44,561 nucleotides of DNA from Candidatus Hebobacteria bacterium (GTDB lineage: Bacteria > Armatimonadota > Hebobacteria > Hebobacterales > Hebobacteraceae). The notes beneath the pieces are model-generated. The model saw nothing but the letters and a program-made list of their open reading frames with translations. It did not search any database and was not told where the DNA came from. Positions 1 through 44,561 of this stretch are shown here, one piece after another. Both the position numbers and the translations under genes were made by a program. How positions within the stretch are numbered: the stretch's first letter is position 1; each line of letters opens with the position of its first letter. The stretch lies in the NCBI GenBank assembly GCA_029821495.1, contig JALGTG010000001.1, positions 1-44,561 on the forward strand, in the 5' to 3' direction.

Positions 1-1
1 G

Positions 2-1219
2 CCCCTCGACTTGGGCGGAAGTGTGGTCTCGGGCATGCACGTCGACAGTGTCTACCGCCTTCGCCAGGCGCTGGGGCTCGACGAGCCCGGCACCCCAATA
101 AGAGTGATTGAGCCGTATCAGATGCTCGGCGAAGTGGGGCCAGACCTCATAGACACGCTCGGCATAGACGTCGTTCCCTTATGCGGCACAACGACATTCT
201 TCGGGTTCGAGAGCCGGGGATGGAAGTCATGGACCACTTTCCATGGAACCCCCGTGCTCGTGCCGGAGGGCTTCAACACTGATCCCGAGCCCGACGGCGA
301 TCTGCTGATGTACCCGGAGGGGGACAGGTCAGCGCCCCCCAGCGCACGCATGCCGGCCGGCGGCTACTACTTCGACGCCATCATCCGTCAACCGCCGCTG
401 CCTGAAGGCGAGCTCACTGTCGAGGACAACCTGGAGGAGTTCGGTCCCGTCACTGACTCCGAACTCGACCACTTCCGCCGGAGCGCCGAAGACCTGTACT
501 CGCGGACCGACAAAGCCATTCTCGGCAACTTCGGAGGCACTGGCTTCGGCGACATCGCTCACGTCCCGGCCCCGGGGCTCAAGCACCCGCGCGGCATCCG
601 CGACATCGAGGAATGGTACGTCAGCGCGCTCACCCGCCCCGACCACGTGTACGAGATCTTCGAGCGACAGTGCGAGATCGGCCTTGCCAATCTGGACAAG
701 ATCCACGGCGTCGTCGGCGAGCGGATCACCGGCCTGTTCGTGACCGGGACCGACTTCGGCACACAGCGCGGGCCCTTCGTCTCCCCGCAGACCTATCGAG
801 ACCTCTACAAGCCCTTCCACACAGCCGTCAACGACTGGGTCCACGGCCACACCACCTGGCGGACCTTCATCCACACCTGCGGCTCCGTGCGTGCTCTCAT
901 CCCAGACTTCATCGATGCCGGATTCGATATCCTCAATCCCGTGCAGATCTCCGCCGCCGGCATGGACCCGGCCGAGCTCAAGCGCGACTTCGGCGACAGC
1001 ATCACGTTCTGGGGCGGAGGCGTGGATACGCAGCGAACGCTTCCGTTCGGCTCCGCGGAAGAGGTGCGCCGCCAGGTCAGCGAGACTGTATCGGCGCTCT
1101 CGAAGAACGGCGGGTTCGTGTTCGCCGCCGTCCACAACATCCAGTCCCGAACCCCCACCGAGAACCTGCTCGCCCTTTACGACGCATTTGCACAGGAGAG
1201 AGTGCGCCTCACAGCCTAG
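2..1219 (+). CDS. Uroporphyrinogen decarboxylase (URO-D)/MtaA-CmuA-like family protein, 5'-truncated by the window edge
   Basis: Frame is open from base 2 (PLDLGGS..). Motifs TDFGTQRGPFVSP, FIHTCGS, GFDILNPVQ, FWGGGVDTQ and GGFVFAAVHNIQ are typical of this TIM-barrel family. Confidence 0.85.
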   Translation, partial: PLDLGGSVVSGMHVDSVYRLRQALGLDEPGTPIRVIEPYQMLGEVGPDLIDTLGIDVVPLCGTTTFFGFESRGWKSWTTFHGTPVLVPEGFNTDPEPDGDLLMYPEGDRSAPPSARMPAGGYYFDAIIRQPPLPEGELTVEDNLEEFGPVTDSELDHFRRSAEDLYSRTDKAILGNFGGTGFGDIAHVPAPGLKHPRGIRDIEEWYVSALTRPDHVYEIFERQCEIGLANLDKIHGVVGERITGLFVTGTDFGTQRGPFVSPQTYRDLYKPFHTAVNDWVHGHTTWRTFIHTCGSVRALIPDFIDAGFDILNPVQISAAGMDPAELKRDFGDSITFWGGGVDTQRTLPFGSAEEVRRQVSETVSALSKNGGFVFAAVHNIQSRTPTENLLALYDAFAQERVRLTA

Positions 1220-1375
1220 CGATCGCCCCGAGAGCGGCCGGCGTCGCCAACAGCCCCTGAGACCGCCCGTCGCTGGCCGGAGGGAACAGGATCGCCGCCG
1301 GCTCAGTGTCGAGTAGAGCGCACACCGCAGAGGCCACGCGGGAGTCTCCCCGGCAGGCGTGACCCGGAAGCAGTC

Positions 1376-3241
1376 TCAGCCAAGGCAATTCTCCTCCCCA
1401 GACAGCGCCGCGAGCACTGCCTCCCGAACCTGCTGTCGCTTCACCTTCAGCGTATACGTCCGCGGAAGCTCGCCATCCCAGAAATGAAACCGCCGTACCC
1501 GCTGGTGCCCGCGGAGTTCTCGGGCGATGCGCGAAGCTGCTGACTCAACGGCTCCCCTACGGGCCCCGACCGACGGCCCCCCCTCGGAGTCGTCCAGCAC
1601 AACGACGGCGTGAACCGCGTGGCCCGCGCTTCCCGGATCGGGAACTCCGACAACGCAGAACTCCTTCACGTGTGGCAGCTCCCGGTACAGCCATTCGATC
1701 TCGTCCGGATAGACGTTCTTGCCCGCACCCGTCACTATCACATCGTCTGCGCGTCCGGCGAGCGTAAGGTAGCCATCTCGCTCCAGCCGCCCTCGGTCCC
1801 CCGTTCGGAACCAGCCATCGCGGAATGCTCGACCGGTAGACTCCTCATCGTTGCAGTAGCCCGAGAACACGCAGGGACCTCTGACCATGATATCCCCCAC
1901 TCCGTCGCCGTCAGGATGATCGATCCGTAGCTCTACGCCCGGCAGAGGAGGCCCCGCCGTCCCGCGGCGAGGGCGCTCGGGCGGGTTAAGAGTCAGAACA
2001 GGCGAAGTCTCCGTCAGTCCGTATCCCTCGCAGACGGTCAACCCCAGCAGGTCGAGCGAATCGAAGACGTCGGGCGGGAGCGCCGCGCCGCCGCTGACCA
2101 GGAAGCGTATGCGTCCGCCAAACCGCCTGTGTGCCCTGCGGAAGAGAACGGCTCGGAGTCGCCGCGCGGCCGGAGCCAGCAGGCCCAGCGCTCCCTCCAG
2201 CCCGCGACAGACACGCGCTGCGCCAAGGAGCAAGACATAGACTCCACGTCTGGCCGGACCGGCCGACTCGACCGTCTGAGCGATCCTTCTAGCCAGCAGC
2301 GCATACAGCCGAGGCACGCCGATCACGACAGTCGTTCTCGTCGCCTGCATGGCTTCGAGCAGCGCCGCCGGCGTGACCCGGTCCACATATGTCACCGTCG
2401 CACCAGCGCTCAGGGGCGCCAGCAATCCCGCCGTGAATCCCAGCACGTGGTACAGCGGCAGCACCGACAGGAACTCATCCGAACGACCTATGGACACAAC
2501 CTGCCTGATGGCTCGCAGGTTCGCGAGGAAGTTCGCATGCGTCAGGGGCACACCTTTCGGTGCCAGAGTCGTCCCCGACGTGAACGGCATTAGGGCGCAC
2601 TCGTTCTCTGCCTGCCCTCCCATCGTCTTTGGCCGCTGGGCGCCGACCTCCTCACCCCCGCCGTCACCCGCGAGCTGGGACTCGTCCGGCGCGCACGCAA
2701 ACGCCTCCACTTCGAACGCTCTGGGCTGCCCGGCGGCTTCGGCGAGGGCACATCCGACACGTTCGAGAACGCGCCGTGAAGCAAGCCACACGCGGGCGCC
2801 CGTCTTGTCGGACATTGCCAGGATGCTGTGTGCGTCAAGCTCGGGGTCTACTGGCACCGCGACCGCGCCCTGCGAGACTGCTGCAAAGTAAGCTACTCCC
2901 CACCCCAGCGAATTCTCGGAGACCAGAAGCACCCGGTCTCCGCGGGCAACGCCGGCCGCCGCAAGGATCCGGCCCCAGGCCTCAGCCCTGCCCCTCAGCT
3001 CCGCGTAGCTCAGCCTCTCCCAGCGCCCGCCCCGCAGAACCTGCAGGGCCGCCTTGTCTCGGTGCTCCAGCGCCGCCCTATCCAGGAAGCTGGCGAGCGC
3101 GTTTGCCTCACACGGTTCGCCGCGCGCGCTCTCCGCCTGCACTGTGTCGGGTCCGCTCATCTCCGCTGTCCGCGGCATCCCAAAGAGCCGCACTGCCTCC
3201 ACGTGGTGGGCCGCCGTGCTCGGCGACCGGTTCGTTCCCAT
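1376..3241 (-). CDS. AMP-dependent long-chain acyl-CoA synthetase (FadD-like)
   Basis: ANL-family motifs FTSGTTLAPKG, GYGLTETSP, GWFRTGD, GKNVYPDEIE and the C-terminal catalytic Lys (TLKVKR). Start uncertain: 3310 GTG, 3241 ATG or downstream. Confidence 0.88.
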   Translation of the reverse strand: MGTNRSPSTAAHHVEAVRLFGMPRTAEMSGPDTVQAESARGEPCEANALASFLDRAALEHRDKAALQVLRGGRWERLSYAELRGRAEAWGRILAAAGVARGDRVLLVSENSLGWGVAYFAAVSQGAVAVPVDPELDAHSILAMSDKTGARVWLASRRVLERVGCALAEAAGQPRAFEVEAFACAPDESQLAGDGGGEEVGAQRPKTMGGQAENECALMPFTSGTTLAPKGVPLTHANFLANLRAIRQVVSIGRSDEFLSVLPLYHVLGFTAGLLAPLSAGATVTYVDRVTPAALLEAMQATRTTVVIGVPRLYALLARRIAQTVESAGPARRGVYVLLLGAARVCRGLEGALGLLAPAARRLRAVLFRRAHRRFGGRIRFLVSGGAALPPDVFDSLDLLGLTVCEGYGLTETSPVLTLNPPERPRRGTAGPPLPGVELRIDHPDGDGVGDIMVRGPCVFSGYCNDEESTGRAFRDGWFRTGDRGRLERDGYLTLAGRADDVIVTGAGKNVYPDEIEWLYRELPHVKEFCVVGVPDPGSAGHAVHAVVVLDDSEGGPSVGARRGAVESAASRIARELRGHQRVRRFHFWDGELPRTYTLKVKRQQVREAVLAALSGEENCLG

Positions 3242-3406
3242 CCCCCGCCTGTCCTGCCGTTGTGGTCGGGACCGCCGTCCAGAGCACCAAGCTGACGTGT
3301 ACGCGATCACCTACTCACGCGTATCCCCTGACCTTGAGTGTGGCCGCCCGCCGGGCGAGCACGTGGAAGGGACCCCGTCTGGCGAGGCCGAACGTTAGCT
3401 CTGCCC

Positions 3407-5365
3407 ATGGAAGGCCCGGCCAGAGCTTCATCACGCGCAGGCGGCGTGACCCGGCGCGCCGTGTTGCTGGGGCTGGCGCTGCTGGTGGTGTTGGTGCCCA
3501 TCGCCTTCTTCGTCGAGATCGCTTGGAACCGAGCCACCATGTTCGTCGGCGTGCCCTCCATGACCCCCGTCGTGCTCGTCTTCGCGCTGGCGGCCGCGGG
3601 CGGCCTCCCGTTCTTCCGCCGAATTGGGCTCACCCGCCGGGAGCTGCTGGTCGTCTACTCCATGCTGCTGGTCGCGGGGCCGCTGATCGGCGCCACCACG
3701 ATCGCCTGGATGCTGTGCGGCACCATCCACTACTACTACATGTCCCGCATCTACGTCGTCTGGCAAACAGCCTTCCTCTCCCATGTGCCCACCTGGTTCG
3801 CGCCCAGTGACCCCACCGCGGCAGAGGGGTTCTTCGTGGGCGGAGCCTCCGTCCCTTGGGCTCTTTGGTGGCAGCCCCTGCTCGCCTGGGGCGCCTTCAT
3901 GCTCGGCCTCTTTCTCTGCGCTCTCTGCATCATTGCCCTGTTGCAGCGGCAGTGGATCGGCAACGAGCGGCTGACCTTCCCGATCGCACAGGTGCCCCTC
4001 GAGATGGTGACGCAGGACAGCGCGAAAGACGGCCGGGGCAGGCTCCCGCGAGGCTGGCCCTTCTGGATTGGCGTGCTGGTCTCGTTCGGCGTGACCCTTC
4101 TGAACGCACTCTCATCGCGCTGGCCCTCAATCCCTGACATCCCGCTCGGACCCCTGGCACTGATGCGGGAGCAGCGAGTCGGCCCACTTGGCGCCATCGG
4201 CGAGGTCACGCTTGTGCTGTGGCCGTGGATGATTGCCATCGCCTATCTGATCCCGAAGGAGCTTTCCTTCTCCGCCTGGTTCTTCTGGTGGCTCCTGGTC
4301 GCGGCCAACATACTGGGGGTGTTCGCGGGCGCGGAGCCGAGGGATCCTTCGATGATCTGGGATAGCGGCTTCCCCGCACCCCGCTTCCAGGGCGGCGGGG
4401 CCCTCCTCGCCATCGGCATCTGGGGCCTCCTGATCGCGCGCAGCCACCTGGCGCGGGCGTTGCGTATCGCAGTGACCCGGCGGCGCTCCGCAGCCGACGC
4501 GGATGAGCCTGTCTCCTATCGCCTGGCTCTGATCGGCATAGTCCTCACCTTCGCTGGCCTGGTCTACTACGATTGGCGCGCCGGCTGCCGGGTGGGAGTC
4601 GCAGTCGCCCTCATCGGTGGCATTCTCGCCTACTACATCGTATGGGCCCGGCTCCGCGCGGAAACGGGCCTCGGCTTCTCGATGTTTCCGATCGAGCTCG
4701 AGTTCGTGCTCAATACCCCCTTTGGCAGCTCCTTCTATAGTGTGCGGGAGGCGGTCATCATCATGTCCACCCGCTGGACCTACGGCCAGGGCTTCGGCAC
4801 CATCTACGAGGTGTGCTCCGGCAACGCCCTCGAGACTTTCAAGATCGCCGACGCCGCCGGGATCGACAAACGGCGGCTCGCGAAGGCGATGCTTGCCGGG
4901 TTCGCTCTGACTCTCGTGCTGGGGCTGGTCGTGGTACTGACCGGCATCTACCACTACGGATGGTTCGGCCTGCGCGGGCTGCAGACAGGCTGGCTCGGCC
5001 CGCAGAGCATCGGGGACGGCGGGCGAATCATCTGGCGGCAGATGTACCCCACCAACACTGACGTCAACGGGCTAATCGCCATCGTCTTCGGCGCCGCATT
5101 CGCCATCTTCCTCGGAGCGATGCGACTGCGCTTCTGGTGGTGGCCTCTCCATCCCGTCGGCTATATGGCGGGGATGTGCTGGGGCCTGAACTGGTACTGG
5201 ATGCCCTTCCTCGTCGGCTGGGCCTGCAAGACCCTCGTCGTCCGCTATGGCGGCCTCCGCCTCTACCGGACTACGGTGCCGCTGGCCATTGGCTTCATCG
5301 TCGGCGACCTCTTGAACGCGGGGCTCTGGGCGCTCGTCGGGCTGTTCACACTGGGAGAGGTCTAA
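3407..5365 (+). CDS. Large polytopic membrane protein, DUF6785/DUF6784-like (putative OPT-like transporter)
   Basis: About 650 aa with many hydrophobic segments. Motifs LTRRELLVVY, RQWIGNERLTFPIAQVP, RLRAETG, WWPLHPVGY and RYGGLRLYR..PLAIG are recognised from this family. ATG 3407 preferred over GTG 3338. Confidence 0.7.
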   Translation: MEGPARASSRAGGVTRRAVLLGLALLVVLVPIAFFVEIAWNRATMFVGVPSMTPVVLVFALAAAGGLPFFRRIGLTRRELLVVYSMLLVAGPLIGATTIAWMLCGTIHYYYMSRIYVVWQTAFLSHVPTWFAPSDPTAAEGFFVGGASVPWALWWQPLLAWGAFMLGLFLCALCIIALLQRQWIGNERLTFPIAQVPLEMVTQDSAKDGRGRLPRGWPFWIGVLVSFGVTLLNALSSRWPSIPDIPLGPLALMREQRVGPLGAIGEVTLVLWPWMIAIAYLIPKELSFSAWFFWWLLVAANILGVFAGAEPRDPSMIWDSGFPAPRFQGGGALLAIGIWGLLIARSHLARALRIAVTRRRSAADADEPVSYRLALIGIVLTFAGLVYYDWRAGCRVGVAVALIGGILAYYIVWARLRAETGLGFSMFPIELEFVLNTPFGSSFYSVREAVIIMSTRWTYGQGFGTIYEVCSGNALETFKIADAAGIDKRRLAKAMLAGFALTLVLGLVVVLTGIYHYGWFGLRGLQTGWLGPQSIGDGGRIIWRQMYPTNTDVNGLIAIVFGAAFAIFLGAMRLRFWWWPLHPVGYMAGMCWGLNWYWMPFLVGWACKTLVVRYGGLRLYRTTVPLAIGFIVGDLLNAGLWALVGLFTLGEV

Positions 5366-5480
5366 CCCACACCCGCCTTCGGCGTGCGCCGCCCCTCCCC
5401 GACCTGAAGTGGTACGCCGGCTAGGTCACAGCCGTGGCCGCTCTGGCCGAACCTGCACCCGGTCATCGCGGCGGCAAGGG

Positions 5481-6149
5481 TCACTCATCCGCGTCGGAAA
5501 GAGCCTCCTGCTCCTCGGCCACCCGCCCCATGTGGTAGCACAGCACCTCGATTTCGCGCGTCAGATCCACATGGCGGACGGCCACCCCTGGCGGCACCTC
5601 GATCCGGCTCGGTGCGAAGTTCAGAATGGCGCGAACACCCGCATCAACAAGCCGGTCGGCCACTTCCTGAGCGGCCTCCGCGGGCACTGCGATGATCCCG
5701 ATACCGGCGCGCATGTGCTGGTTGACTTCCGTCAGCCGATGGACGTCTAGGATCTCGACGTCCCAGAGCATGCGGCCGATCTTGTTGAAGTTGTTGTCGA
5801 AGATCCCCACGATGCGGAACGGCGAATCGGAGAACCCGGCATATCCGGCCAGCGCCGCGCCCAGGTTGCCGGCGCCGATGATGGCAACGCGGTGTTCCTG
5901 GTCGAGCTGCATGATCTCCGTGAGCCGGGAGAGAAGCTGTTGCACCTCGTAACCAGTGCCGGGCTTGCCGAACTCGCCGAAGTACGAGAGGTCCTTCCTA
6001 ATCTGTGCAGATACGACGCCGCAGTGGGATCCCAGCTGCGCGGAGGAGATAGTCTTGGCGCCATCCTTGGCCAACTGGCGCAGACAGCGAAGATACAGAC
6101 TCAGCCGAGACAGCGTTGGCTCTGGAGCTTTGCCGGAGGGTTGCACCAA
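5481..6149 (-). CDS. rex: Redox-sensing transcriptional repressor Rex
   Basis: TLSRLSLYLR, SSAQLG and QIRKDLSYFGEFGKPGTGY (winged helix); Rossmann IIGAGNLG; AILNFAP. RBS-like AAAGGGGG lies before TTG 6149/GTG 6146. Confidence 0.95.
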   Translation of the reverse strand: MVQPSGKAPEPTLSRLSLYLRCLRQLAKDGAKTISSAQLGSHCGVVSAQIRKDLSYFGEFGKPGTGYEVQQLLSRLTEIMQLDQEHRVAIIGAGNLGAALAGYAGFSDSPFRIVGIFDNNFNKIGRMLWDVEILDVHRLTEVNQHMRAGIGIIAVPAEAAQEVADRLVDAGVRAILNFAPSRIEVPPGVAVRHVDLTREIEVLCYHMGRVAEEQEALSDADE

Positions 6150-6209
6150 CGCAGGGCCCCCTTTGCGCGGCGGCTGCAGCACATGTTGCGCACAGTCCGT
6201 CGGCCGCGC

Positions 6210-6227
6210 CCGTGAAATAATTCACTA
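6210..6227. promoter_or_regulatory. Rex operator (autoregulatory)
   Basis: ccGTGAA-ATAA-TTCACta matches the Rex consensus TTGTGAA-N4-TTCACAA in its core palindrome and lies just upstream of rex. Confidence 0.8.
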
Positions 6228-6233
6228 GCTCGT

Positions 6234-6262
6234 ATTCTACCCCATATCGGCCGCCAGGTCAA
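6234..6262 (-). promoter_or_regulatory. Sigma70-type promoter of rex
   Basis: Minus strand TTGACC (6262-6257), 17 bp, TAGAAT (6239-6234). Confidence 0.75.
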
Positions 6263-6389
6263 CACAGACCCGTCTGAGCGGCGCCACCGCGCCGCCCGGA
6301 CAGGATGCCCCCTCGCTCCTTCCCGCGCGCATCACTCTCCGCTGTCGGCCCTTTCCCGCCTGCCCCCGAGTTCTCTGGCCCAGCCTCCC

Positions 6390-6824
6390 TCAGTTGGAGC
6401 CCGCGATCGCCAGAGCGAGGATCCCGACTGCCAGCCAGAGGTTGCGGGTCTTCCTGGCTTGTCTCTCTCTTTCGGCGGCGAGCCGTTCGTTGAGTTCGTC
6501 CACCCGCTGCCGAAGGAGGGACTCCAGTTCCGCCCGCTCCTTCTCCGCCTCCGCCAGCCGGGCCCGCGCGTCCAGGCGCGCCTTCCCCAGGTCCTCCCGC
6601 AGCACCAGGTTCTCCTTCTCAAGCGCTTCCACGCGCTCGCCCAGCTCCGCCGGCGTTTGCTCGCGCTCCGGCGCCTCGGCCGCCGCGGCCTGACCGACGA
6701 CCTTCCGATGCACATCGCCGGGAGCTTCCCCCGGGTCGGGCGTGTCCCCGAACGCGCTGCCAAGCAGGCACAGCGCGGCGATGCAGCAGGCACCTACATG
6801 AGCCAAAGTCGTGGACGTCTTCAT
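6390..6824 (-). CDS. Exported coiled-coil protein with a C-terminal membrane anchor
   Basis: Signal-peptide-like N-terminus (..ALCLLGSAFG), heptad E/R/L-rich core and C-terminal NLWLAVGILALAIAG. The start overlaps the upstream stop (ATGA). Confidence 0.7.
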   Translation of the reverse strand: MKTSTTLAHVGACCIAALCLLGSAFGDTPDPGEAPGDVHRKVVGQAAAAEAPEREQTPAELGERVEALEKENLVLREDLGKARLDARARLAEAEKERAELESLLRQRVDELNERLAAERERQARKTRNLWLAVGILALAIAGSN

Positions 6825-8893
6825 TCGGCTTCCTCCGTTGCTTCAACTATCACACGTCCTGCTACGGCGCGGCAGGCGACCTCCTCGCCACTCGACGAGA
6901 GCAGCGAGACCGGCCCCAGCGAAAAGGCGCTCTCCCCCGGCTGCTTCACCATGAACACGGCAGTGAACAGAGTGGCCTCCGGGAGATTGAGGGCCGGCGC
7001 GTCCCTGCGCTCGCCCCCGACGTCAATGATATTGCCGGGGAGCTGGCGCCCTGCACTCCACGGCGACAGCAGACGGCCGGCCTCGACGAAGGCATCGCCT
7101 CGGGACACGTAAAGCGGCTCCAGAACGGCCGGATCGTAGCCGAGCGATACCCGCGCCCCCGCGAAATCGCGGGCCGGCACCACCTTCACGGCGATTGGCA
7201 GAAGGGTCGGCTGATAGTCGGTGGTCAGCGGCACCGTCTGGTCTGACGGATAGACCCGTAGCTCCGGAGTCAGGCGCGGCACTATCACAGCGCGCTGCGC
7301 TCGGACGGGCTTCGCCCCTCCGGCCGTGCCTTCGACCAACATCGACAGCGAGCCGGTGGGCAGGCCGAGCGCGCGCACCCGCCAGGCGAAGCTCAGGCTC
7401 TGGCTGGGGTCCAGACGAGACGCGACCTGAGTCTCCGGGAGCCCTTGGACTAGTTCGAGGCCATCCGGGAGAGAGAGCGACACAACCAGGTTGCCGCCGC
7501 TTTGTCCGCCGTGGTTCGTAACCAGTGCCTGGACCAGGAACGGATTCGGCGCGTGCCGATTCTCCGGCGTCACCAGCAGCTTGTGTGGCGCACTGACGGT
7601 CAGCGAGAGCTGAGGCGGGCTGTTGACGATTATCTCTCGAACCACCTGGTTTGGCTCGAGATTCTCCGACGTGACGGACGCCGTGATCTGCAGATTGCCC
7701 GTCACCTTGCCGGTCGGGGTCAACCTCCAGATAGCCTGCCTTGTCTGGCCCGGCCTCAGCAGGCCCAGCGGCGCCGTTGGCCGGCCCCCGACCAGCTCCA
7801 GCCCTTCGCTCAGCTCCAGCCTCAGAACAGTCCCGCGAGACTCGAATCCCCCCGTGTTCTCCACATACGCCACCACCGAGAACGGCCGCTCCTCGTCATG
7901 CCGGTAGTCCACCTCCGCCGGAGCCGTAAGCCCCAGCGACAGCTCGGCCGGGCTTAGCGTCACGCCCCCGACTCCGTACAGCGTGGCGAACGTACATGAC
8001 TCCCCGGCCGCAACCGGCCTCGGGTCCCAGTACAGCGCAACCGCCGTGTCCTGCGCCTCCTCGCCCCGGCGCGTGAAGTCCGCTCCGGTCGGGAAGGGAT
8101 ACTCCCATGGCGAGTCGGCCAGCGTCCCCCAATCCACCATCTGGAGCCGGTCGGGAGGCGAGATGCCCGTTGACCGCAGCGTCCCCTGCGAAATCACGGC
8201 CGGCTCGGCCAGCGAGTCGAACGCCTGCCAGTAGTCGGGAATCTCATCGCGGGCGAGCTCGGTCGCCGTCGCGATGGCCTGGTCGGCCGCCCGCAGCGGC
8301 GCGCCGTCGTTGGCGCCAAGCATGGTGTCGAGCATGATGCGCAGTCCCACCGTGTGCGGCACATCCCCTTCGTTCTTGATGCGATACGTGATGCGCGCAG
8401 TGTCCTCCACTCGGGTAGTCGGGCTGCGGGCAAACCCGAGCTCCTGGGTCACCCTTATTCCCCCGATGCGGACAGCGGCGTCGATCCCGTTGTCTCCGAC
8501 GACAGGCGGTCGTATCAACTCGCCCGTCGGACAATCCAGCCCGGCGCGTCGCAGGCTCCTCCCTCCAAACAGATACGCCTCCCCGTCCACCAGCACAGTA
8601 GTGTATGACGTCCACGGCGCCCGGCTGCCGTAGACCAGAACCTTTCCATCGTCCGACGAACGAGACGGATCGCCCCCTGTTGTGTCAACCGCAAACCGAC
8701 CCATCTCCACAGGTCCGCGGTTGACGCGTATGCGGATAAACTCGTTCTCGATCGAAACCGTCCCCGGCGGTGGCCCCTCAGGCTGAGCCTCCGCCGCCTC
8801 GGCTCCTCCCATCGCACACGCTGCCACGAACAGGACCACCAGCCCTGCCACCAACCCCTTGCCAATCACGACGAACGGCCGCTCACGATGCAT
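6821..8893 (-). CDS. Secreted multidomain beta-sandwich protein (two NEW3/CARDB-like Ig repeats and a C-terminal cohesin-like domain)
   Basis: Signal peptide or possible lipobox (LFVAAC). Two repeats of V.N.GG.....L.L..GLELV.G......L.P.Q.....W. C-terminal FAGARVSLGYDPAVLE..V..G...LFTAVF.VK.PG resembles the cohesin pattern. RBS-like AAGGA before ATG 8893. Confidence 0.65.
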   Translation of the reverse strand: MHRERPFVVIGKGLVAGLVVLFVAACAMGGAEAAEAQPEGPPPGTVSIENEFIRIRVNRGPVEMGRFAVDTTGGDPSRSSDDGKVLVYGSRAPWTSYTTVLVDGEAYLFGGRSLRRAGLDCPTGELIRPPVVGDNGIDAAVRIGGIRVTQELGFARSPTTRVEDTARITYRIKNEGDVPHTVGLRIMLDTMLGANDGAPLRAADQAIATATELARDEIPDYWQAFDSLAEPAVISQGTLRSTGISPPDRLQMVDWGTLADSPWEYPFPTGADFTRRGEEAQDTAVALYWDPRPVAAGESCTFATLYGVGGVTLSPAELSLGLTAPAEVDYRHDEERPFSVVAYVENTGGFESRGTVLRLELSEGLELVGGRPTAPLGLLRPGQTRQAIWRLTPTGKVTGNLQITASVTSENLEPNQVVREIIVNSPPQLSLTVSAPHKLLVTPENRHAPNPFLVQALVTNHGGQSGGNLVVSLSLPDGLELVQGLPETQVASRLDPSQSLSFAWRVRALGLPTGSLSMLVEGTAGGAKPVRAQRAVIVPRLTPELRVYPSDQTVPLTTDYQPTLLPIAVKVVPARDFAGARVSLGYDPAVLEPLYVSRGDAFVEAGRLLSPWSAGRQLPGNIIDVGGERRDAPALNLPEATLFTAVFMVKQPGESAFSLGPVSLLSSSGEEVACRAVAGRVIVEATEEAE

Positions 8894-8901
8894 GGCACTC
8901 G

Positions 8902-9627
8902 CTATTCCTTCTGAACCTTGGCGCTGGAGAACACAAAAGTGACCGCGCACTTGCCCTCGACCGGCTCGCCGTTCTCGAGCGCGGACCGGAACGTCCAGCC
9001 GCTCTTCACCGCCCTCACCGCGGCGCGGTCGAGCAGTTCATGTCCCGAGCTCTTCGCCACCGCGACAGAAGAAGCACTGCCGTCGGCCGATACCAGCACG
9101 GACAGACTCACCCGCCCCTCGAGGCCTTGGTCGAGCGCGTCCTTCGGATAGACTGGCTCCGGACCTCCGACGATGCCCGGCCCGCGGGTAGGTCCCGCCG
9201 GCTTCTCTTCTTCTCCCCCCGGCCCGGCCGCATCTGCTCCCACCCCTTCGGGTCCCGCGGGCTCTGTGCCCGACTTCGCTGTCAGGAGCTTGGGTGCCGC
9301 GGGAGCCGACTTCGCCCGGCCGCCCGAACTCGAAGGCTGCTCCTTCGCCGGCTCGCGCTTCGCCGCCGCGCTCTCGCTTGTCCTCTTCGGCGCATCCGGC
9401 TGACCCCCGGCCCCCAGCAGCAGCCCGTCTGCCGCGGCCTCGGCCATCGTCAGCTCGATAGGAATGAGAACGGGCGGCCTGATGGGGGTCCGTCCGAACA
9501 GCAGGCCGATGGCGACCAACACTACTGCGTGGAAGGCCACCGAGCAGCCGCCGGCGATCCCGAACCGCCTGCCCGGAGCCATCGGCAATGTGCTCGCGGG
9601 TGGTTGTGAGTCAGTGCCGTTCATCAC
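8902..9627 (-). CDS. tonB: Energy transducer TonB
   Basis: N-terminal TM with SxxxH (CSVAFHAVV), Pro/Ala/Lys linker and TonB_C domain PVYPKDALDQGLEGRV.L..V.ADG...KSSGHELLDRAAVRAV..W.F. Confidence 0.9.
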   Translation of the reverse strand: MMNGTDSQPPASTLPMAPGRRFGIAGGCSVAFHAVVLVAIGLLFGRTPIRPPVLIPIELTMAEAAADGLLLGAGGQPDAPKRTSESAAAKREPAKEQPSSSGGRAKSAPAAPKLLTAKSGTEPAGPEGVGADAAGPGGEEEKPAGPTRGPGIVGGPEPVYPKDALDQGLEGRVSLSVLVSADGSASSVAVAKSSGHELLDRAAVRAVKSGWTFRSALENGEPVEGKCAVTFVFSSAKVQKE

Positions 9628-10079
9628 CGCATACTGCGACCCGGACCGCCGGCCTCCTTCTCAGGTGCCGGCCGGATCGCGGCCAGGGCGATCCGGTGGT
9701 AGTCCGCCAGCCGCACCTGGTCCAGCGCCCCCACCAGCTCCGAATATGACACGTTCTCATCCGCCACCACCACCACCTGTGCGTCCCGATCCCCACCCGT
9801 CGCCTTGTCCAACGCGGCCCCGATCTGGTCGGCCGTCACCGCCTGCCCGCTCACCTGCACCGGCTGCCCGGGCATCAGGTGTAACACCACCCGCTCCGGG
9901 ACGGGCTGGGCCGTCCTCGCCGACGGCAGCTTCAGCGGCAGGCCGCTCCGCGCGCCCACTAGCGTCGACGCCACCGCAAAGAAGATCAACAGGTTGAACA
10001 CCGTGTCGATCATGGCCGTCAGGTCAACATATGGACGGATGCGCCGCCGGCGCCGGGGAAGGACAAACTCCTGGTTCAT
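9624..10079 (-). CDS. exbD: Biopolymer transport protein ExbD/TolR
   Basis: DLTAMIDTVFNLLIFF TM with the conserved Asp, LKLPSA and VVADENVSY..LV..LD. Confidence 0.92.
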   Translation of the reverse strand: MNQEFVLPRRRRRIRPYVDLTAMIDTVFNLLIFFAVASTLVGARSGLPLKLPSARTAQPVPERVVLHLMPGQPVQVSGQAVTADQIGAALDKATGGDRDAQVVVVADENVSYSELVGALDQVRLADYHRIALAAIRPAPEKEAGGPGRSMR

Positions 10080-10690
10080 GGCTGCGTCCTCGACGTCGTC
10101 TGCAGGTTGAGCAGTTCGGTCACCCGGAGTTCGATCTCGTGAATGAGCGACTCAACGCGGCCCGACAGCGCGTTGTACACAACCATGAAGGGAATCGCGA
10201 TGGAAAGACCCGTGAACGTCGTTATCAGCGCCTCGGCAATCCCGCCCGACAGCGCCGTCGCATTTCCGATCTGCCCGCCCGCGATCACGTGGAACACCTT
10301 GATGAGCCCGGAGATCGTCCCCAGCAGCCCCAGCAGCGGGGCTATCGTGACCATCGTCGCCAGCACGGGGAGGTGGCCGTCGAGCACTGGCTGCTCGGCG
10401 AGGGCCACCTCCCGAGCGACCTCACGGAGGTCATCCTTAGGCATGTCGAAATGGCCGAGAGTGGCCGACAACACGTGGGCGACGGGCCCCCGCGTCGCGT
10501 CGCAGATGCCCCGCGCCTGGTCCACCGAACCGGAGTCGAGCGCGGACCGGATCTTGCCCATCAGCCGAGGCGTGTCCACACGGGCGTGCCGCAGGTAAAG
10601 CCACCGCTCAATGGCGATGACCAGAGCTACCACCGATACTGCTAGCAGCGGAATCATCACGAGCCCGCCGCGGAGAATTGGGTTGAACAA
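10076..10690 (-). CDS. exbB: MotA/TolQ/ExbB proton channel protein
   Basis: GGLVMIPL, IAPLLGLLGTISGLI..F and LSGGIAEALITTFTGL.IAIP. Probable TTG start at 10690 after a purine-rich RBS. Confidence 0.92.
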   Translation of the reverse strand: MFNPILRGGLVMIPLLAVSVVALVIAIERWLYLRHARVDTPRLMGKIRSALDSGSVDQARGICDATRGPVAHVLSATLGHFDMPKDDLREVAREVALAEQPVLDGHLPVLATMVTIAPLLGLLGTISGLIKVFHVIAGGQIGNATALSGGIAEALITTFTGLSIAIPFMVVYNALSGRVESLIHEIELRVTELLNLQTTSRTQP

Positions 10691-10881
10691 GGCTGCTTCT
10701 CTCCCTCCTGGTCTATCCGCCCTTCGCACGTCTTAGACACCGGCGGTCCCTGTTTGTCGCGTCAGCCGCGATCTCGGCCGGTTGGCACGCTTCGCCTTGG
10801 GCAAGCTCGGCGCGCATAGGACAATCGCCACCCGAAGCAGAATGGCTCCCCGACGGAGACTCTCGACACCGGGAGCAGACG

Positions 10882-11694
10882 ATGGCCCTCGAGAAGGTGA
10901 AGATCGCAGACCTGGAGGTGAGCCGCTTAATCCTCGGCGGCAATCCCATCAGCGGATTCAGCCACCAGAGCACGGTCGCCGATGACGAGATGAGACACTA
11001 CTTCACGGCCGACCGGATCAAGGCGCTCTATCGGCAAGCCGAGCGGCTCGGCGTCAACACCCACATCGGACGGGCCGATCACCACGTGATCCGGGTGCTG
11101 ATGGAGCACTGGGATCAAGGCGGCCGGATGCAGTGGATCGCGCAGACATGTCCCGAGATCGGCTCGCCGCAGCGGGGGGCGCTGAACGGCATCAACTACG
11201 GGGCCAAGGCCGTCTTCATCCACGGCGGCCAGATGGACAACATGCGCATTCACGGGTGCCTGGAGCAGACCATCCCGGTCATCAACATGATCCACGACGC
11301 AGCCTTGCCCGCTGGCGTGGCGGGGCACCAGCCTGAGATATTCCAGTGGGCGGAGGAGCACCTCGACTGCGACTTCTACATGTGCTCGTACTACGACCCG
11401 GTCGAGCGAGGAGAGTCGGCCGAGAATCAACCGGGCGGGGACGAGCGATTCGCTGACGCCGACCGGGACCGGATGACAGCGGCAATCCAGAGCCTGTCAA
11501 AGCCCGTTATTCACTACAAGATAATGGCCTGCGGCCGCAATGATCCCAAAGACGCCGTCCGCTGCGCGGCCCGCAACATGCGGCCCGGCGACGCAGTCTG
11601 CGTGGGGATCTATCCCAAGCACCGCCCGAACGAGCTGGAGGAGGATGTGAGGCTCTTTGAGGAGAGCCTGAACGCCGTTCGGGCCAGAGGATAA
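10882..11694 (+). CDS. Aldo/keto-reductase-fold (TIM barrel) protein of unknown function
   Basis: LEVSRLILGGNP N-terminus, GVAGH and KPVIHYKIMACGR resemble AKR-like proteins. RBS GGGAG. Confidence 0.65.
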   Translation: MALEKVKIADLEVSRLILGGNPISGFSHQSTVADDEMRHYFTADRIKALYRQAERLGVNTHIGRADHHVIRVLMEHWDQGGRMQWIAQTCPEIGSPQRGALNGINYGAKAVFIHGGQMDNMRIHGCLEQTIPVINMIHDAALPAGVAGHQPEIFQWAEEHLDCDFYMCSYYDPVERGESAENQPGGDERFADADRDRMTAAIQSLSKPVIHYKIMACGRNDPKDAVRCAARNMRPGDAVCVGIYPKHRPNELEEDVRLFEESLNAVRARG

Positions 11695-11744
11695 CCGCGC
11701 CATCTCCAAGCCCCAGAGGCGGCTCACCGGCGAGAAACCGCCCA

Positions 11745-11773
11745 TTGCTTTCTGCGGGCTGCTCGGATACAAT
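11745..11773 (+). promoter_or_regulatory. Sigma70-type promoter
   Basis: TTGCTT, 17 bp, TACAAT; RBS GAGGAGG follows before GTG 11800. Confidence 0.6.
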
Positions 11774-11799
11774 CGGGTTGCACATAGAGGAGGCCAGCG

Positions 11800-12453
11800 G
11801 TGGGGAAGACGCAGTGCCCGAAGTGCGGGACGGAGAATCCTGAGGGCCGCTCGGCCTGTGTTCAGTGCGGCACTGCAATGCCGGCCGACCCGAGCGCCGC
11901 GCTGACAGAGGTCCCCGGCGCAGGTGGCGATCCTGTCGTGGCCAGGCCGGTACCTGTCCTCCGAGCCGTTCTCATGTTGTGCTTGGTATGCGCGCTCGCC
12001 ATCCTGGTATGGCTCGTCCTGCCGCTGCGACAGCCACCTCTCCCCCGGCCAGTCTGCCTCTCGAATGTGAAGAACATCACCCTTGCCTTCCAGATGTATC
12101 TGGCCGACAACGACTATGTATTCCCGCCGGCGGGCGAGTGGTGCGACACTATCAGGGAGTACGTCAAGAACGACCAGGTATACCGGTGTCCAGAGGCTGG
12201 AGGTGTCCCCTCTGGCTACGCCTACAACCTGTCTCTCGATGCCCTCCCCCTCGGTGCCGTGGCCAAGCCGGCCGCCACAATCGTCATCTTCGAGAGCGAC
12301 AAGGGCTGGAACGCGGCAGGCGGCCCGGAGCTGCTGCCGGCCGAGCCGAGGCACTCTGGAGGTGACAACTACGGGTATGCGGACGGAAGCGCGCGGTGGG
12401 CCAGCCGCGAGACTGTAGTCTCCAGTGAGCCGGGGTTGACCTGGGAGCCGTGA
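11800..12453 (+). CDS. Zinc-ribbon + TM + DUF1559/H-X9-DG pilin-like globular domain protein
   Basis: CPKC-x10-CVQC ribbon, one TM helix, CLSNVKNITLAFQMYLADND, YRCP, GYAYN and RHSGGDNYGYADG (H-X9-DG). Confidence 0.8.
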   Translation: MGKTQCPKCGTENPEGRSACVQCGTAMPADPSAALTEVPGAGGDPVVARPVPVLRAVLMLCLVCALAILVWLVLPLRQPPLPRPVCLSNVKNITLAFQMYLADNDYVFPPAGEWCDTIREYVKNDQVYRCPEAGGVPSGYAYNLSLDALPLGAVAKPAATIVIFESDKGWNAAGGPELLPAEPRHSGGDNYGYADGSARWASRETVVSSEPGLTWEP

Positions 12454-12527
12454 GGCAGCAGGCCGTCGCGAAACCCACAGCGGGAATGGTATTCTCGGAA
12501 TGGTCGTTCCCACTTATGCTGACGCCG

Positions 12528-12536
12528 TGATATAAT
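12528..12536 (+). promoter_or_regulatory. Extended -10 promoter upstream of smc
   Basis: TG-a-TATAAT is a perfect extended -10, about 110 bp upstream of the smc start. Confidence 0.55.
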
Positions 12537-12645
12537 CCGCCTCGTCGCTCTCTGGCGGAGCCCGTGCGCGCGTCGCTCCATCGCGGCACAGAAAGAACCA
12601 GGGACACAGCAAACGTAGCAGCACACTTGCAGAAGGGGGCATGCC

Positions 12646-15600
12646 TTGTACCTCAAGCGCCTCGAGCTCAACGGCTTCAAGACCTTCGCCGATAACACCA
12701 CCCTCGAATTCGGCCCCGGTGTCAGCGGCATCGTCGGGCCCAATGGCAGCGGGAAGAGCAACCTCGCCGACGCCATCCTCTGGTGCCTCGGCGAGCAGAG
12801 CATGAAGTCCCTCCGCTCCTCCCGCGCCCACGACGTCATATTCGCCGGCAGCGAGAGCCGCCGCCGTGCCGGGGTAGGCGAGGTATCGCTCACTCTCGAC
12901 AACACCGACGGAGCCCTCCCCCTCGACTTCACCGAAGTCACGGTCACACGCCGCGTCTTCCGTAGCGGCGAGGGGGAATACTTCATCAACCGCGTCCCAT
13001 GCCGCCTCCGCGACATCCACGAGCTCTTCCTCGACACCGGCATCGGCAAGCACGCCTACTCCATGATCAGCCAGACGGAGATCGACCGCATCCTCTCCGT
13101 GCGCTCCGAGGATCGCCGCGAGATCTTCGAGCAGGCCTCCGGCATCCAGCGCTACCGCCAGCGCAAGAACGAGGCCGGACGCAAGCTCGACCGTGTCTGC
13201 ACCAACCTCCTCCGCGTCAACGACATCATCCACGAGCTCGAGAGCCAGGTCGAGCCCCTCTCCCAGCAATCCGAGACCGCGCGCCAGTACAAGCAGCTCT
13301 CCAAGGAGCTCTTCGATCTCAAGCTCAGCCTCATGGTCCACCAGCGCGCGGCCCTTACCGAGAACCTATCCCGTGTCCGCGACCGCAAGGTCGAACTCGA
13401 GCGCGAGATGGAGGCCGCCCGGACGCGTTCCCATCAGCTCGCAGCCGAGGAGGTCGAGGTCAGGGCGCGGCTTCAGGACCTCGAGAGCCGCCTCGACGAC
13501 ACCCGCTCGCTTGTCGGACGGCTGGCGAGCGAGACCGACCGCGCCGACGGGCGCCTCAACCTCGCCAACCAGCGCATCGAGGATCTGAAGGCCCAGACCG
13601 CGCAGGCCCACCAAGAGATCGAGCAGCTCGAGGAGCAGAAGCGCGCCGCCGAAGAGGAGCTGGCGACCGCCGAGCGCGAGCGGCCCATACTCGCGGCCAA
13701 GGCCGAGAAGCTCCGCGCAGAGATCGAGGCCCGCGAGCAGCGCCTCCGCCAGGAAACCGGCGCCCTGCGAGACACCGGGGAGTCGGCCGAAGAGCAGCGC
13801 ACCGGCCACCTCGACATTCTCAGAGAGCTTGCCGACGCGCGCAACCGGCTCGGCCAGTGCGAGTCCCTCCTCGAAGCCGCGCGCGGAAGGATCGCCCGAC
13901 TCCAGGATCAGCGCGAGGCCCTGCGATCCCAGCGGGAGGACCTAGCAGCAAGCGTCGAAGAGGCAGCCCGCGCAGTCTCGGAGATGCGCACCGAAAGAGA
14001 GCGCCGTGCCGGCGAGTTGTCCGCCCTCCGCCTCGAGCGAGAGGCTGCAGAGGCGGCCGGGGCGGAGCTGGCCGGTCGGGAGCTGGAGCTCCGCGAGCGC
14101 CTGTCGGGCGTTCGCTCCCGTCAGCGCGCCCTGGAGGAGATGGAGCGCGCCAAGGAAGGGCTGCGCGCCGGCACACGAGCCGTCTTGTCCGCCGTAGAGT
14201 CCGGCCGACTCGCCGGCGAATACCAGACCGTTGCAGACCTCCTCAGAGTGCCGAAGGAGCTCGAAGCCGCCATCGAGGCCGCCCTCGGCCCCGCGGCGGG
14301 AGATCTTGTCGTCCCCTCCGAGAGCGAGGCCGGCCGGGCCATCGCCTTCCTCAAGGAAACCAAGGCCGGCAGGGCGACCTTCCTCCCGCGTTCTCGCATC
14401 AGGATCGGCTCGCGACCCGACGGATTGGCCGCGCTGGCCCGGCAGTCCGGTTGCCTGGGCATCGCGGCCGACCTCGTCGGCTGCGAAACCGGCGGCGAGG
14501 AGGTCGTCGAGCAACTGCTCGGCCGCGTCTTGGTGGCAGATAGTCTGGACGCCGCCCTAGAACTCTCCCGCGCCGGCGGCGCATGGCGAGCAGTCGTCAC
14601 TCGCGACGGCGACATCGTTCGCCCCTGGGGTGCCATCACCGGCGGGAGTCGGCCCGCTCGGACGGGACTTCTCGGTCGCGGACGCGAGATCGCGGAGCTC
14701 GGCCAACAGGCGAAAGACCTCGAGGCCGAACTGGAGAGCACCTCCTCCGGACTGCATCAGGCGCGGGAGCGAGCGCAGTCGGCCCGCGGCCGGGCGGATT
14801 CGCTGCGAGACCAGCTGGAGCAGGAATCGACGAAGCTTGGCGAGGCGGAGCGTCAGGTCGAGGTGCAGAGAGAGAAGGCGCGCCTCGACGCCGAACGGGA
14901 CCAGGCAATTCTCTCGGAGCAGCAGGCGCTCGAGGAAGAGTCGCGGCAGATCGAGCAGGATCGTGCAGAAGCGGCCGCCCGCGTCGAGAAGCTGGCCACC
15001 AGGAAGGACGCCGCCGAGACCTTGATGGCCCAGGTCGAGTCCGCGCTCGCCGCCGGCCGGGACGCCCGAGAGGAGCTCACCCTAACGACCTCCGAAATGA
15101 AGGTGAAGCTGACCGAGGTCCAGGGCGACCTGCGCGCTCTCGAGGCGCGAGCGGAGAAGATCGCCCAGAACGCTCAGATGCTCGGGTCGGCCATCGACGA
15201 CAGGCGAGCCCTGAAGCAGCGCACCGAGACCGGCCGCCGAGACGCCGAGACCGGCCTCGCTGACCTCGCCGCAGAGTGCGAGGGCCTGCGGGGCAAGCAT
15301 CGGGAGGCCGAGCAGGAGCTCGCCCAAACTCAGGAGCAGCGCACGCAGCACCTGGACGCCCTCGCCGCCAACCGCGAGGCAGCCGCCGAGAATCGAGCAC
15401 AGACGGAGGCCGCCCAGAACCGCGAACACCGGCTCGAGTTGCGCATCACTCAGATCGAGAGCGAGATCGGCTTCTGCGAGCGCACTCTGGCCGACGAGTA
15501 TCGCATCACCCTCGAAGAGGCGGAGCGCAAGGCGGGCCCCATCGACAGCCGAACGGCCGCCCAGAAGCGGGTGAAGGAGCTGCAGGCCGCGCTGGAGGCG

Positions 15601-16290
15601 CTTGGCGAGGTCAACCTCGGATCAATCGAGGAGTACGAGAGAGTCAAGCAGCGGATCGAGTTCCTCGGCGGACAGCGCGCCGACCTCGAGGGAGCCCGAG
15701 AGGACCTCCAGCAGGCCATCATGGAGATCGACCGCGAAGCCACCTCGCGGTTCCTCGCCGCCTTCGAGCAGATCAAGGCGGAGTTCCAGACCTTCTTCCT
15801 CCGGTTGTTCGGCGGTGGCAGCGCAGAGCTGACCCTCACCGATACCGAGAACGTCCTCGAATGCGGCATCGACGTCACGGTTACCGTGCCCGGCAAGAAG
15901 ACCCGCGACCTGCTCCAGCTCTCTGGAGGCGAGCGCGCGCTCACCGCCGCCGCCATCCTCTTCGCGCTCCTGAAGGTGAAGCCCTCGCCTTTCGTCATCC
16001 TCGACGAAGTCGACGCCCCCCTCGATGACTCCAACATCGGGCGCTACTGCGACGTGCTCCGGCAGTTCGCTCAGCAGTCCCAGTTCATCGTCATCACCCA
16101 CAACAAGGGCACCATGGAGGCCGCCGACGTCCTCTATGGCGCGACACTCGAAGAGCCGGGAGTCAGCAAGCTGATCGGCATGCGTCTGCGAGACGAAGCC
16201 GAGCGGGTGAAGGAGCAGGAGGCAGTCGTCGAGATGCCCACTCCCGAGGCCGAGCCGGCGGAGGCGTCGGGAGCCGAGGAAGCCGCGTAG
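12646..16290 (+). CDS. smc: Chromosome segregation protein SMC
   Basis: YLKRLELNGFKTF, Walker A GPNGSGKSN, long coiled coils, hinge GRATFLP/GAITGG, signature LSGGE and Walker B FVILDEVDAPLD. Confidence 0.98.
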   Translation: MYLKRLELNGFKTFADNTTLEFGPGVSGIVGPNGSGKSNLADAILWCLGEQSMKSLRSSRAHDVIFAGSESRRRAGVGEVSLTLDNTDGALPLDFTEVTVTRRVFRSGEGEYFINRVPCRLRDIHELFLDTGIGKHAYSMISQTEIDRILSVRSEDRREIFEQASGIQRYRQRKNEAGRKLDRVCTNLLRVNDIIHELESQVEPLSQQSETARQYKQLSKELFDLKLSLMVHQRAALTENLSRVRDRKVELEREMEAARTRSHQLAAEEVEVRARLQDLESRLDDTRSLVGRLASETDRADGRLNLANQRIEDLKAQTAQAHQEIEQLEEQKRAAEEELATAERERPILAAKAEKLRAEIEAREQRLRQETGALRDTGESAEEQRTGHLDILRELADARNRLGQCESLLEAARGRIARLQDQREALRSQREDLAASVEEAARAVSEMRTERERRAGELSALRLEREAAEAAGAELAGRELELRERLSGVRSRQRALEEMERAKEGLRAGTRAVLSAVESGRLAGEYQTVADLLRVPKELEAAIEAALGPAAGDLVVPSESEAGRAIAFLKETKAGRATFLPRSRIRIGSRPDGLAALARQSGCLGIAADLVGCETGGEEVVEQLLGRVLVADSLDAALELSRAGGAWRAVVTRDGDIVRPWGAITGGSRPARTGLLGRGREIAELGQQAKDLEAELESTSSGLHQARERAQSARGRADSLRDQLEQESTKLGEAERQVEVQREKARLDAERDQAILSEQQALEEESRQIEQDRAEAAARVEKLATRKDAAETLMAQVESALAAGRDAREELTLTTSEMKVKLTEVQGDLRALEARAEKIAQNAQMLGSAIDDRRALKQRTETGRRDAETGLADLAAECEGLRGKHREAEQELAQTQEQRTQHLDALAANREAAAENRAQTEAAQNREHRLELRITQIESEIGFCERTLADEYRITLEEAERKAGPIDSRTAAQKRVKELQAALEALGEVNLGSIEEYERVKQRIEFLGGQRADLEGAREDLQQAIMEIDREATSRFLAAFEQIKAEFQTFFLRLFGGGSAELTLTDTENVLECGIDVTVTVPGKKTRDLLQLSGGERALTAAAILFALLKVKPSPFVILDEVDAPLDDSNIGRYCDVLRQFAQQSQFIVITHNKGTMEAADVLYGATLEEPGVSKLIGMRLRDEAERVKEQEAVVEMPTPEAEPAEASGAEEAA

Positions 16291-16291
16291 A

Positions 16292-16351
16292 GCGCATTTC
16301 ATAGCCCTCACTGGCCTGCCTGTCCGTTAGAGAAGCTGGCATGAAATGCGC
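16292..16351. repeat. Inverted repeat between convergent genes (possible terminator or palindromic element)
   Basis: GCGCATTTCAT (16292-16302) and ATGAAATGCGC (16341-16351) are a perfect 11-bp inverted repeat starting 2 bp after the smc stop. Confidence 0.5.
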
Positions 16352-16427
16352 CTGCTGGAGCCTGGGGGCTTGCGCTGCTGTTCCATAAGGTCAGATGGTG
16401 AAACAGCTTCTAGCCACTCCTCGTCGC

Positions 16428-17933
16428 TCACGCCTCCGGCGGCGCGATCAGGTCAGCGATAAGCAGGTCGGCATCGAGGCCGGAGTAGCCCAGCCGTTGG
16501 GCAAGCTCCTCCGCTGTCAGCTCTTGCCCAAGCGCCCACAGCCCCTTGAGGAAATCGCCCGCCTCCGAGCTGGCGAACCAGCGCCTCCCAAAACGGTCCA
16601 CCAGGGCGCGCCGCAGGTGCACCTCTAGCATCCAGCCGCGCAGGTAACACGCGCAGTAGAACCCGTCGTCCACATCCGACAGGTATGCCGCCGGCGCGAT
16701 TCTCACGCCCAGCGCCCCGCCCAGCACTTCAGCATAGCGCCCACTGAGGTCGCTTCCCAGTGCCTCCGAGGCGTGTAGCTCCCGCTCGTAGCAGAGCTTC
16801 GCAGCATAGCGTCTGAGGTAGTGGAGCTGGCGAAAGCGAGAGAACCGAGCGTACTCCGGGCACCAGTCGATGCCCGAGACATACTCCGCCCAATCCCGGC
16901 TCTGCAGCACCAGGTTGAACACGAACGCGTAGCTCTCGGTTACCGAGTTGTCCCCCAGGCAGCGGTACGGAAAAGGCGCCGAAGCATCGGTGTTCACGAA
17001 GTGCTGCGCGTGGCCTGCCTCGTGGAAGAGCGTGCTGTAGTCGTCTTGCCCTCCCTGCGGCATGATCACCAGCCGCACATCGCCCGGCACTCGGATCGGA
17101 GAGCAGAACGCCCGGGGCGACTTGAGTGGCCGTTCCTCGATGTCAAGGTGCAGGTTCGGTTGCGTCGCCATGTCGATGCCCAGCCCGGCCAGGGTCTGCG
17201 TTAGCGACGGGATAAGTTGCGCCTTCGGGAAACGAGAGTCGAACTCGGGGGCCACCAGCACGTGTCTCAGGTCGGCGACGTCCGCCTCCCCGGACGGGAC
17301 TCCCTTGTCCTCCAGCGCCCGCGCCAGCTCCTCTTGCCAGCACGCCTTCGTTTCGGCCAGCAACACCGTCATCTCGGCCGCCAGGCGATCTAGGTTGAAG
17401 CCGGTCAGGTCGTCACAGAAACGCACGTAGTCCCCGAACCCCAGAGACTTCGCCTCGCCATGCAACTGCTCCAGCCGCGCCAATCTCCTCTGGTTCTGCC
17501 TTTCCAGCACGGCGAGGATGCGCTCGTGCAGCTCCAGCCGTCGCGCTCGATCCGCCTCTCCTCCCACTAAGACCCAGGCCTGTCTATAGGGAACGGACCT
17601 GCCGTCCCACTCCACTACCGCGGCCGTCTCCGCCTCGGCAATCTGCTCGGTTAGAGCGCCTGCCGATCCGCCTAGGTACTGAAACGCCGCGAAGTGGGCG
17701 AGATACCGCCCCGCCTTCGTTTCTCTCCCGCCCAGCAAGTCCTCCACTACGCCGCGGGAGAACAGATGCCGATACTTCTTGTAGATCGGCGAAAGCTCCA
17801 GCTTCTCCTGTAAGCCGGCGCCGTTTAGGTAGTACTGCTCGTCCAGCTCCGACAGGAAGCCCTCGGCTTCTAGCTCATATCGCGGATTCCCGTCGTCTCT
17901 GGATTCGTGGCTTTCGGAGGCCTTGTCTGTCAC
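16428..17933 (-). CDS. Gluzincin metallopeptidase (M3/M2/M32-like)
   Basis: Zinc motif FHEAGHAQH with a downstream Glu in SVTESYAF; D...RPLKSPRAFC precedes it as in M3-like peptidases. Confidence 0.8.
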   Translation of the reverse strand: MTDKASESHESRDDGNPRYELEAEGFLSELDEQYYLNGAGLQEKLELSPIYKKYRHLFSRGVVEDLLGGRETKAGRYLAHFAAFQYLGGSAGALTEQIAEAETAAVVEWDGRSVPYRQAWVLVGGEADRARRLELHERILAVLERQNQRRLARLEQLHGEAKSLGFGDYVRFCDDLTGFNLDRLAAEMTVLLAETKACWQEELARALEDKGVPSGEADVADLRHVLVAPEFDSRFPKAQLIPSLTQTLAGLGIDMATQPNLHLDIEERPLKSPRAFCSPIRVPGDVRLVIMPQGGQDDYSTLFHEAGHAQHFVNTDASAPFPYRCLGDNSVTESYAFVFNLVLQSRDWAEYVSGIDWCPEYARFSRFRQLHYLRRYAAKLCYERELHASEALGSDLSGRYAEVLGGALGVRIAPAAYLSDVDDGFYCACYLRGWMLEVHLRRALVDRFGRRWFASSEAGDFLKGLWALGQELTAEELAQRLGYSGLDADLLIADLIAPPEA

Positions 17934-18088
17934 CTGGCAACCTACCTATCGTCCAGCAGCCTGTTCTCTATCCTCTTCTTTCCATGAGGTGCTCCTACTT
18001 TCTGTTGGGGTAAGCCCTCAGTTCCGTTGTGCCTTCTCCATCATGGGTCGTGCACGCGCCCATCGCCGCTCCCAAAGCTCCGTCGTTC

Positions 18089-18097
18089 TGCTATACT
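18089..18097 (+). promoter_or_regulatory. Extended -10 promoter
   Basis: TG-c-TATACT, about 120 bp upstream of the small membrane-protein ORF. Confidence 0.45.
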
Positions 18098-18219
18098 CTC
18101 CGTGTAGGGGCTCGCGGTTGCCCCCACCGCGTGAAGCCGACTTCCCGGCGGTCGGGAAGGCCGTGCCTTGGATTCGCGGTGCTGGGTCCTGCCTTGGAGA
18201 GCCGAAACGGAGACGCCGA

Positions 18220-18429
18220 GTGACCAGTCCCTTCCTGGTGATCATGATCCTGCTGGCATTCGGGCCTCTGGCCATCATGGGAGCCCTGTATATCGTCGCG
18301 CTTCTGCTCTGGTTCTCGGGGCGGCCGGAGCTTCTCGCTAAGCTCTCGGCAGTGCGCAAGATGACCGAGCGGGGCAAACCCGCCGACCCAGACGAAGAGC
18401 AGTGTTCGCGTGGTGGTCGGTCCGACTGA
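18220..18429 (+). CDS. Small membrane protein (69 aa)
   Basis: GGAG RBS then GTG; MTSPFLVIMILLAFGPLAIMGALYIVALLLWFSG hydrophobic stretch followed by a charged tail. Confidence 0.6.
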   Translation: MTSPFLVIMILLAFGPLAIMGALYIVALLLWFSGRPELLAKLSAVRKMTERGKPADPDEEQCSRGGRSD

Positions 18430-18463
18430 CCCAGCCCGGCGGCCTGCATCGCCTCGCCCTTCC

Positions 18464-18493
18464 TTGACAGTGGTCTGCGGTGGGGGATATACT
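18464..18493 (+). promoter_or_regulatory. Sigma70-type promoter of hisG
   Basis: TTGACA, 18 bp, TATACT. Confidence 0.75.
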
Positions 18494-18524
18494 CCCTCTG
18501 AGGGAAGCCTGCCCGTAAGGGAGG

Positions 18525-19400
18525 ATGCAGTTGCAGTTGCGCCTGGGGCTGCCGAAGGGCAGCTTGCAGAAGGCTACGTTCGATATGCTGAAGCGCGCGG
18601 GCTATCAGTGCTCCGTCAGCAGCCGATCCTACTACCCGGCCATAGACGACCCTGAGATCGAGGCCGTGCTGATGCGCGCCCAGGAGATCCCTCGCTACGT
18701 CGCGGCCGGCGCTCTCGACGTCGGCCTGAGCGGACTCGACTGGCTCATCGAGTCCGACGCCGACGTCGTGCAAGTCTGCGACCTCGTCTACTCCAAGGCA
18801 AGCCGCGCCTCCGCCCGTTGGGTGCTGGCGGTGGCCCAGCGCAGCGAGATCAGCTCTCCGAAGGATCTCAATGGGAAGCGCATCGCCACCGAAGTCGTCA
18901 ACGTCACCAAGAAGTATCTCGCCGGCCGGGGAATTGAGGCCGAGGTCGAGTTCTCGTGGGGCGCGACAGAGGTCAAGGTGCCGGACCTCGCCGACGCGAT
19001 CGTCGAGCTGACCGAAACGGGCGCCTCCCTCGCCGCCAACGACCTGCGGGTCCTCGACACCGTCCTTGAGACCAACACGAAGCTGATCGCTAACCACAAG
19101 TCCTGGGAAGACGCCTCAAAACGATCGAAGATCGAGACCCTCTCGGTGCTCTTGCAGGGCGCCCTGATGGGGCAGGAGAAGGTGGGGCTGAAGATGAACG
19201 TCCCGCGGGCGCAGCTGGACAAGCTGCTCGAGCTGCTGCCCGCCCTTCGGCAGCCTACTATCTCGGCGCTGACGAACCAAGACTGGGTTGCAGTCGAGAC
19301 GGTCCTCGACGAGCGAGAAGCGCGCGACCTGATTCCCCAGCTCCGCCAAGCTGGTGCCGAGGGAATCGTCGAGTACCCGCTGAACAAGGTCATACCCTAG
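18525..19400 (+). CDS. hisG: ATP phosphoribosyltransferase, long form
   Basis: [36 protein letters not shown] and the C-terminal regulatory domain ([22 protein letters not shown]). The true start may be TTG 18531, judged by RBS spacing. Confidence 0.96.
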
Positions 19401-19515
19401 GCCGATCGGGCGCGTCGCAACCTGAGTGCCGATGTCGTAGACGCACGCCGCCCCGTCCGGTCGCGGCGCGTCGCCAGAGGGCGGGGGTATGCTTGAGTAG
19501 TGCAGGAGGCAGGCG

Positions 19516-20679
19516 GTGGTGCGGTGTCCTAAGTGCGGCAAGGATAGCCCCGACCAGGCCCGGTTTTGCCGCGCCTGCGGGCAGGAACTGACAGCGGACG
19601 CTCAGTCGGCAGCCCCCACGCCCACCTCGCCCGAGGAGCGCGCCCGGCGCCTCCTCGAAGACGGTTTCCGCTTCAGCGAGGCCGGCAGACTACAGCAGGC
19701 CATCGAGGCCTGCCAGCAGGCAATCTCCTTCAACCCCGCCTCCACATCCGCTCACTCGCTCCTGGGCACCCTCTTCGAACGCGTCGGCGACCGAGAGGGA
19801 GCGATCCGGGCCTACGAACAGGTCTTGACCCTCAGTCCCGGCAGCACCGTCGAGCGGCGCCGGCTGAACGAGCTCATGGGAGTGCCCGCGGCCCCGGAGC
19901 CCGTGGCCGTCTCACCCCGCGCCGCGCAGATGGCATTGACGGGAGCGATCGTGGTAGTGGTCGCGGTCGCGGCCATACTCTACACCTCCCACCAGGCTCC
20001 CTCAACGCGCCGAGAGGCGCGCGGGCCAGGGGCGGCCCAACTCGCCAGGCGGGGCGAGACACCAGGCCCGACTGCCCTGAGTGCCACTGCGCCCCCGCGC
20101 TTTGTCAACCTCGGCCGCGCCATCCCCCGCATGCCAGCGCGCCCAAGGCAGCTCGCGGCCATGCCGAGGGAACAGCCCCGCTGGCAGGACTACGGCTTTG
20201 GACAAAGGGTCGGACCTGGCTCCTACCTCCTGCCCGCGGCCGGCGGCGGACAGTACGCCTCCGCGCGCCCTCGCGCTCGGAGACAGCCCGTTCCCCCCAT
20301 ACACGGAGCCGTGCTGCTGCCGGGGTCGGCGGCCCCGACGCTCCCCACCCCGGGCTGGCGCTATCCCTCCGGGCTGGCCGAAGTCGGAGGGGGCGGCTCC
20401 AGTCGTCTGGCGCGTGCTTACTACATGCAGAAAGACTATCAGCGCGCCATCGAGACGTACAGAGGCTATCTGAACGAGAGTCCCCAGGCTGGCGCCGCAG
20501 TGCGAGAGGAGTTGGCATGGGTCTACGCCGAGTCGGGCCAGCCCCGCAGAGCCGCTCGCGAGTACGACACTGCTCTCAGTCAATACCGAACCGATCTGAA
20601 CCGGGGGCACAACGTGGAGGCCGCCCGGCATGGGGTCCGCACCTGTGAGTCTGCCCTTAAGGCACTGGAAAGCAACTAG
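19516..20679 (+). CDS. Zinc-ribbon / TPR / TM / TPR protein
   Basis: CPKC..FCRACG ribbon, TPR helices (AIEACQQAI..NP...AH..LG), a TM (AIVVVVAVAAILY), a Pro/Arg linker and a C-terminal TPR (ARAYYMQKDYQRAIETY). Confidence 0.8.
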   Translation: MVRCPKCGKDSPDQARFCRACGQELTADAQSAAPTPTSPEERARRLLEDGFRFSEAGRLQQAIEACQQAISFNPASTSAHSLLGTLFERVGDREGAIRAYEQVLTLSPGSTVERRRLNELMGVPAAPEPVAVSPRAAQMALTGAIVVVVAVAAILYTSHQAPSTRREARGPGAAQLARRGETPGPTALSATAPPRFVNLGRAIPRMPARPRQLAAMPREQPRWQDYGFGQRVGPGSYLLPAAGGGQYASARPRARRQPVPPIHGAVLLPGSAAPTLPTPGWRYPSGLAEVGGGGSSRLARAYYMQKDYQRAIETYRGYLNESPQAGAAVREELAWVYAESGQPRRAAREYDTALSQYRTDLNRGHNVEAARHGVRTCESALKALESN

Positions 20680-22291
20680 GACCATCTGCCTCGCAGCCGC
20701 GGTGGTGCTGATCTGCGCGGTCGCACCCGCGCAGGACCCGGCGGCCCGCTCCCTCCTGCTATTCCCTGTGCGGAGTCACTGGCTCTCCGCACCCCTAGCC
20801 GACGCCCTCACCGGCGCTCTCGCCAGGGAGCTCGGTCAATCGGGCATTCGCGTCGTGTCGGCAAACCCACAGGCCCCAGTCGTCCGGCTGGCCGCCTCCG
20901 AAGGCTGGATCCACCGGGATGACCTAGCCGCGGATCGCCTCCAGTCCAAACGGCACACGCTGGCCGTGGCGACGGGAACCGCGGCCTCGTTGACCGCTGT
21001 GCTGATAGAGGGTGAGACGGAGGCATCCCTCAACATCATTCTGGCGGGCGCGGTGTCGCGTCGTGAGGCAAGCCAACAGATCACGGCGCCGCTCGGCCGC
21101 ACCCCTCAGGAAGTGGCCCGCGATCTCGCCCGCCAGGTCGTGCATGCTCTGGAGACGGGACTTTGGGCGGCGGCGGACGCCGACCACGAAGGCCGCCGCC
21201 GCGCCGCCGCGGAGCGCTACGCGGCCGGGCGCGAAGCACTGGCGCAGGCAATGTACCGGGATGCCTTGCTGCACTTCGAGGCGGCCTTGCTGGGCGAGCC
21301 GGACAACACCGACTACCTCCGGCGCGCGGCGGAGGCAAGGGTCGGGCTCAAGGACTACTCCGGTGCACTGGTTAGGCTGCGGACACTCGCCAGCCGGCAG
21401 CCCGACGATGTCGAGGTGGCGCTGCAACTGGGCGACGTGGCCCTCATGGCCGGCGAGCCGGAGCGGGCAGAGGCGGCTTTTCTGTCAGCCGAGGCCCTGT
21501 CCCCGGGCGACGAGCGCGTCCTCGAGGGCCTGGCGCGGTCAGCGCGGGCGCGCGGGGCTCTGGAGAGGTCGGAGCTCTACTACGGCAGACTGCTCGGCCA
21601 ACTGGGCATGGCTTCCGTCCACTGGTCGGGTGGCACACAGGGAGGGCGAATCGTCTCGGGCAGGGCCTGGGGCGGGTACCAGTCTCTCGCTGCCGTGTTG
21701 GCGGCCCAACCCGATGACTCGATCAGGATCGCGGCCGTACCCGCGGATATCCGAGCCTTGCAGTTCGCCCAAGCCTACCTTCGCTCCGGCTGGACCGCTC
21801 ACGGGCTGGACGCCCTTGAGGCCTACCACGCTGAAGCCGACGTGCCGACGTACACGGAGGCCGCGTACCTCGACATCTTCCCGGTTCTCGACGAAGAGTC
21901 CGAAGCCGTCGCGCGCGACACACAACGAGCACTCGCCTCGCGAGCCGTCGGGGAACTCGACGATGAAGAGGCCGACTCTGAGATCGACAGCCTGCACGAT
22001 CGCTCCGATCGCCTTGCTACGTTGGCGGAACAGATGCAGGTCGCGCCGAGAGTCGACCCGGCCCACCGCTACCGCGTGCTCGCCTACAACATGCTGAACG
22101 AATCGAACTTCGAAGCGCTCATGTTCGCGCGGACCCAGGACCCTGACCACCACCGACGCGCAGAGCTGCTCCGCGCCGCGTTCCGAGAAGCACGTGCCCA
22201 AGCGAACCTGCTCTGCCAGGCGCTCCTGGGCTCGGCCGAGATCGTCGAGCCGCGACCTCTGCCACCTCCGGCGGAGCCCGCAGGCGAGTGA
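20630..22291 (+). CDS. Exported TPR-repeat protein
   Basis: Signal peptide (ICLAAAVVLICAVAPA-Q), an N-terminal alpha/beta domain and several TPRs (ALLHFEAALLGEPDN, LQLGDVAL.AG...AE.AF). Start uncertain (20630/20645); overlaps the upstream gene. Confidence 0.7.
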   Translation: MGSAPVSLPLRHWKATRTICLAAAVVLICAVAPAQDPAARSLLLFPVRSHWLSAPLADALTGALARELGQSGIRVVSANPQAPVVRLAASEGWIHRDDLAADRLQSKRHTLAVATGTAASLTAVLIEGETEASLNIILAGAVSRREASQQITAPLGRTPQEVARDLARQVVHALETGLWAAADADHEGRRRAAAERYAAGREALAQAMYRDALLHFEAALLGEPDNTDYLRRAAEARVGLKDYSGALVRLRTLASRQPDDVEVALQLGDVALMAGEPERAEAAFLSAEALSPGDERVLEGLARSARARGALERSELYYGRLLGQLGMASVHWSGGTQGGRIVSGRAWGGYQSLAAVLAAQPDDSIRIAAVPADIRALQFAQAYLRSGWTAHGLDALEAYHAEADVPTYTEAAYLDIFPVLDEESEAVARDTQRALASRAVGELDDEEADSEIDSLHDRSDRLATLAEQMQVAPRVDPAHRYRVLAYNMLNESNFEALMFARTQDPDHHRRAELLRAAFREARAQANLLCQALLGSAEIVEPRPLPPPAEPAGE

Positions 22292-22325
22292 GGACGTCGT
22301 CTGCCCGGTCGACGAGGAGGGCTCT

Positions 22326-22928
22326 GTGAAGCTCCTGCTCCACTGCTGCTGCGCACCGTGCGCCACCGCTGTCGCCGACTACTTCCGCAGCCTCCAGTAC
22401 GACGTGACGGGATGGTTCTTCAATCCAAATATCCATCCAGAGGAGGAGCGTCTTCGGCGAGAGAGAGTCCTGTCCGCGGGAGCGCCGCAGATGGGCCTCC
22501 CGCTCTTGCCCGCGGGTCCGGGGATGAGCTTGGCCGATTTCCTTCTGGTCCTCTCTCAGAGTGGCGGCCGCCGCTGTCGTGCCTGCTACGGACTCCGCCT
22601 GACGGAGACGGCAAGGCAAGCGGCGAAGAACGGCTTCGAGGCCTTCTCCAGCACGCTGCTCATAAGCCCCTACCAGGACGTAAGCGCCATCGCAGAGGTC
22701 GGCTCCGAGGCGGCCGAGCGATTCGGCGTCCAGTTCCAGTGCCCCGACCTGCGGGACAAGTACCCGGAGAGCTGCGAGCGCTCGCGGCAACTGGGCCTCT
22801 ATCGCCAGAACTACTGCGGCTGTCTCTTCAGCCAGCTCGAACGCGGCGAGCGCCGCTCGAACCGCTTTGTCGACAAGCTGCTGACGCGCTCCTGCTCTGA
22901 CGTGGACCGGACTCCTGCCGCGAGATGA
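22326..22928 (+). CDS. queH: Epoxyqueuosine reductase QueH (DUF208)
   Basis: KLLLHCCCAPC, FFNPNIHP, RC..CY.LRL, FSSTLLISPYQ and YRQNYCGC.FS. RBS GAGGAGG before GTG 22326. Confidence 0.93.
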   Translation: MKLLLHCCCAPCATAVADYFRSLQYDVTGWFFNPNIHPEEERLRRERVLSAGAPQMGLPLLPAGPGMSLADFLLVLSQSGGRRCRACYGLRLTETARQAAKNGFEAFSSTLLISPYQDVSAIAEVGSEAAERFGVQFQCPDLRDKYPESCERSRQLGLYRQNYCGCLFSQLERGERRSNRFVDKLLTRSCSDVDRTPAAR

Positions 22929-22955
22929 GAGCGCGGCGATGGGCGGGACGAGCCT

Positions 22956-23303
22956 ATGAGACGAGCGCTCATTCGGCTTGGCGGCGGCCTGGTCGCCTTG
23001 GGCATGCTGACCATAGGCCTCGGCCTCTTGACCTCGGCCGCGGGCCGGCGCGGCGCGTGCCTCCTGCCGGGAGACGCTCCCATCTCGCGTTCACCTCTCC
23101 CCTCCGTGTTTCCGGTGGTCGCCTGTCCCGTCTTGAGGCCAGTGCTCGCCCTGGTTCTGTGGGTGATCGCCGCCTCGCGCCGGGACTCAGCATCCCTTGC
23201 TCCGCGGGGCAAGGCCCTCCTATACTGTTGTTCGCTGAGGAACTGCGACCATGAACATCATCGTCGCCCCGGACAGCTTCAAGGGCAGCCTCACTGCGGC
23301 TGA
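22956..23303 (+). CDS. Possible small membrane protein (doubtful)
   Basis: Fills the queH-glxK gap and has two hydrophobic stretches, but overlaps the glxK promoter and start and has no clear RBS. Confidence 0.25.
   Translation: MRRALIRLGGGLVALGMLTIGLGLLTSAAGRRGACLLPGDAPISRSPLPSVFPVVACPVLRPVLALVLWVIAASRRDSASLAPRGKALLYCCSLRNCDHEHHRRPGQLQGQPHCG
23197..23226 (+). promoter_or_regulatory. Sigma70-type promoter of glycerate kinase
   Basis: TTGCTC, 18 bp, TATACT, ending 25 bp before ATG 23251. Confidence 0.55.
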
Positions 23304-24414
23304 AGCCGCTGATGCCATCATACAGGGCGTGCGCGACGTCCTGCCGGACGCGGAGATCGTCTCCATCCCGCTGGCCGACGGCGGTGAGGGCACCGTAGAC
23401 GCTCTTGTACTTGCCACCAGGGGCCGGATCGTCACTAAGAAGGTCACCGGACCGATGGGCGACGAGACTGAGGCCAGCTTCGGGGTCCTCGGCGACGATG
23501 TCACCGGCGTCATAGAAATGGCGGCGGCCGCTGGCCTGCCGCTCGTACCCCCGGAGAAGAGGAATCCGCTCCTGGCCACCACCTACGGCGTCGGGGAACT
23601 GATGCTCGCGGCCCTCGATGAGGGATGCACGCGGCTGATCGTCGGCCTCGGCGGCAGCGCCACCAGCGATGGGGGAGCGGGCATGGCCCAGGCCTTGGGC
23701 GTCAAGCTGCTCGCAGCCGACGGCACTGAGTTGAAGCGCGGGGCGGCGCCGTTGATGAGTCTCGAGAGTGTTGACATCGCCAAGCGCGACCCGCGCATCG
23801 CCAACATTACCATCTACGCAGCCTCCGATGTCACCAATCCCCTCTGCGGCCCACAAGGAGCCGCAGCAGTCTACGGCCCCCAGAAGGGCGCCAGCCAGCA
23901 GATGGTCCCCATGTTGGACAACGCGCTGGCCAAGCTCGCAGCCGTCATCGAGCAAGACCTAAGCCTCAGCGTTCGTGATACTGCTGGCGCCGGCGCCGCC
24001 GGCGGCCTTGGCGCGGGCCTGGTCTCCTTCTGCAACGCCCAGATCCGCTCCGGGCCCAATCTTGTGCTCGAAATGCTCGACTTCGAAGGATATCTTGAGT
24101 CGGCCGACATAGTGCTCACCGGCGAGGGCAGAATCGACGATCAGCTCGAGTTCGGCAAAGCGATAAGCGGCGTCGCTCTCCTGGCCGGCAAGTATGGCGT
24201 CCCCGTAGTCGCTCTCACGGGAAGCCTGCTCGTGGAGCCCGAGAAGCTCGCCGAGCGCGGGGTCGAAGGCGTAGTCCCGATCTCGACCGGACCTGTGGAC
24301 GAGACTGAACTGATGGAGCGGGCCGGGGAACTCCTGCAGGCGGCCACCGAGCGAACGATGCGTCTGCTCATCGCCGGCCGTCGGCTCGGAGACGGACGCT
24401 GGCCCGCGGCATGA
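23251..24414 (+). CDS. glxK: Glycerate kinase (GlxK/GarK family)
   Basis: IIVAPDSFKGSL, PLADGGEGT, GLGGSATSDGGAG, DVTNPLCG..GAAAVYGPQKGA, GAAGG and TGEG. Confidence 0.95.
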   Translation: MNIIVAPDSFKGSLTAAEAADAIIQGVRDVLPDAEIVSIPLADGGEGTVDALVLATRGRIVTKKVTGPMGDETEASFGVLGDDVTGVIEMAAAAGLPLVPPEKRNPLLATTYGVGELMLAALDEGCTRLIVGLGGSATSDGGAGMAQALGVKLLAADGTELKRGAAPLMSLESVDIAKRDPRIANITIYAASDVTNPLCGPQGAAAVYGPQKGASQQMVPMLDNALAKLAAVIEQDLSLSVRDTAGAGAAGGLGAGLVSFCNAQIRSGPNLVLEMLDFEGYLESADIVLTGEGRIDDQLEFGKAISGVALLAGKYGVPVVALTGSLLVEPEKLAERGVEGVVPISTGPVDETELMERAGELLQAATERTMRLLIAGRRLGDGRWPAA

Positions 24415-24476
24415 GGTTGGATACTCCACATACTGTGGTATAAGCGTTCCTAGACGGCAGCAACGGCGGTGTCGTA

Positions 24477-25073
24477 GTGCACAACCTACTGAGGCCCACG
24501 CGGCTGGCCGATGCGGTTTGGAGCATCGACCTGGACTGGCTCGCCAGCCGACGCATACGTGGCCTGATACTAGACCTCGATAACACGCTCGTCGACTGGA
24601 ACGACAGCAGAGTCCGCCCGGAAGTGCGGGCCTGGCTGCAGCAGGCGCGCGCGCGCGGGTTCGCCCTCTGCATTGCCAGCAACGCCGTGCGAGCCGGCCG
24701 CGTTGGGCGGCTGGCGAAAGAGCTGGGCCTCAAGGCCGTAACGCACGCTGGCAAGCCCCTCCCCGCCGCCTTCCGTCATGCCATGGCGGCCCTCGGCACC
24801 TCCGTCAACACCACCTGCGCAATCGGCGACCAGTTGTTCACGGACATGCTGGGAGCCAACTGGCTGGGGATGACCACTGTCCTCGTCGACCCCCTGAGCC
24901 CCAGAGAGTCACCCCACACTCGACTGATCCGCCTCATTGAGCGACCGATTAGACGCCGATGGAAGCGCAGCCGCGCTGCACAGCGCCCCCTGTGCCCCAC
25001 ACAGACGGAACCCCAGAGCGACAATCGCAGGCCAACACCGTACCGGGAAACACCAAACGGGGGTGGCGCATGA
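24477..25073 (+). CDS. yqeG: YqeG family HAD IIIA phosphatase
   Basis: GLILDLDNTLV, IASN, AGKP and IGDQLFTDMLGAN..G..TVLV.P. Confidence 0.9.
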   Translation: MHNLLRPTRLADAVWSIDLDWLASRRIRGLILDLDNTLVDWNDSRVRPEVRAWLQQARARGFALCIASNAVRAGRVGRLAKELGLKAVTHAGKPLPAAFRHAMAALGTSVNTTCAIGDQLFTDMLGANWLGMTTVLVDPLSPRESPHTRLIRLIERPIRRRWKRSRAAQRPLCPTQTEPQSDNRRPTPYRETPNGGGA

Positions 25074-25259
25074 CCCCCGCTTTCGTGTACAATCCAGTCC
25101 TCGGATGCCGGCCGGAGGAACCGGGGACCGAAATCGGCGGAGGCAGCCAGGCGGGAAGCCAGGATCGGAGGCAGGCAGACTCGCTCTGGGCGGTTTTCAG
25201 CCGCCAGGCAAGACTCATCCGGTGTCTTGCCGCGGCCGCGCGCGAATTCTCGGCAGAGG

Positions 25260-25288
25260 TTGTGAGAGGAACCCACTTGTGGTATGAT
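25260..25288 (+). promoter_or_regulatory. Promoter of the pilB operon
   Basis: TTGTGA, 17 bp, TATGAT with an extended -10 TG. Confidence 0.6.
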
Positions 25289-25382
25289 ATAGAAGCGAGA
25301 GGTCCAGTGGGATGCCCCGCCGCATTCATCGTCCGTAGCTTGTCGGTTCGCCTGTTGGCGCAGGTGTAAGGGGAACGGCCGG

Positions 25383-27125
25383 ATGGCGACACCGCAGGGA
25401 CCGAAAAAGCCGCTGGGGCAGATCCTCCTGGACAAGGGTCTGATCACCCAAGATCAGCTCGACGAGGCCCTTAGGGTCCAGAAGAATACGACCGAGCAGC
25501 TCGGCCGTATCCTGGTGGACTTGGGCTATATCGCCGAGCGCGACGCATTGAAGGCCCACGCCGAGCAGCTCGGCATGCCTTTCCTCGAGCTCGACCGCGT
25601 AAGCATGGACGAGGACGTCGCAAAGGCCATCCCCCAGAGCGTCGTCCAGCGTTACAACGCGGTCCCCATTCGGCGCAGCGGCAACCGGCTGACCGTTGCC
25701 ATGGCCGACCCCACCAATGTCTTCGCCCTGGACGACATCCGGCTCATTACGGGATACGAGATCGACCCCATGCTCGCCGCCCCCGACGACATCAACGCAC
25801 TGCTCCGCGGCGTGGATGGGGGCGCTACCCAGGAAGAGCTTCAAACCGCACTCCAGGCCCTCGACGGAGGCTTCGAGCAGGGGCTGGGCGACGATCTCGA
25901 CCTCACCACTGCAGGCGTCGACGAGGACATCCGCGCGGATCAGGCGCTCGAGGACGAAGCGCCCATCATCCGCGTCGTCAATGTCATCATCCAGCAGGCC
26001 ATCAAAGACCGCGCCAGCGACATCCACGTGGAGCCCGACCGACGCGGAGTTCGCATCCGCTACCGTGTGGACGGCGTCCTCCACGAGGTAATGAGGGTCC
26101 CCAAGTACGTCCACGCACCCCTCGTCTCCCGTATCAAGATTATGGGAGACATGAACATCGCCGAGCGCCGCCTCCCCCAGGACGGACGTATCCACATCAG
26201 ACACGAAGGCAAAGACTACGACCTCCGCGTCTCCAGCCTCCCTACCGTCTTCGGCGAAAAAGTCGTCATGCGTATCCTCGACCAAAGCAGCGTCTTGATC
26301 GGACTCAACAAGCTCGGCCTCTTCCCCGAGATCCAGGCCCAGTTGGAGTCCATCATCGTACAGCCCAACGGGATGATCCTCTCCACAGGACCCACGGGCT
26401 CCGGCAAGACAACCACCCAGTACTCCGTCCTCAACAAGATCAACTCCGTCGAGGTCAACATCACCACCATCGAGGACCCGGTCGAGTACCAGCTGCCGGG
26501 ACTCAACCAGGTCCACGTCAACCGGAAGGCGGGCCTCACCTTCGCCAACGCAATGCGCTACTTCGTCCGCCAGGACCCCGACATCATCATGGTCGGAGAA
26601 ATCCGCGACCTCGAGACCGCCGAAACCGCCATCCAGGCATCTCTTACCGGACACCTCGTTCTATCTACCCTACACACCAATGACGCGCCGTCGGCCGTCA
26701 CCCGTATGGTCGACATGGGCGTCGAGCCGTTCCTGATCTCCGCCTCCGTCATCGGCGTCCTGGCTCAGCGCCTCGGCCGTCGCATCTGCGCCAACTGCAA
26801 GGAGCCTTACAAGCCGCCAGCCGAGGCCCTACAGAGAGTCGGCTTCGACGTCGAGAACATGGATGACGTCGTCTTCTACCGCGGGCGCGGCTGCGATCAG
26901 TGTCTCCACACCGGATACAAGGGCCGCAACGGCATCTTTGAGTTCATGCTCATGACCGAGGAACTCCAGGACCTGATCGTCAAGCGAGCGCCGCTCTCTG
27001 AGGTCCGCAACGCTGCCTTGGCGAGCGGCATGAAGACCCTGAAGTCGGACGGTTTCCAGAAAGTGGTCGAGGGGCTCACAACGGTTGAGGAAGTTATGCG
27101 GGTGGTCTTCACGGCAGGAGGGTAG
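25383..27125 (+). CDS. pilB: Type IV pilus assembly ATPase PilB (GspE family)
   Basis: MshEN-like N-terminus, RASDIHVEP, ERRLPQDGR, Walker A GPTGSGKT, IEDPVEY, RQDPDIIMVGEIRD, TGHLVLSTLHTN and the Zn site CANC/CDQC. Confidence 0.95.
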   Translation: MATPQGPKKPLGQILLDKGLITQDQLDEALRVQKNTTEQLGRILVDLGYIAERDALKAHAEQLGMPFLELDRVSMDEDVAKAIPQSVVQRYNAVPIRRSGNRLTVAMADPTNVFALDDIRLITGYEIDPMLAAPDDINALLRGVDGGATQEELQTALQALDGGFEQGLGDDLDLTTAGVDEDIRADQALEDEAPIIRVVNVIIQQAIKDRASDIHVEPDRRGVRIRYRVDGVLHEVMRVPKYVHAPLVSRIKIMGDMNIAERRLPQDGRIHIRHEGKDYDLRVSSLPTVFGEKVVMRILDQSSVLIGLNKLGLFPEIQAQLESIIVQPNGMILSTGPTGSGKTTTQYSVLNKINSVEVNITTIEDPVEYQLPGLNQVHVNRKAGLTFANAMRYFVRQDPDIIMVGEIRDLETAETAIQASLTGHLVLSTLHTNDAPSAVTRMVDMGVEPFLISASVIGVLAQRLGRRICANCKEPYKPPAEALQRVGFDVENMDDVVFYRGRGCDQCLHTGYKGRNGIFEFMLMTEELQDLIVKRAPLSEVRNAALASGMKTLKSDGFQKVVEGLTTVEEVMRVVFTAGG

Positions 27126-27183
27126 TGCCGCCGTAGGCTCGGGGGGCGACCGTTCACTCTTGCGAACTAGGGATGAGTGCATA

Positions 27184-28359
27184 ATGGCAGAGGCGACCGA
27201 GTCGGGAGAAGCCGGTCCGGAAGTTAGAGCACCAGACGCCCAGGGGCTCCCCACTGAGAGGGTGACGGCCGCGCGCCCCATCGAAGACGTCCACCTCGAC
27301 GAGCTCCTTCACCTCGTTGTCGACAAGAAGGGCTCAGACCTCCATCTCGCGCCTGGCGTGCCCCCCGTTCTCCGCATAGACGGGAAACTGCTCGCCACGA
27401 ACTTCGACGTGCTATCGGACTTCGAAGTGCAGCGGATGGTCTACGCAATCCTCACCGACGAGAACATCCGCAGCTTCGAGACCGACTACGAACTCGACTG
27501 CTCCTACGAGCTTAAGGGCGTCTCTCGTTTCCGGGTCAATATCTACCGCGATCGCGGCGCCGTCGCTGGCGCCTTCCGCGTCATCCCTTCCAGAATCCCC
27601 ACCGTCCGCGAGCTGGGCCTCCCCCTCGTCCTCGAGGACTTGAGCCGCAGACCCCGTGGGCTCGTCCTCGTCACCGGCCCAACTGGCTCCGGCAAATCCA
27701 CCACCCTGGCCGCACTCATCGGCCAGATCAACAACGAACGCTCCGAGCATATCATCACCATCGAAGATCCCATCGAGTACCTCCACACCCACCGGCGCAG
27801 CCTCGTCAACCAGCGAGAGATGGGCACCGATACCCGCAGCTTCGCCCAGGCCCTGCGCCATGCTCTGCGGGAGGACCCTGATGTCATCCTCGTGGGCGAG
27901 ATGCGGGACCTGGAGACGATGGCACTCGCAATCACCGCGGCCGAAACCGGACACCTGGTATTCTCTACCGTCCACACCAACAGCGCCGCCCAGACCGTGG
28001 ACCGCATCGTAGACGTGTTCCCCCCAGGCCAGCAGGAACAGATCCGCATTCAGCTCTCCAACACCCTCGAAGCAGTCCTCTCCCAGCAGCTCCTCCCGCG
28101 CGCCGGCACGCCGGGCCGAATCGCGGCCATGGAGATCATGGTCGCCTCTCCCGCCGTCCGCAACCTCATCCGGGAGGCCAAGGCCCACCAGATCACATCC
28201 ATCATCCAAACCAGCGCCCATCTAGGCATGCAGACCATGGACCAGTGCTTGCGCGATCTCTACCAGCGCGGCCTCATAACCTACGAAGAGGCCATGGGGC
28301 GCGCAATGAACCAGGAAGAGCTCAAGAAGATGCTCTTCACGCGGGGTGAGGAAGCCTAA
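27184..28359 (+). CDS. pilT: Type IV pilus retraction ATPase PilT
   Basis: SDLHL, GPTGSGKSTT, LREDPDVILVGEMRD, AETGHLV.ST.HT, AVRNLIRE (AIRNLIRE motif) and GMQTMDQ. Confidence 0.96.
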   Translation: MAEATESGEAGPEVRAPDAQGLPTERVTAARPIEDVHLDELLHLVVDKKGSDLHLAPGVPPVLRIDGKLLATNFDVLSDFEVQRMVYAILTDENIRSFETDYELDCSYELKGVSRFRVNIYRDRGAVAGAFRVIPSRIPTVRELGLPLVLEDLSRRPRGLVLVTGPTGSGKSTTLAALIGQINNERSEHIITIEDPIEYLHTHRRSLVNQREMGTDTRSFAQALRHALREDPDVILVGEMRDLETMALAITAAETGHLVFSTVHTNSAAQTVDRIVDVFPPGQQEQIRIQLSNTLEAVLSQQLLPRAGTPGRIAAMEIMVASPAVRNLIREAKAHQITSIIQTSAHLGMQTMDQCLRDLYQRGLITYEEAMGRAMNQEELKKMLFTRGEEA

Positions 28360-28388
28360 GGCAGGGCCGTCCCTCAGGAGACGACGCT

Positions 28389-29636
28389 ATGGCAACCTAC
28401 AACTACGTCGCTAAAGATGCCCTGGGAAAGGTCGTCACCGGAAGCTCCGAGGCGGAGAACGAGCAGATCCTCGTCCGCCGCCTCCGCGAGAAGGGCTTCT
28501 GGGTCCAGAAGGTCAACCCAGCCCACGCCCCCGCGCGACAACGGGCCCAAGTCCAGAAGGGCGGCGGATCGTTAGCCGTCTTCAGCCGCGTCAGCGGACG
28601 TGACCTCGCCATCTTCTGTCGCCAGTTCGCCACCATGATCGACGCAGGCGTCTCTCTAGTCCGGTGTCTGGCCGTCCTGGAGGAGCAGAGCGGCAGCGCT
28701 CGCCTGCGACAGATCATCAGCGAGATTCAGGCCGGAGTCGAGTCCGGCGAAACCCTATCCCGCTCCCTCACGCGCTGGCCGCGGGTCTTCGGCAATCTGT
28801 TCGTCGGGCTGGTCCGAGCCGGCGAGGTGGGTGGTGTTCTCGACGAAACCCTGAACCGACTCGCCACCTTCTTGGAGGAAAACGAGCGGCTTCGCCGCAA
28901 AGTCAAGTCGGCAATGACCTACCCGGCCCTGGTCCTGACGTTCGCCACAATAGTGGTCGTCGGTCTCGTGACCTTCATCCTGCCCCAGTTCATTCAAGTC
29001 TTCGAGGACCTGGGCATCGACAAAGACCTCCCCGCACCAACCCGGATCCTGGTCCAGATCAGCGACTTCTTGACCACCAAATACTGGATGGTCATCGGCG
29101 GTGTCATCCTGGCCTTCGTGGTCTTCAGCCAGTACACACGCACTCGCGTCGGCAAGCGACACTGGGACTGGTTCAAGCTGAAGGCACCCGTCTTCGGCAA
29201 GCTCAACCACAAGATCGCGATCGCGCGCTTCTCCCGCACCCTCAGCACGCTGCTCGTCAGCGGCGTCCCCATCCTCCAGGCCCTCGAAACGGTGGCGGGC
29301 GCCGTCGACAACGAGATCATCGGCGATGCCATCATGGCCGCCCGCGCCGCCATCCGTGAGGGCGAGCAGATCGGCGACCCTCTTCAGCGCAGCGGCATGT
29401 TCCCGCCAATGGTCGTCCAGATGGTGGCCATCGGCGAGGAAACCGGCTCCCTGGACGCAATGCTCTCGAAAATCGCGGACTTCTACGAGTCCGAGGTCGA
29501 CGCCACTCTCGCAAGCCTGACGGCGGCCCTGGAACCACTCCTCATCATCGTCCTCGGCTTCATCGTCGGCTTCATTGTCATTGCTATGTTCATGCCGCTC
29601 ATGCACGCCATCAGCCAACTGCAGTCTCAGGCGTAA
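28389..29636 (+). CDS. pilC: Type IV pilus platform protein PilC (GspF family)
   Basis: FCRQFATMIDAG, AGEVGGVLD, KVKSAMTYP, FPPMVVQMVAIGEETGSLD and LEP. Confidence 0.96.
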   Translation: MATYNYVAKDALGKVVTGSSEAENEQILVRRLREKGFWVQKVNPAHAPARQRAQVQKGGGSLAVFSRVSGRDLAIFCRQFATMIDAGVSLVRCLAVLEEQSGSARLRQIISEIQAGVESGETLSRSLTRWPRVFGNLFVGLVRAGEVGGVLDETLNRLATFLEENERLRRKVKSAMTYPALVLTFATIVVVGLVTFILPQFIQVFEDLGIDKDLPAPTRILVQISDFLTTKYWMVIGGVILAFVVFSQYTRTRVGKRHWDWFKLKAPVFGKLNHKIAIARFSRTLSTLLVSGVPILQALETVAGAVDNEIIGDAIMAARAAIREGEQIGDPLQRSGMFPPMVVQMVAIGEETGSLDAMLSKIADFYESEVDATLASLTAALEPLLIIVLGFIVGFIVIAMFMPLMHAISQLQSQA

Positions 29637-29648
29637 GGGGCCTCTTGA

Positions 29649-30500
29649 GTGTCGCCGCTCCCTGGGGCCGTGCTGTACGCTTCGATCTTCACTCTGGGCT
29701 GCGTAGTCGGGAGCTTTCTCAACGTCTGTATCTACCGCATGCCGCGGGACCGATCAGTCGTCGCCCCGCCTTCGCACTGCCCCCACTGCGGAGCCCGACT
29801 GCGGGCCATCGACCTCGTGCCGCTCATCAGCTTCCTCGCTCTCGGGCGGAAGTGCCGCTTCTGCGGCAGCCCGATTGCCTGGCGCTACTTCGCCGTCGAG
29901 CTGATAACCGGCCTGGTGTTCGTTGCCGTTTGGGCAGCCTCCGGCCCGGGGCTGCAAGTGCTGCCAAGCTGGATCTTCGCCTCCGTCGTTATAGCGGTCG
30001 TGTTTACGGACGTGGATCATATGATCATCCCGGACAAGCTCGTGGTGGCCGCACTCCTGGCGGCGCTGTTGAGCGAAGGGCTGTTGGCAATGCGAGGGGA
30101 GCCCCATCTGGCCTCTGTCAACCTGCTGGGCGGAGCACTTCCCATCCCCGGCTTCCTGGCCGGAGGTGTTGTGGGCCTTCTCGTCTTCGCCTTCATTCGC
30201 GTGTTCAGCCAGCTCCTCTTCCGACGAGAAGGAATGGGGCTCGGCGACGTGAAGCTCGCCGGCGCCATCGGCGCCATGTTGGGCCCCGTTCTCGCCCTCC
30301 TGAGCTTCGGGCTCGCCATTGTCGCAGGAGCCGTCCTCGGGATCTTGCTCCTCCTCGTGCGGCTGCGCCGCCGCATGGAGTATCTCCCCTTCGGCCCCTT
30401 CCTCGCCGTCTGCGCTCTGGTGGCGCTGGTGGCGCCGAAGACCCTGATCGGGCTGACCTCCACTCTCTACTCTCGCTGGGTGGAGATGTTGGCCCCGTGA
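29649..30500 (+). CDS. pilD: Prepilin peptidase / N-methyltransferase PilD
   Basis: GSFLNVCIYR, CPHC/CRFC Zn site, D.DHMIIPD, GMGLGDVKL and LPFGPFL. Confidence 0.96.
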   Translation: MSPLPGAVLYASIFTLGCVVGSFLNVCIYRMPRDRSVVAPPSHCPHCGARLRAIDLVPLISFLALGRKCRFCGSPIAWRYFAVELITGLVFVAVWAASGPGLQVLPSWIFASVVIAVVFTDVDHMIIPDKLVVAALLAALLSEGLLAMRGEPHLASVNLLGGALPIPGFLAGGVVGLLVFAFIRVFSQLLFRREGMGLGDVKLAGAIGAMLGPVLALLSFGLAIVAGAVLGILLLLVRLRRRMEYLPFGPFLAVCALVALVAPKTLIGLTSTLYSRWVEMLAP

Positions 30501-30606
30501 GGGCGGTTTCAGGGCCCCACAGCAGCGGGTATGACAGAAGTGCCTGGTCGCAGCGCAAGCAGGGCGGCTGCTGTCGCCTTGGCACGAGCTGATGAGAGGT
30601 GAGAGC

Positions 30607-31680
30607 ATGAAGCGTCACCGAGACTGCCGGACCGGTTTCACCCTGATCGAGTTGCTCGTCGTCATCGCCATCATCACAGTGCTCATCGCCATCGCGCTCC
30701 CTGTCTACTCCCGCGTGCGCGAGAAGGCGCGCCAGGCCGCTTGTATGGCCAACCTCCACCAGTTGGCCGTCAGCGTCCGCATGTACGCACTCGACTTCGG
30801 ACACTATCCCGGCCCCTACGATCCCGCCACCGGACAGGGCGGCCTCAACGCCCTCTACCCCACTCACCTCGACAACCGCGCCGCACTCATCTGCCCCGAT
30901 GACCCGATCCAGACAGGCGAGGATTACGTCAATCAGACGGTCCCAGTCAAACACAACACGCTGATCACGCCGATCGAGTATCGGCAGCTCCTCCTGGCCG
31001 CCAGCAGCATGCAGATGTATGTGGATCTAGACCCCAGCGGCGAGTACTTCGTCAACCTGTGGGAAGGGGACGATCCCAACACCTCCAACGAGGAGCGAGA
31101 CCCCGCCTTCTTCGTCGAGCACTACTCCAGCTACAACACTCTCTACAACTGGATGGGCTATGTGAAGGAAACCCGCACGTACAGGTTGTGCGGCTTCGAT
31201 GACCAGGAGCTCACGCCTGGAGACAACATCGCCTTCTGGTACTCCTGGCACTGCTGGGACCCCGAAGACAGGCTGGGAATCTGGTCCGACCCGAATCTCT
31301 TCCACACCATATCCAGCCATCTCGCCTACCATCTCGCCCAGCAGGTCTACTGGGAGACCTACACCGACAACATGTACGCCACCCAGGACCCCACCCGTCT
31401 CACCGACAACCTCGGCCGACCCCTCTGGAACGGTGGCAACCCGGACCAAAACGCCTACGACTACAGGCCATACGGCATGCCAAGCGCGGCCTTCCCCGGG
31501 CTCATCAACCGTAATGCTCCCGACAACACCATCATAACCCGCTGCTTCCACCACCGGGCCTACACCGGGGGAGGAGACGCTGCCGTGGGCAAGGACATCG
31601 CTCTCAGGATCGACGGAACCTGCGTCATGATCCCAGGCCTCGCCTACGACTGGGCCGTGCAGCCGCGGCAGACCCAATAG
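30607..31680 (+). CDS. Prepilin-type N-terminal cleavage/methylation protein (DUF1559-like pilin)
   Basis: Class III signal RTG|FTLIELLVVIAII, then REKARQAACMANLHQL...MY. Start 30607 (alternative 30592). Confidence 0.88.
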   Translation: MKRHRDCRTGFTLIELLVVIAIITVLIAIALPVYSRVREKARQAACMANLHQLAVSVRMYALDFGHYPGPYDPATGQGGLNALYPTHLDNRAALICPDDPIQTGEDYVNQTVPVKHNTLITPIEYRQLLLAASSMQMYVDLDPSGEYFVNLWEGDDPNTSNEERDPAFFVEHYSSYNTLYNWMGYVKETRTYRLCGFDDQELTPGDNIAFWYSWHCWDPEDRLGIWSDPNLFHTISSHLAYHLAQQVYWETYTDNMYATQDPTRLTDNLGRPLWNGGNPDQNAYDYRPYGMPSAAFPGLINRNAPDNTIITRCFHHRAYTGGGDAAVGKDIALRIDGTCVMIPGLAYDWAVQPRQTQ

Positions 31681-31776
31681 CCCAACCCGCGCCGCCACCC
31701 GCGCGATTGCGGCGCTTCGCTTGCAGGAACAGCGACGCGTCGGCCGAAGACGCCCTATCACGAGCGGCCTCAGAGC

Positions 31777-32709
31777 ATGAGTCAACGGAGACTTGAGCCA
31801 ACCGGGTCCACCGCTCCCCTCGCGGGGCGGCGCGCGCACGCTATCGGCTTCACCCTGGTCGAGATGCTGATCGTAGTCGCCATACTCATCGTCCTCATGG
31901 CCATCGTCGTCCCCAGCTACAACGTGCTCGCCGCTCAGAATCGCCGCGCCTCCTGCGCCGCCAACATGAAAGCCATCGGCCAGGCCCTCGCGCTCTTCCG
32001 CGAAGACTACGGATGCTTCCCGCCGGACGCGACTGAGTTCCTCCCCCGGCCCACGTTTTCCAATCCGGACGACCCCGGGCAGGGCACCGGCGATGTGGTG
32101 ACCGCGGTGTACGACTCGGAGGGCAACCCGGTCAAGAGCGGAGTCCGCGGCCTCGGCCTCTACACCCTCTACTACCTTGGCGCCTACTCGGCTACACTAC
32201 CGCCACAAAGCGTCGAGCCGCGCATCCGCCACAAGCTCCGAATGCAGCTTGCGGCACAGGGACACGGCCTCAACGGACTGTCATGGTTCCGCGGCGGCGG
32301 CTACATTGACGAGCTCTCCACCTTCCATTGCCCCGCCAACGAAACCGAACTCAACGAGCTCGCCCTTCAGGACCGCAGCCGCCTCCCATATCTCGACGGC
32401 TGGAACAACTACGACATGTACTACCGCCGCAACTTCTGGCACCCGGGCCGGCCCGCCGGCGGCCCGTGGAATACCCGCCATCTCTTCCAGTCCTACCCCC
32501 CTGCCGACACGGTCGTTACCTGGTGCCCCTACCATCGTCATTCCGCCCCTCCCTCCGGTCCCGGCCTGACCGGGGAGATCTTCCCGGGCGACCAGGACAT
32601 CGTGCTCTTCGCGGACGGCAGCGTGCGCCGCATGGCCAGCCAGCCGTCCAACAAGATGTACCAGGAGCCGCCGGCCGCCTCCGGATGGCCCCAGGGCCCC
32701 ATAATGTAG
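31777..32709 (+). CDS. Prepilin-type N-terminal cleavage/methylation protein
   Basis: IG|FTLVEMLIVVAIL, SCAANMKAIGQAL, FHCP and C-terminal LFADGSV. Confidence 0.88.
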   Translation: MSQRRLEPTGSTAPLAGRRAHAIGFTLVEMLIVVAILIVLMAIVVPSYNVLAAQNRRASCAANMKAIGQALALFREDYGCFPPDATEFLPRPTFSNPDDPGQGTGDVVTAVYDSEGNPVKSGVRGLGLYTLYYLGAYSATLPPQSVEPRIRHKLRMQLAAQGHGLNGLSWFRGGGYIDELSTFHCPANETELNELALQDRSRLPYLDGWNNYDMYYRRNFWHPGRPAGGPWNTRHLFQSYPPADTVVTWCPYHRHSAPPSGPGLTGEIFPGDQDIVLFADGSVRRMASQPSNKMYQEPPAASGWPQGPIM

Positions 32710-32727
32710 CCGCACCAGGATCACTGA

Positions 32728-34812
32728 ATGCCGCTAGCCCGCGCATCGAGCACAGGAAGAATCGCAGAGAGCGCACGCTGGGCAGCCCCACATCCCCGCC
32801 CGCGGCCCAGCGGCTTCACCATCGTGGAGCTGCTCGTCGCATTGGTCGTCCTGATGATCGGCATCTGGGCGATGATGCGCATCTTCCCCCGCGGCTTCTC
32901 CGCCGTCGAGGTCAGCCAACAGCGCACCACCGCCGCCCAGCTCGCCGAAGCCGAGCTCGCCCGCTGGCGCCTCCACCCGGAGTCCCTCCCCGACGCCATT
33001 GTCGCCACCGACTATCAGGGCAACCTCATTGACGCCACTCTCATCAACGACTCGATTACCCTCCAGAGCCTCCTCGTGTACGGCGAGGCGGCCGCGCGCA
33101 TAGACGGCACCGAACACTACCAGCGCCTCGTGTTGCCCCGCGGACGCGTCAACGTTGGCACCCTCGACTTCTTCGCGCGCCCCTTCATCTACGCGCCCCT
33201 CGACCTCACCCCCAGTATCTTCGACGGTGCCCTCGAAAGGACGCAACCGGGCGCCTCGACCTCTCATCCTAACTGGCAGCCAAACAGCCTATACCTCCCC
33301 CGCACGGTCAAAGGAGAGAGGATCAACATACGCGCGCTCGCTATCAACGAGCAAGGCATTCCCTTCCATCTGCTCTCCCACGCGCCGCTCGACATCCTCC
33401 GCCAGAACGACCCGACCACCCCTGCTGACGACATCTACGTAGACGTGTACGATGCCGAGCCCTGGGAGTACCATCCAGGCGGCCTTACTGGCCGTCAGTT
33501 CTCCTTCGACCCCACCACCGGCCATCTCTACTTCGCAACGGCCGATGAGCCTCGCCAGTTCAAGGTGGACTACACCGACCCGGTCACCAATCTCCGTGTC
33601 CTTGGCTTCCCGGTCAGCGTCCCCCCGGCCTCCGCTGGCAGGCCGGGCGCCGGCACCCAAGGGCTTCCGGTCCTCCCCGGCTCGCCGGACAATCCGATAG
33701 ACCCAGCCACCTTCCAGGTCCACCAGCGCCTCATCGAGTATAACCCACTCGTCGGATGGACCCGCAGCGCGTACCGCCTCGTCGGCGAAGAAAGCAAGAT
33801 CACCGGCGAAATCCAGTTCGACCCTGACCTTCAGCTAGACCCCCGCGAACACGACATTCGCATCGTGAAGGTTGACTACAGAGTGCGCGACTGGGGCATC
33901 CTCGTCTTCGACATTCAGGTCCCGCCCGACGGCGTCGTGCGACTCCCGGTCAGGCATCTCAAGGGCCCGGCCTTCAGCAACCCCCCGCGCCAGGTCCGCC
34001 CTCAACCTGTGGACGAGAACATCAAGACGTTCCACGACTGGAACGATGTCGAAATAGAGCCGACCGATCCCCGCAGCAAATGGGGCTACGTCGTCGCCGT
34101 GGACCGCCAGACAGCCGACGTCCTCGTGGAGCACGACGGAGTCGCTTGGCCGGCCAATCCCCACGAGCGCAAACGTCGCTTCCTCGTGGACTATTCCGCG
34201 GGCATCCTTCGCTTCAACTACGACCCCAGAGACCCCGACATCGCCCCTTGGTTCAACCCTAACATCGACACCCCGGACCGCAGCGGCCGCACCTACCGCA
34301 TCTTCTGTCGCGCACAGGCCGACTGGGCCGTCCAGCTCATGGTCGCCGCCAGGCAGTACGCGCGCTCTGCTGAACCCCACCCCGATCCAAGGGCGATAGG
34401 CCCCGAGGTGGCCCAGGGAGGCCTCACTTACTCCTCGGACCCCAGCAACCCCCAGCAGCTCTACTTCCCTCTCTCCGAAGCGGGCCAGGCCGTCATGGTC
34501 GACTACTTCGCCGCCGACGGCACCTACGTCAGCGGCGAGATCCACACCATAGACCCCCCCAACGTCACCGATCTCGGCCTCTGGGCCTGCCGTCTCGCCG
34601 AGCCCTTGGCCAAGGCCCCCTACCAGATCATCTCCGTACGCGGCATCAGCATCCGTGCCCGCGCCGTCTGGGTCGGCCCCGGCAGACAGTACACGCTCCA
34701 GGAGCTAACCCGCGCCATCGACCGCGATCCCCCGGATCGTCCTCGCCCGGACTTGAATGAAACCTGGCATCAGGTTATCGTAAGCACCTACCTGACGCGT
34801 ACGCCAATCTAG
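32728..34812 (+). CDS. Large minor pilin, PilV/GspI-like N-terminus
   Basis: SG|FTIVELLVALVVLMIGIWAMM..FP.G......RTTAAQLAEAEL, followed by more than 600 aa of beta-rich sequence. Confidence 0.8.
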   Translation: MPLARASSTGRIAESARWAAPHPRPRPSGFTIVELLVALVVLMIGIWAMMRIFPRGFSAVEVSQQRTTAAQLAEAELARWRLHPESLPDAIVATDYQGNLIDATLINDSITLQSLLVYGEAAARIDGTEHYQRLVLPRGRVNVGTLDFFARPFIYAPLDLTPSIFDGALERTQPGASTSHPNWQPNSLYLPRTVKGERINIRALAINEQGIPFHLLSHAPLDILRQNDPTTPADDIYVDVYDAEPWEYHPGGLTGRQFSFDPTTGHLYFATADEPRQFKVDYTDPVTNLRVLGFPVSVPPASAGRPGAGTQGLPVLPGSPDNPIDPATFQVHQRLIEYNPLVGWTRSAYRLVGEESKITGEIQFDPDLQLDPREHDIRIVKVDYRVRDWGILVFDIQVPPDGVVRLPVRHLKGPAFSNPPRQVRPQPVDENIKTFHDWNDVEIEPTDPRSKWGYVVAVDRQTADVLVEHDGVAWPANPHERKRRFLVDYSAGILRFNYDPRDPDIAPWFNPNIDTPDRSGRTYRIFCRAQADWAVQLMVAARQYARSAEPHPDPRAIGPEVAQGGLTYSSDPSNPQQLYFPLSEAGQAVMVDYFAADGTYVSGEIHTIDPPNVTDLGLWACRLAEPLAKAPYQIISVRGISIRARAVWVGPGRQYTLQELTRAIDRDPPDRPRPDLNETWHQVIVSTYLTRTPI

Positions 34813-34837
34813 CGCCAGCCGCGCTCTGAACATCGCT

Positions 34838-36698
34838 ATGCAGACATACACCAGCCACAACACACTCACGAGACCGCACCCGCCCCGCAGCGGCTTCACC
34901 CTCGTCGAGGTGCTCGTCACCACTGTCCTCCTGGTCATCGTGCTCGGCCTTCTCCTCTACTACCCCCTCACCAGCAGCTTCGGCTACTTCCGCAGCGCCA
35001 CCGCCCGCGCCGACGCCCAGTCCACAGCCCGCATCGCCCTCGACGCCATGGCGCGCGAACTCACCGAGGCCATGTACGTACAGCTCGACATGTCCGACGA
35101 CTCCATGGTGGCATTCGTCCCCCCTCTCCGCGTCGACCCGGATGACCCCAACAGCGACATCGTCATGCCGCCTCGCGCCGACTGGAACCGCGCCATCCGC
35201 TATTGGCGCGCCCTCCACGACCCGAGGATGAACCACGACACCGGCGGCCATCTCGGCCCCGGGAATACCTACTACCTGGCCCGCACCGTCGTCGAACGAT
35301 TGTACGACGACCCCGCCGACGACCCCAGCTTCCTCGCTCCCTTCGCAACCGACGACCCCTGGAACCGCTGGAACGACGACTGGGCGGACGACCAGGTGGC
35401 CGCGGCCGTCGATGGCAAGGACAACTGGTCCCCCATCAGCCGCTTGGTCCATACCGACGTGGACTGGCGCGCGAACAGCGGCCAGGTGGCCCTCCGAAAC
35501 GCCACCCTCCAGCCCGGATTCCCCTACCTCTGGGTCCAGTACAAGCTCGACCGGGGCGAAATCGGCGAGTGGGAGGCCAACAGACTCTACCGCGACAACG
35601 CCGTCGCCCTCACCCCAAACGTGCTCGAGTACGACATCTCTCGCCTCGCATTCACCCCCATAGCAGTCTCCGGCGAGTTGCTCCGCCCGGCCCGCATCGC
35701 AGGCCAGCAGGACGCCTCCGTCTAGCCTCGGCGTCTACTTCCCCGACTGGGCCCGGGACCCGTTCCTCCTCATCTCCAGGTACGACCCCGATGCCCCCCT
35801 AGAGGACCGCTACCAGAAGCATGCCATCGGCATGTTCGACCCCGACTCTCGCACCATGAAGGTCTTCAACCTCGACGACCTTCGCCCCGGCCCTCAGTTC
35901 GACCCCAACGCCGTCGCCTGGATCTACGACACAGACTGGTACTACACTGATCACCGGCGCGGCCTTGCCCGCGATACCCAATGGATCGGCTTCGGCGTGG
36001 ACTGGGTCAAAGGCGCCCTGCGATTCGACTTCCCGCCCCCGCCGGACGGCTCCTACCCCGAACAGCTCTTCCAACTGCGGGCCCAATGGCTCGTCTCGGC
36101 CAACACTCTCGACGACGGGCCAAAGCGGGACGCCCCGCTGCCTCTGTGGCGCCTGAGATCGGCCCCCGGCCCGGTCCTCACGGCCTTCCTCATCCCCGAC
36201 ACGGTCGAAGTCTGGACCGACACCGACACTGAACCCGGCCCAGGCGTCACAATGAGCGGCGCCCCCCAGATCCTTCTCACGCGGGTGGGCTGCACCCCGC
36301 GCGAAAGCAGCTATCAGTTCCAGCTCGGCACTGACCCCGAACTAGGACCGGCCGATCCCACCGAGGCCACGTATGCTCCCAACTACGGCTGGTTGCGATT
36401 GCCGCGCACCCTCGGAGACGGCGCCTCCGCGCAGAACCACACCTTCTGGGTCAGCTTCCGCTGGCACGACAACGGCGTCTGGTACAAAGAACCGGGCGCC
36501 GCGGCCGGGACCGGGCAGTACCACTGGGACCTGGTCTCAGCCTTCTACCGCACCGCCGCCGTCATTGACATAGGCCTCACGGTGACCCGCGCCGACCCGG
36601 GCGCTCCCTCCACCGACCGCATCGCTCAGTCCGCCAACATGACAAGACGCGTAAAACTGCACAACGTGCTCCGCAGGATTCGCCATGCCGAGGACTAG
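34838..36698 (+). pseudogene. PilW/GspJ-like large minor pilin interrupted by a frameshift near 35725 (ORFs 34838-35725 and 35664/35832-36698)
   Basis: SG|FTLVEVLVTT..AQSTARIALDAMARELTEA N-terminus. After TAG 35723-35725 the +1 frame continues with coding-like codons (LGVYFPDWARDPF..) to a PilW-like end (TRRVKLHN). Could be a sequencing error. Confidence 0.7.
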
Positions 36699-39600
36699 TC
36701 ACTTCGCACGACGCTACCTCCTCCACACCCACCTCGCACGGCGCGGCCAGGCACTCCTCGTCGCCGTGCTCGTGCTCTTCGCAGTCGCCACTCTCGCCGC
36801 CCTCTTCACCGCCATCATCGGAGCCCAGCTCTCCCAGGTCGCTCGCCACGGCGATGTCACCAAGCTCCGCAACCTCACCGAAGCCGGCCTCTGGCTTGCC
36901 AACGAGCAGCTCACCTACTCCGTCAAGGGCGCCGATTGGCGGCCGCCCGACGACCCCTACCTCTTCGGCGACGGCCGTATCGAGCTGTCCGTCACTTACT
37001 GGCCTCCGCCCCCGTCCCTCGCCCAGGGCGCTTTCTCCCCCAGCCCCCAGAGCGGACGCTTCATCCTCATCACCTCAACCGCCACCTTCCCCGACTACCC
37101 CTTCCTCCGCTACACCATGGCTGCCCTCAAACCCCTTCTCCTCACCGACTACGCCCGCTTCATCACCGACCGCCGCGAGACCGGCAGGCCCGCCCGCCTC
37201 GGCGTCTCGGGAGTGGAGTTGGGCGGCACGCCCCGCCCCGACTACCTCTTCCGTGTTCAAGGGCCCATCCGCTCCAACACCGATCTCGTCGCCTACGGCC
37301 GCTCCAGCGTTACCCTGCAAACCGCCGATGACCCGGCCGAGACCGGTTCGACATGGGCCCAGTTGGGCATCCCGCGCGACGACCGCATTGAGGTCGCCGG
37401 ATTCCTGCGGCCCGACCCCTCCCACCCGGTCGAGAACCGCGGCGCCGACGCCCTCGCCCTCACGGTCAGCGGCGAGCCCCGCGCCTCCGACCTCTTCCTC
37501 CCCCTGGACGAGGCGCAGGCCGACGACTACGCCGCCGCTTTCCCGGACTGGTCGCTTGACCCCTCCATCCTACATACCTCCAGCCGCATACTTGCTGACC
37601 TCCCCGGATACACCTCGGTGGGCGGATGGTTCCCCGGCCCCGCCAATTCCGTCCCCCGCGTCCAGCCGCCGGACCTCCTCGCCGAACATCCGGACACCTT
37701 CCGCAAGCGCTACTTGCTCCTCACCCGCGATTCCGGCGTCTTCGAGCCCGACGCCGCCACCGGCGACCTCCACAACACCGGCGAGTACGGCTGGGGCTTC
37801 ATGAACCTCGGCGGCATCTACATAGACAACATCTACGACATCCAGTACGACCACGACCTCGAGATGCTTCGCCTCAACTGGCTGCGCTCTGTTGGTGCCC
37901 ATGACCCCCTCGGAGACGAGCGCCCTGACGCCGACGCCCCACTCTCCGGCCCCGCCGACTGGTGGGACAAGACCGGCCGCTACTACTCTCCCCCAGCCGT
38001 CGAGATCGTCCTCCACGGCGAGCAAGACTGCCCCTATATCGAGATCATCCGTCACGACCCCCGCTCGGCGAATGGCGAGCAATACTACTGGTGCGACCTC
38101 TCGGGCGCGCCGATAACCCCCACCTCTCACCCCGCCGATTACGTGCCGACCCCCTATGAGTCAAACTGCGGGCCCGGAGCCGCGCCCGGCACATTTCGCG
38201 TCAAGAACAACACCGCCATCTTCCCCTTCCCACCCAACGGCGTCATCTACGCCGAGGGCAATGTCCGCATCCGCGGCATCATGCCGCCCATCAGGGACGA
38301 GCTGGGCAATTCCGGCACGAGTGTCCCCCTCGCCACAGCCGAGAAAATGCCCTATTTCGCACCATCTAGAACCGACGAAGGCCGCGCCCGCCGCTTCGAC
38401 CTCCAGGTCGTATCCGCCGGCACCATCTACGTCGAGGGCGATCTCCTGACCCCGGCTTCCGCCGGCCTCATAGCCGACACCGTTGAGGTAGACCGCCACT
38501 ACGGCTCCCGCCTCGCACTCCTCGCCCGCGACTACGTCTGCGTCAACACCACCGCCCTCAACCCTAGGCCGATCCAACTCCTCGACCCCTTCCTTGACCC
38601 CGCCACCGATGAGTACTACTTCTACAACGACCGCTACCCGGACTACCCGCCCGGCGGCTATCCACGTCACCTCGTGTTCCAGGGAACCCGAGACCCCGTC
38701 TTCAACAGCGCGGACTATGCGAAAGCGTGGAACCCTCCCACTGACCCCCCATTCGAAACCGATCCCCTTAACATCCAGTTCCTCTACCAGAACGTCAGGC
38801 TGCAGTATCCATACCTGAGCGACCAAATCCCCGACCTTCGCCTGATGCTGGGCCACTCGGGATTCTACGCGCTTGGCGACCCCGAAGGCGGATTCGATGG
38901 CGCGCCGCTAGGCGACCCCCTGGTGGATGACGAAGGCACCGATGAGCCTGCGGTGGATGTGGACATCTACTTCGACAATATCGTGGCCGGCACCACACGG
39001 CTTTGGGATGTCGCTGACACAGACCGCTATACATTCGTGCGCCCTGTGGCTACCCCAGGAGCCGCCGACCAATCCGATCACTGGTACCTCGAAGACGACC
39101 GCCTCGAACACCTGCCCAATGGCTTCCAACAGATGCAGGTGCACCCCAGCGACCTGCCCACCCCATACCTCACCGGCAATAATGACGTCATCACCTTCAC
39201 CTCCCGTGTCCACCCCGTCCGGGACTACGACGGCGACGGCAATATCGACGGCTGGCATATCTTCCCTCGCGACCTCGCCTACATCCTCGGCCCCGTCGCC
39301 GTCGCGCCCCCGTGCCGTCTCCAAGGCAGACCGACCCCCGCGGCCCCGCTCCCGGTTAGCATCGAAGCCATGATCTACGCCCAGAACGGCTCCTGGTTCA
39401 TCATCCCGGGCCCCTGGTTCAACGAAGACCCCGAAGAGAATACCTACACCGGGGACTCCCCCGGCTATCGCGAGCCCCTCAACATCCAGATCTCCGTCTA
39501 CGGAGCCGTCACCGAGAACATGCCCGCCGACATCGGCGCCGCCGCCGAGTGGACCAGCAAGTGGAGCGGCCCCCAAACCCGAGGATTCGGCGGGTACCTC

Positions 39601-39741
39601 AGGTACGCCTACGATCCCCTCCTCCGCTGGTCCCGCTGGGACCCCGACAGCAAAACATGGGCCCCGCGGTTCCCCAACCTCCCTGTCACTTCCGACATGC
39701 TCATCTGGGGCGAAAGAGTCTCCGGCAGGGCAGGATCGTGA
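36685..39741 (+). CDS. Giant PilX/GspK-like (ComZ-like) minor pilin, 1018 aa
   Basis: RRG|QALLVAVLVLF lacks Glu5, as in PilX/GspK; LTEAGL helix; solenoid-type motifs GVIYAEGNVRIRG, GTIYVEGDLL, IEAMIYAQNGS, ISVYGAVTEN and YAYDP. Confidence 0.78.
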   Translation: MPRTSHFARRYLLHTHLARRGQALLVAVLVLFAVATLAALFTAIIGAQLSQVARHGDVTKLRNLTEAGLWLANEQLTYSVKGADWRPPDDPYLFGDGRIELSVTYWPPPPSLAQGAFSPSPQSGRFILITSTATFPDYPFLRYTMAALKPLLLTDYARFITDRRETGRPARLGVSGVELGGTPRPDYLFRVQGPIRSNTDLVAYGRSSVTLQTADDPAETGSTWAQLGIPRDDRIEVAGFLRPDPSHPVENRGADALALTVSGEPRASDLFLPLDEAQADDYAAAFPDWSLDPSILHTSSRILADLPGYTSVGGWFPGPANSVPRVQPPDLLAEHPDTFRKRYLLLTRDSGVFEPDAATGDLHNTGEYGWGFMNLGGIYIDNIYDIQYDHDLEMLRLNWLRSVGAHDPLGDERPDADAPLSGPADWWDKTGRYYSPPAVEIVLHGEQDCPYIEIIRHDPRSANGEQYYWCDLSGAPITPTSHPADYVPTPYESNCGPGAAPGTFRVKNNTAIFPFPPNGVIYAEGNVRIRGIMPPIRDELGNSGTSVPLATAEKMPYFAPSRTDEGRARRFDLQVVSAGTIYVEGDLLTPASAGLIADTVEVDRHYGSRLALLARDYVCVNTTALNPRPIQLLDPFLDPATDEYYFYNDRYPDYPPGGYPRHLVFQGTRDPVFNSADYAKAWNPPTDPPFETDPLNIQFLYQNVRLQYPYLSDQIPDLRLMLGHSGFYALGDPEGGFDGAPLGDPLVDDEGTDEPAVDVDIYFDNIVAGTTRLWDVADTDRYTFVRPVATPGAADQSDHWYLEDDRLEHLPNGFQQMQVHPSDLPTPYLTGNNDVITFTSRVHPVRDYDGDGNIDGWHIFPRDLAYILGPVAVAPPCRLQGRPTPAAPLPVSIEAMIYAQNGSWFIIPGPWFNEDPEENTYTGDSPGYREPLNIQISVYGAVTENMPADIGAAAEWTSKWSGPQTRGFGGYLRYAYDPLLRWSRWDPDSKTWAPRFPNLPVTSDMLIWGERVSGRAGS

Positions 39742-39781
39742 GAGCCGACGCCGTACCCTCTTAGACGTCTTCTGGCCTTCC

Positions 39782-39810
39782 TTGCGGAACAAAAACGCCA
39801 GTGCTATAAT
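39782..39810 (+). promoter_or_regulatory. Promoter of the pilMNO operon
   Basis: TTGCGG, 17 bp, TATAAT with an extended -10 TG. Confidence 0.7.
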
Positions 39811-39899
39811 CTAACACTTCGGGAGGCGGGCGAACCCCAGCCGGCCGCCGCGCGTGGCGGCCCATGTTCGGCCCGCTCACAACTTGAGGGCGAGCAGCT

Positions 39900-41180
39900 A
39901 TGGCGGACAAGCAGGTTCTTGGCCTGGACATCGGCACCAGCCGCATCAAGTTCGCAGAAGCCCGCATGACCCGCGGCGGACCCGTCATCACCGCCGCCGG
40001 CATCGGCATGACCCCGCGCGACGCCATCGCCAACGGAGTCATCGTTGACCCCGCTGCCCTCGGCATGGCCGTAAGGGACCTCCTCTCCTCACACGGAGCC
40101 AAGACCAAGAACGTCGTCAGCTCCGTCGCCAGCCAGTCCTCCCTTGTCGTCCGGCCCATCGAGCTCCCCCGCATGACCCGCGAAGAGCTCGCCGACACCA
40201 TGAAGTGGGAAGTCGACCGGCACATCCCCTTCGCCGCCAGCGAAGTCGTCATGAGCTACGAGCCCCTCATCCCCCCGGAGGAACTCCCCGAGGACGCCGC
40301 CAACATGGAAGTCCTCCTCGCCGTCGCCCAGGAAGACATGATCGACGCCCACGTGCAGACCCTCTTCGCCGCCGGCCTCGACCCCGTCGCCCTCGACGTC
40401 GAGCCCCTCTCCGCATGCCGTTCCCTCATAGACATAGATCGCGATCGCGGCGCCTACGACCACATCTACGGCCTTCTCAGCATCGGTGCCACCACTACCG
40501 ACCTCAGCATCATCCGCAATGGACTCCTCTCCTTCACCCGCGCCATCCCCGTCGCCGGAGACAACGTCACCAACTCCATCGCCGAGGCACTCGGATACGA
40601 GTTCCCCGAGGCCGAACGAGCCAAGGTCGAGCACGGCGCCGTCTTCGTCGAAGGCGCCCCCGCCCTCGAAGCTCCCCGTGAGCCCGAAGCCGCGCCCCCG
40701 GCCCCCATCCCCGAACCTGAAGTCCAGGCCATCTCGCCCCCGGAAGAGGCCCAACCCGAGGAGAGAGTCTTCGACCTCGGCGCCGACGCCGGACCGTCCG
40801 CCCCTCCTCCGCCGGACCAGCAAGCGCCACCGCCCTTGCCCTCCGTCCACAAGCCCACCGCCGGCTCCACCGAGCGGCAGATCTACGACGCCATGCTCCC
40901 CACTTTGGCCGAACTCTCCACAGAGGTCCGCCGCTCCATCGAGTACTACGTCAACCGCTATCCCGATTCTCGCGTCGACAAGATACTGCTCTTCGGCGGC
41001 ACTGCCAGGCTGCCACGCCTCGCCGAGTTCCTCGGCAACGAGGTGGGCCTCGCCACAGAAGTCGGCAGCCCCTTCCAGCGCCTCGCAATCGATCAGATGG
41101 GTGTTACCGCCGATCTCGTCGAAGCCGACGCTTGCTTCATGCCCATTGTCGTCGGCCTGGCGATACGAGATATGCTCTGA
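39900..41180 (+). CDS. pilM: Type IV pilus assembly protein PilM
   Basis: Actin-like motifs LGLDIGTSRIK, HIPF, VLLAVA, LDVEP, IGATTTD, EVRRSIEYY, LFGGTA and VGLAIR. Confidence 0.93.
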   Translation: MADKQVLGLDIGTSRIKFAEARMTRGGPVITAAGIGMTPRDAIANGVIVDPAALGMAVRDLLSSHGAKTKNVVSSVASQSSLVVRPIELPRMTREELADTMKWEVDRHIPFAASEVVMSYEPLIPPEELPEDAANMEVLLAVAQEDMIDAHVQTLFAAGLDPVALDVEPLSACRSLIDIDRDRGAYDHIYGLLSIGATTTDLSIIRNGLLSFTRAIPVAGDNVTNSIAEALGYEFPEAERAKVEHGAVFVEGAPALEAPREPEAAPPAPIPEPEVQAISPPEEAQPEERVFDLGADAGPSAPPPPDQQAPPPLPSVHKPTAGSTERQIYDAMLPTLAELSTEVRRSIEYYVNRYPDSRVDKILLFGGTARLPRLAEFLGNEVGLATEVGSPFQRLAIDQMGVTADLVEADACFMPIVVGLAIRDML

Positions 41181-41200
41181 ATCACGGCCGGAGACGACCT

Positions 41201-42007
41201 ATGATAAAGATCAACCTGCTGCCCGAGTACATCGTCGAGCGCCGGCGCGTCAAGGTCTGGATCGCTGGCCTGGCCGTGCTCCTCATCCTTGAGGTCCTCA
41301 TCCTCGCCGCCTATGTCTGGGGCCCCCTTCCATTCTCTCTCAACCAGAGGCTGGCGAAGGCGGAGAAACGGGAGAGCGACGCCATCGCCGCCGCCCTGGA
41401 GGTCGAGGCAATCGAGACCGAGACCGCCCAGGTCAGAAGCCGCTTCGCTGCAAAGAACTCCTGGGTCCGGTGGGTCAACGAGGCCGACAAGTTGCCCGCG
41501 GAGTGGGTCGACTACCTCAACAGCATCAATGACACCATCCCTGCCGACGTTGTCATTCACGGGCTCCAGCTCCCCAGCGGCGGCGTCCTCAACCTCAGCG
41601 GCTCCACCAGTGACATGATGGCCGCCCTCCGCTGGTACCTCAACATGCTCCGCTGCGATATCGTCCAGCCCGGCCTCCAGTCTGTCCAGTTCAACCCGGG
41701 CGCGCAAGCCGTTACGACGGGCGGAATCACCGACCCGATGGCCATGTCAGTCTCCATGACCGTTGCCTTGAAGCCCCAGGCCTACTCAGTAGTCGGCCGC
41801 GTGCCCGCACCGCCTGCCGGTATCGCGGGCGGTGCCACCGCCCGGGGAAGGGGCGGCGGCGGACGCATGGGCGGAAGCCCCGGTGCCGGTGGACGAGGCG
41901 GCGGCATGCGAGGCGGCAGGGGAGGCGGCATGCGAGGCGGCGGCATGCGAGGTGGTGGCATGCGAGGCGGTGGTATGCGAGGCGGTGGTATGCGAGGTGG
42001 CATGTGA
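41201..42007 (+). CDS. pilN: PilN-like protein with a C-terminal (MRGGG)n tail
   Basis: IKINLLP PilM-binding motif, TM, coiled coil and W..YL..I..TIP.DV....L......LNLSG ferredoxin-like domain. Confidence 0.85.
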   Translation: MIKINLLPEYIVERRRVKVWIAGLAVLLILEVLILAAYVWGPLPFSLNQRLAKAEKRESDAIAAALEVEAIETETAQVRSRFAAKNSWVRWVNEADKLPAEWVDYLNSINDTIPADVVIHGLQLPSGGVLNLSGSTSDMMAALRWYLNMLRCDIVQPGLQSVQFNPGAQAVTTGGITDPMAMSVSMTVALKPQAYSVVGRVPAPPAGIAGGATARGRGGGGRMGGSPGAGGRGGGMRGGRGGGMRGGGMRGGGMRGGGMRGGGMRGGM

Positions 42008-42016
42008 GGCGGTGGC
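41897..42016 (+). repeat. 15-bp tandem repeat GGYGGYGGYATGCGA encoding GGGMR (pilN 3' end)
   Basis: ATGCGA at 41906, 41930, 41945, 41960, 41975 and 41990, then ATGTGA at 42002. Confidence 0.95.
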
Positions 42017-42095
42017 CCGCCGGCACGATGGTGACGGCCCGCCGCGCGGTCCCGAACGTCAGGCGCGCTAGCAGCGGAGAGCGAGGAGCAGCACA

Positions 42096-42950
42096 GTGAG
42101 CCTACAACGGATCACGCGAGTTCAAGTGCTTATCGTGGGCGCGGCCGTTATCGCGGTCGTCGCCGTTGTCTTCCTGTTCGTCCTCATCAAACCCCAGCTC
42201 GCGGACATCGCCGCCATCGTCAGCTCGGCGGAGGAGAACGAGCAATACGCAGCAACGCGTCCCCAAAAAGAGCAAGCCCGTGCCACCGCCCTCGAGCAGG
42301 AGAGACAGGTCACCGAGGAATGGGACGAGATCGTGGACACCCGCATGCCTGACATCGGCCCCCATCTCCTCAAGGACCCAATCGCCGCCACCTTGCGCTT
42401 CTGGGACCTCCCGGCCGAAGAGGAAGCTGTCATCCGCAATTGGTTCAACGACTCGGGCGCCGTGGTCACCGGCTACGGCTTCCCCACCTGGCCCACCGCA
42501 ATGCCCAGTTCCTTCCCTCCCAGAAACATGCTCGCACTCTCTCCCCTCGACTGGAACCTCTCCGTCTCGGTGGACGACCTCCCAGAGCTGCTGGACTGGG
42601 TGCTCAGCATACCCAGAGCCCCCCGCTTCATGGTGATGCACAGCGTCACAATCCAGGGCTCCCATGGCCCCGGTCAGCCCCTCGTCGCTAGCGTGCCCGT
42701 TACCCTCTACCAGTGGACCGGCGTCGAGCCTACGGGAGGGGGCGCCGCCCCGGCAGAAGGCACGGCCGCCCAGGCCGGCGGCGGCATGGGCCCTGGTATG
42801 GGCGGCGGCATGAGAGGCGGCGGCATGCGAGGCGGCGGCATGCGAGGCGGCGGCATGCGAGGCGGCGGCATGAGAGGTGGTGGTATGCGAGGTGGCGGCA
42901 TGCGAGGTGGCGGCATGCGAGGTGGCATGAGAGGCGGCGGCATGAGGTAG
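42096..42950 (+). CDS. pilO: PilO-like protein with a C-terminal (MRGGG)n tail
   Basis: Position after pilN, N-terminal TM ending IKPQ, coiled coil and LSVSV....L..W...I..APRFM....VTI pattern. RBS GAGGAG. Confidence 0.7.
   Translation: MSLQRITRVQVLIVGAAVIAVVAVVFLFVLIKPQLADIAAIVSSAEENEQYAATRPQKEQARATALEQERQVTEEWDEIVDTRMPDIGPHLLKDPIAATLRFWDLPAEEEAVIRNWFNDSGAVVTGYGFPTWPTAMPSSFPPRNMLALSPLDWNLSVSVDDLPELLDWVLSIPRAPRFMVMHSVTIQGSHGPGQPLVASVPVTLYQWTGVEPTGGGAAPAEGTAAQAGGGMGPGMGGGMRGGGMRGGGMRGGGMRGGGMRGGGMRGGGMRGGGMRGGMRGGGMR
42801..42947 (+). repeat. 15-bp tandem repeat encoding GGGMR x10 (pilO 3' end)
   Basis: ATG(C/A)G units at 42810, 42825, 42840, 42855, 42870, 42885, 42900, 42915, 42927 and 42942. 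Confidence 0.95.
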
Positions 42951-43044
42951 CCCACAGCACTCGTGGGCCTCTCCAGCCCCCTGCCGCAAGGTGATGCCCC
43001 CGGGGCGTGGAAACAGCACCAGGCCGTTCATCGGGGAGTGACCA

Positions 43045-43767
43045 ATGAACCCGGCTGACCGAAACAAGATACTGATCATAGGTGGCATTGCAGTCGTCGC
43101 CATTGCTATCATCGTGGTCGTCCTCATGCGAGGCCGAAAGCCGGCCTGGCAAGAGGGACCCGCTGGCGGATTCTCGACCGACGTGGCCCAGGCCCCCGGC
43201 GCCGACGAAGCCGGCTACCCGGCCGCCGGACCAGCCGCAGGTGCGCCAGCCGGACCCCTCCAGGCTGCAGGCCCAGAAGTCGGAGCCGGAGCGGCCGAGG
43301 CCGAGGCGCCTGCCGCCCCGATCGACGTCAGCGTCGGCGTTGTCAAGATGGGCGATGGCATTGACGAGGCCTCCCGCCCCGATTCTTTCCGTACCTTCGA
43401 GCCTGTGATCCCACCCCCCCCACCGGAAGTCGTCACGCCGCTCCCGGTCGCCATGCTGGGCCCCTTCCGGCCCGCCCAGCCCGAAGAAACAGCCGTCCTC
43501 GGCCGCCGCCGGGCCGCTGGCGTCATGTTCAACGAGCGAGCCTGGGCCATCCTCCAGGAGGGCGACAAAACATTCATCGTCAAGCCCGGCGACATTGTTG
43601 ACGGCGTCCGCATCTCTGCCATCGGCAGAGACGCCATCTACGTCACCGACGCCGAGGGGCGCCGCTGGGAGGTCCCCCTCCGAGGTACCGGACCCTCCAC
43701 CGAGATGCGCGGCCCAAGAACCGACTACATCGAAGCGATGCCCGAGCTGCCCCCTGCCGCTCCCTGA
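43045..43767 (+). CDS. PilP/GspC-HR-like protein with an N-terminal TM anchor
   Basis: PilP position in the operon; TM, Ala/Pro linker, R.D.F.TF motif and beta domain AGVM....WAILQ.....IVKPGD.V.G.RI.AI....I.V. Confidence 0.6.
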   Translation: MNPADRNKILIIGGIAVVAIAIIVVVLMRGRKPAWQEGPAGGFSTDVAQAPGADEAGYPAAGPAAGAPAGPLQAAGPEVGAGAAEAEAPAAPIDVSVGVVKMGDGIDEASRPDSFRTFEPVIPPPPPEVVTPLPVAMLGPFRPAQPEETAVLGRRRAAGVMFNERAWAILQEGDKTFIVKPGDIVDGVRISAIGRDAIYVTDAEGRRWEVPLRGTGPSTEMRGPRTDYIEAMPELPPAAP

Positions 43768-43807
43768 CGCGGCTCCGGCACATCTCCAAGAGAACAAACA
43801 AACGCAC

Positions 43808-43836
43808 TTAACAGTCTAACCTCTGTGTGGTAGAAT
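43808..43836 (+). promoter_or_regulatory. Promoter of the secretin-like gene
   Basis: TTAACA, 17 bp, TAGAAT with an extended -10 TG. Confidence 0.65.
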
Positions 43837-43892
43837 ACGCGCCCGGCGACCATCGGGCGGGATATGGCGTCAGCAGCAGGAGGTTTATGGCA

Positions 43893-44561
43893 ATGGCTCG
43901 CAACAGAACGCGACTCTTGGCGACTCTCGCAGTGGTCGCTCTGGCCCTGACCGGCGTGCTCTTCGCCGGCATCCGCGCCTCCGCCCAGATCGAGGACCGG
44001 CCCATTACCCTCGACCTGCGCGACGCCGACCTCGAGGACGCCCTCCGGCTCATCTTCAAAGACACCCCCTACAGCTTCACCCTCGAGCCCGGCATCGGCG
44101 GAACAGTCACTCTCACCCTCAACAACGTGACCTTCAGCCAGGCGCTCCGCGCCATCCTGGAAATGCATGGGCTTACCTACCGCAAAGAAGACCGCATCTA
44201 CCACATTACCTCCGAGCCCATCGAGCCCCCCGGCTTCGGCACCGAACCACCTGTGCAGCCCACACCGCGCGTCGACATATACTGGTTCGGACCCGGCGGC
44301 CGCTACGAGCTGCAGTACCTAGACTGCCGCCTCGTCATCGCCTGGTTTGGTGGCTCGCAGATCCCCTCCTCCCTCATCCCCTTTCCTGCTGAAGGCGGCA
44401 CCGGCGGCGGCACGGGCGGCCGCACCGGTGGCACAGGCGGCATCGGCGGCGGCACGAGCGGCGGCATAGGCGGCTCCAGCATGGGCGGCGGCATAGGCGG
44501 CAGCACTGGCGGCATCGGCGGCGGCAGCGGTGGCATCGGTGGCGGCGGCGGTGGCCGTGGC
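43893..44561 (+). CDS. Secretin/TonB short N-terminal (STN/N0) domain protein, PilQ-like, 3'-truncated by the window edge
   Basis: Not in the ORF track because there is no stop in the window. AGGAGG RBS, signal peptide MARNRTRLLATLAVVALALTGVLFAGIRASA, then ITLDLRDADLEDALRLIF..TVTLTLNNVTFSQALRAIL...GLTYRKE..IYHI, then a Gly-rich tract. Confidence 0.8.
   Translation, partial: MARNRTRLLATLAVVALALTGVLFAGIRASAQIEDRPITLDLRDADLEDALRLIFKDTPYSFTLEPGIGGTVTLTLNNVTFSQALRAILEMHGLTYRKEDRIYHITSEPIEPPGFGTEPPVQPTPRVDIYWFGPGGRYELQYLDCRLVIAWFGGSQIPSSLIPFPAEGGTGGGTGGRTGGTGGIGGGTSGGIGGSSMGGGIGGSTGGIGGGSGGIGGGGGGRG
44393..44561 (+). repeat. Gly-rich low-complexity coding tract (GGTGG/GGIGG units)
   Basis: Translates as GGTGGGTGGRTGGTGGIGGGTSGGIGGSSMGGGIGGSTGGIGGGSGGIGGGGGGRG to the window end. 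Confidence 0.9.

Follow-up and report, generated by a model that had tools for sequence, protein, structure and literature searches.

A probable type IVa pilus gene cluster with oversized pilins and glycine-rich tails in Armatimonadota

Our results point to a type IVa pilus machine, predicted from its genes, in an Armatimonadota bacterium belonging to the same clade as the "Candidatus Hebobacteria" MAGs, a reading to which we assign a probability of about 0.7. The cluster occupies positions 25383 to 44561 of the window (the whole 44,561-nucleotide stretch of DNA analyzed) and comprises pilB, pilT, pilC, a prepilin peptidase gene, five pilin-like genes, pilM, pilN, PilO-like and PilP/PilW-like genes, and a gene for a secretin-N0 (STN) protein (Table 1). 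All are on the plus strand, in agreement with the preliminary description of this DNA, which had reported them as co-oriented and had recognized five oversized pilin-like proteins, and all have conserved counterparts in related genomes. The pilin-like proteins have 357, 310, 694, about 610 to 619, and 1018 aa, the fourth being split by a frame change. Judged by homology, the core is that of a canonical type IVa pilus: a PilB with an MshEN-type c-di-GMP-binding N terminus, PilT, PilC, a bifunctional prepilin peptidase, PilM, PilN, four predicted prepilins with class III signal peptides, and a fifth protein with a GspK/PilX-type N terminus that lacks Glu5. The putative tip-forming pilins are several times the usual size, and periplasmic parts carry floppy glycine-rich tails. 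What the cluster encodes is a well-known machine in a variant form shared across the lineage, not a new kind of system.

Table 1. Features of the pilus cluster, in positions of the window
Feature	Position	Strand	Basis
Promoter-like site upstream of pilB	25260..25288	+	9/12 matches (scan)
pilB, extension ATPase, 580 aa, N-terminal MshEN-type c-di-GMP-binding region	25383..27125	+	T2SSE 460.6 bits; MshEN 80.8 bits
pilT, retraction ATPase, 391 aa from ATG 27184	27184..28359	+	TIGR01420 502.8 bits (cut-off 319.1)
pilC, platform protein, 415 aa	28389..29636	+	T2SSF 226.4 bits, two stretches
Prepilin peptidase/N-methyltransferase, 283 aa, GTG start	29649..30500	+	A24_N_bact 110.8 bits; Peptidase_A24 59.7 bits
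pln1, GspG/PulG-like DUF1559-type pilin, 357 aa, about 347 mature	30607..31680	+	N_methyl 33.1 bits
pln2, second GspG-like DUF1559 pilin, 310 aa	31777..32709	+	SBP_bac_10 29.7 bits (residues 56-216); N_methyl 22.9 bits
pln3, PilV/GspI-like giant minor pilin, 694 aa	32728..34812	+	PilV TIGR02523 35.8 bits (cut-off 52.2), residues 28-89 only
pln4, GspJ/HpsC/Verru_Chthon-C-like giant minor pilin, broken by frame change	34838..36698	+	N_methyl 26.3 bits on first part
pln5, GspK/PilX-like giant minor pilin, 1018 aa, no Glu5	36685..39741	+	GspK/PilX matches in relatives
Promoter-like TTGCGG-17-TATAAT in 158-nt gap ahead of pilM	39782..39810	+	Read from sequence
pilM, 426 aa	39900..41180	+	PilM_2 165.8 bits; TIGR01175 205.3 bits (cut-off 133)
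pilN, 268 aa from MIKINLLP, C-terminal (GGGMR)n tail	41201..42007	+	Family profile vs Myxococcus PilN 3jc8, E 1.7e-9
PilO-like bitopic protein, 284 aa, C-terminal (GGGMR)n tail	42096..42950	+	Place after pilN; N-terminal membrane helix
PilP/PilW-like, 240 aa: membrane helix, Ala/Pro/Gly-rich linker, C-terminal beta-domain, conserved MPxLPPA end	43045..43767	+	Position, topology
Stand-alone secretin-N0 (STN) paralogue, Gly-rich tail, 223/245 aa inside window	43893..44561	+	STN 52.9 bits

PilB scored 668.6 bits against TIGR02538, 7 bits short of its cut-off (675.65) and above its score for the GspE model TIGR02533 (616.1 bits), and the c-di-GMP_motif model NF053729 gave 65.9 bits (cut-off, 38). 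It matched Thermus PilF at 560.7 bits, Geobacter PilB at 546.2 bits, Myxococcus PilB at 503 bits, and GspE at 421.3 bits; it carries a Walker A motif at 336 and two CxxC motifs. PilT, which likely starts at ATG 27184 (the listed ORF begins at TTG 27085), matched PilT chains at 428.6 to 339.3 bits and PilU at 301.4 bits, and has AVRNLIRE at residue 324. Since pilB and pilT are both present, the machine is of the retractile type, as had been proposed. PilC scored 420 bits with the Thermus-type PilC model NF052607 and 392.3 bits with GspF, each under its own cut-off. The peptidase has GLGDVK at 197 and two CxxC motifs; an ORF at 29645 to 30592, which overlaps it and has no family match, was rejected as the peptidase gene.

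The preliminary description had also placed promoters at 25260, 39782, and 43808. The scan found the first and the last, and the site at 39782 went unreported because its -35 hexamer matches in only 3 of 6 positions and so fails the -35 rule; the count of three sites is at chance level (2.3 expected from shuffles). A terminator-like hairpin of the gene preceding pilB lies at 25058 to 25079.

The order pilB-T-C-D followed by five pilin genes recurs across Armatimonadota. Sixty-eight related loci were returned; pilT, pilC, and pilD precede the pilins in 34 of the 44 with at least 9 kb upstream, and 54 of the 68 have a complete pln5 of 800 aa or more. The pln5 tree places the window in a 10-row clade (local support, 100%), and pilM follows pln5 in all eight rows of that clade having downstream sequence, the window included. 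In most other clades the fifth pilin is followed by a signal-peptide protein of 1200 to 2450 aa, with beta-propeller matches in some, of which tblastn at 1e-3 found no homologue in the window. The earlier suggestion of a lineage-specific filament is borne out for the pilins, the oversized cassette being conserved across the phylum.

Gene order, topology, and the relatives suggest a G, G', I, J, K arrangement for the five pilin genes. Across all six frames of the window, class III signal motifs (G|FTLxE) occur only at 30634, 31846, 32812, and 34892, in the ORFs of 357, 310, 694, and 295 aa. Matches of pln1 to pln5 to named pilin families are confined to the N-terminal 60 to 90 residues and all fall under the curated cut-offs. 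One candidate fibre subunit is pln1, which has Glu5, Pro22, and Tyr24, about 110 full-length relatives (38 to 78% identity), and matches to GspG (TIGR01710, 45.6 bits; cut-off, 88.85) and SBP_bac_10 (29.9 bits, profile positions 3 to 41 only); clusters resembling it carry N_methyl and DUF1559. The pln2 protein matches GspG at 42.3 bits and the H-X9-DG model TIGR04294 at only 11.3 bits (cut-off, 19); its similarity to pln1 (33% identity) is limited to the first ~99 aa. The six-frame motif scan thus agrees with the preliminary description that the window has no short major pilin. This absence is weak evidence, since 79 PulG-like genes are reported for one cultured Armatimonadetes genome in the available text of that study (PMC4072686). 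The fibre would be built from pln1 and/or pln2, or from a pilin encoded elsewhere in the genome.

The three larger pilins appear to resemble PilV/GspI, GspJ/HpsC, and GspK in their N-terminal helices only. Family matches for pln3 were PilV in 21 of 24 members, GspI in 13, and Verru_Chthon B in 6, and in the PDB search its N-terminal helix was matched and nothing more. Among 27 pln4 family members, 25 matched Verru_Chthon C, 23 HpsC, and 10 T2SS-J. The N terminus of pln5 reads RRG|QALLVAVL; the Pfam and NCBIfam profiles gave no family match for the window's own protein, and GspK NF037980 was matched by 9 of 33 family members (best E value, 1.9e-5). Clusters resembling pln5 have PilX_N (15 to 16%) or DUF4900 (13 to 19%). 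It has 57 full-length relatives (43 to 57% identity) and 803 cluster representatives at E<=1e-3; no credible Pfam domain was found in any of 42 members scanned, apart from one weak EF-hand_5 match. These large I/J/K-like proteins fit the very large priming or tip complex suggested earlier, in analogy to GspI-J-K and to type IVa minor pilins; we estimate that such a complex would have a mass of roughly 250 kDa, from about 2,260 mature residues. The non-pilin bulk of the three proteins may take the adhesin or ligand-binding role played elsewhere by PilY1 or by grafted modules; as had been noted, pilY1 is missing from the window, where no scanned ORF gave a PilY1-type Pfam match.

PilM matched Myxococcus PilM at 156.2 bits and Thermus PilM at 148.9 bits, in an alignment interrupted at 244/329 by a Pro/Ala/Glu-rich insert of about 85 aa (residues 245 to 328; 29% Pro). 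The two genes after pilN would act, to judge from gene order, topology, and relatives, as PilO and a PilP/PilW-type connector. Their identities rest on position and topology, and for the PilP-like protein also on a weak GspC_delta match (E value, 0.0039; residues 164 to 223). The PilO-like protein had no match in Pfam, NCBIfam, or a PDB profile search, is conserved in relatives, and is homologous to the same-position gene of locus L037 (99.3%); the PilP-like protein, for which the PDB profile search found nothing, has a conserved IVKPGD..VDG block and an L037 homologue (94.7%).

The last gene, earlier called simply a secretin-N0 gene, encodes an extra stand-alone N0 protein: its product is identical to P0228, which is complete at 245 aa, the last 22 of them lying beyond the window. 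We considered it as the 5' end of a truncated secretin and rejected this because it is complete at 245 aa and a separate secretin follows in relatives. It is 58% identical to the stand-alone protein of locus L006 and 30% identical to the N terminus of the L006 secretin; 48 homologues have 146 to 297 aa, with STN the only Pfam domain in 47. The relatives' secretin is an ordinary PilQ-type protein of 520 to 585 aa, encoded after the N0 paralogue and followed by aro genes; it scored 152.1 bits with TIGR02515 (PilQ) versus 132.1 bits with GspD, and PilQ chains top its PDB list. By gene order in relatives, such a secretin would lie just beyond the window end, and the unusual envelope conduit once proposed is not borne out.

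By the criterion of at least 40% Gly in the last 40 aa, 9 of 11 PilN, 7 of 9 PilO, 26 of 26 STN, and 0 of 9 PilP proteins have a Gly-rich tail. In the window, the last 63 aa of PilN are 56% G, 17% R, and 13% M (with a period-15 repeat at 41894 to 42016), the last 69 aa of PilO are 52% G, 17% M, and 14% R, and the STN tail is 64% G. A Zipacnadia MAG shares this layout but has tails of different composition (PGMGP, GGYGGRS); across the two classes, position is kept and composition is not. Together with the Pro-rich linkers of PilM and PilP, these tails may be flexible periplasmic or cytoplasmic spacers that would tie the inner-membrane platform to the secretin, as proposed for Thermus PilW.

It is improbable that the cluster encodes a type II secretion-type machine, in which a short periplasmic pseudopilus (pln1/pln2 with a GspI/J/K-like cap) would push exoproteins, possibly some of the phylum's many glycoside hydrolases, through the secretin. 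The pilin order does mirror gspG-H-I-J-K, GspG is the best match of pln1 and pln2, GspK matches occur among pln5 relatives, and public annotations of pln1 relatives read "type II secretion system protein" or "PulG". The accessible portion of Denise et al. 2019 (PMC6668835) reassigns generic Armatimonadetes systems as type II secretion systems, and Carlton et al. (PMC10290634) mention such a system in Armatimonadota MAGs, the words pili, pilus, and pilin being absent. However, the operon includes a PilT retraction ATPase, PilM and PilN take the place expected for GspL, and no GspL, GspM, or GspC family was significant with the Pfam and NCBIfam profiles; PilB scores better with PilB/PilF than with GspE, and the relatives' secretin better with PilQ than with GspD. 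The ATPase, PilM, PilN, and secretin matches favor a type IVa pilus. A pilus serving mainly in Thermus-like DNA uptake, with the giant tip pilin as a ComZ-like DNA receptor and the Arg/Gly-rich tails binding DNA, is unlikely. Thermus PilF is the closest match to PilB, the Thermus competence protein PilM is a close match to the cluster's PilM, and the secretin of the relatives has its best PDB match in chain 6w6m, a Vibrio competence-pilus secretin. The PilN and PilO tails are 14 to 17% Arg (20 to 23% over the last 40 residues), and RGG-type repeats bind nucleic acids. Yet no competence gene family was found among the window ORFs scanned, the tail composition is not conserved (R 0.00 in the Zipacnadia PilN tail; 4% Arg in the window's STN tail), and pln3 to pln5 match no PDB chain, ComZ included, past the N-terminal helix.

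We also consider it doubtful that the pln4 frame change has inactivated one tip pilin in a decaying system, so that no functional pilus is made in this genome. The first frame (34838 to 35725, 295 aa) ends at an in-frame TAG (35723 to 35725), and the gene continues open in another frame (35727 to 36698); pln4 is a single ORF in six relatives (L002, L005, L006, L010, L011, and L013), and compared with L013 the linker at the break lacks about 25 residues. The switch falls in this variable linker, ahead of WARDPFLLI. In L013, L005, and L002 a single ORF aligns with both halves, which are 61 to 64% and 39 to 40% identical to L013 and L005. The other 13 genes are all intact and the pln4 halves open and conserved, which points to an error in sequencing or assembly, or to a very recent change. 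The L009 MAG is also split in pln4, and L004 has a run of N within its Gly-rich region, so assembly trouble is common in these loci. Either a sequencing error or a real inactivation may account for the frame change, and the earlier figure of about 619 aa if repaired is fair, since relatives carry one ORF (618 aa in L013).

Mapping all parts at normal size onto the Thermus system fails for the pilins of this cluster, which are oversized. The PilP/PilW-like gene is likened to Thermus PilW, which in the text available sets a precedent for Gly/Pro-rich flexible periplasmic connectors (PMC13039148). Modular or oversized minor pilins are likewise an established concept in the available portions of two sources (PMC8179133; PMC6561018), the latter describing ComZ as an oversized, DNA-binding tip pilin. 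To call the system undescribed, as the preliminary description did, was thus an overstatement: the core is that of known type IVa pili, and both the oversized pilins and the flexible connectors have precedents.

Our results place the core of this locus among the type IVa pilus (T4aP) machines. A PilB-type ATPase, PilT, PilC with a peptidase, PilM, and PilN are all encoded, which agrees with the T4aP-like assignment of the preliminary description. The pilB product scores 668.6 bits with TIGR02538, 7 bits under the cut-off of 675.65, and 616.1 bits with the GspE model (cut-off, 630.25). Among solved structures, it lies nearest to Thermus PilF (560.7 bits), Geobacter PilB (546.2 bits), and Myxococcus PilB (503 bits), with GspE at 421 bits. 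These scores suggest that the extension ATPase is of the PilB type rather than the GspE type. It also harbors an MshE-type c-di-GMP-binding motif (65.9 bits; cut-off, 38). The pilT product matches PilT chains of the PDB at up to 428.6 bits and PilU at 301.4 bits, and contains AVRNLIRE, which we take to be the PilT retraction-ATPase motif. PilM carries an extra Pro/Ala/Glu-rich insert of ~85 aa, and a TTG ORF overlapping the prepilin peptidase gene matched no family.

Features of the pilus locus, with positions in the window or, for the shikimate genes, in the related locus named
Feature	Position	Basis
pilB	25383-27125	T2SSE 460.6 bits; MshEN 80.8 bits
pilT	best start ATG 27184 (391 aa)	TIGR01420 502.8 bits (cut-off 319.1)
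pilC	28389-29636	two T2SSF stretches, 226.4 bits
prepilin peptidase	29649-30500 (GTG ORF)	A24_N_bact 110.8 bits; Peptidase_A24 59.7 bits
pilM	39900-41180	TIGR01175 205.3 bits (cut-off 133)
pilN	41201-42007	no library model; profile of the window protein and ten relatives against Myxococcus PilN (3jc8), E 1.7e-9
PilO-like gene	42096-42950	position after pilN, bitopic layout, conservation
PilP/PilW-like gene	43045-43767	position, bitopic layout, conservation; GspC_delta E 0.0039 in C-terminal domain
shikimate genes after secretin, L006	19918-21024	
shikimate genes after secretin, L017	19206-21970	
shikimate genes after secretin, L037	20159-21367	

The main rival explanation, that the locus encodes a type II secretion system (T2SS), is disfavored by the presence of pilT and by that of pilM and pilN in place of GspL, with no GspL or GspM match. 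The GspE score is below both its own cut-off and the PilB score, and the secretin of related loci scores higher with PilQ (TIGR02515, 152.1 bits; cut-off, 284.35) than with GspD (132.1 bits), both values being under cut-off; PilQ chains also head the PDB list for this secretin. In favor of a T2SS are the pilins, which bear the signatures of GspG to GspK. Relatives of pln1, the first of the five pilin-like genes (pln1 to pln5 in gene order), are publicly annotated as "type II secretion system protein," and Denise et al. report the re-assignment of generic systems of Armatimonadetes to T2SS (PMC6668835, section 12). A T4aP machine remains the best explanation of the locus.

From 25383 to the window end, 14 co-directional genes follow one another with intergenic gaps of -14 to 158 nt, in a window of 65% G+C. 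The genes upstream of pilB (SMC, HisG, QueH, glycerate kinase, and HAD hydrolase) are housekeeping genes, and thus the pilus cluster begins at pilB. An Rfam scan of the window gave no matches. The intergenic gaps ahead of pln1, pln2, and pilM fold no more stably than shuffled sequence (z = 0.64, -0.35, and -0.24), which gives no hint of a riboswitch or attenuator. The number of promoter-like sites in the pilus region is that expected by chance. GC skew is -0.21 to -0.26 over 32001-40000, where the large pilin genes lie, against about -0.02 to -0.15 elsewhere; the cause may be Pro-rich coding.

TPR proteins serve as the pilotins of type IVa pili, and two such proteins are encoded 3 to 6 kb upstream of pilB (19516-22291). 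We rejected both as pilotins, since a cytoplasmic zinc ribbon lies at the N terminus of one, a clear lipobox is missing from the other (a 553-aa protein whose N terminus is signal-like), and the genes between them and pilB are housekeeping genes. In the related locus L020, a TPR protein is encoded after pln5. Two other features of the window have no relation to the pilus locus, namely, a DUF6785/DUF6784 membrane protein (3338-5365, 325 bits) and, on the minus strand, a TonB-C protein with an ExbB-type protein (8902-10729).

Only four class-III signal motifs are present in the six frames of the window. They are those of pln1, pln2, pln3, and pln4, all of them proteins of at least 295 aa, and the claim that the window has no short major pilin (about 130 to 250 aa) therefore holds. 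The gene order would read G, G', I, J, K, which is the order of the type II pseudopilins and, by role, of the T4aP minor pilins. The pln1 (357 aa) and pln2 (310 aa) proteins have GspG-like N termini with Glu5, Pro22, and Tyr24, and are alike only across the first ~99 residues. Both exceed the gathering score of PF07596 (DUF1559), with 29.9 and 29.7 bits against 23.3, the match of pln1 covering profile positions 3 to 41 of 268 only; the C-terminal H-X9-DG motif (TIGR04294) remains below its cut-off of 19 bits, at 11.3 bits in pln2. The pln3 protein (694 aa) matches PilV and GspI over residues 28 to 91 only, and its relatives match PilV (21/24), GspI (13/24), and Verru_Chthon B (6/24). Matches of pln1 to pln5 to named pilin families are confined to the N-terminal helix and fall below curated cut-offs. 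Profile searches of the PDB returned the pilin helix alone for the pln3 and pln4 families and nothing for the pln5 family. The extra mass of pln3 to pln5 is evident from their length and matched no domain signature. In hhalign comparisons, pln3 and pln4 share the N-terminal helix only and pln5 and pln4 have nothing in common, indicating that the giant pilins are not duplicates of one another.

The pln4 gene is broken in the window. Its first frame, pln4a, stops at a TAG (35723-35725), and the other frame runs on to 36698. In six related loci (L002, L005, L006, L010, L011, and L013), one uninterrupted ORF of about 590 to 620 aa aligns with both parts. The frame switch lies in a variable linker that is shorter in the window than in the relatives; pln4 is split in one further MAG, L009. 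Intact relatives of pln4 match Verru_Chthon cassette protein C (25/27), HpsC (23/27), and the T2SS protein J model (10/27). Runs of N or frame breaks in or near Gly-rich repeats and pln4 are also found elsewhere (L004, about 7100-7260; pilN of L017; pln4 of L009). The pilus loci of these MAGs seem hard to assemble, and this bears on how the frame change in the window pln4 is to be read.

The pln5 protein (1018 aa) has the N terminus RRG followed by QALLVAVL, without Glu5, and matched none of the family models. Among its relatives, 9 of 33 match the GspK model NF037980 (best E, 1.9e-5), and PilX_N is found in 15 to 16% of the members of clusters that resemble pln5 as feature look-alikes in the ESM Atlas. 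An EF-hand-like loop, DYDGDGNID (residues 847 to 855; window 39223-39249), recalls the calcium site of PilY1; it was set aside, because the family consensus does not retain it.

We found 57 full-length relatives of pln5 with 43 to 57% identity, mostly from Armatimonadota MAGs, and those with names are all "hypothetical protein." When 1.84 billion cluster representatives were searched with a pln5 profile, 803 matched at E<=1e-3 and 413 at E<=1e-30, and no credible Pfam domain was detected in the 42 distant members scanned. Species-representative genomes yielded 117 confirmed stretches on scanning; we retained the best 80, which correspond to 68 loci. Phylum labels among these 68 loci were Armatimonadota (50), Abditibacteriota (1), and other phyla (3). 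In L007, L052, and L061, labeled Bacillota or Actinomycetota, pln5 nests inside Armatimonadota clades on the tree, and these bins are probably mislabeled or contaminated. Genes for PilT, PilC, and PilD lie ahead of the pilins in 34 of the 44 loci with at least 9 kb of upstream sequence.

Downstream of pln5, 47 loci extend for 4.5 kb or more. What follows pln5 is pilM in 10 of them and an ORF of 1200 aa or longer in 33; the other 4 have neither. The giant ORF is on the plus strand and spans 1200 to 2450 aa (for example, in L014, L018, L019, L021, L023 to L025, L027, and L031). Eight of these proteins that were inspected (1460 to 1872 aa) have Sec-type signal peptides and a common N-terminal region of ~450 aa; nine that were scanned gave weak PQQ_2 beta-propeller, NHL, or DUF4159 matches, or none. 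The giant protein is a plausible candidate for the PilY1 analogue in this phylum. The window encodes no homolog of it (tblastn, 1e-3) and has no PilY1-type match, so that the absence of PilY1 from the window, as first described, is borne out. In a FastTree phylogeny of 55 pln5 proteins, the window groups with Hebobacteria MAGs; their clade has 10 rows and a local support of 100%. Downstream sequence is long enough in 8 of these rows, one of them being the window, and pilM follows pln5 in every one of the 8.

The PilO-like and PilP-like genes have no Pfam, NCBIfam, or PDB match other than the weak GspC_delta match of the latter (E 0.0039), and profile searches of the PDB with the two families returned nothing. 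Thermus PilW is encoded between pilO and pilQ, has a GspC-HR-like terminal domain and a Gly/Pro-rich flexible region, and is described as having no sequence similarity to PilP (PMC13039148). As published there, Thermus PilW is what the PilP-like protein of the window appears to resemble. In an alignment of the PilP/PilW-like proteins, a conserved C-terminal (A/G)MPxLPPA follows a variable stretch (window 43700-43767); this end might be a docking peptide.

PilN, PilO, and the N0 paralogue, a stand-alone secretin-N0 protein encoded by the last gene of the window, all end in Gly-rich tails. The PilN tail (~63 residues) is 56% Gly, 17% Arg, and 13% Met, and the PilO tail (~69 residues) is 52% Gly, 17% Met, and 14% Arg, both being encoded by period-15 repeats; the tail of the N0 paralogue is 64% Gly. 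Using a threshold of at least 40% Gly in the last 40 residues, such tails are present in 9/11 PilN, 7/9 PilO, and 26/26 N0 paralogue proteins, and in 0/9 PilP-like proteins. The gene set recurs in a Zipacnadia MAG (L037), where the tails differ in composition: (PGMGP)n on PilN, GMGPP/PPGP on PilO, and (GGYGGRS/GGYGGQS)n on a 278-aa STN-like protein. The tails are thus conserved by position and not by sequence. This pattern favors a physical role over a specific binding site, and we infer that the tails may act as a flexible spacer, tether, or mesh. We found no description of Gly-rich tails on PilN or PilO in the literature searched.

In the last ORF of the window, a Gly-rich stretch comes after an STN/N0 domain (52.9 bits). 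With ATG 43893 as the start, the encoded protein is identical in sequence to P0228, a complete protein of 245 aa that stops 22 residues beyond the window. It shares 58% identity with a 257-aa stand-alone protein of L006 and 30% with the N terminus of the L006 secretin. In four related loci (L006, L010, L015, and L017), the corresponding gene closes with a stop and is followed by a separate secretin gene, whose product has its own signal peptide and N0, Secretin_N, and Secretin domains. Forty-eight homologs of the N0 paralogue have 146 to 297 aa, and STN is the only Pfam domain in 47 of them. The "secretin-N0 gene" first described here thus has the predicted domain and proves to be a stand-alone paralogue, not part of the secretin. 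The secretin that follows it in L006, L015, L017, and L037 has 520 to 585 aa; the window itself ends before any secretin. Directly after the secretin, relatives carry shikimate genes, either aroB or aroC with an aroK-aroB fusion; in L037, the N terminus encoded after the secretin appears chorismate-synthase-like by eye. In Proteobacteria, shikimate genes likewise adjoin pilMNOPQ.

Homology shows that the locus encodes a c-di-GMP-responsive PilB, PilT, PilC, PilD, PilM, PilN, and prepilins. From these parts we propose the following working model. PilD would cleave pln1 to pln4 after the conserved Gly, and pln3, pln4, and pln5 would assemble on the platform as a priming complex and remain at the tip, where the ~1,900 residues that they have past ordinary pilin size could provide adhesion or ligand capture. 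The fiber would be extended by pln1 and/or pln2, or by a pilin encoded elsewhere, and retracted by PilT. PilM, PilN, PilO, the PilP/PilW-like connector, and the N0 paralogue would join the platform to the secretin, with the disordered segments giving reach and elasticity. A fiber pilin encoded elsewhere in the genome is plausible, because 79 PulG-like genes are reported for a Fimbriimonas genome, along with fimbriae, PilB/C/D/Q/M, and six PilT genes (PMC4072686).

A bolder reading that joins these elements is, in our estimation, rather unlikely. The tip would consist solely of giant pilin-fold proteins (~250 kDa), without a PilY1-type partner in this clade, and the fiber would be built of 30- to 38-kDa DUF1559 subunits. 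The tails of PilN, PilO, and the N0 paralogue (GGGMR, PGMGP, or GGYGGRS) would be present by the dozen in each machine and surround the path of the pilus through the periplasm, as a gel-like, disordered sleeve or an elastic tether. If true, the Gly-rich sleeve or tether would count as a novel structural element among type IV filament machines, one that lets a bulky tip pass.

Oversized or modular pilins are already known (PMC8179133; PMC6561018). What is new is the combination of three adjacent giant I/J/K-type pilins, a separate N0 paralogue, and Gly-rich tails on PilN and PilO. The three giant pilins are conserved across the phylum and matched by no domain model, and no description of the pilin cassette or the N0 paralogue was found in the literature searched. 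Few surface machines of prokaryotes are as widespread as type IV filaments, yet the mechanistic work on them comes almost entirely from a few phyla. The locus shows a whole, poorly cultured phylum rebuilding the variable parts of the machine: three neighboring minor pilins have grown to three to five times the usual size, and one founds a family of about 800 sequence clusters without domain annotation, the secretin N0 domain is duplicated as a separate protein, and the alignment proteins have low-complexity tails. This raises the questions of how tip complexes gain function without PilY1 and how the machine spans or seals the periplasm. Current annotation ("type II secretion system protein" and "hypothetical protein") mislabels these genes.

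Among known systems, the Thermus thermophilus T4aP/DNA transporter is similar in several respects. The window PilB is closest to PilF (560.7 bits), and PilM matches its Thermus counterpart with 148.9 bits. In both systems, the gene between pilO and the secretin gene would encode a connector other than PilP, flexible through Gly/Pro-rich sequence and GspC-HR-like at its end (PMC13039148). An oversized tip-type pilin is likewise common to both; in Thermus it is ComZ, described as a beta-solenoid tip pilin (PMC6561018). However, the window has three giant minor pilins where Thermus has one ComZ, a single MshEN region is present in its PilB, against a PilF chain of 913 aa, the secretin of its relatives is shorter than the PilQ chains in the PDB list (740 to 760 aa), and the extra N0-only paralogue and the Gly-rich tails on PilN and PilO set it further apart. 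The preliminary description would have been given up had all parts been of normal Thermus/Deinococcus size and architecture. The sizes of pln3 to pln5 (694, about 615, and 1018 aa) speak against this, as do, for architecture, the N0 paralogue, the tails, and the helix-only pilin matches.

The locus resembles the Myxococcus xanthus T4aP in that motors, platform, pilins, and pilMNOPQ lie together, and the best matches of PilM (156.2 bits) and PilN (E 1.7e-9) are to Myxococcus proteins; a minor-pilin priming/tip complex is the accepted T4aP model (PMC7541494). In contrast to Myxococcus, the window has no PilY1, the secretins of its relatives have no AMIN match, and its pilins are several times larger. 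With the T2SS pseudopilins GspG-H-I-J-K, pln1 to pln5 share gene order and N-terminal signatures (GspG for pln1 and pln2, GspI for pln3, GspJ type for pln4, and a Glu5-less GspK for pln5). Unlike a T2SS, the locus has PilT, PilM, and PilN, an ATPase of PilB type, and, in relatives, a secretin of PilQ type, and the pln proteins are far larger than the models matched (GspI, 101; GspJ, 192; and GspG, 134 positions).

Cassettes of unusually large prepilin-like proteins also include Verru_Chthon cassette B/C/D (TIGR02598, TIGR02599, and TIGR02596) and HpsB/HpsC. The Verru_Chthon cassette and the cyanobacterial Hps pseudopilin families are defined by comparative genomics only, and no mention of the former was found in the literature searched. 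Verru_Chthon C and HpsC are the commonest named matches of pln4 relatives; the scores, however, are 27.4 against 256.5 bits for pln4a and 21 to 23 against 70 for pln1 and pln2, and involve the N-terminal 60 to 90 residues only. By their PF07596 scores, pln1 and pln2 resemble the DUF1559/H-X9-DG prepilin-like proteins of Planctomycetota, Verrucomicrobiota, and Armatimonadota. Pilin look-alike clusters of the ESM Atlas combine N_methyl with DUF1559, and one has 2,394 members, mostly from Armatimonadota; pln1 is longer by about 90 aa than these clusters (256 to 269 aa). Unlike the DUF1559/H-X9-DG proteins, pln1 and pln2 sit within a complete pilus operon, and the H-X9-DG motif is below cut-off.

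Finally, the giant pilins can be compared with modular pilins (Streptococcus sanguinis PilB/PilC, CofB, ComZ, and GspK), in which a pilin N terminus carries bulky extra mass that is presumably tip displayed. Extra mass on a pilin N terminus is the stated concept of modular type IV pilins, for which Raynaud et al. count over 1,200 proteins, spread across 264 architectures, and name 860 aa as the extreme (PMC8179133). The pln5 protein, with 1018 aa and relatives of up to 1355 aa, exceeds that extreme, and, unlike those of modular pilins, the extra modules of this locus lack a domain signature, stand three side by side, and are conserved across the phylum.

What the first reader, a model, noticed from the sequence alone, without database searches (positions are those of the whole stretch)
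41820..42950. Matching (MRGGG)n RGG-like tails on both PilN and PilO
Seen: PilN ends in six MRGG(G) units and PilO in ten. Synonymous variation (GGC/GGT, CGA/AGA/AGG) keeps the peptide constant, suggesting protein-level selection rather than simple slippage. Knowledge: PilN/PilO C-termini are extracytoplasmic and form a ring around the pilus; RGG-rich disordered regions bind nucleic acids and can phase-separate. Inference: a cationic disordered brush around the pilus channel that could capture incoming DNA or polyanions, or form a gel-like seal together with the Gly-rich secretin-like protein. I know of no described T4P with this feature.
Basis: partly seen in the sequence, partly recalled or inferred. 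Interest (0 to 1): 0.75.

Follow-up and report, generated by a model that had tools for sequence, protein, structure and literature searches.

The report
Gly/Arg-rich tails on pilus alignment proteins
Two neighbouring membrane proteins of a type IV pilus machine from an uncultured Armatimonadota bacterium end in long, floppy, positively charged glycine-arginine-methionine tails that are conserved in all their relatives, an undescribed feature whose function is still untested.

Summary
PilN (41201-42007) ends in six MRGG units. The PilO-like protein (42096-42950) ends in ten GGGMR-type units.

The tails are not assembly artefacts. All 70 full-length relatives and all six related genome loci carry Gly/Arg(/Met)-rich tails of 39-86 residues with net charge +2 to +15.

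The perfect match between the two tails is a DNA-level effect. Both arrays are amplified from one 15-nt unit, GGC GGC GGC ATG CGA, which uses an Arg codon that is rare in this window.

More distant Armatimonadota PilN proteins, including that of cultured Armatimonas rosea, also have low-complexity tails. Those tails are mostly Gly/Met/Pro-rich and close to neutral. The positive charge is therefore a trait of one clade, layered on a phylum-wide Gly-rich tail.

A third periplasmic component, a small STN/N0-domain protein, also ends in a Gly-rich tail. In relatives it is a gene separate from the true secretin.

My best reading is that these are disordered periplasmic tethers or a mesh around the machine. 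DNA capture is neither supported nor excluded.

PilN identity is solid. PilO identity rests on gene order and weak hits.

The parts
39900..41180 (+). PilM, the cytoplasmic actin-like platform protein. It carries a Pro/Glu/Ala-rich insertion of about 80 aa.
   Evidence: Pfam PilM_2 E=1.6e-48. NCBIfam TIGR01175 pilM E=1.3e-60, 205 bits against a cut-off of 133.
41201..41815 (+). PilN: N-terminal PilM-binding motif (MIKINLLP), one transmembrane helix, and the periplasmic folded part (residues 1-205).
   Evidence: M1 I2 L6 L7 P8 are invariant in 35 relatives. A hydrophobic segment spans residues 15-48. The family profile hits M. xanthus PilN (3jc8) at E=6.7e-4. The profile of distant relatives hits it at E=3.7e-16. 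Pfam PilN does not hit the window protein itself.
41816..42004 (+). PilN C-terminal tail: 63 aa, 56% Gly, 17% Arg, 13% Met, net charge +11. It ends in six MRGG units.
   Evidence: On the charge-hydropathy (Uversky) plot it falls on the disordered side: 0.175 net charge per residue against a boundary of 0.055.
41858..41872 (+). GGRMG, a short motif conserved at the start of the PilN tail.
   Evidence: GRMG is present in 32 of 35 PilN-family tails, against 6 of 35 PilO-family tails. G220 and R222 are nearly invariant.
41894..42016 (+). Period-15 tandem array that encodes the PilN repeat. It runs 9 nt past the stop codon at 42005-42007.
   Evidence: TRF: 8.8 copies, score 127. The stop TGA sits in phase where the unit has CGA, and GGC GGT GGC follows it.
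42096..42731 (+). PilO-like protein: short N-terminus, one transmembrane helix, and an acidic periplasmic folded part (residues 1-212). The periplasmic part has net charge -13.
   Evidence: It lies between pilN and the pilP-like gene. A hydrophobic segment spans residues 4-44. Pfam T2SSM hits are weak, in 8 of 35 family members with best E=0.0037. PDB GspM scores E=0.15. There is no Pfam or NCBIfam PilO hit.
42732..42947 (+). PilO-like C-terminal tail: 72 aa with net charge +9. An Ala/Thr/Gly linker is followed by ten GGGMR-type units.
42801..42944 (+). Period-15 tandem array (consensus GGCGGCGGCATGCGA) that encodes the PilO repeat.
   Evidence: TRF: 9.8 copies, 87% matches, score 204. It is up to 85% identical over 104 nt to the PilN array.
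43045..43767 (+). PilP/GspC-like adaptor: N-terminal membrane anchor, Ala/Gly/Pro-rich linker and C-terminal domain. It has no Gly/Arg tail.
   Evidence: Assigned by position. There is only a weak NCBIfam GspC hit, E=0.0039 and far below cut-off, and no Pfam hit. It is conserved in all six loci.
43827..44561 (+). STN/N0-domain protein with a Gly-rich (G/T/I/S) tail that starts at about 44394. The window end cuts it off.
   Evidence: Pfam STN E=3e-14. TRF arrays lie at 44394-44546. Orthologues are complete separate genes that end in Gly-rich tails (Gly/Arg in L001 and L004, Gly/Thr in L006) and precede the secretin gene: L001 9713-10486, L004 9742-10515, L006 9707-10708.

Best explanation
**What it is**
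- These are genuine Gly-rich C-terminal extensions, conserved and intrinsically disordered.
- They sit on the two bitopic inner-membrane alignment proteins of a type IVa-like pilus machine, PilN and a PilO-like partner.
- The organism is an uncultured Armatimonadota bacterium.
- A third Gly-rich tail sits on a small periplasmic STN/N0-domain protein encoded two genes downstream.
- Each protein has its N-terminus in the cytoplasm and one membrane helix, so the tails lie in the periplasm.

**How the tails arose**
- A Gly-rich tail on PilN is a phylum-wide trait. In most lineages it is Gly/Met/Pro-rich and near neutral.
- The clade that holds this window has an Arg-rich, Lys-free, polycationic version, about +10 per tail.
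- The perfect (GGGMR)n arrays of this genome, and their match between the two genes, come from recent tandem amplification and homogenisation of a single 15-nt unit in both genes, which lie 850 bp apart.
- Selection keeps composition and charge, not an exact sequence.

**How it most likely works (inferred, not shown)**
- The tails act as flexible, multivalent tethers or a mesh inside the periplasmic cage of the machine.
- In this clade they would stick by charge to acidic partners: the acidic folded domains of PilO and PilP, the acidic pilins, or peptidoglycan.
- That would stabilise or cushion the link between the inner-membrane platform and the secretin complex.
- A short conserved GRMG motif at the start of the PilN tail may be a specific docking site.
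For: **Shown**
- All 34 full-length PilN relatives and all 34 full-length PilO relatives carry Gly/Arg-rich tails, at 45-69% identity in the folded part. With the window's own proteins that makes 70 of 70.
  - PilN tails: median 56 aa, 56% Gly, 17% Arg, net +3 to +15.
  - PilO tails: median 58 aa, 46% Gly, 14% Arg, net +2 to +12.
- All six genome loci, all from Armatimonadota MAGs, show the same gene order and tails.
- The tails hold Arg:Lys at 286:3 and 351:1, against 426:267 and 441:285 in the folded parts. Asp+Glu number only 57 and 30 in the tails.
- Both window arrays share one 15-nt unit and an atypical Arg codon choice.
- An exhaustive profile search found 179 PilN-like representatives.
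  - Of 199 PilN-like proteins have a last-50-aa segment that is at least 60% Gly+Met+Pro+Ala.
  - Of the same 199, 156 have net charge between -3 and +3.
- Of the 13 distant hits with an organism name, 10 are Armatimonadota, including Armatimonas rosea, and 3 are just 'bacterium'.
- On a tree built from the first 150 residues, cationic tails cluster.
  - The label needs 10 changes, against a shuffled mean of 40.1; 0 of 500 shuffles were as low.
  - The window's PilN sits in a well-supported set of 41 rows, of which 39 are cationic.
- Topology follows from the invariant MIKINLLP motif and a single hydrophobic helix.
- The tails fall on the disordered side of the charge-hydropathy plot.
- Acidic candidate partners exist: PilO periplasmic domain -13, PilP-like -8, three of four pilin-like proteins -13 to -15, and the 1018-aa protein -51.
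- GRMG occurs in 32 of 35 PilN tails.

**Analogy**
- Authors of a Thermus thermophilus study propose that the high Gly and Pro content of PilW makes it a flexible bridge between PilQ and PilMNO (PMC13039148, passages read).
Against: - No binding, localisation or phenotype data exist for any of these proteins.
- Disorder is inferred from composition only.
- The PilO assignment is weak by sequence.
- Tail charge does not compensate body charge across PilN-like proteins: Spearman rho=0.06, p=0.50, n=133. That gives no support to an electrostatic-partner model.
- The match between PilN and PilO tails of one genome is only modest overall.
  - Mean 3-mer similarity is 0.706 for same-genome pairs and 0.626 for cross-genome pairs, permutation p about 0.01.
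  - The own partner ranks first in only 3 of 14 pairs, and 7 of the 14 pairs were inferred from equal contig length.
- Because composition drifts widely across the phylum, from Gly/Arg to Gly/Met/Pro to acidic ends, a weakly constrained spacer with no specific partner fits the data equally well.
Confidence: 0.45

Rival explanations
1. Polyanion or DNA capture. The 20-odd Arg-rich RGG-type tails per machine would form a cationic brush around the pilus channel. The brush would hold incoming DNA, or another polyanion, when the pilus retracts.
For: - Each tail carries +9 to +11 charge and nine RGG motifs.
- The tails use Arg almost exclusively rather than Lys.
- A retraction ATPase, PilT, is present in the cluster.
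- There is a precedent: the Arg-rich, conformationally flexible C-terminal tail of the minor pilin FimT binds DNA and is needed for transformation in Legionella (PMC8897410, passages read).
Against: - No ComEA, ComEC or DprA-type gene stood out in the window ORFs scanned, nor by eye among the ORF translations of the 16-kb loci. The genomes as a whole were not searched.
- Distant PilN relatives keep the tail but not the charge. The ancestral role of the tail is therefore not polyanion binding.
- The FimT tail is on the exposed pilus, not in the periplasm.
- Nothing here tests binding.
Confidence: 0.12
2. Tolerated low-complexity expansion without a specific function. GC-rich repeats at the 3' ends of these genes would grow and shrink by slippage, and selection would only remove harmful variants.
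For: - The arrays are young and homogenised, with identical consecutive units.
- The PilN array is cut by an in-phase CGA-to-TGA stop and continues 9 nt beyond it.
- Unit sequence, length (39-86 aa) and composition vary widely between relatives.
- Arg and Met codons are one mutational step from Gly and Arg codons. This last point is my inference from the code table.
Against: - None of the 70 full-length family members has lost its tail, although any nonsense mutation would remove it.
- Tails persist across the phylum in PilN.
- In 44.5 kb, Gly-rich stretches in plausible coding frames occur only in three consecutive periplasmic pilus-machine proteins.
- Charge sign is strongly biased, with Arg far above Asp+Glu.
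- A GRMG motif is conserved.
- All 6 or more distinct unit variants are synonymous. The chance is about 6e-4 if 13 of 45 possible substitutions are synonymous. This figure carries ascertainment bias, because units were recognised by their peptide.
Confidence: 0.2
3. A methionine-based function. Either the Gly/Met-rich tails bind Cu(I) or buffer periplasmic oxidants. Or their flexible Met side chains form a soft hydrophobic surface that shields the hydrophobic N-terminal helices of pilins while they leave or re-enter the membrane.
For: - Met is the second conserved ingredient across the phylum: 94 of 199 PilN-like tails have at least 8% Met.
- Of the close-family tails, 27 of 35 PilN and 25 of 35 PilO have at least 5% Met.
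- The PilO tail gives a weak, sub-threshold hit to the periplasmic MXKDX pentapeptide-repeat family (E=0.014, 15 bits against a cut-off of 41).
Against: - Several family members have almost no Met in the tail, for example P0031, P0033, P0024, P0052 and P0063 at 0-2%.
- Spacing in the window is M-x4-M, without His, Asp or Cys. That is not the MxxM or MxM pattern of known copper sites, as I recall it; I did not test this.
- The window ORFs that were scanned include no recognisable copper-handling gene.
Confidence: 0.08
4. Assembly or gene-calling artefact.
For: Short tandem repeats are prone to mis-assembly, so the repeat number in this contig is not verified. Two related loci from long-read MAGs show frameshifts in or near these genes: L006 in pilO, and L005 in the STN gene and the secretin.
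Against: The same architecture appears in independent assemblies from many sources: 70 proteins and six genome loci. The tails are in frame with conserved domains. The database clusters that hold the window's own proteins contain 2 and 4 member sequences.
Confidence: 0.01

Closest known systems
[quoted passage not shown]
   Same: - The gene order is pilM-pilN-pilO-pilP-like-(STN)-secretin.
- PilN has the N-terminal INLLP-type PilM-binding motif.
- Both proteins have a single membrane helix.
- The PilN profile matches M. xanthus PilN.
   Different: - The solved M. xanthus PilN chain is 225 aa and, as far as I recall, ends with its folded domain. Here 63 and 72 extra residues of Gly/Arg/Met repeat follow the fold.
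- The PilO-like protein is not recognised by the Pfam or NCBIfam PilO models.
- The study of unstructured regions in P. aeruginosa PilO concerns internal loops, not tails (PMC5805733, abstract read).
Thermus thermophilus PilW, a Gly/Pro-rich flexible periplasmic adaptor
   Same: It is a periplasmic pilus-machine component. Authors attribute its flexibility and extended or disordered conformation to its high Gly and Pro content, and propose that it bridges PilQ and PilMNO (PMC13039148).
   Different: - It is a different protein, at the PilP position, with no homology tested here.
- Its flexible part is not a C-terminal tail on PilN or PilO.
- It is not Arg-rich and not a perfect tandem repeat.
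Arg-rich flexible C-terminal tail of the minor pilin FimT (Legionella pneumophila)
   Same: It is a type IV pilus component whose conserved Arg-rich, conformationally flexible C-terminal tail binds DNA by charge (PMC8897410).
   Different: - The FimT tail is 13 residues long, carries a GRxR motif, and sits on a pilin exposed on the fibre.
- Here the tails are 60-70 residues of repeat on inner-membrane alignment proteins in the periplasm.
- There is no sequence relationship.
Eukaryotic RGG/RG boxes
   Same: The composition is similar: clustered RGG triplets in a Gly-rich disordered region. Each tail here holds nine RGG.
   Different: - This is resemblance by composition only.
- The predicted location is the bacterial periplasm, where RNA is absent.
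- Met as the regular third residue is unusual for RGG boxes, as I recall.
- Nucleic-acid binding and phase separation are untested.
TIGR02953 pentapeptide MXKDX repeat proteins
   Same: They are periplasmic proteins with a 5-residue repeat that contains Met. There is a weak hit to the PilO tail.
   Different: The hit is far below the family cut-off (15.3 against 41 bits). The residues differ (K/D against R/G), so the tail is not a member.

Membership tests
PilN (Pfam PF05137; T4aP alignment subcomplex) | N-terminal cytoplasmic PilM-binding motif (INLLP type) | tested here: met
   The protein starts MIKINLLPEY. M1 I2 L6 L7 P8 are invariant in 35 relatives and in 7 loci.
PilN (Pfam PF05137; T4aP alignment subcomplex) | Single transmembrane helix after the motif, so the C-terminus is periplasmic | tested here: met
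   There is one hydrophobic segment, residues 15-48, preceded by ERRRVK. This is a hydropathy window only, not a dedicated predictor.
PilN (Pfam PF05137; T4aP alignment subcomplex) | Gene directly downstream of pilM | tested here: met
   PilM lies at 39900-41180 and PilN starts at 41201. The order is the same in six loci.
PilN (Pfam PF05137; T4aP alignment subcomplex) | Sequence match to PilN models or solved PilN | tested here: met
   The match holds only through profiles.
- The window protein alone has no Pfam PilN hit at E up to 0.1.
- 3 of 35 close relatives hit Pfam PilN weakly.
- 7 of 30 distant relatives hit it, best E=1.1e-5.
- Profile A2 matches 3jc8 PilN at E=6.7e-4.
- Profile A5 matches 3jc8 PilN at E=3.7e-16.
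- Profile A3 links the window family to the A5 proteins.
PilN (Pfam PF05137; T4aP alignment subcomplex) | Ferredoxin-like periplasmic fold | not testable with these tools
   Structure prediction accepted no jobs.
PilO / GspM (Pfam PF04350 / PF04612) | Gene between pilN and pilP, with a bitopic N-in topology | tested here: met
   The position is shown. One hydrophobic segment spans residues 4-44, after R5 and R8.
PilO / GspM (Pfam PF04350 / PF04612) | Sequence match to PilO or GspM models | tested here: inconclusive
   - There is no Pfam or NCBIfam PilO hit.
- T2SSM hits 8 of 35 relatives, best E=0.0037, all below cut-off.
- PDB GspM scores E=0.15 with profile A1.
- Profile A4 gives no PilO or GspM match.
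- hhalign against the PilN profile aligns only the membrane helix, probability 25%.
PilO / GspM (Pfam PF04350 / PF04612) | Forms a heterodimer with PilN | not testable with these tools
RGG/RG-box proteins (eukaryotic type) | Three or more RGG triplets closely spaced in a Gly-rich disordered region | tested here: met
   Each tail holds nine RGG, spaced by GM. I recalled the definition and did not take it from a call.
RGG/RG-box proteins (eukaryotic type) | Access to, and binding of, nucleic acid | not testable with these tools
   The predicted location is periplasmic.
Methionine-rich Cu(I) sites (MxxM / MxM with His) | Short Met spacing, often with His | tested here: not met
   The spacing is M-x4-M, and the repeat holds no His, Cys or Asp. 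I recalled the motif definition.
TIGR02953 MXKDX pentapeptide repeat protein | Score above the family cut-off | tested here: not met
   15.3 bits against a cut-off of 41.

The most novel reading that the evidence does not exclude
Armatimonadota pilus machines would contain a periplasmic gel analogous to the disordered meshwork of nuclear pores. Dozens of Gly-rich tails, from PilN, PilO and the small STN-domain protein, would crowd into the cage around the pilus and form a cohesive, selective gasket or condensate.

In the Arg-rich clade this mesh would be polycationic. It would grip the acidic fibre, or sweep DNA or other polyanions off the retracting pilus.

If 12 copies each of PilN and PilO are present, as in the M. 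xanthus model, the two tails alone would add about 250 arginines per machine.
Probability: 0.1. Interest if true: 0.8.

Novelty: new variant of a known kind. Interest (0 to 1): 0.5.

Why it matters
PilN and PilO are usually treated as compact scaffold proteins. Here a whole phylum attaches long disordered Gly-rich tails to PilN at least. One clade has turned the PilN and PilO tails, and in two of three loci the tail of a neighbouring STN-domain protein, into polycations.

If the tails matter for function, they would show that disordered low-complexity regions take part in building a trans-envelope machine in the periplasm. Such regions have hardly been studied in that compartment. They would also offer a natural series of charge variants (Gly/Arg, Gly/Met/Pro, acidic ends) for testing what such regions do.

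Armatimonas rosea is cultured and carries the Gly/Met version, so the question can be tested. If the tails prove dispensable, the case is still a clean example of concerted repeat evolution between two adjacent genes.

Tried and rejected
Fold and disorder are therefore inferred from sequence only.
- **Complex prediction** for PilN with PilO was not available.
I could not see the other members of the window proteins' own 90% clusters, nor organism names for unnamed distant hits.
- **The protein Atlas** did not hold the window's PilO. A stored homologue's tail gave no usable feature hit, and its structure matches all had TM below 0.5, as expected for a disordered segment.
- **Charge compensation** between tail and body across PilN-like proteins showed no correlation (rho=0.06, p=0.50, n=133).
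- **hhalign of the PilO profile against the PilN profile** aligned only the membrane helix.
- **PDB search with the tail-free PilO profile** gave no PilO or GspM match.
- **A sorting-signal reading** (PEP-CTERM or GlyGly-CTERM type) was rejected, because the tails contain no hydrophobic helix.
- **Covalent attachment to peptidoglycan of the Lpp type** was rejected, because Lys is virtually absent from the tails.
- **The antisense PPPRM ORFs** were rejected as mirror images of the repeats.
- **A peptidoglycan-binding AMIN domain** was not found in the four related secretin ORFs scanned at E up to 0.01. This fits, but does not show, a need for another wall contact.
- **Literature** searches gave no report of such tails.
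  - No paper holds PilN + PilO + glycine-rich + arginine.
  - The listings showed nothing relevant.
  - The Hebobacteria paper, PMC10290634, has no occurrence of 'pili' or 'pilus'. Its supplements were not opened.

**Not checked**
'Phylum-wide' is therefore shown for PilN only.
- The window's own secretin lies beyond the window end.
Full report
**1. What is in the window**

Positions 25383-44561 hold one + strand type IV pilus cluster.

| Coordinates | Gene | Evidence |
|---|---|---|
| 25383-27125 | PilB | T2SSE plus MshEN domains |
| 27085-28359 | PilT-like ATPase | T2SSE |
| 28389-29636 | PilC | T2SSF |
| 29649-30500 | PilD prepilin peptidase | |
| 30592-35725 | four proteins with the N-terminal methylation motif | two also carry DUF1559 |
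| 35832-39741 | two unknown proteins, 288 and 1018 aa | no family hit |
| 39900-41180 | PilM | Pfam 1.6e-48; TIGR01175 at 205 bits, cut-off 133 |
| 41201-42007 and 42096-42950 | the two genes of the finding | see below |
| 43045-43767 | PilP/GspC-like protein | position; weak GspC hit |
| 43827-44561 | STN/N0-domain protein | cut by the window end |

**2.

The first gene (268 aa) starts MIKINLLPEY and ends in six MRGG units. The second (284 aa) ends in ten units that finish in MR.

TRF finds period-15 arrays of 8.8 and 9.8 copies, scoring 127 and 204. Every other TRF row in the window scores 54 or less, except the Gly-rich tail of the STN protein at 104. A scan of all six frames found long Gly-rich stretches in plausible coding frames only in these three consecutive genes.

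**3. What the two proteins are**

PilN is secure.
- The PilM-binding motif is invariant.
- One membrane helix follows it.
- The gene follows pilM.
- The family profile matches M. xanthus PilN (3jc8) at E=6.7e-4.
- A profile of more distant relatives matches it at E=3.7e-16.
- Pfam PilN does not see the window protein itself. It sees 3 of 35 close relatives and 7 of 30 distant ones.

The second protein is PilO-like by position and architecture.
- Sequence support is weak.
- T2SSM hits 8 of 35 relatives, best E=0.0037.
- PDB GspM scores E=0.15.
- The tail-free profile gives no PilO or GspM match.

Fold and pairing could not be tested.

With N-in topology and one helix each, both C-termini are periplasmic. 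This is an inference.

**4. The tails are a family trait, not an artefact**

I searched with the folded parts only.
- PilN gave 37 proteins, including the window's own.
- PilO gave 36, including the window's own.
- I dropped P0011 and P0047, whose tails start Gly/Arg-rich and then switch to unrelated sequence; these are probably frameshifts or chimeras.
- I also dropped P0037, which is truncated at 183 aa.

The remaining 35 + 35 all carry tails.

| Family | Median length | Range | Gly | Arg | Met | Ala | Net charge |
|---|---|---|---|---|---|---|---|
| PilN tails | 56 aa | 39-84 | 56% | 17% | 7% | 6% | +3 to +15 |
| PilO tails | 58 aa | 41-86 | 46% | 14% | 7% | 17% | +2 to +12 |

The repeat unit differs from genome to genome: MRGGG, GGRGGM, PRGGGG, GGGGGGR and others.

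Six genome loci, all Armatimonadota MAGs including Candidatus Hebobacteria, show the same gene order and tails. In L006 the pilO gene is split by a frameshift.

Lys is almost absent from the tails, at 3 and 1 residues against 286 and 351 Arg. The folded parts have Arg:Lys of about 1.6:1. Asp+Glu are 5- to 12-fold rarer than Arg in the tails. A short GRMG motif opens the PilN tail in 32 of 35 members, against 6 of 35 PilO tails.

**5. Why the two tails match in this genome**

Both arrays are built from the unit GGC GGC GGC ATG CGA.
- Of 18 Arg codons in the two tails, 13 are CGA and none is CGC or CGG. In background genes 47 of 165 Arg codons are neither CGC nor CGG (p=1.4e-9).
- The arrays are up to 85% identical over 104 nt.
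- The match is therefore DNA-level homology: one founder unit amplified and homogenised in two genes 850 bp apart.

All six or more distinct unit variants are synonymous.
- With 13 of 45 possible substitutions synonymous, the chance is about 6e-4.
- This figure is biased, because units were recognised by their peptide.

The PilN stop is a TGA in phase where the unit has CGA, and the array continues 9 nt beyond it.

Across 14 genome pairs, same-genome PilN and PilO tails are only modestly more alike than cross-genome pairs.
- Mean 3-mer similarity is 0.706 against 0.626, p about 0.01.
- The own partner ranks first in 3 of 14.
- Seven of the pairs were inferred from equal contig length.
- Several pairs share their endings (RGF with RGF, RGGRGG with RGGRGG), while others do not match.

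In relatives the codon bias is weaker or absent.

**6. The wider picture changes the interpretation**

An exhaustive profile search with the tail-free PilN domain found 179 representatives at E up to 1e-3, with 10 at E up to 1e-30. The distant ones mostly end in Gly/Met/Pro/Ala-rich low-complexity sequence. Some also carry an internal insert of the same kind, or an acidic end.

I pooled proteins P0075-P0306 and dropped 33 of the 232 for length or for lacking the N-terminal motif. Of the 199 PilN-like proteins kept:
- 149 have a last-50-aa segment that is at least 60% G+M+P+A;
- 156 have net charge -3 to +3;
- 20 have net charge +4 or more;
- 23 have net charge -4 or less.

A third search seeded with 30 distant members returned 101 proteins. 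Of the 13 with organism names, 10 are Armatimonadota, including cultured Armatimonas rosea and Abditibacteriales, and 3 are just 'bacterium'.

I built a FastTree tree of 148 rows from the first 150 residues only.
- Rows outside 225-450 aa, rows without the motif at position 1, and P0011 were left out.
- Cationic tails cluster strongly: 10 changes against a shuffled mean of 40.1, with 0 of 500 shuffles as low.
- The window's PilN lies in a supported set of 41 rows, of which 39 are cationic.

So a Gly-rich tail on PilN is phylum-wide, and the polycationic Arg version belongs mainly to one clade.

**7. A third tail**

These are L001 9713-10486, L004 9742-10515 and L006 9707-10708.
- It has a signal-like N-terminus and an STN domain.
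- It ends in a Gly-rich tail of roughly 130 aa or more: Gly/Arg in L001 and L004, Gly/Thr in L006.
- The true secretin follows it, with its own N0 and Secretin domains and, in L001 and L004, its own signal-like N-terminus.
- None of the four secretin ORFs scanned shows an AMIN domain at E up to 0.01.

**8. How it probably works**

What is shown is conservation, composition, charge and topology. Everything about function is inferred.

The tails fall on the disordered side of the charge-hydropathy plot. Possible partners in the same compartment are acidic:
- PilO periplasmic domain, -13;
- PilP-like protein, -8;
- three of four pilin-like proteins, -13 to -15;
- the 1018-aa protein, -51.

I favour flexible, multivalent tethers or a mesh that helps hold or cushion the periplasmic part of the machine, with a confidence of 0.45. 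The proposed role of Gly/Pro-rich PilW in Thermus is the nearest analogy (PMC13039148).

Against a simple electrostatic model, tail charge and body charge are uncorrelated across PilN-like proteins.

DNA capture remains possible. The Arg-rich tail of FimT is a precedent (PMC8897410). It has no contextual support here, and the neutral tails of distant relatives weaken it. A tolerated, weakly constrained expansion is the main rival, at 0.2.

**9. Novelty**

Searches of the held literature found no description of such tails. The one paper on unstructured regions of PilO concerns internal loops (PMC5805733, abstract).

This is a new variant of a known kind of system. It is of moderate interest and can be tested in cultured Armatimonadota.

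Noticed in passing
window 43827-44561; L001 9713-10486; L004 9742-10515; L006 9707-10708: A small STN/N0-domain protein with a long Gly-rich tail is encoded as its own gene between the PilP-like gene and the true secretin. The secretin has its own N0 domain. I know of no described pilus component of this kind.
   Followed up: partly
window 42005-42016: The PilN stop codon TGA sits in phase exactly where the repeat unit has CGA, and the array continues (GGC GGT GGC) after it. The tail appears to have been shortened by a nonsense mutation inside the array.
   Followed up: partly
window 40650-40920 (PilM residues about 255-340): PilM carries a Pro/Glu/Ala-rich low-complexity insertion of about 80 aa relative to the TIGR01175 model. 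The protein is 426 aa and aligns to 348 model positions.
   Followed up: no
window 29645-30592 versus 29649-30500: The longest ORF here (315 aa, pI 12, net +50) is the wrong frame. The overlapping 283-aa frame is the prepilin peptidase PilD (Peptidase A24, E=3e-32).
   Followed up: yes
protein P0083: A 5572-aa protein has 36 separate stretches that match positions 116-182 of the PilN periplasmic-domain profile (E=3.9e-22). This looks like a giant protein built from repeats of a PilN-like beta domain.
   Followed up: no
window 36685-39741 and the orthologues upstream of pilM in L001-L006: A conserved, very acidic protein of about 1000 aa (net -51) has one N-terminal hydrophobic helix and no family hit. 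It always sits just upstream of pilM and ends in the conserved sequence ...LIWGERVSG. It may be a giant pilus-associated protein.
   Followed up: no
distant PilN-like proteins, e.g. P0117, P0184, P0232: Many distant Armatimonadota PilN proteins carry a second Gly/Met-rich low-complexity insert inside the periplasmic domain, before the last conserved strand, in addition to the C-terminal tail.
   Followed up: no
window 8902-10729 (- strand): A TonB-ExbD-ExbB gene set is present, consistent with a two-membrane envelope. An SMC gene lies at 12646-16290, and TPR proteins at 19516-22291 lie upstream of the pilus cluster.
   Followed up: no
L005 9905-12700; L006 7989-8805: The two long-read MAG loci show frame breaks in the STN gene, in the secretin (L005) and in pilO (L006). 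These are probably sequencing errors in Gly-rich or homopolymer runs rather than real pseudogenes.
   Followed up: no
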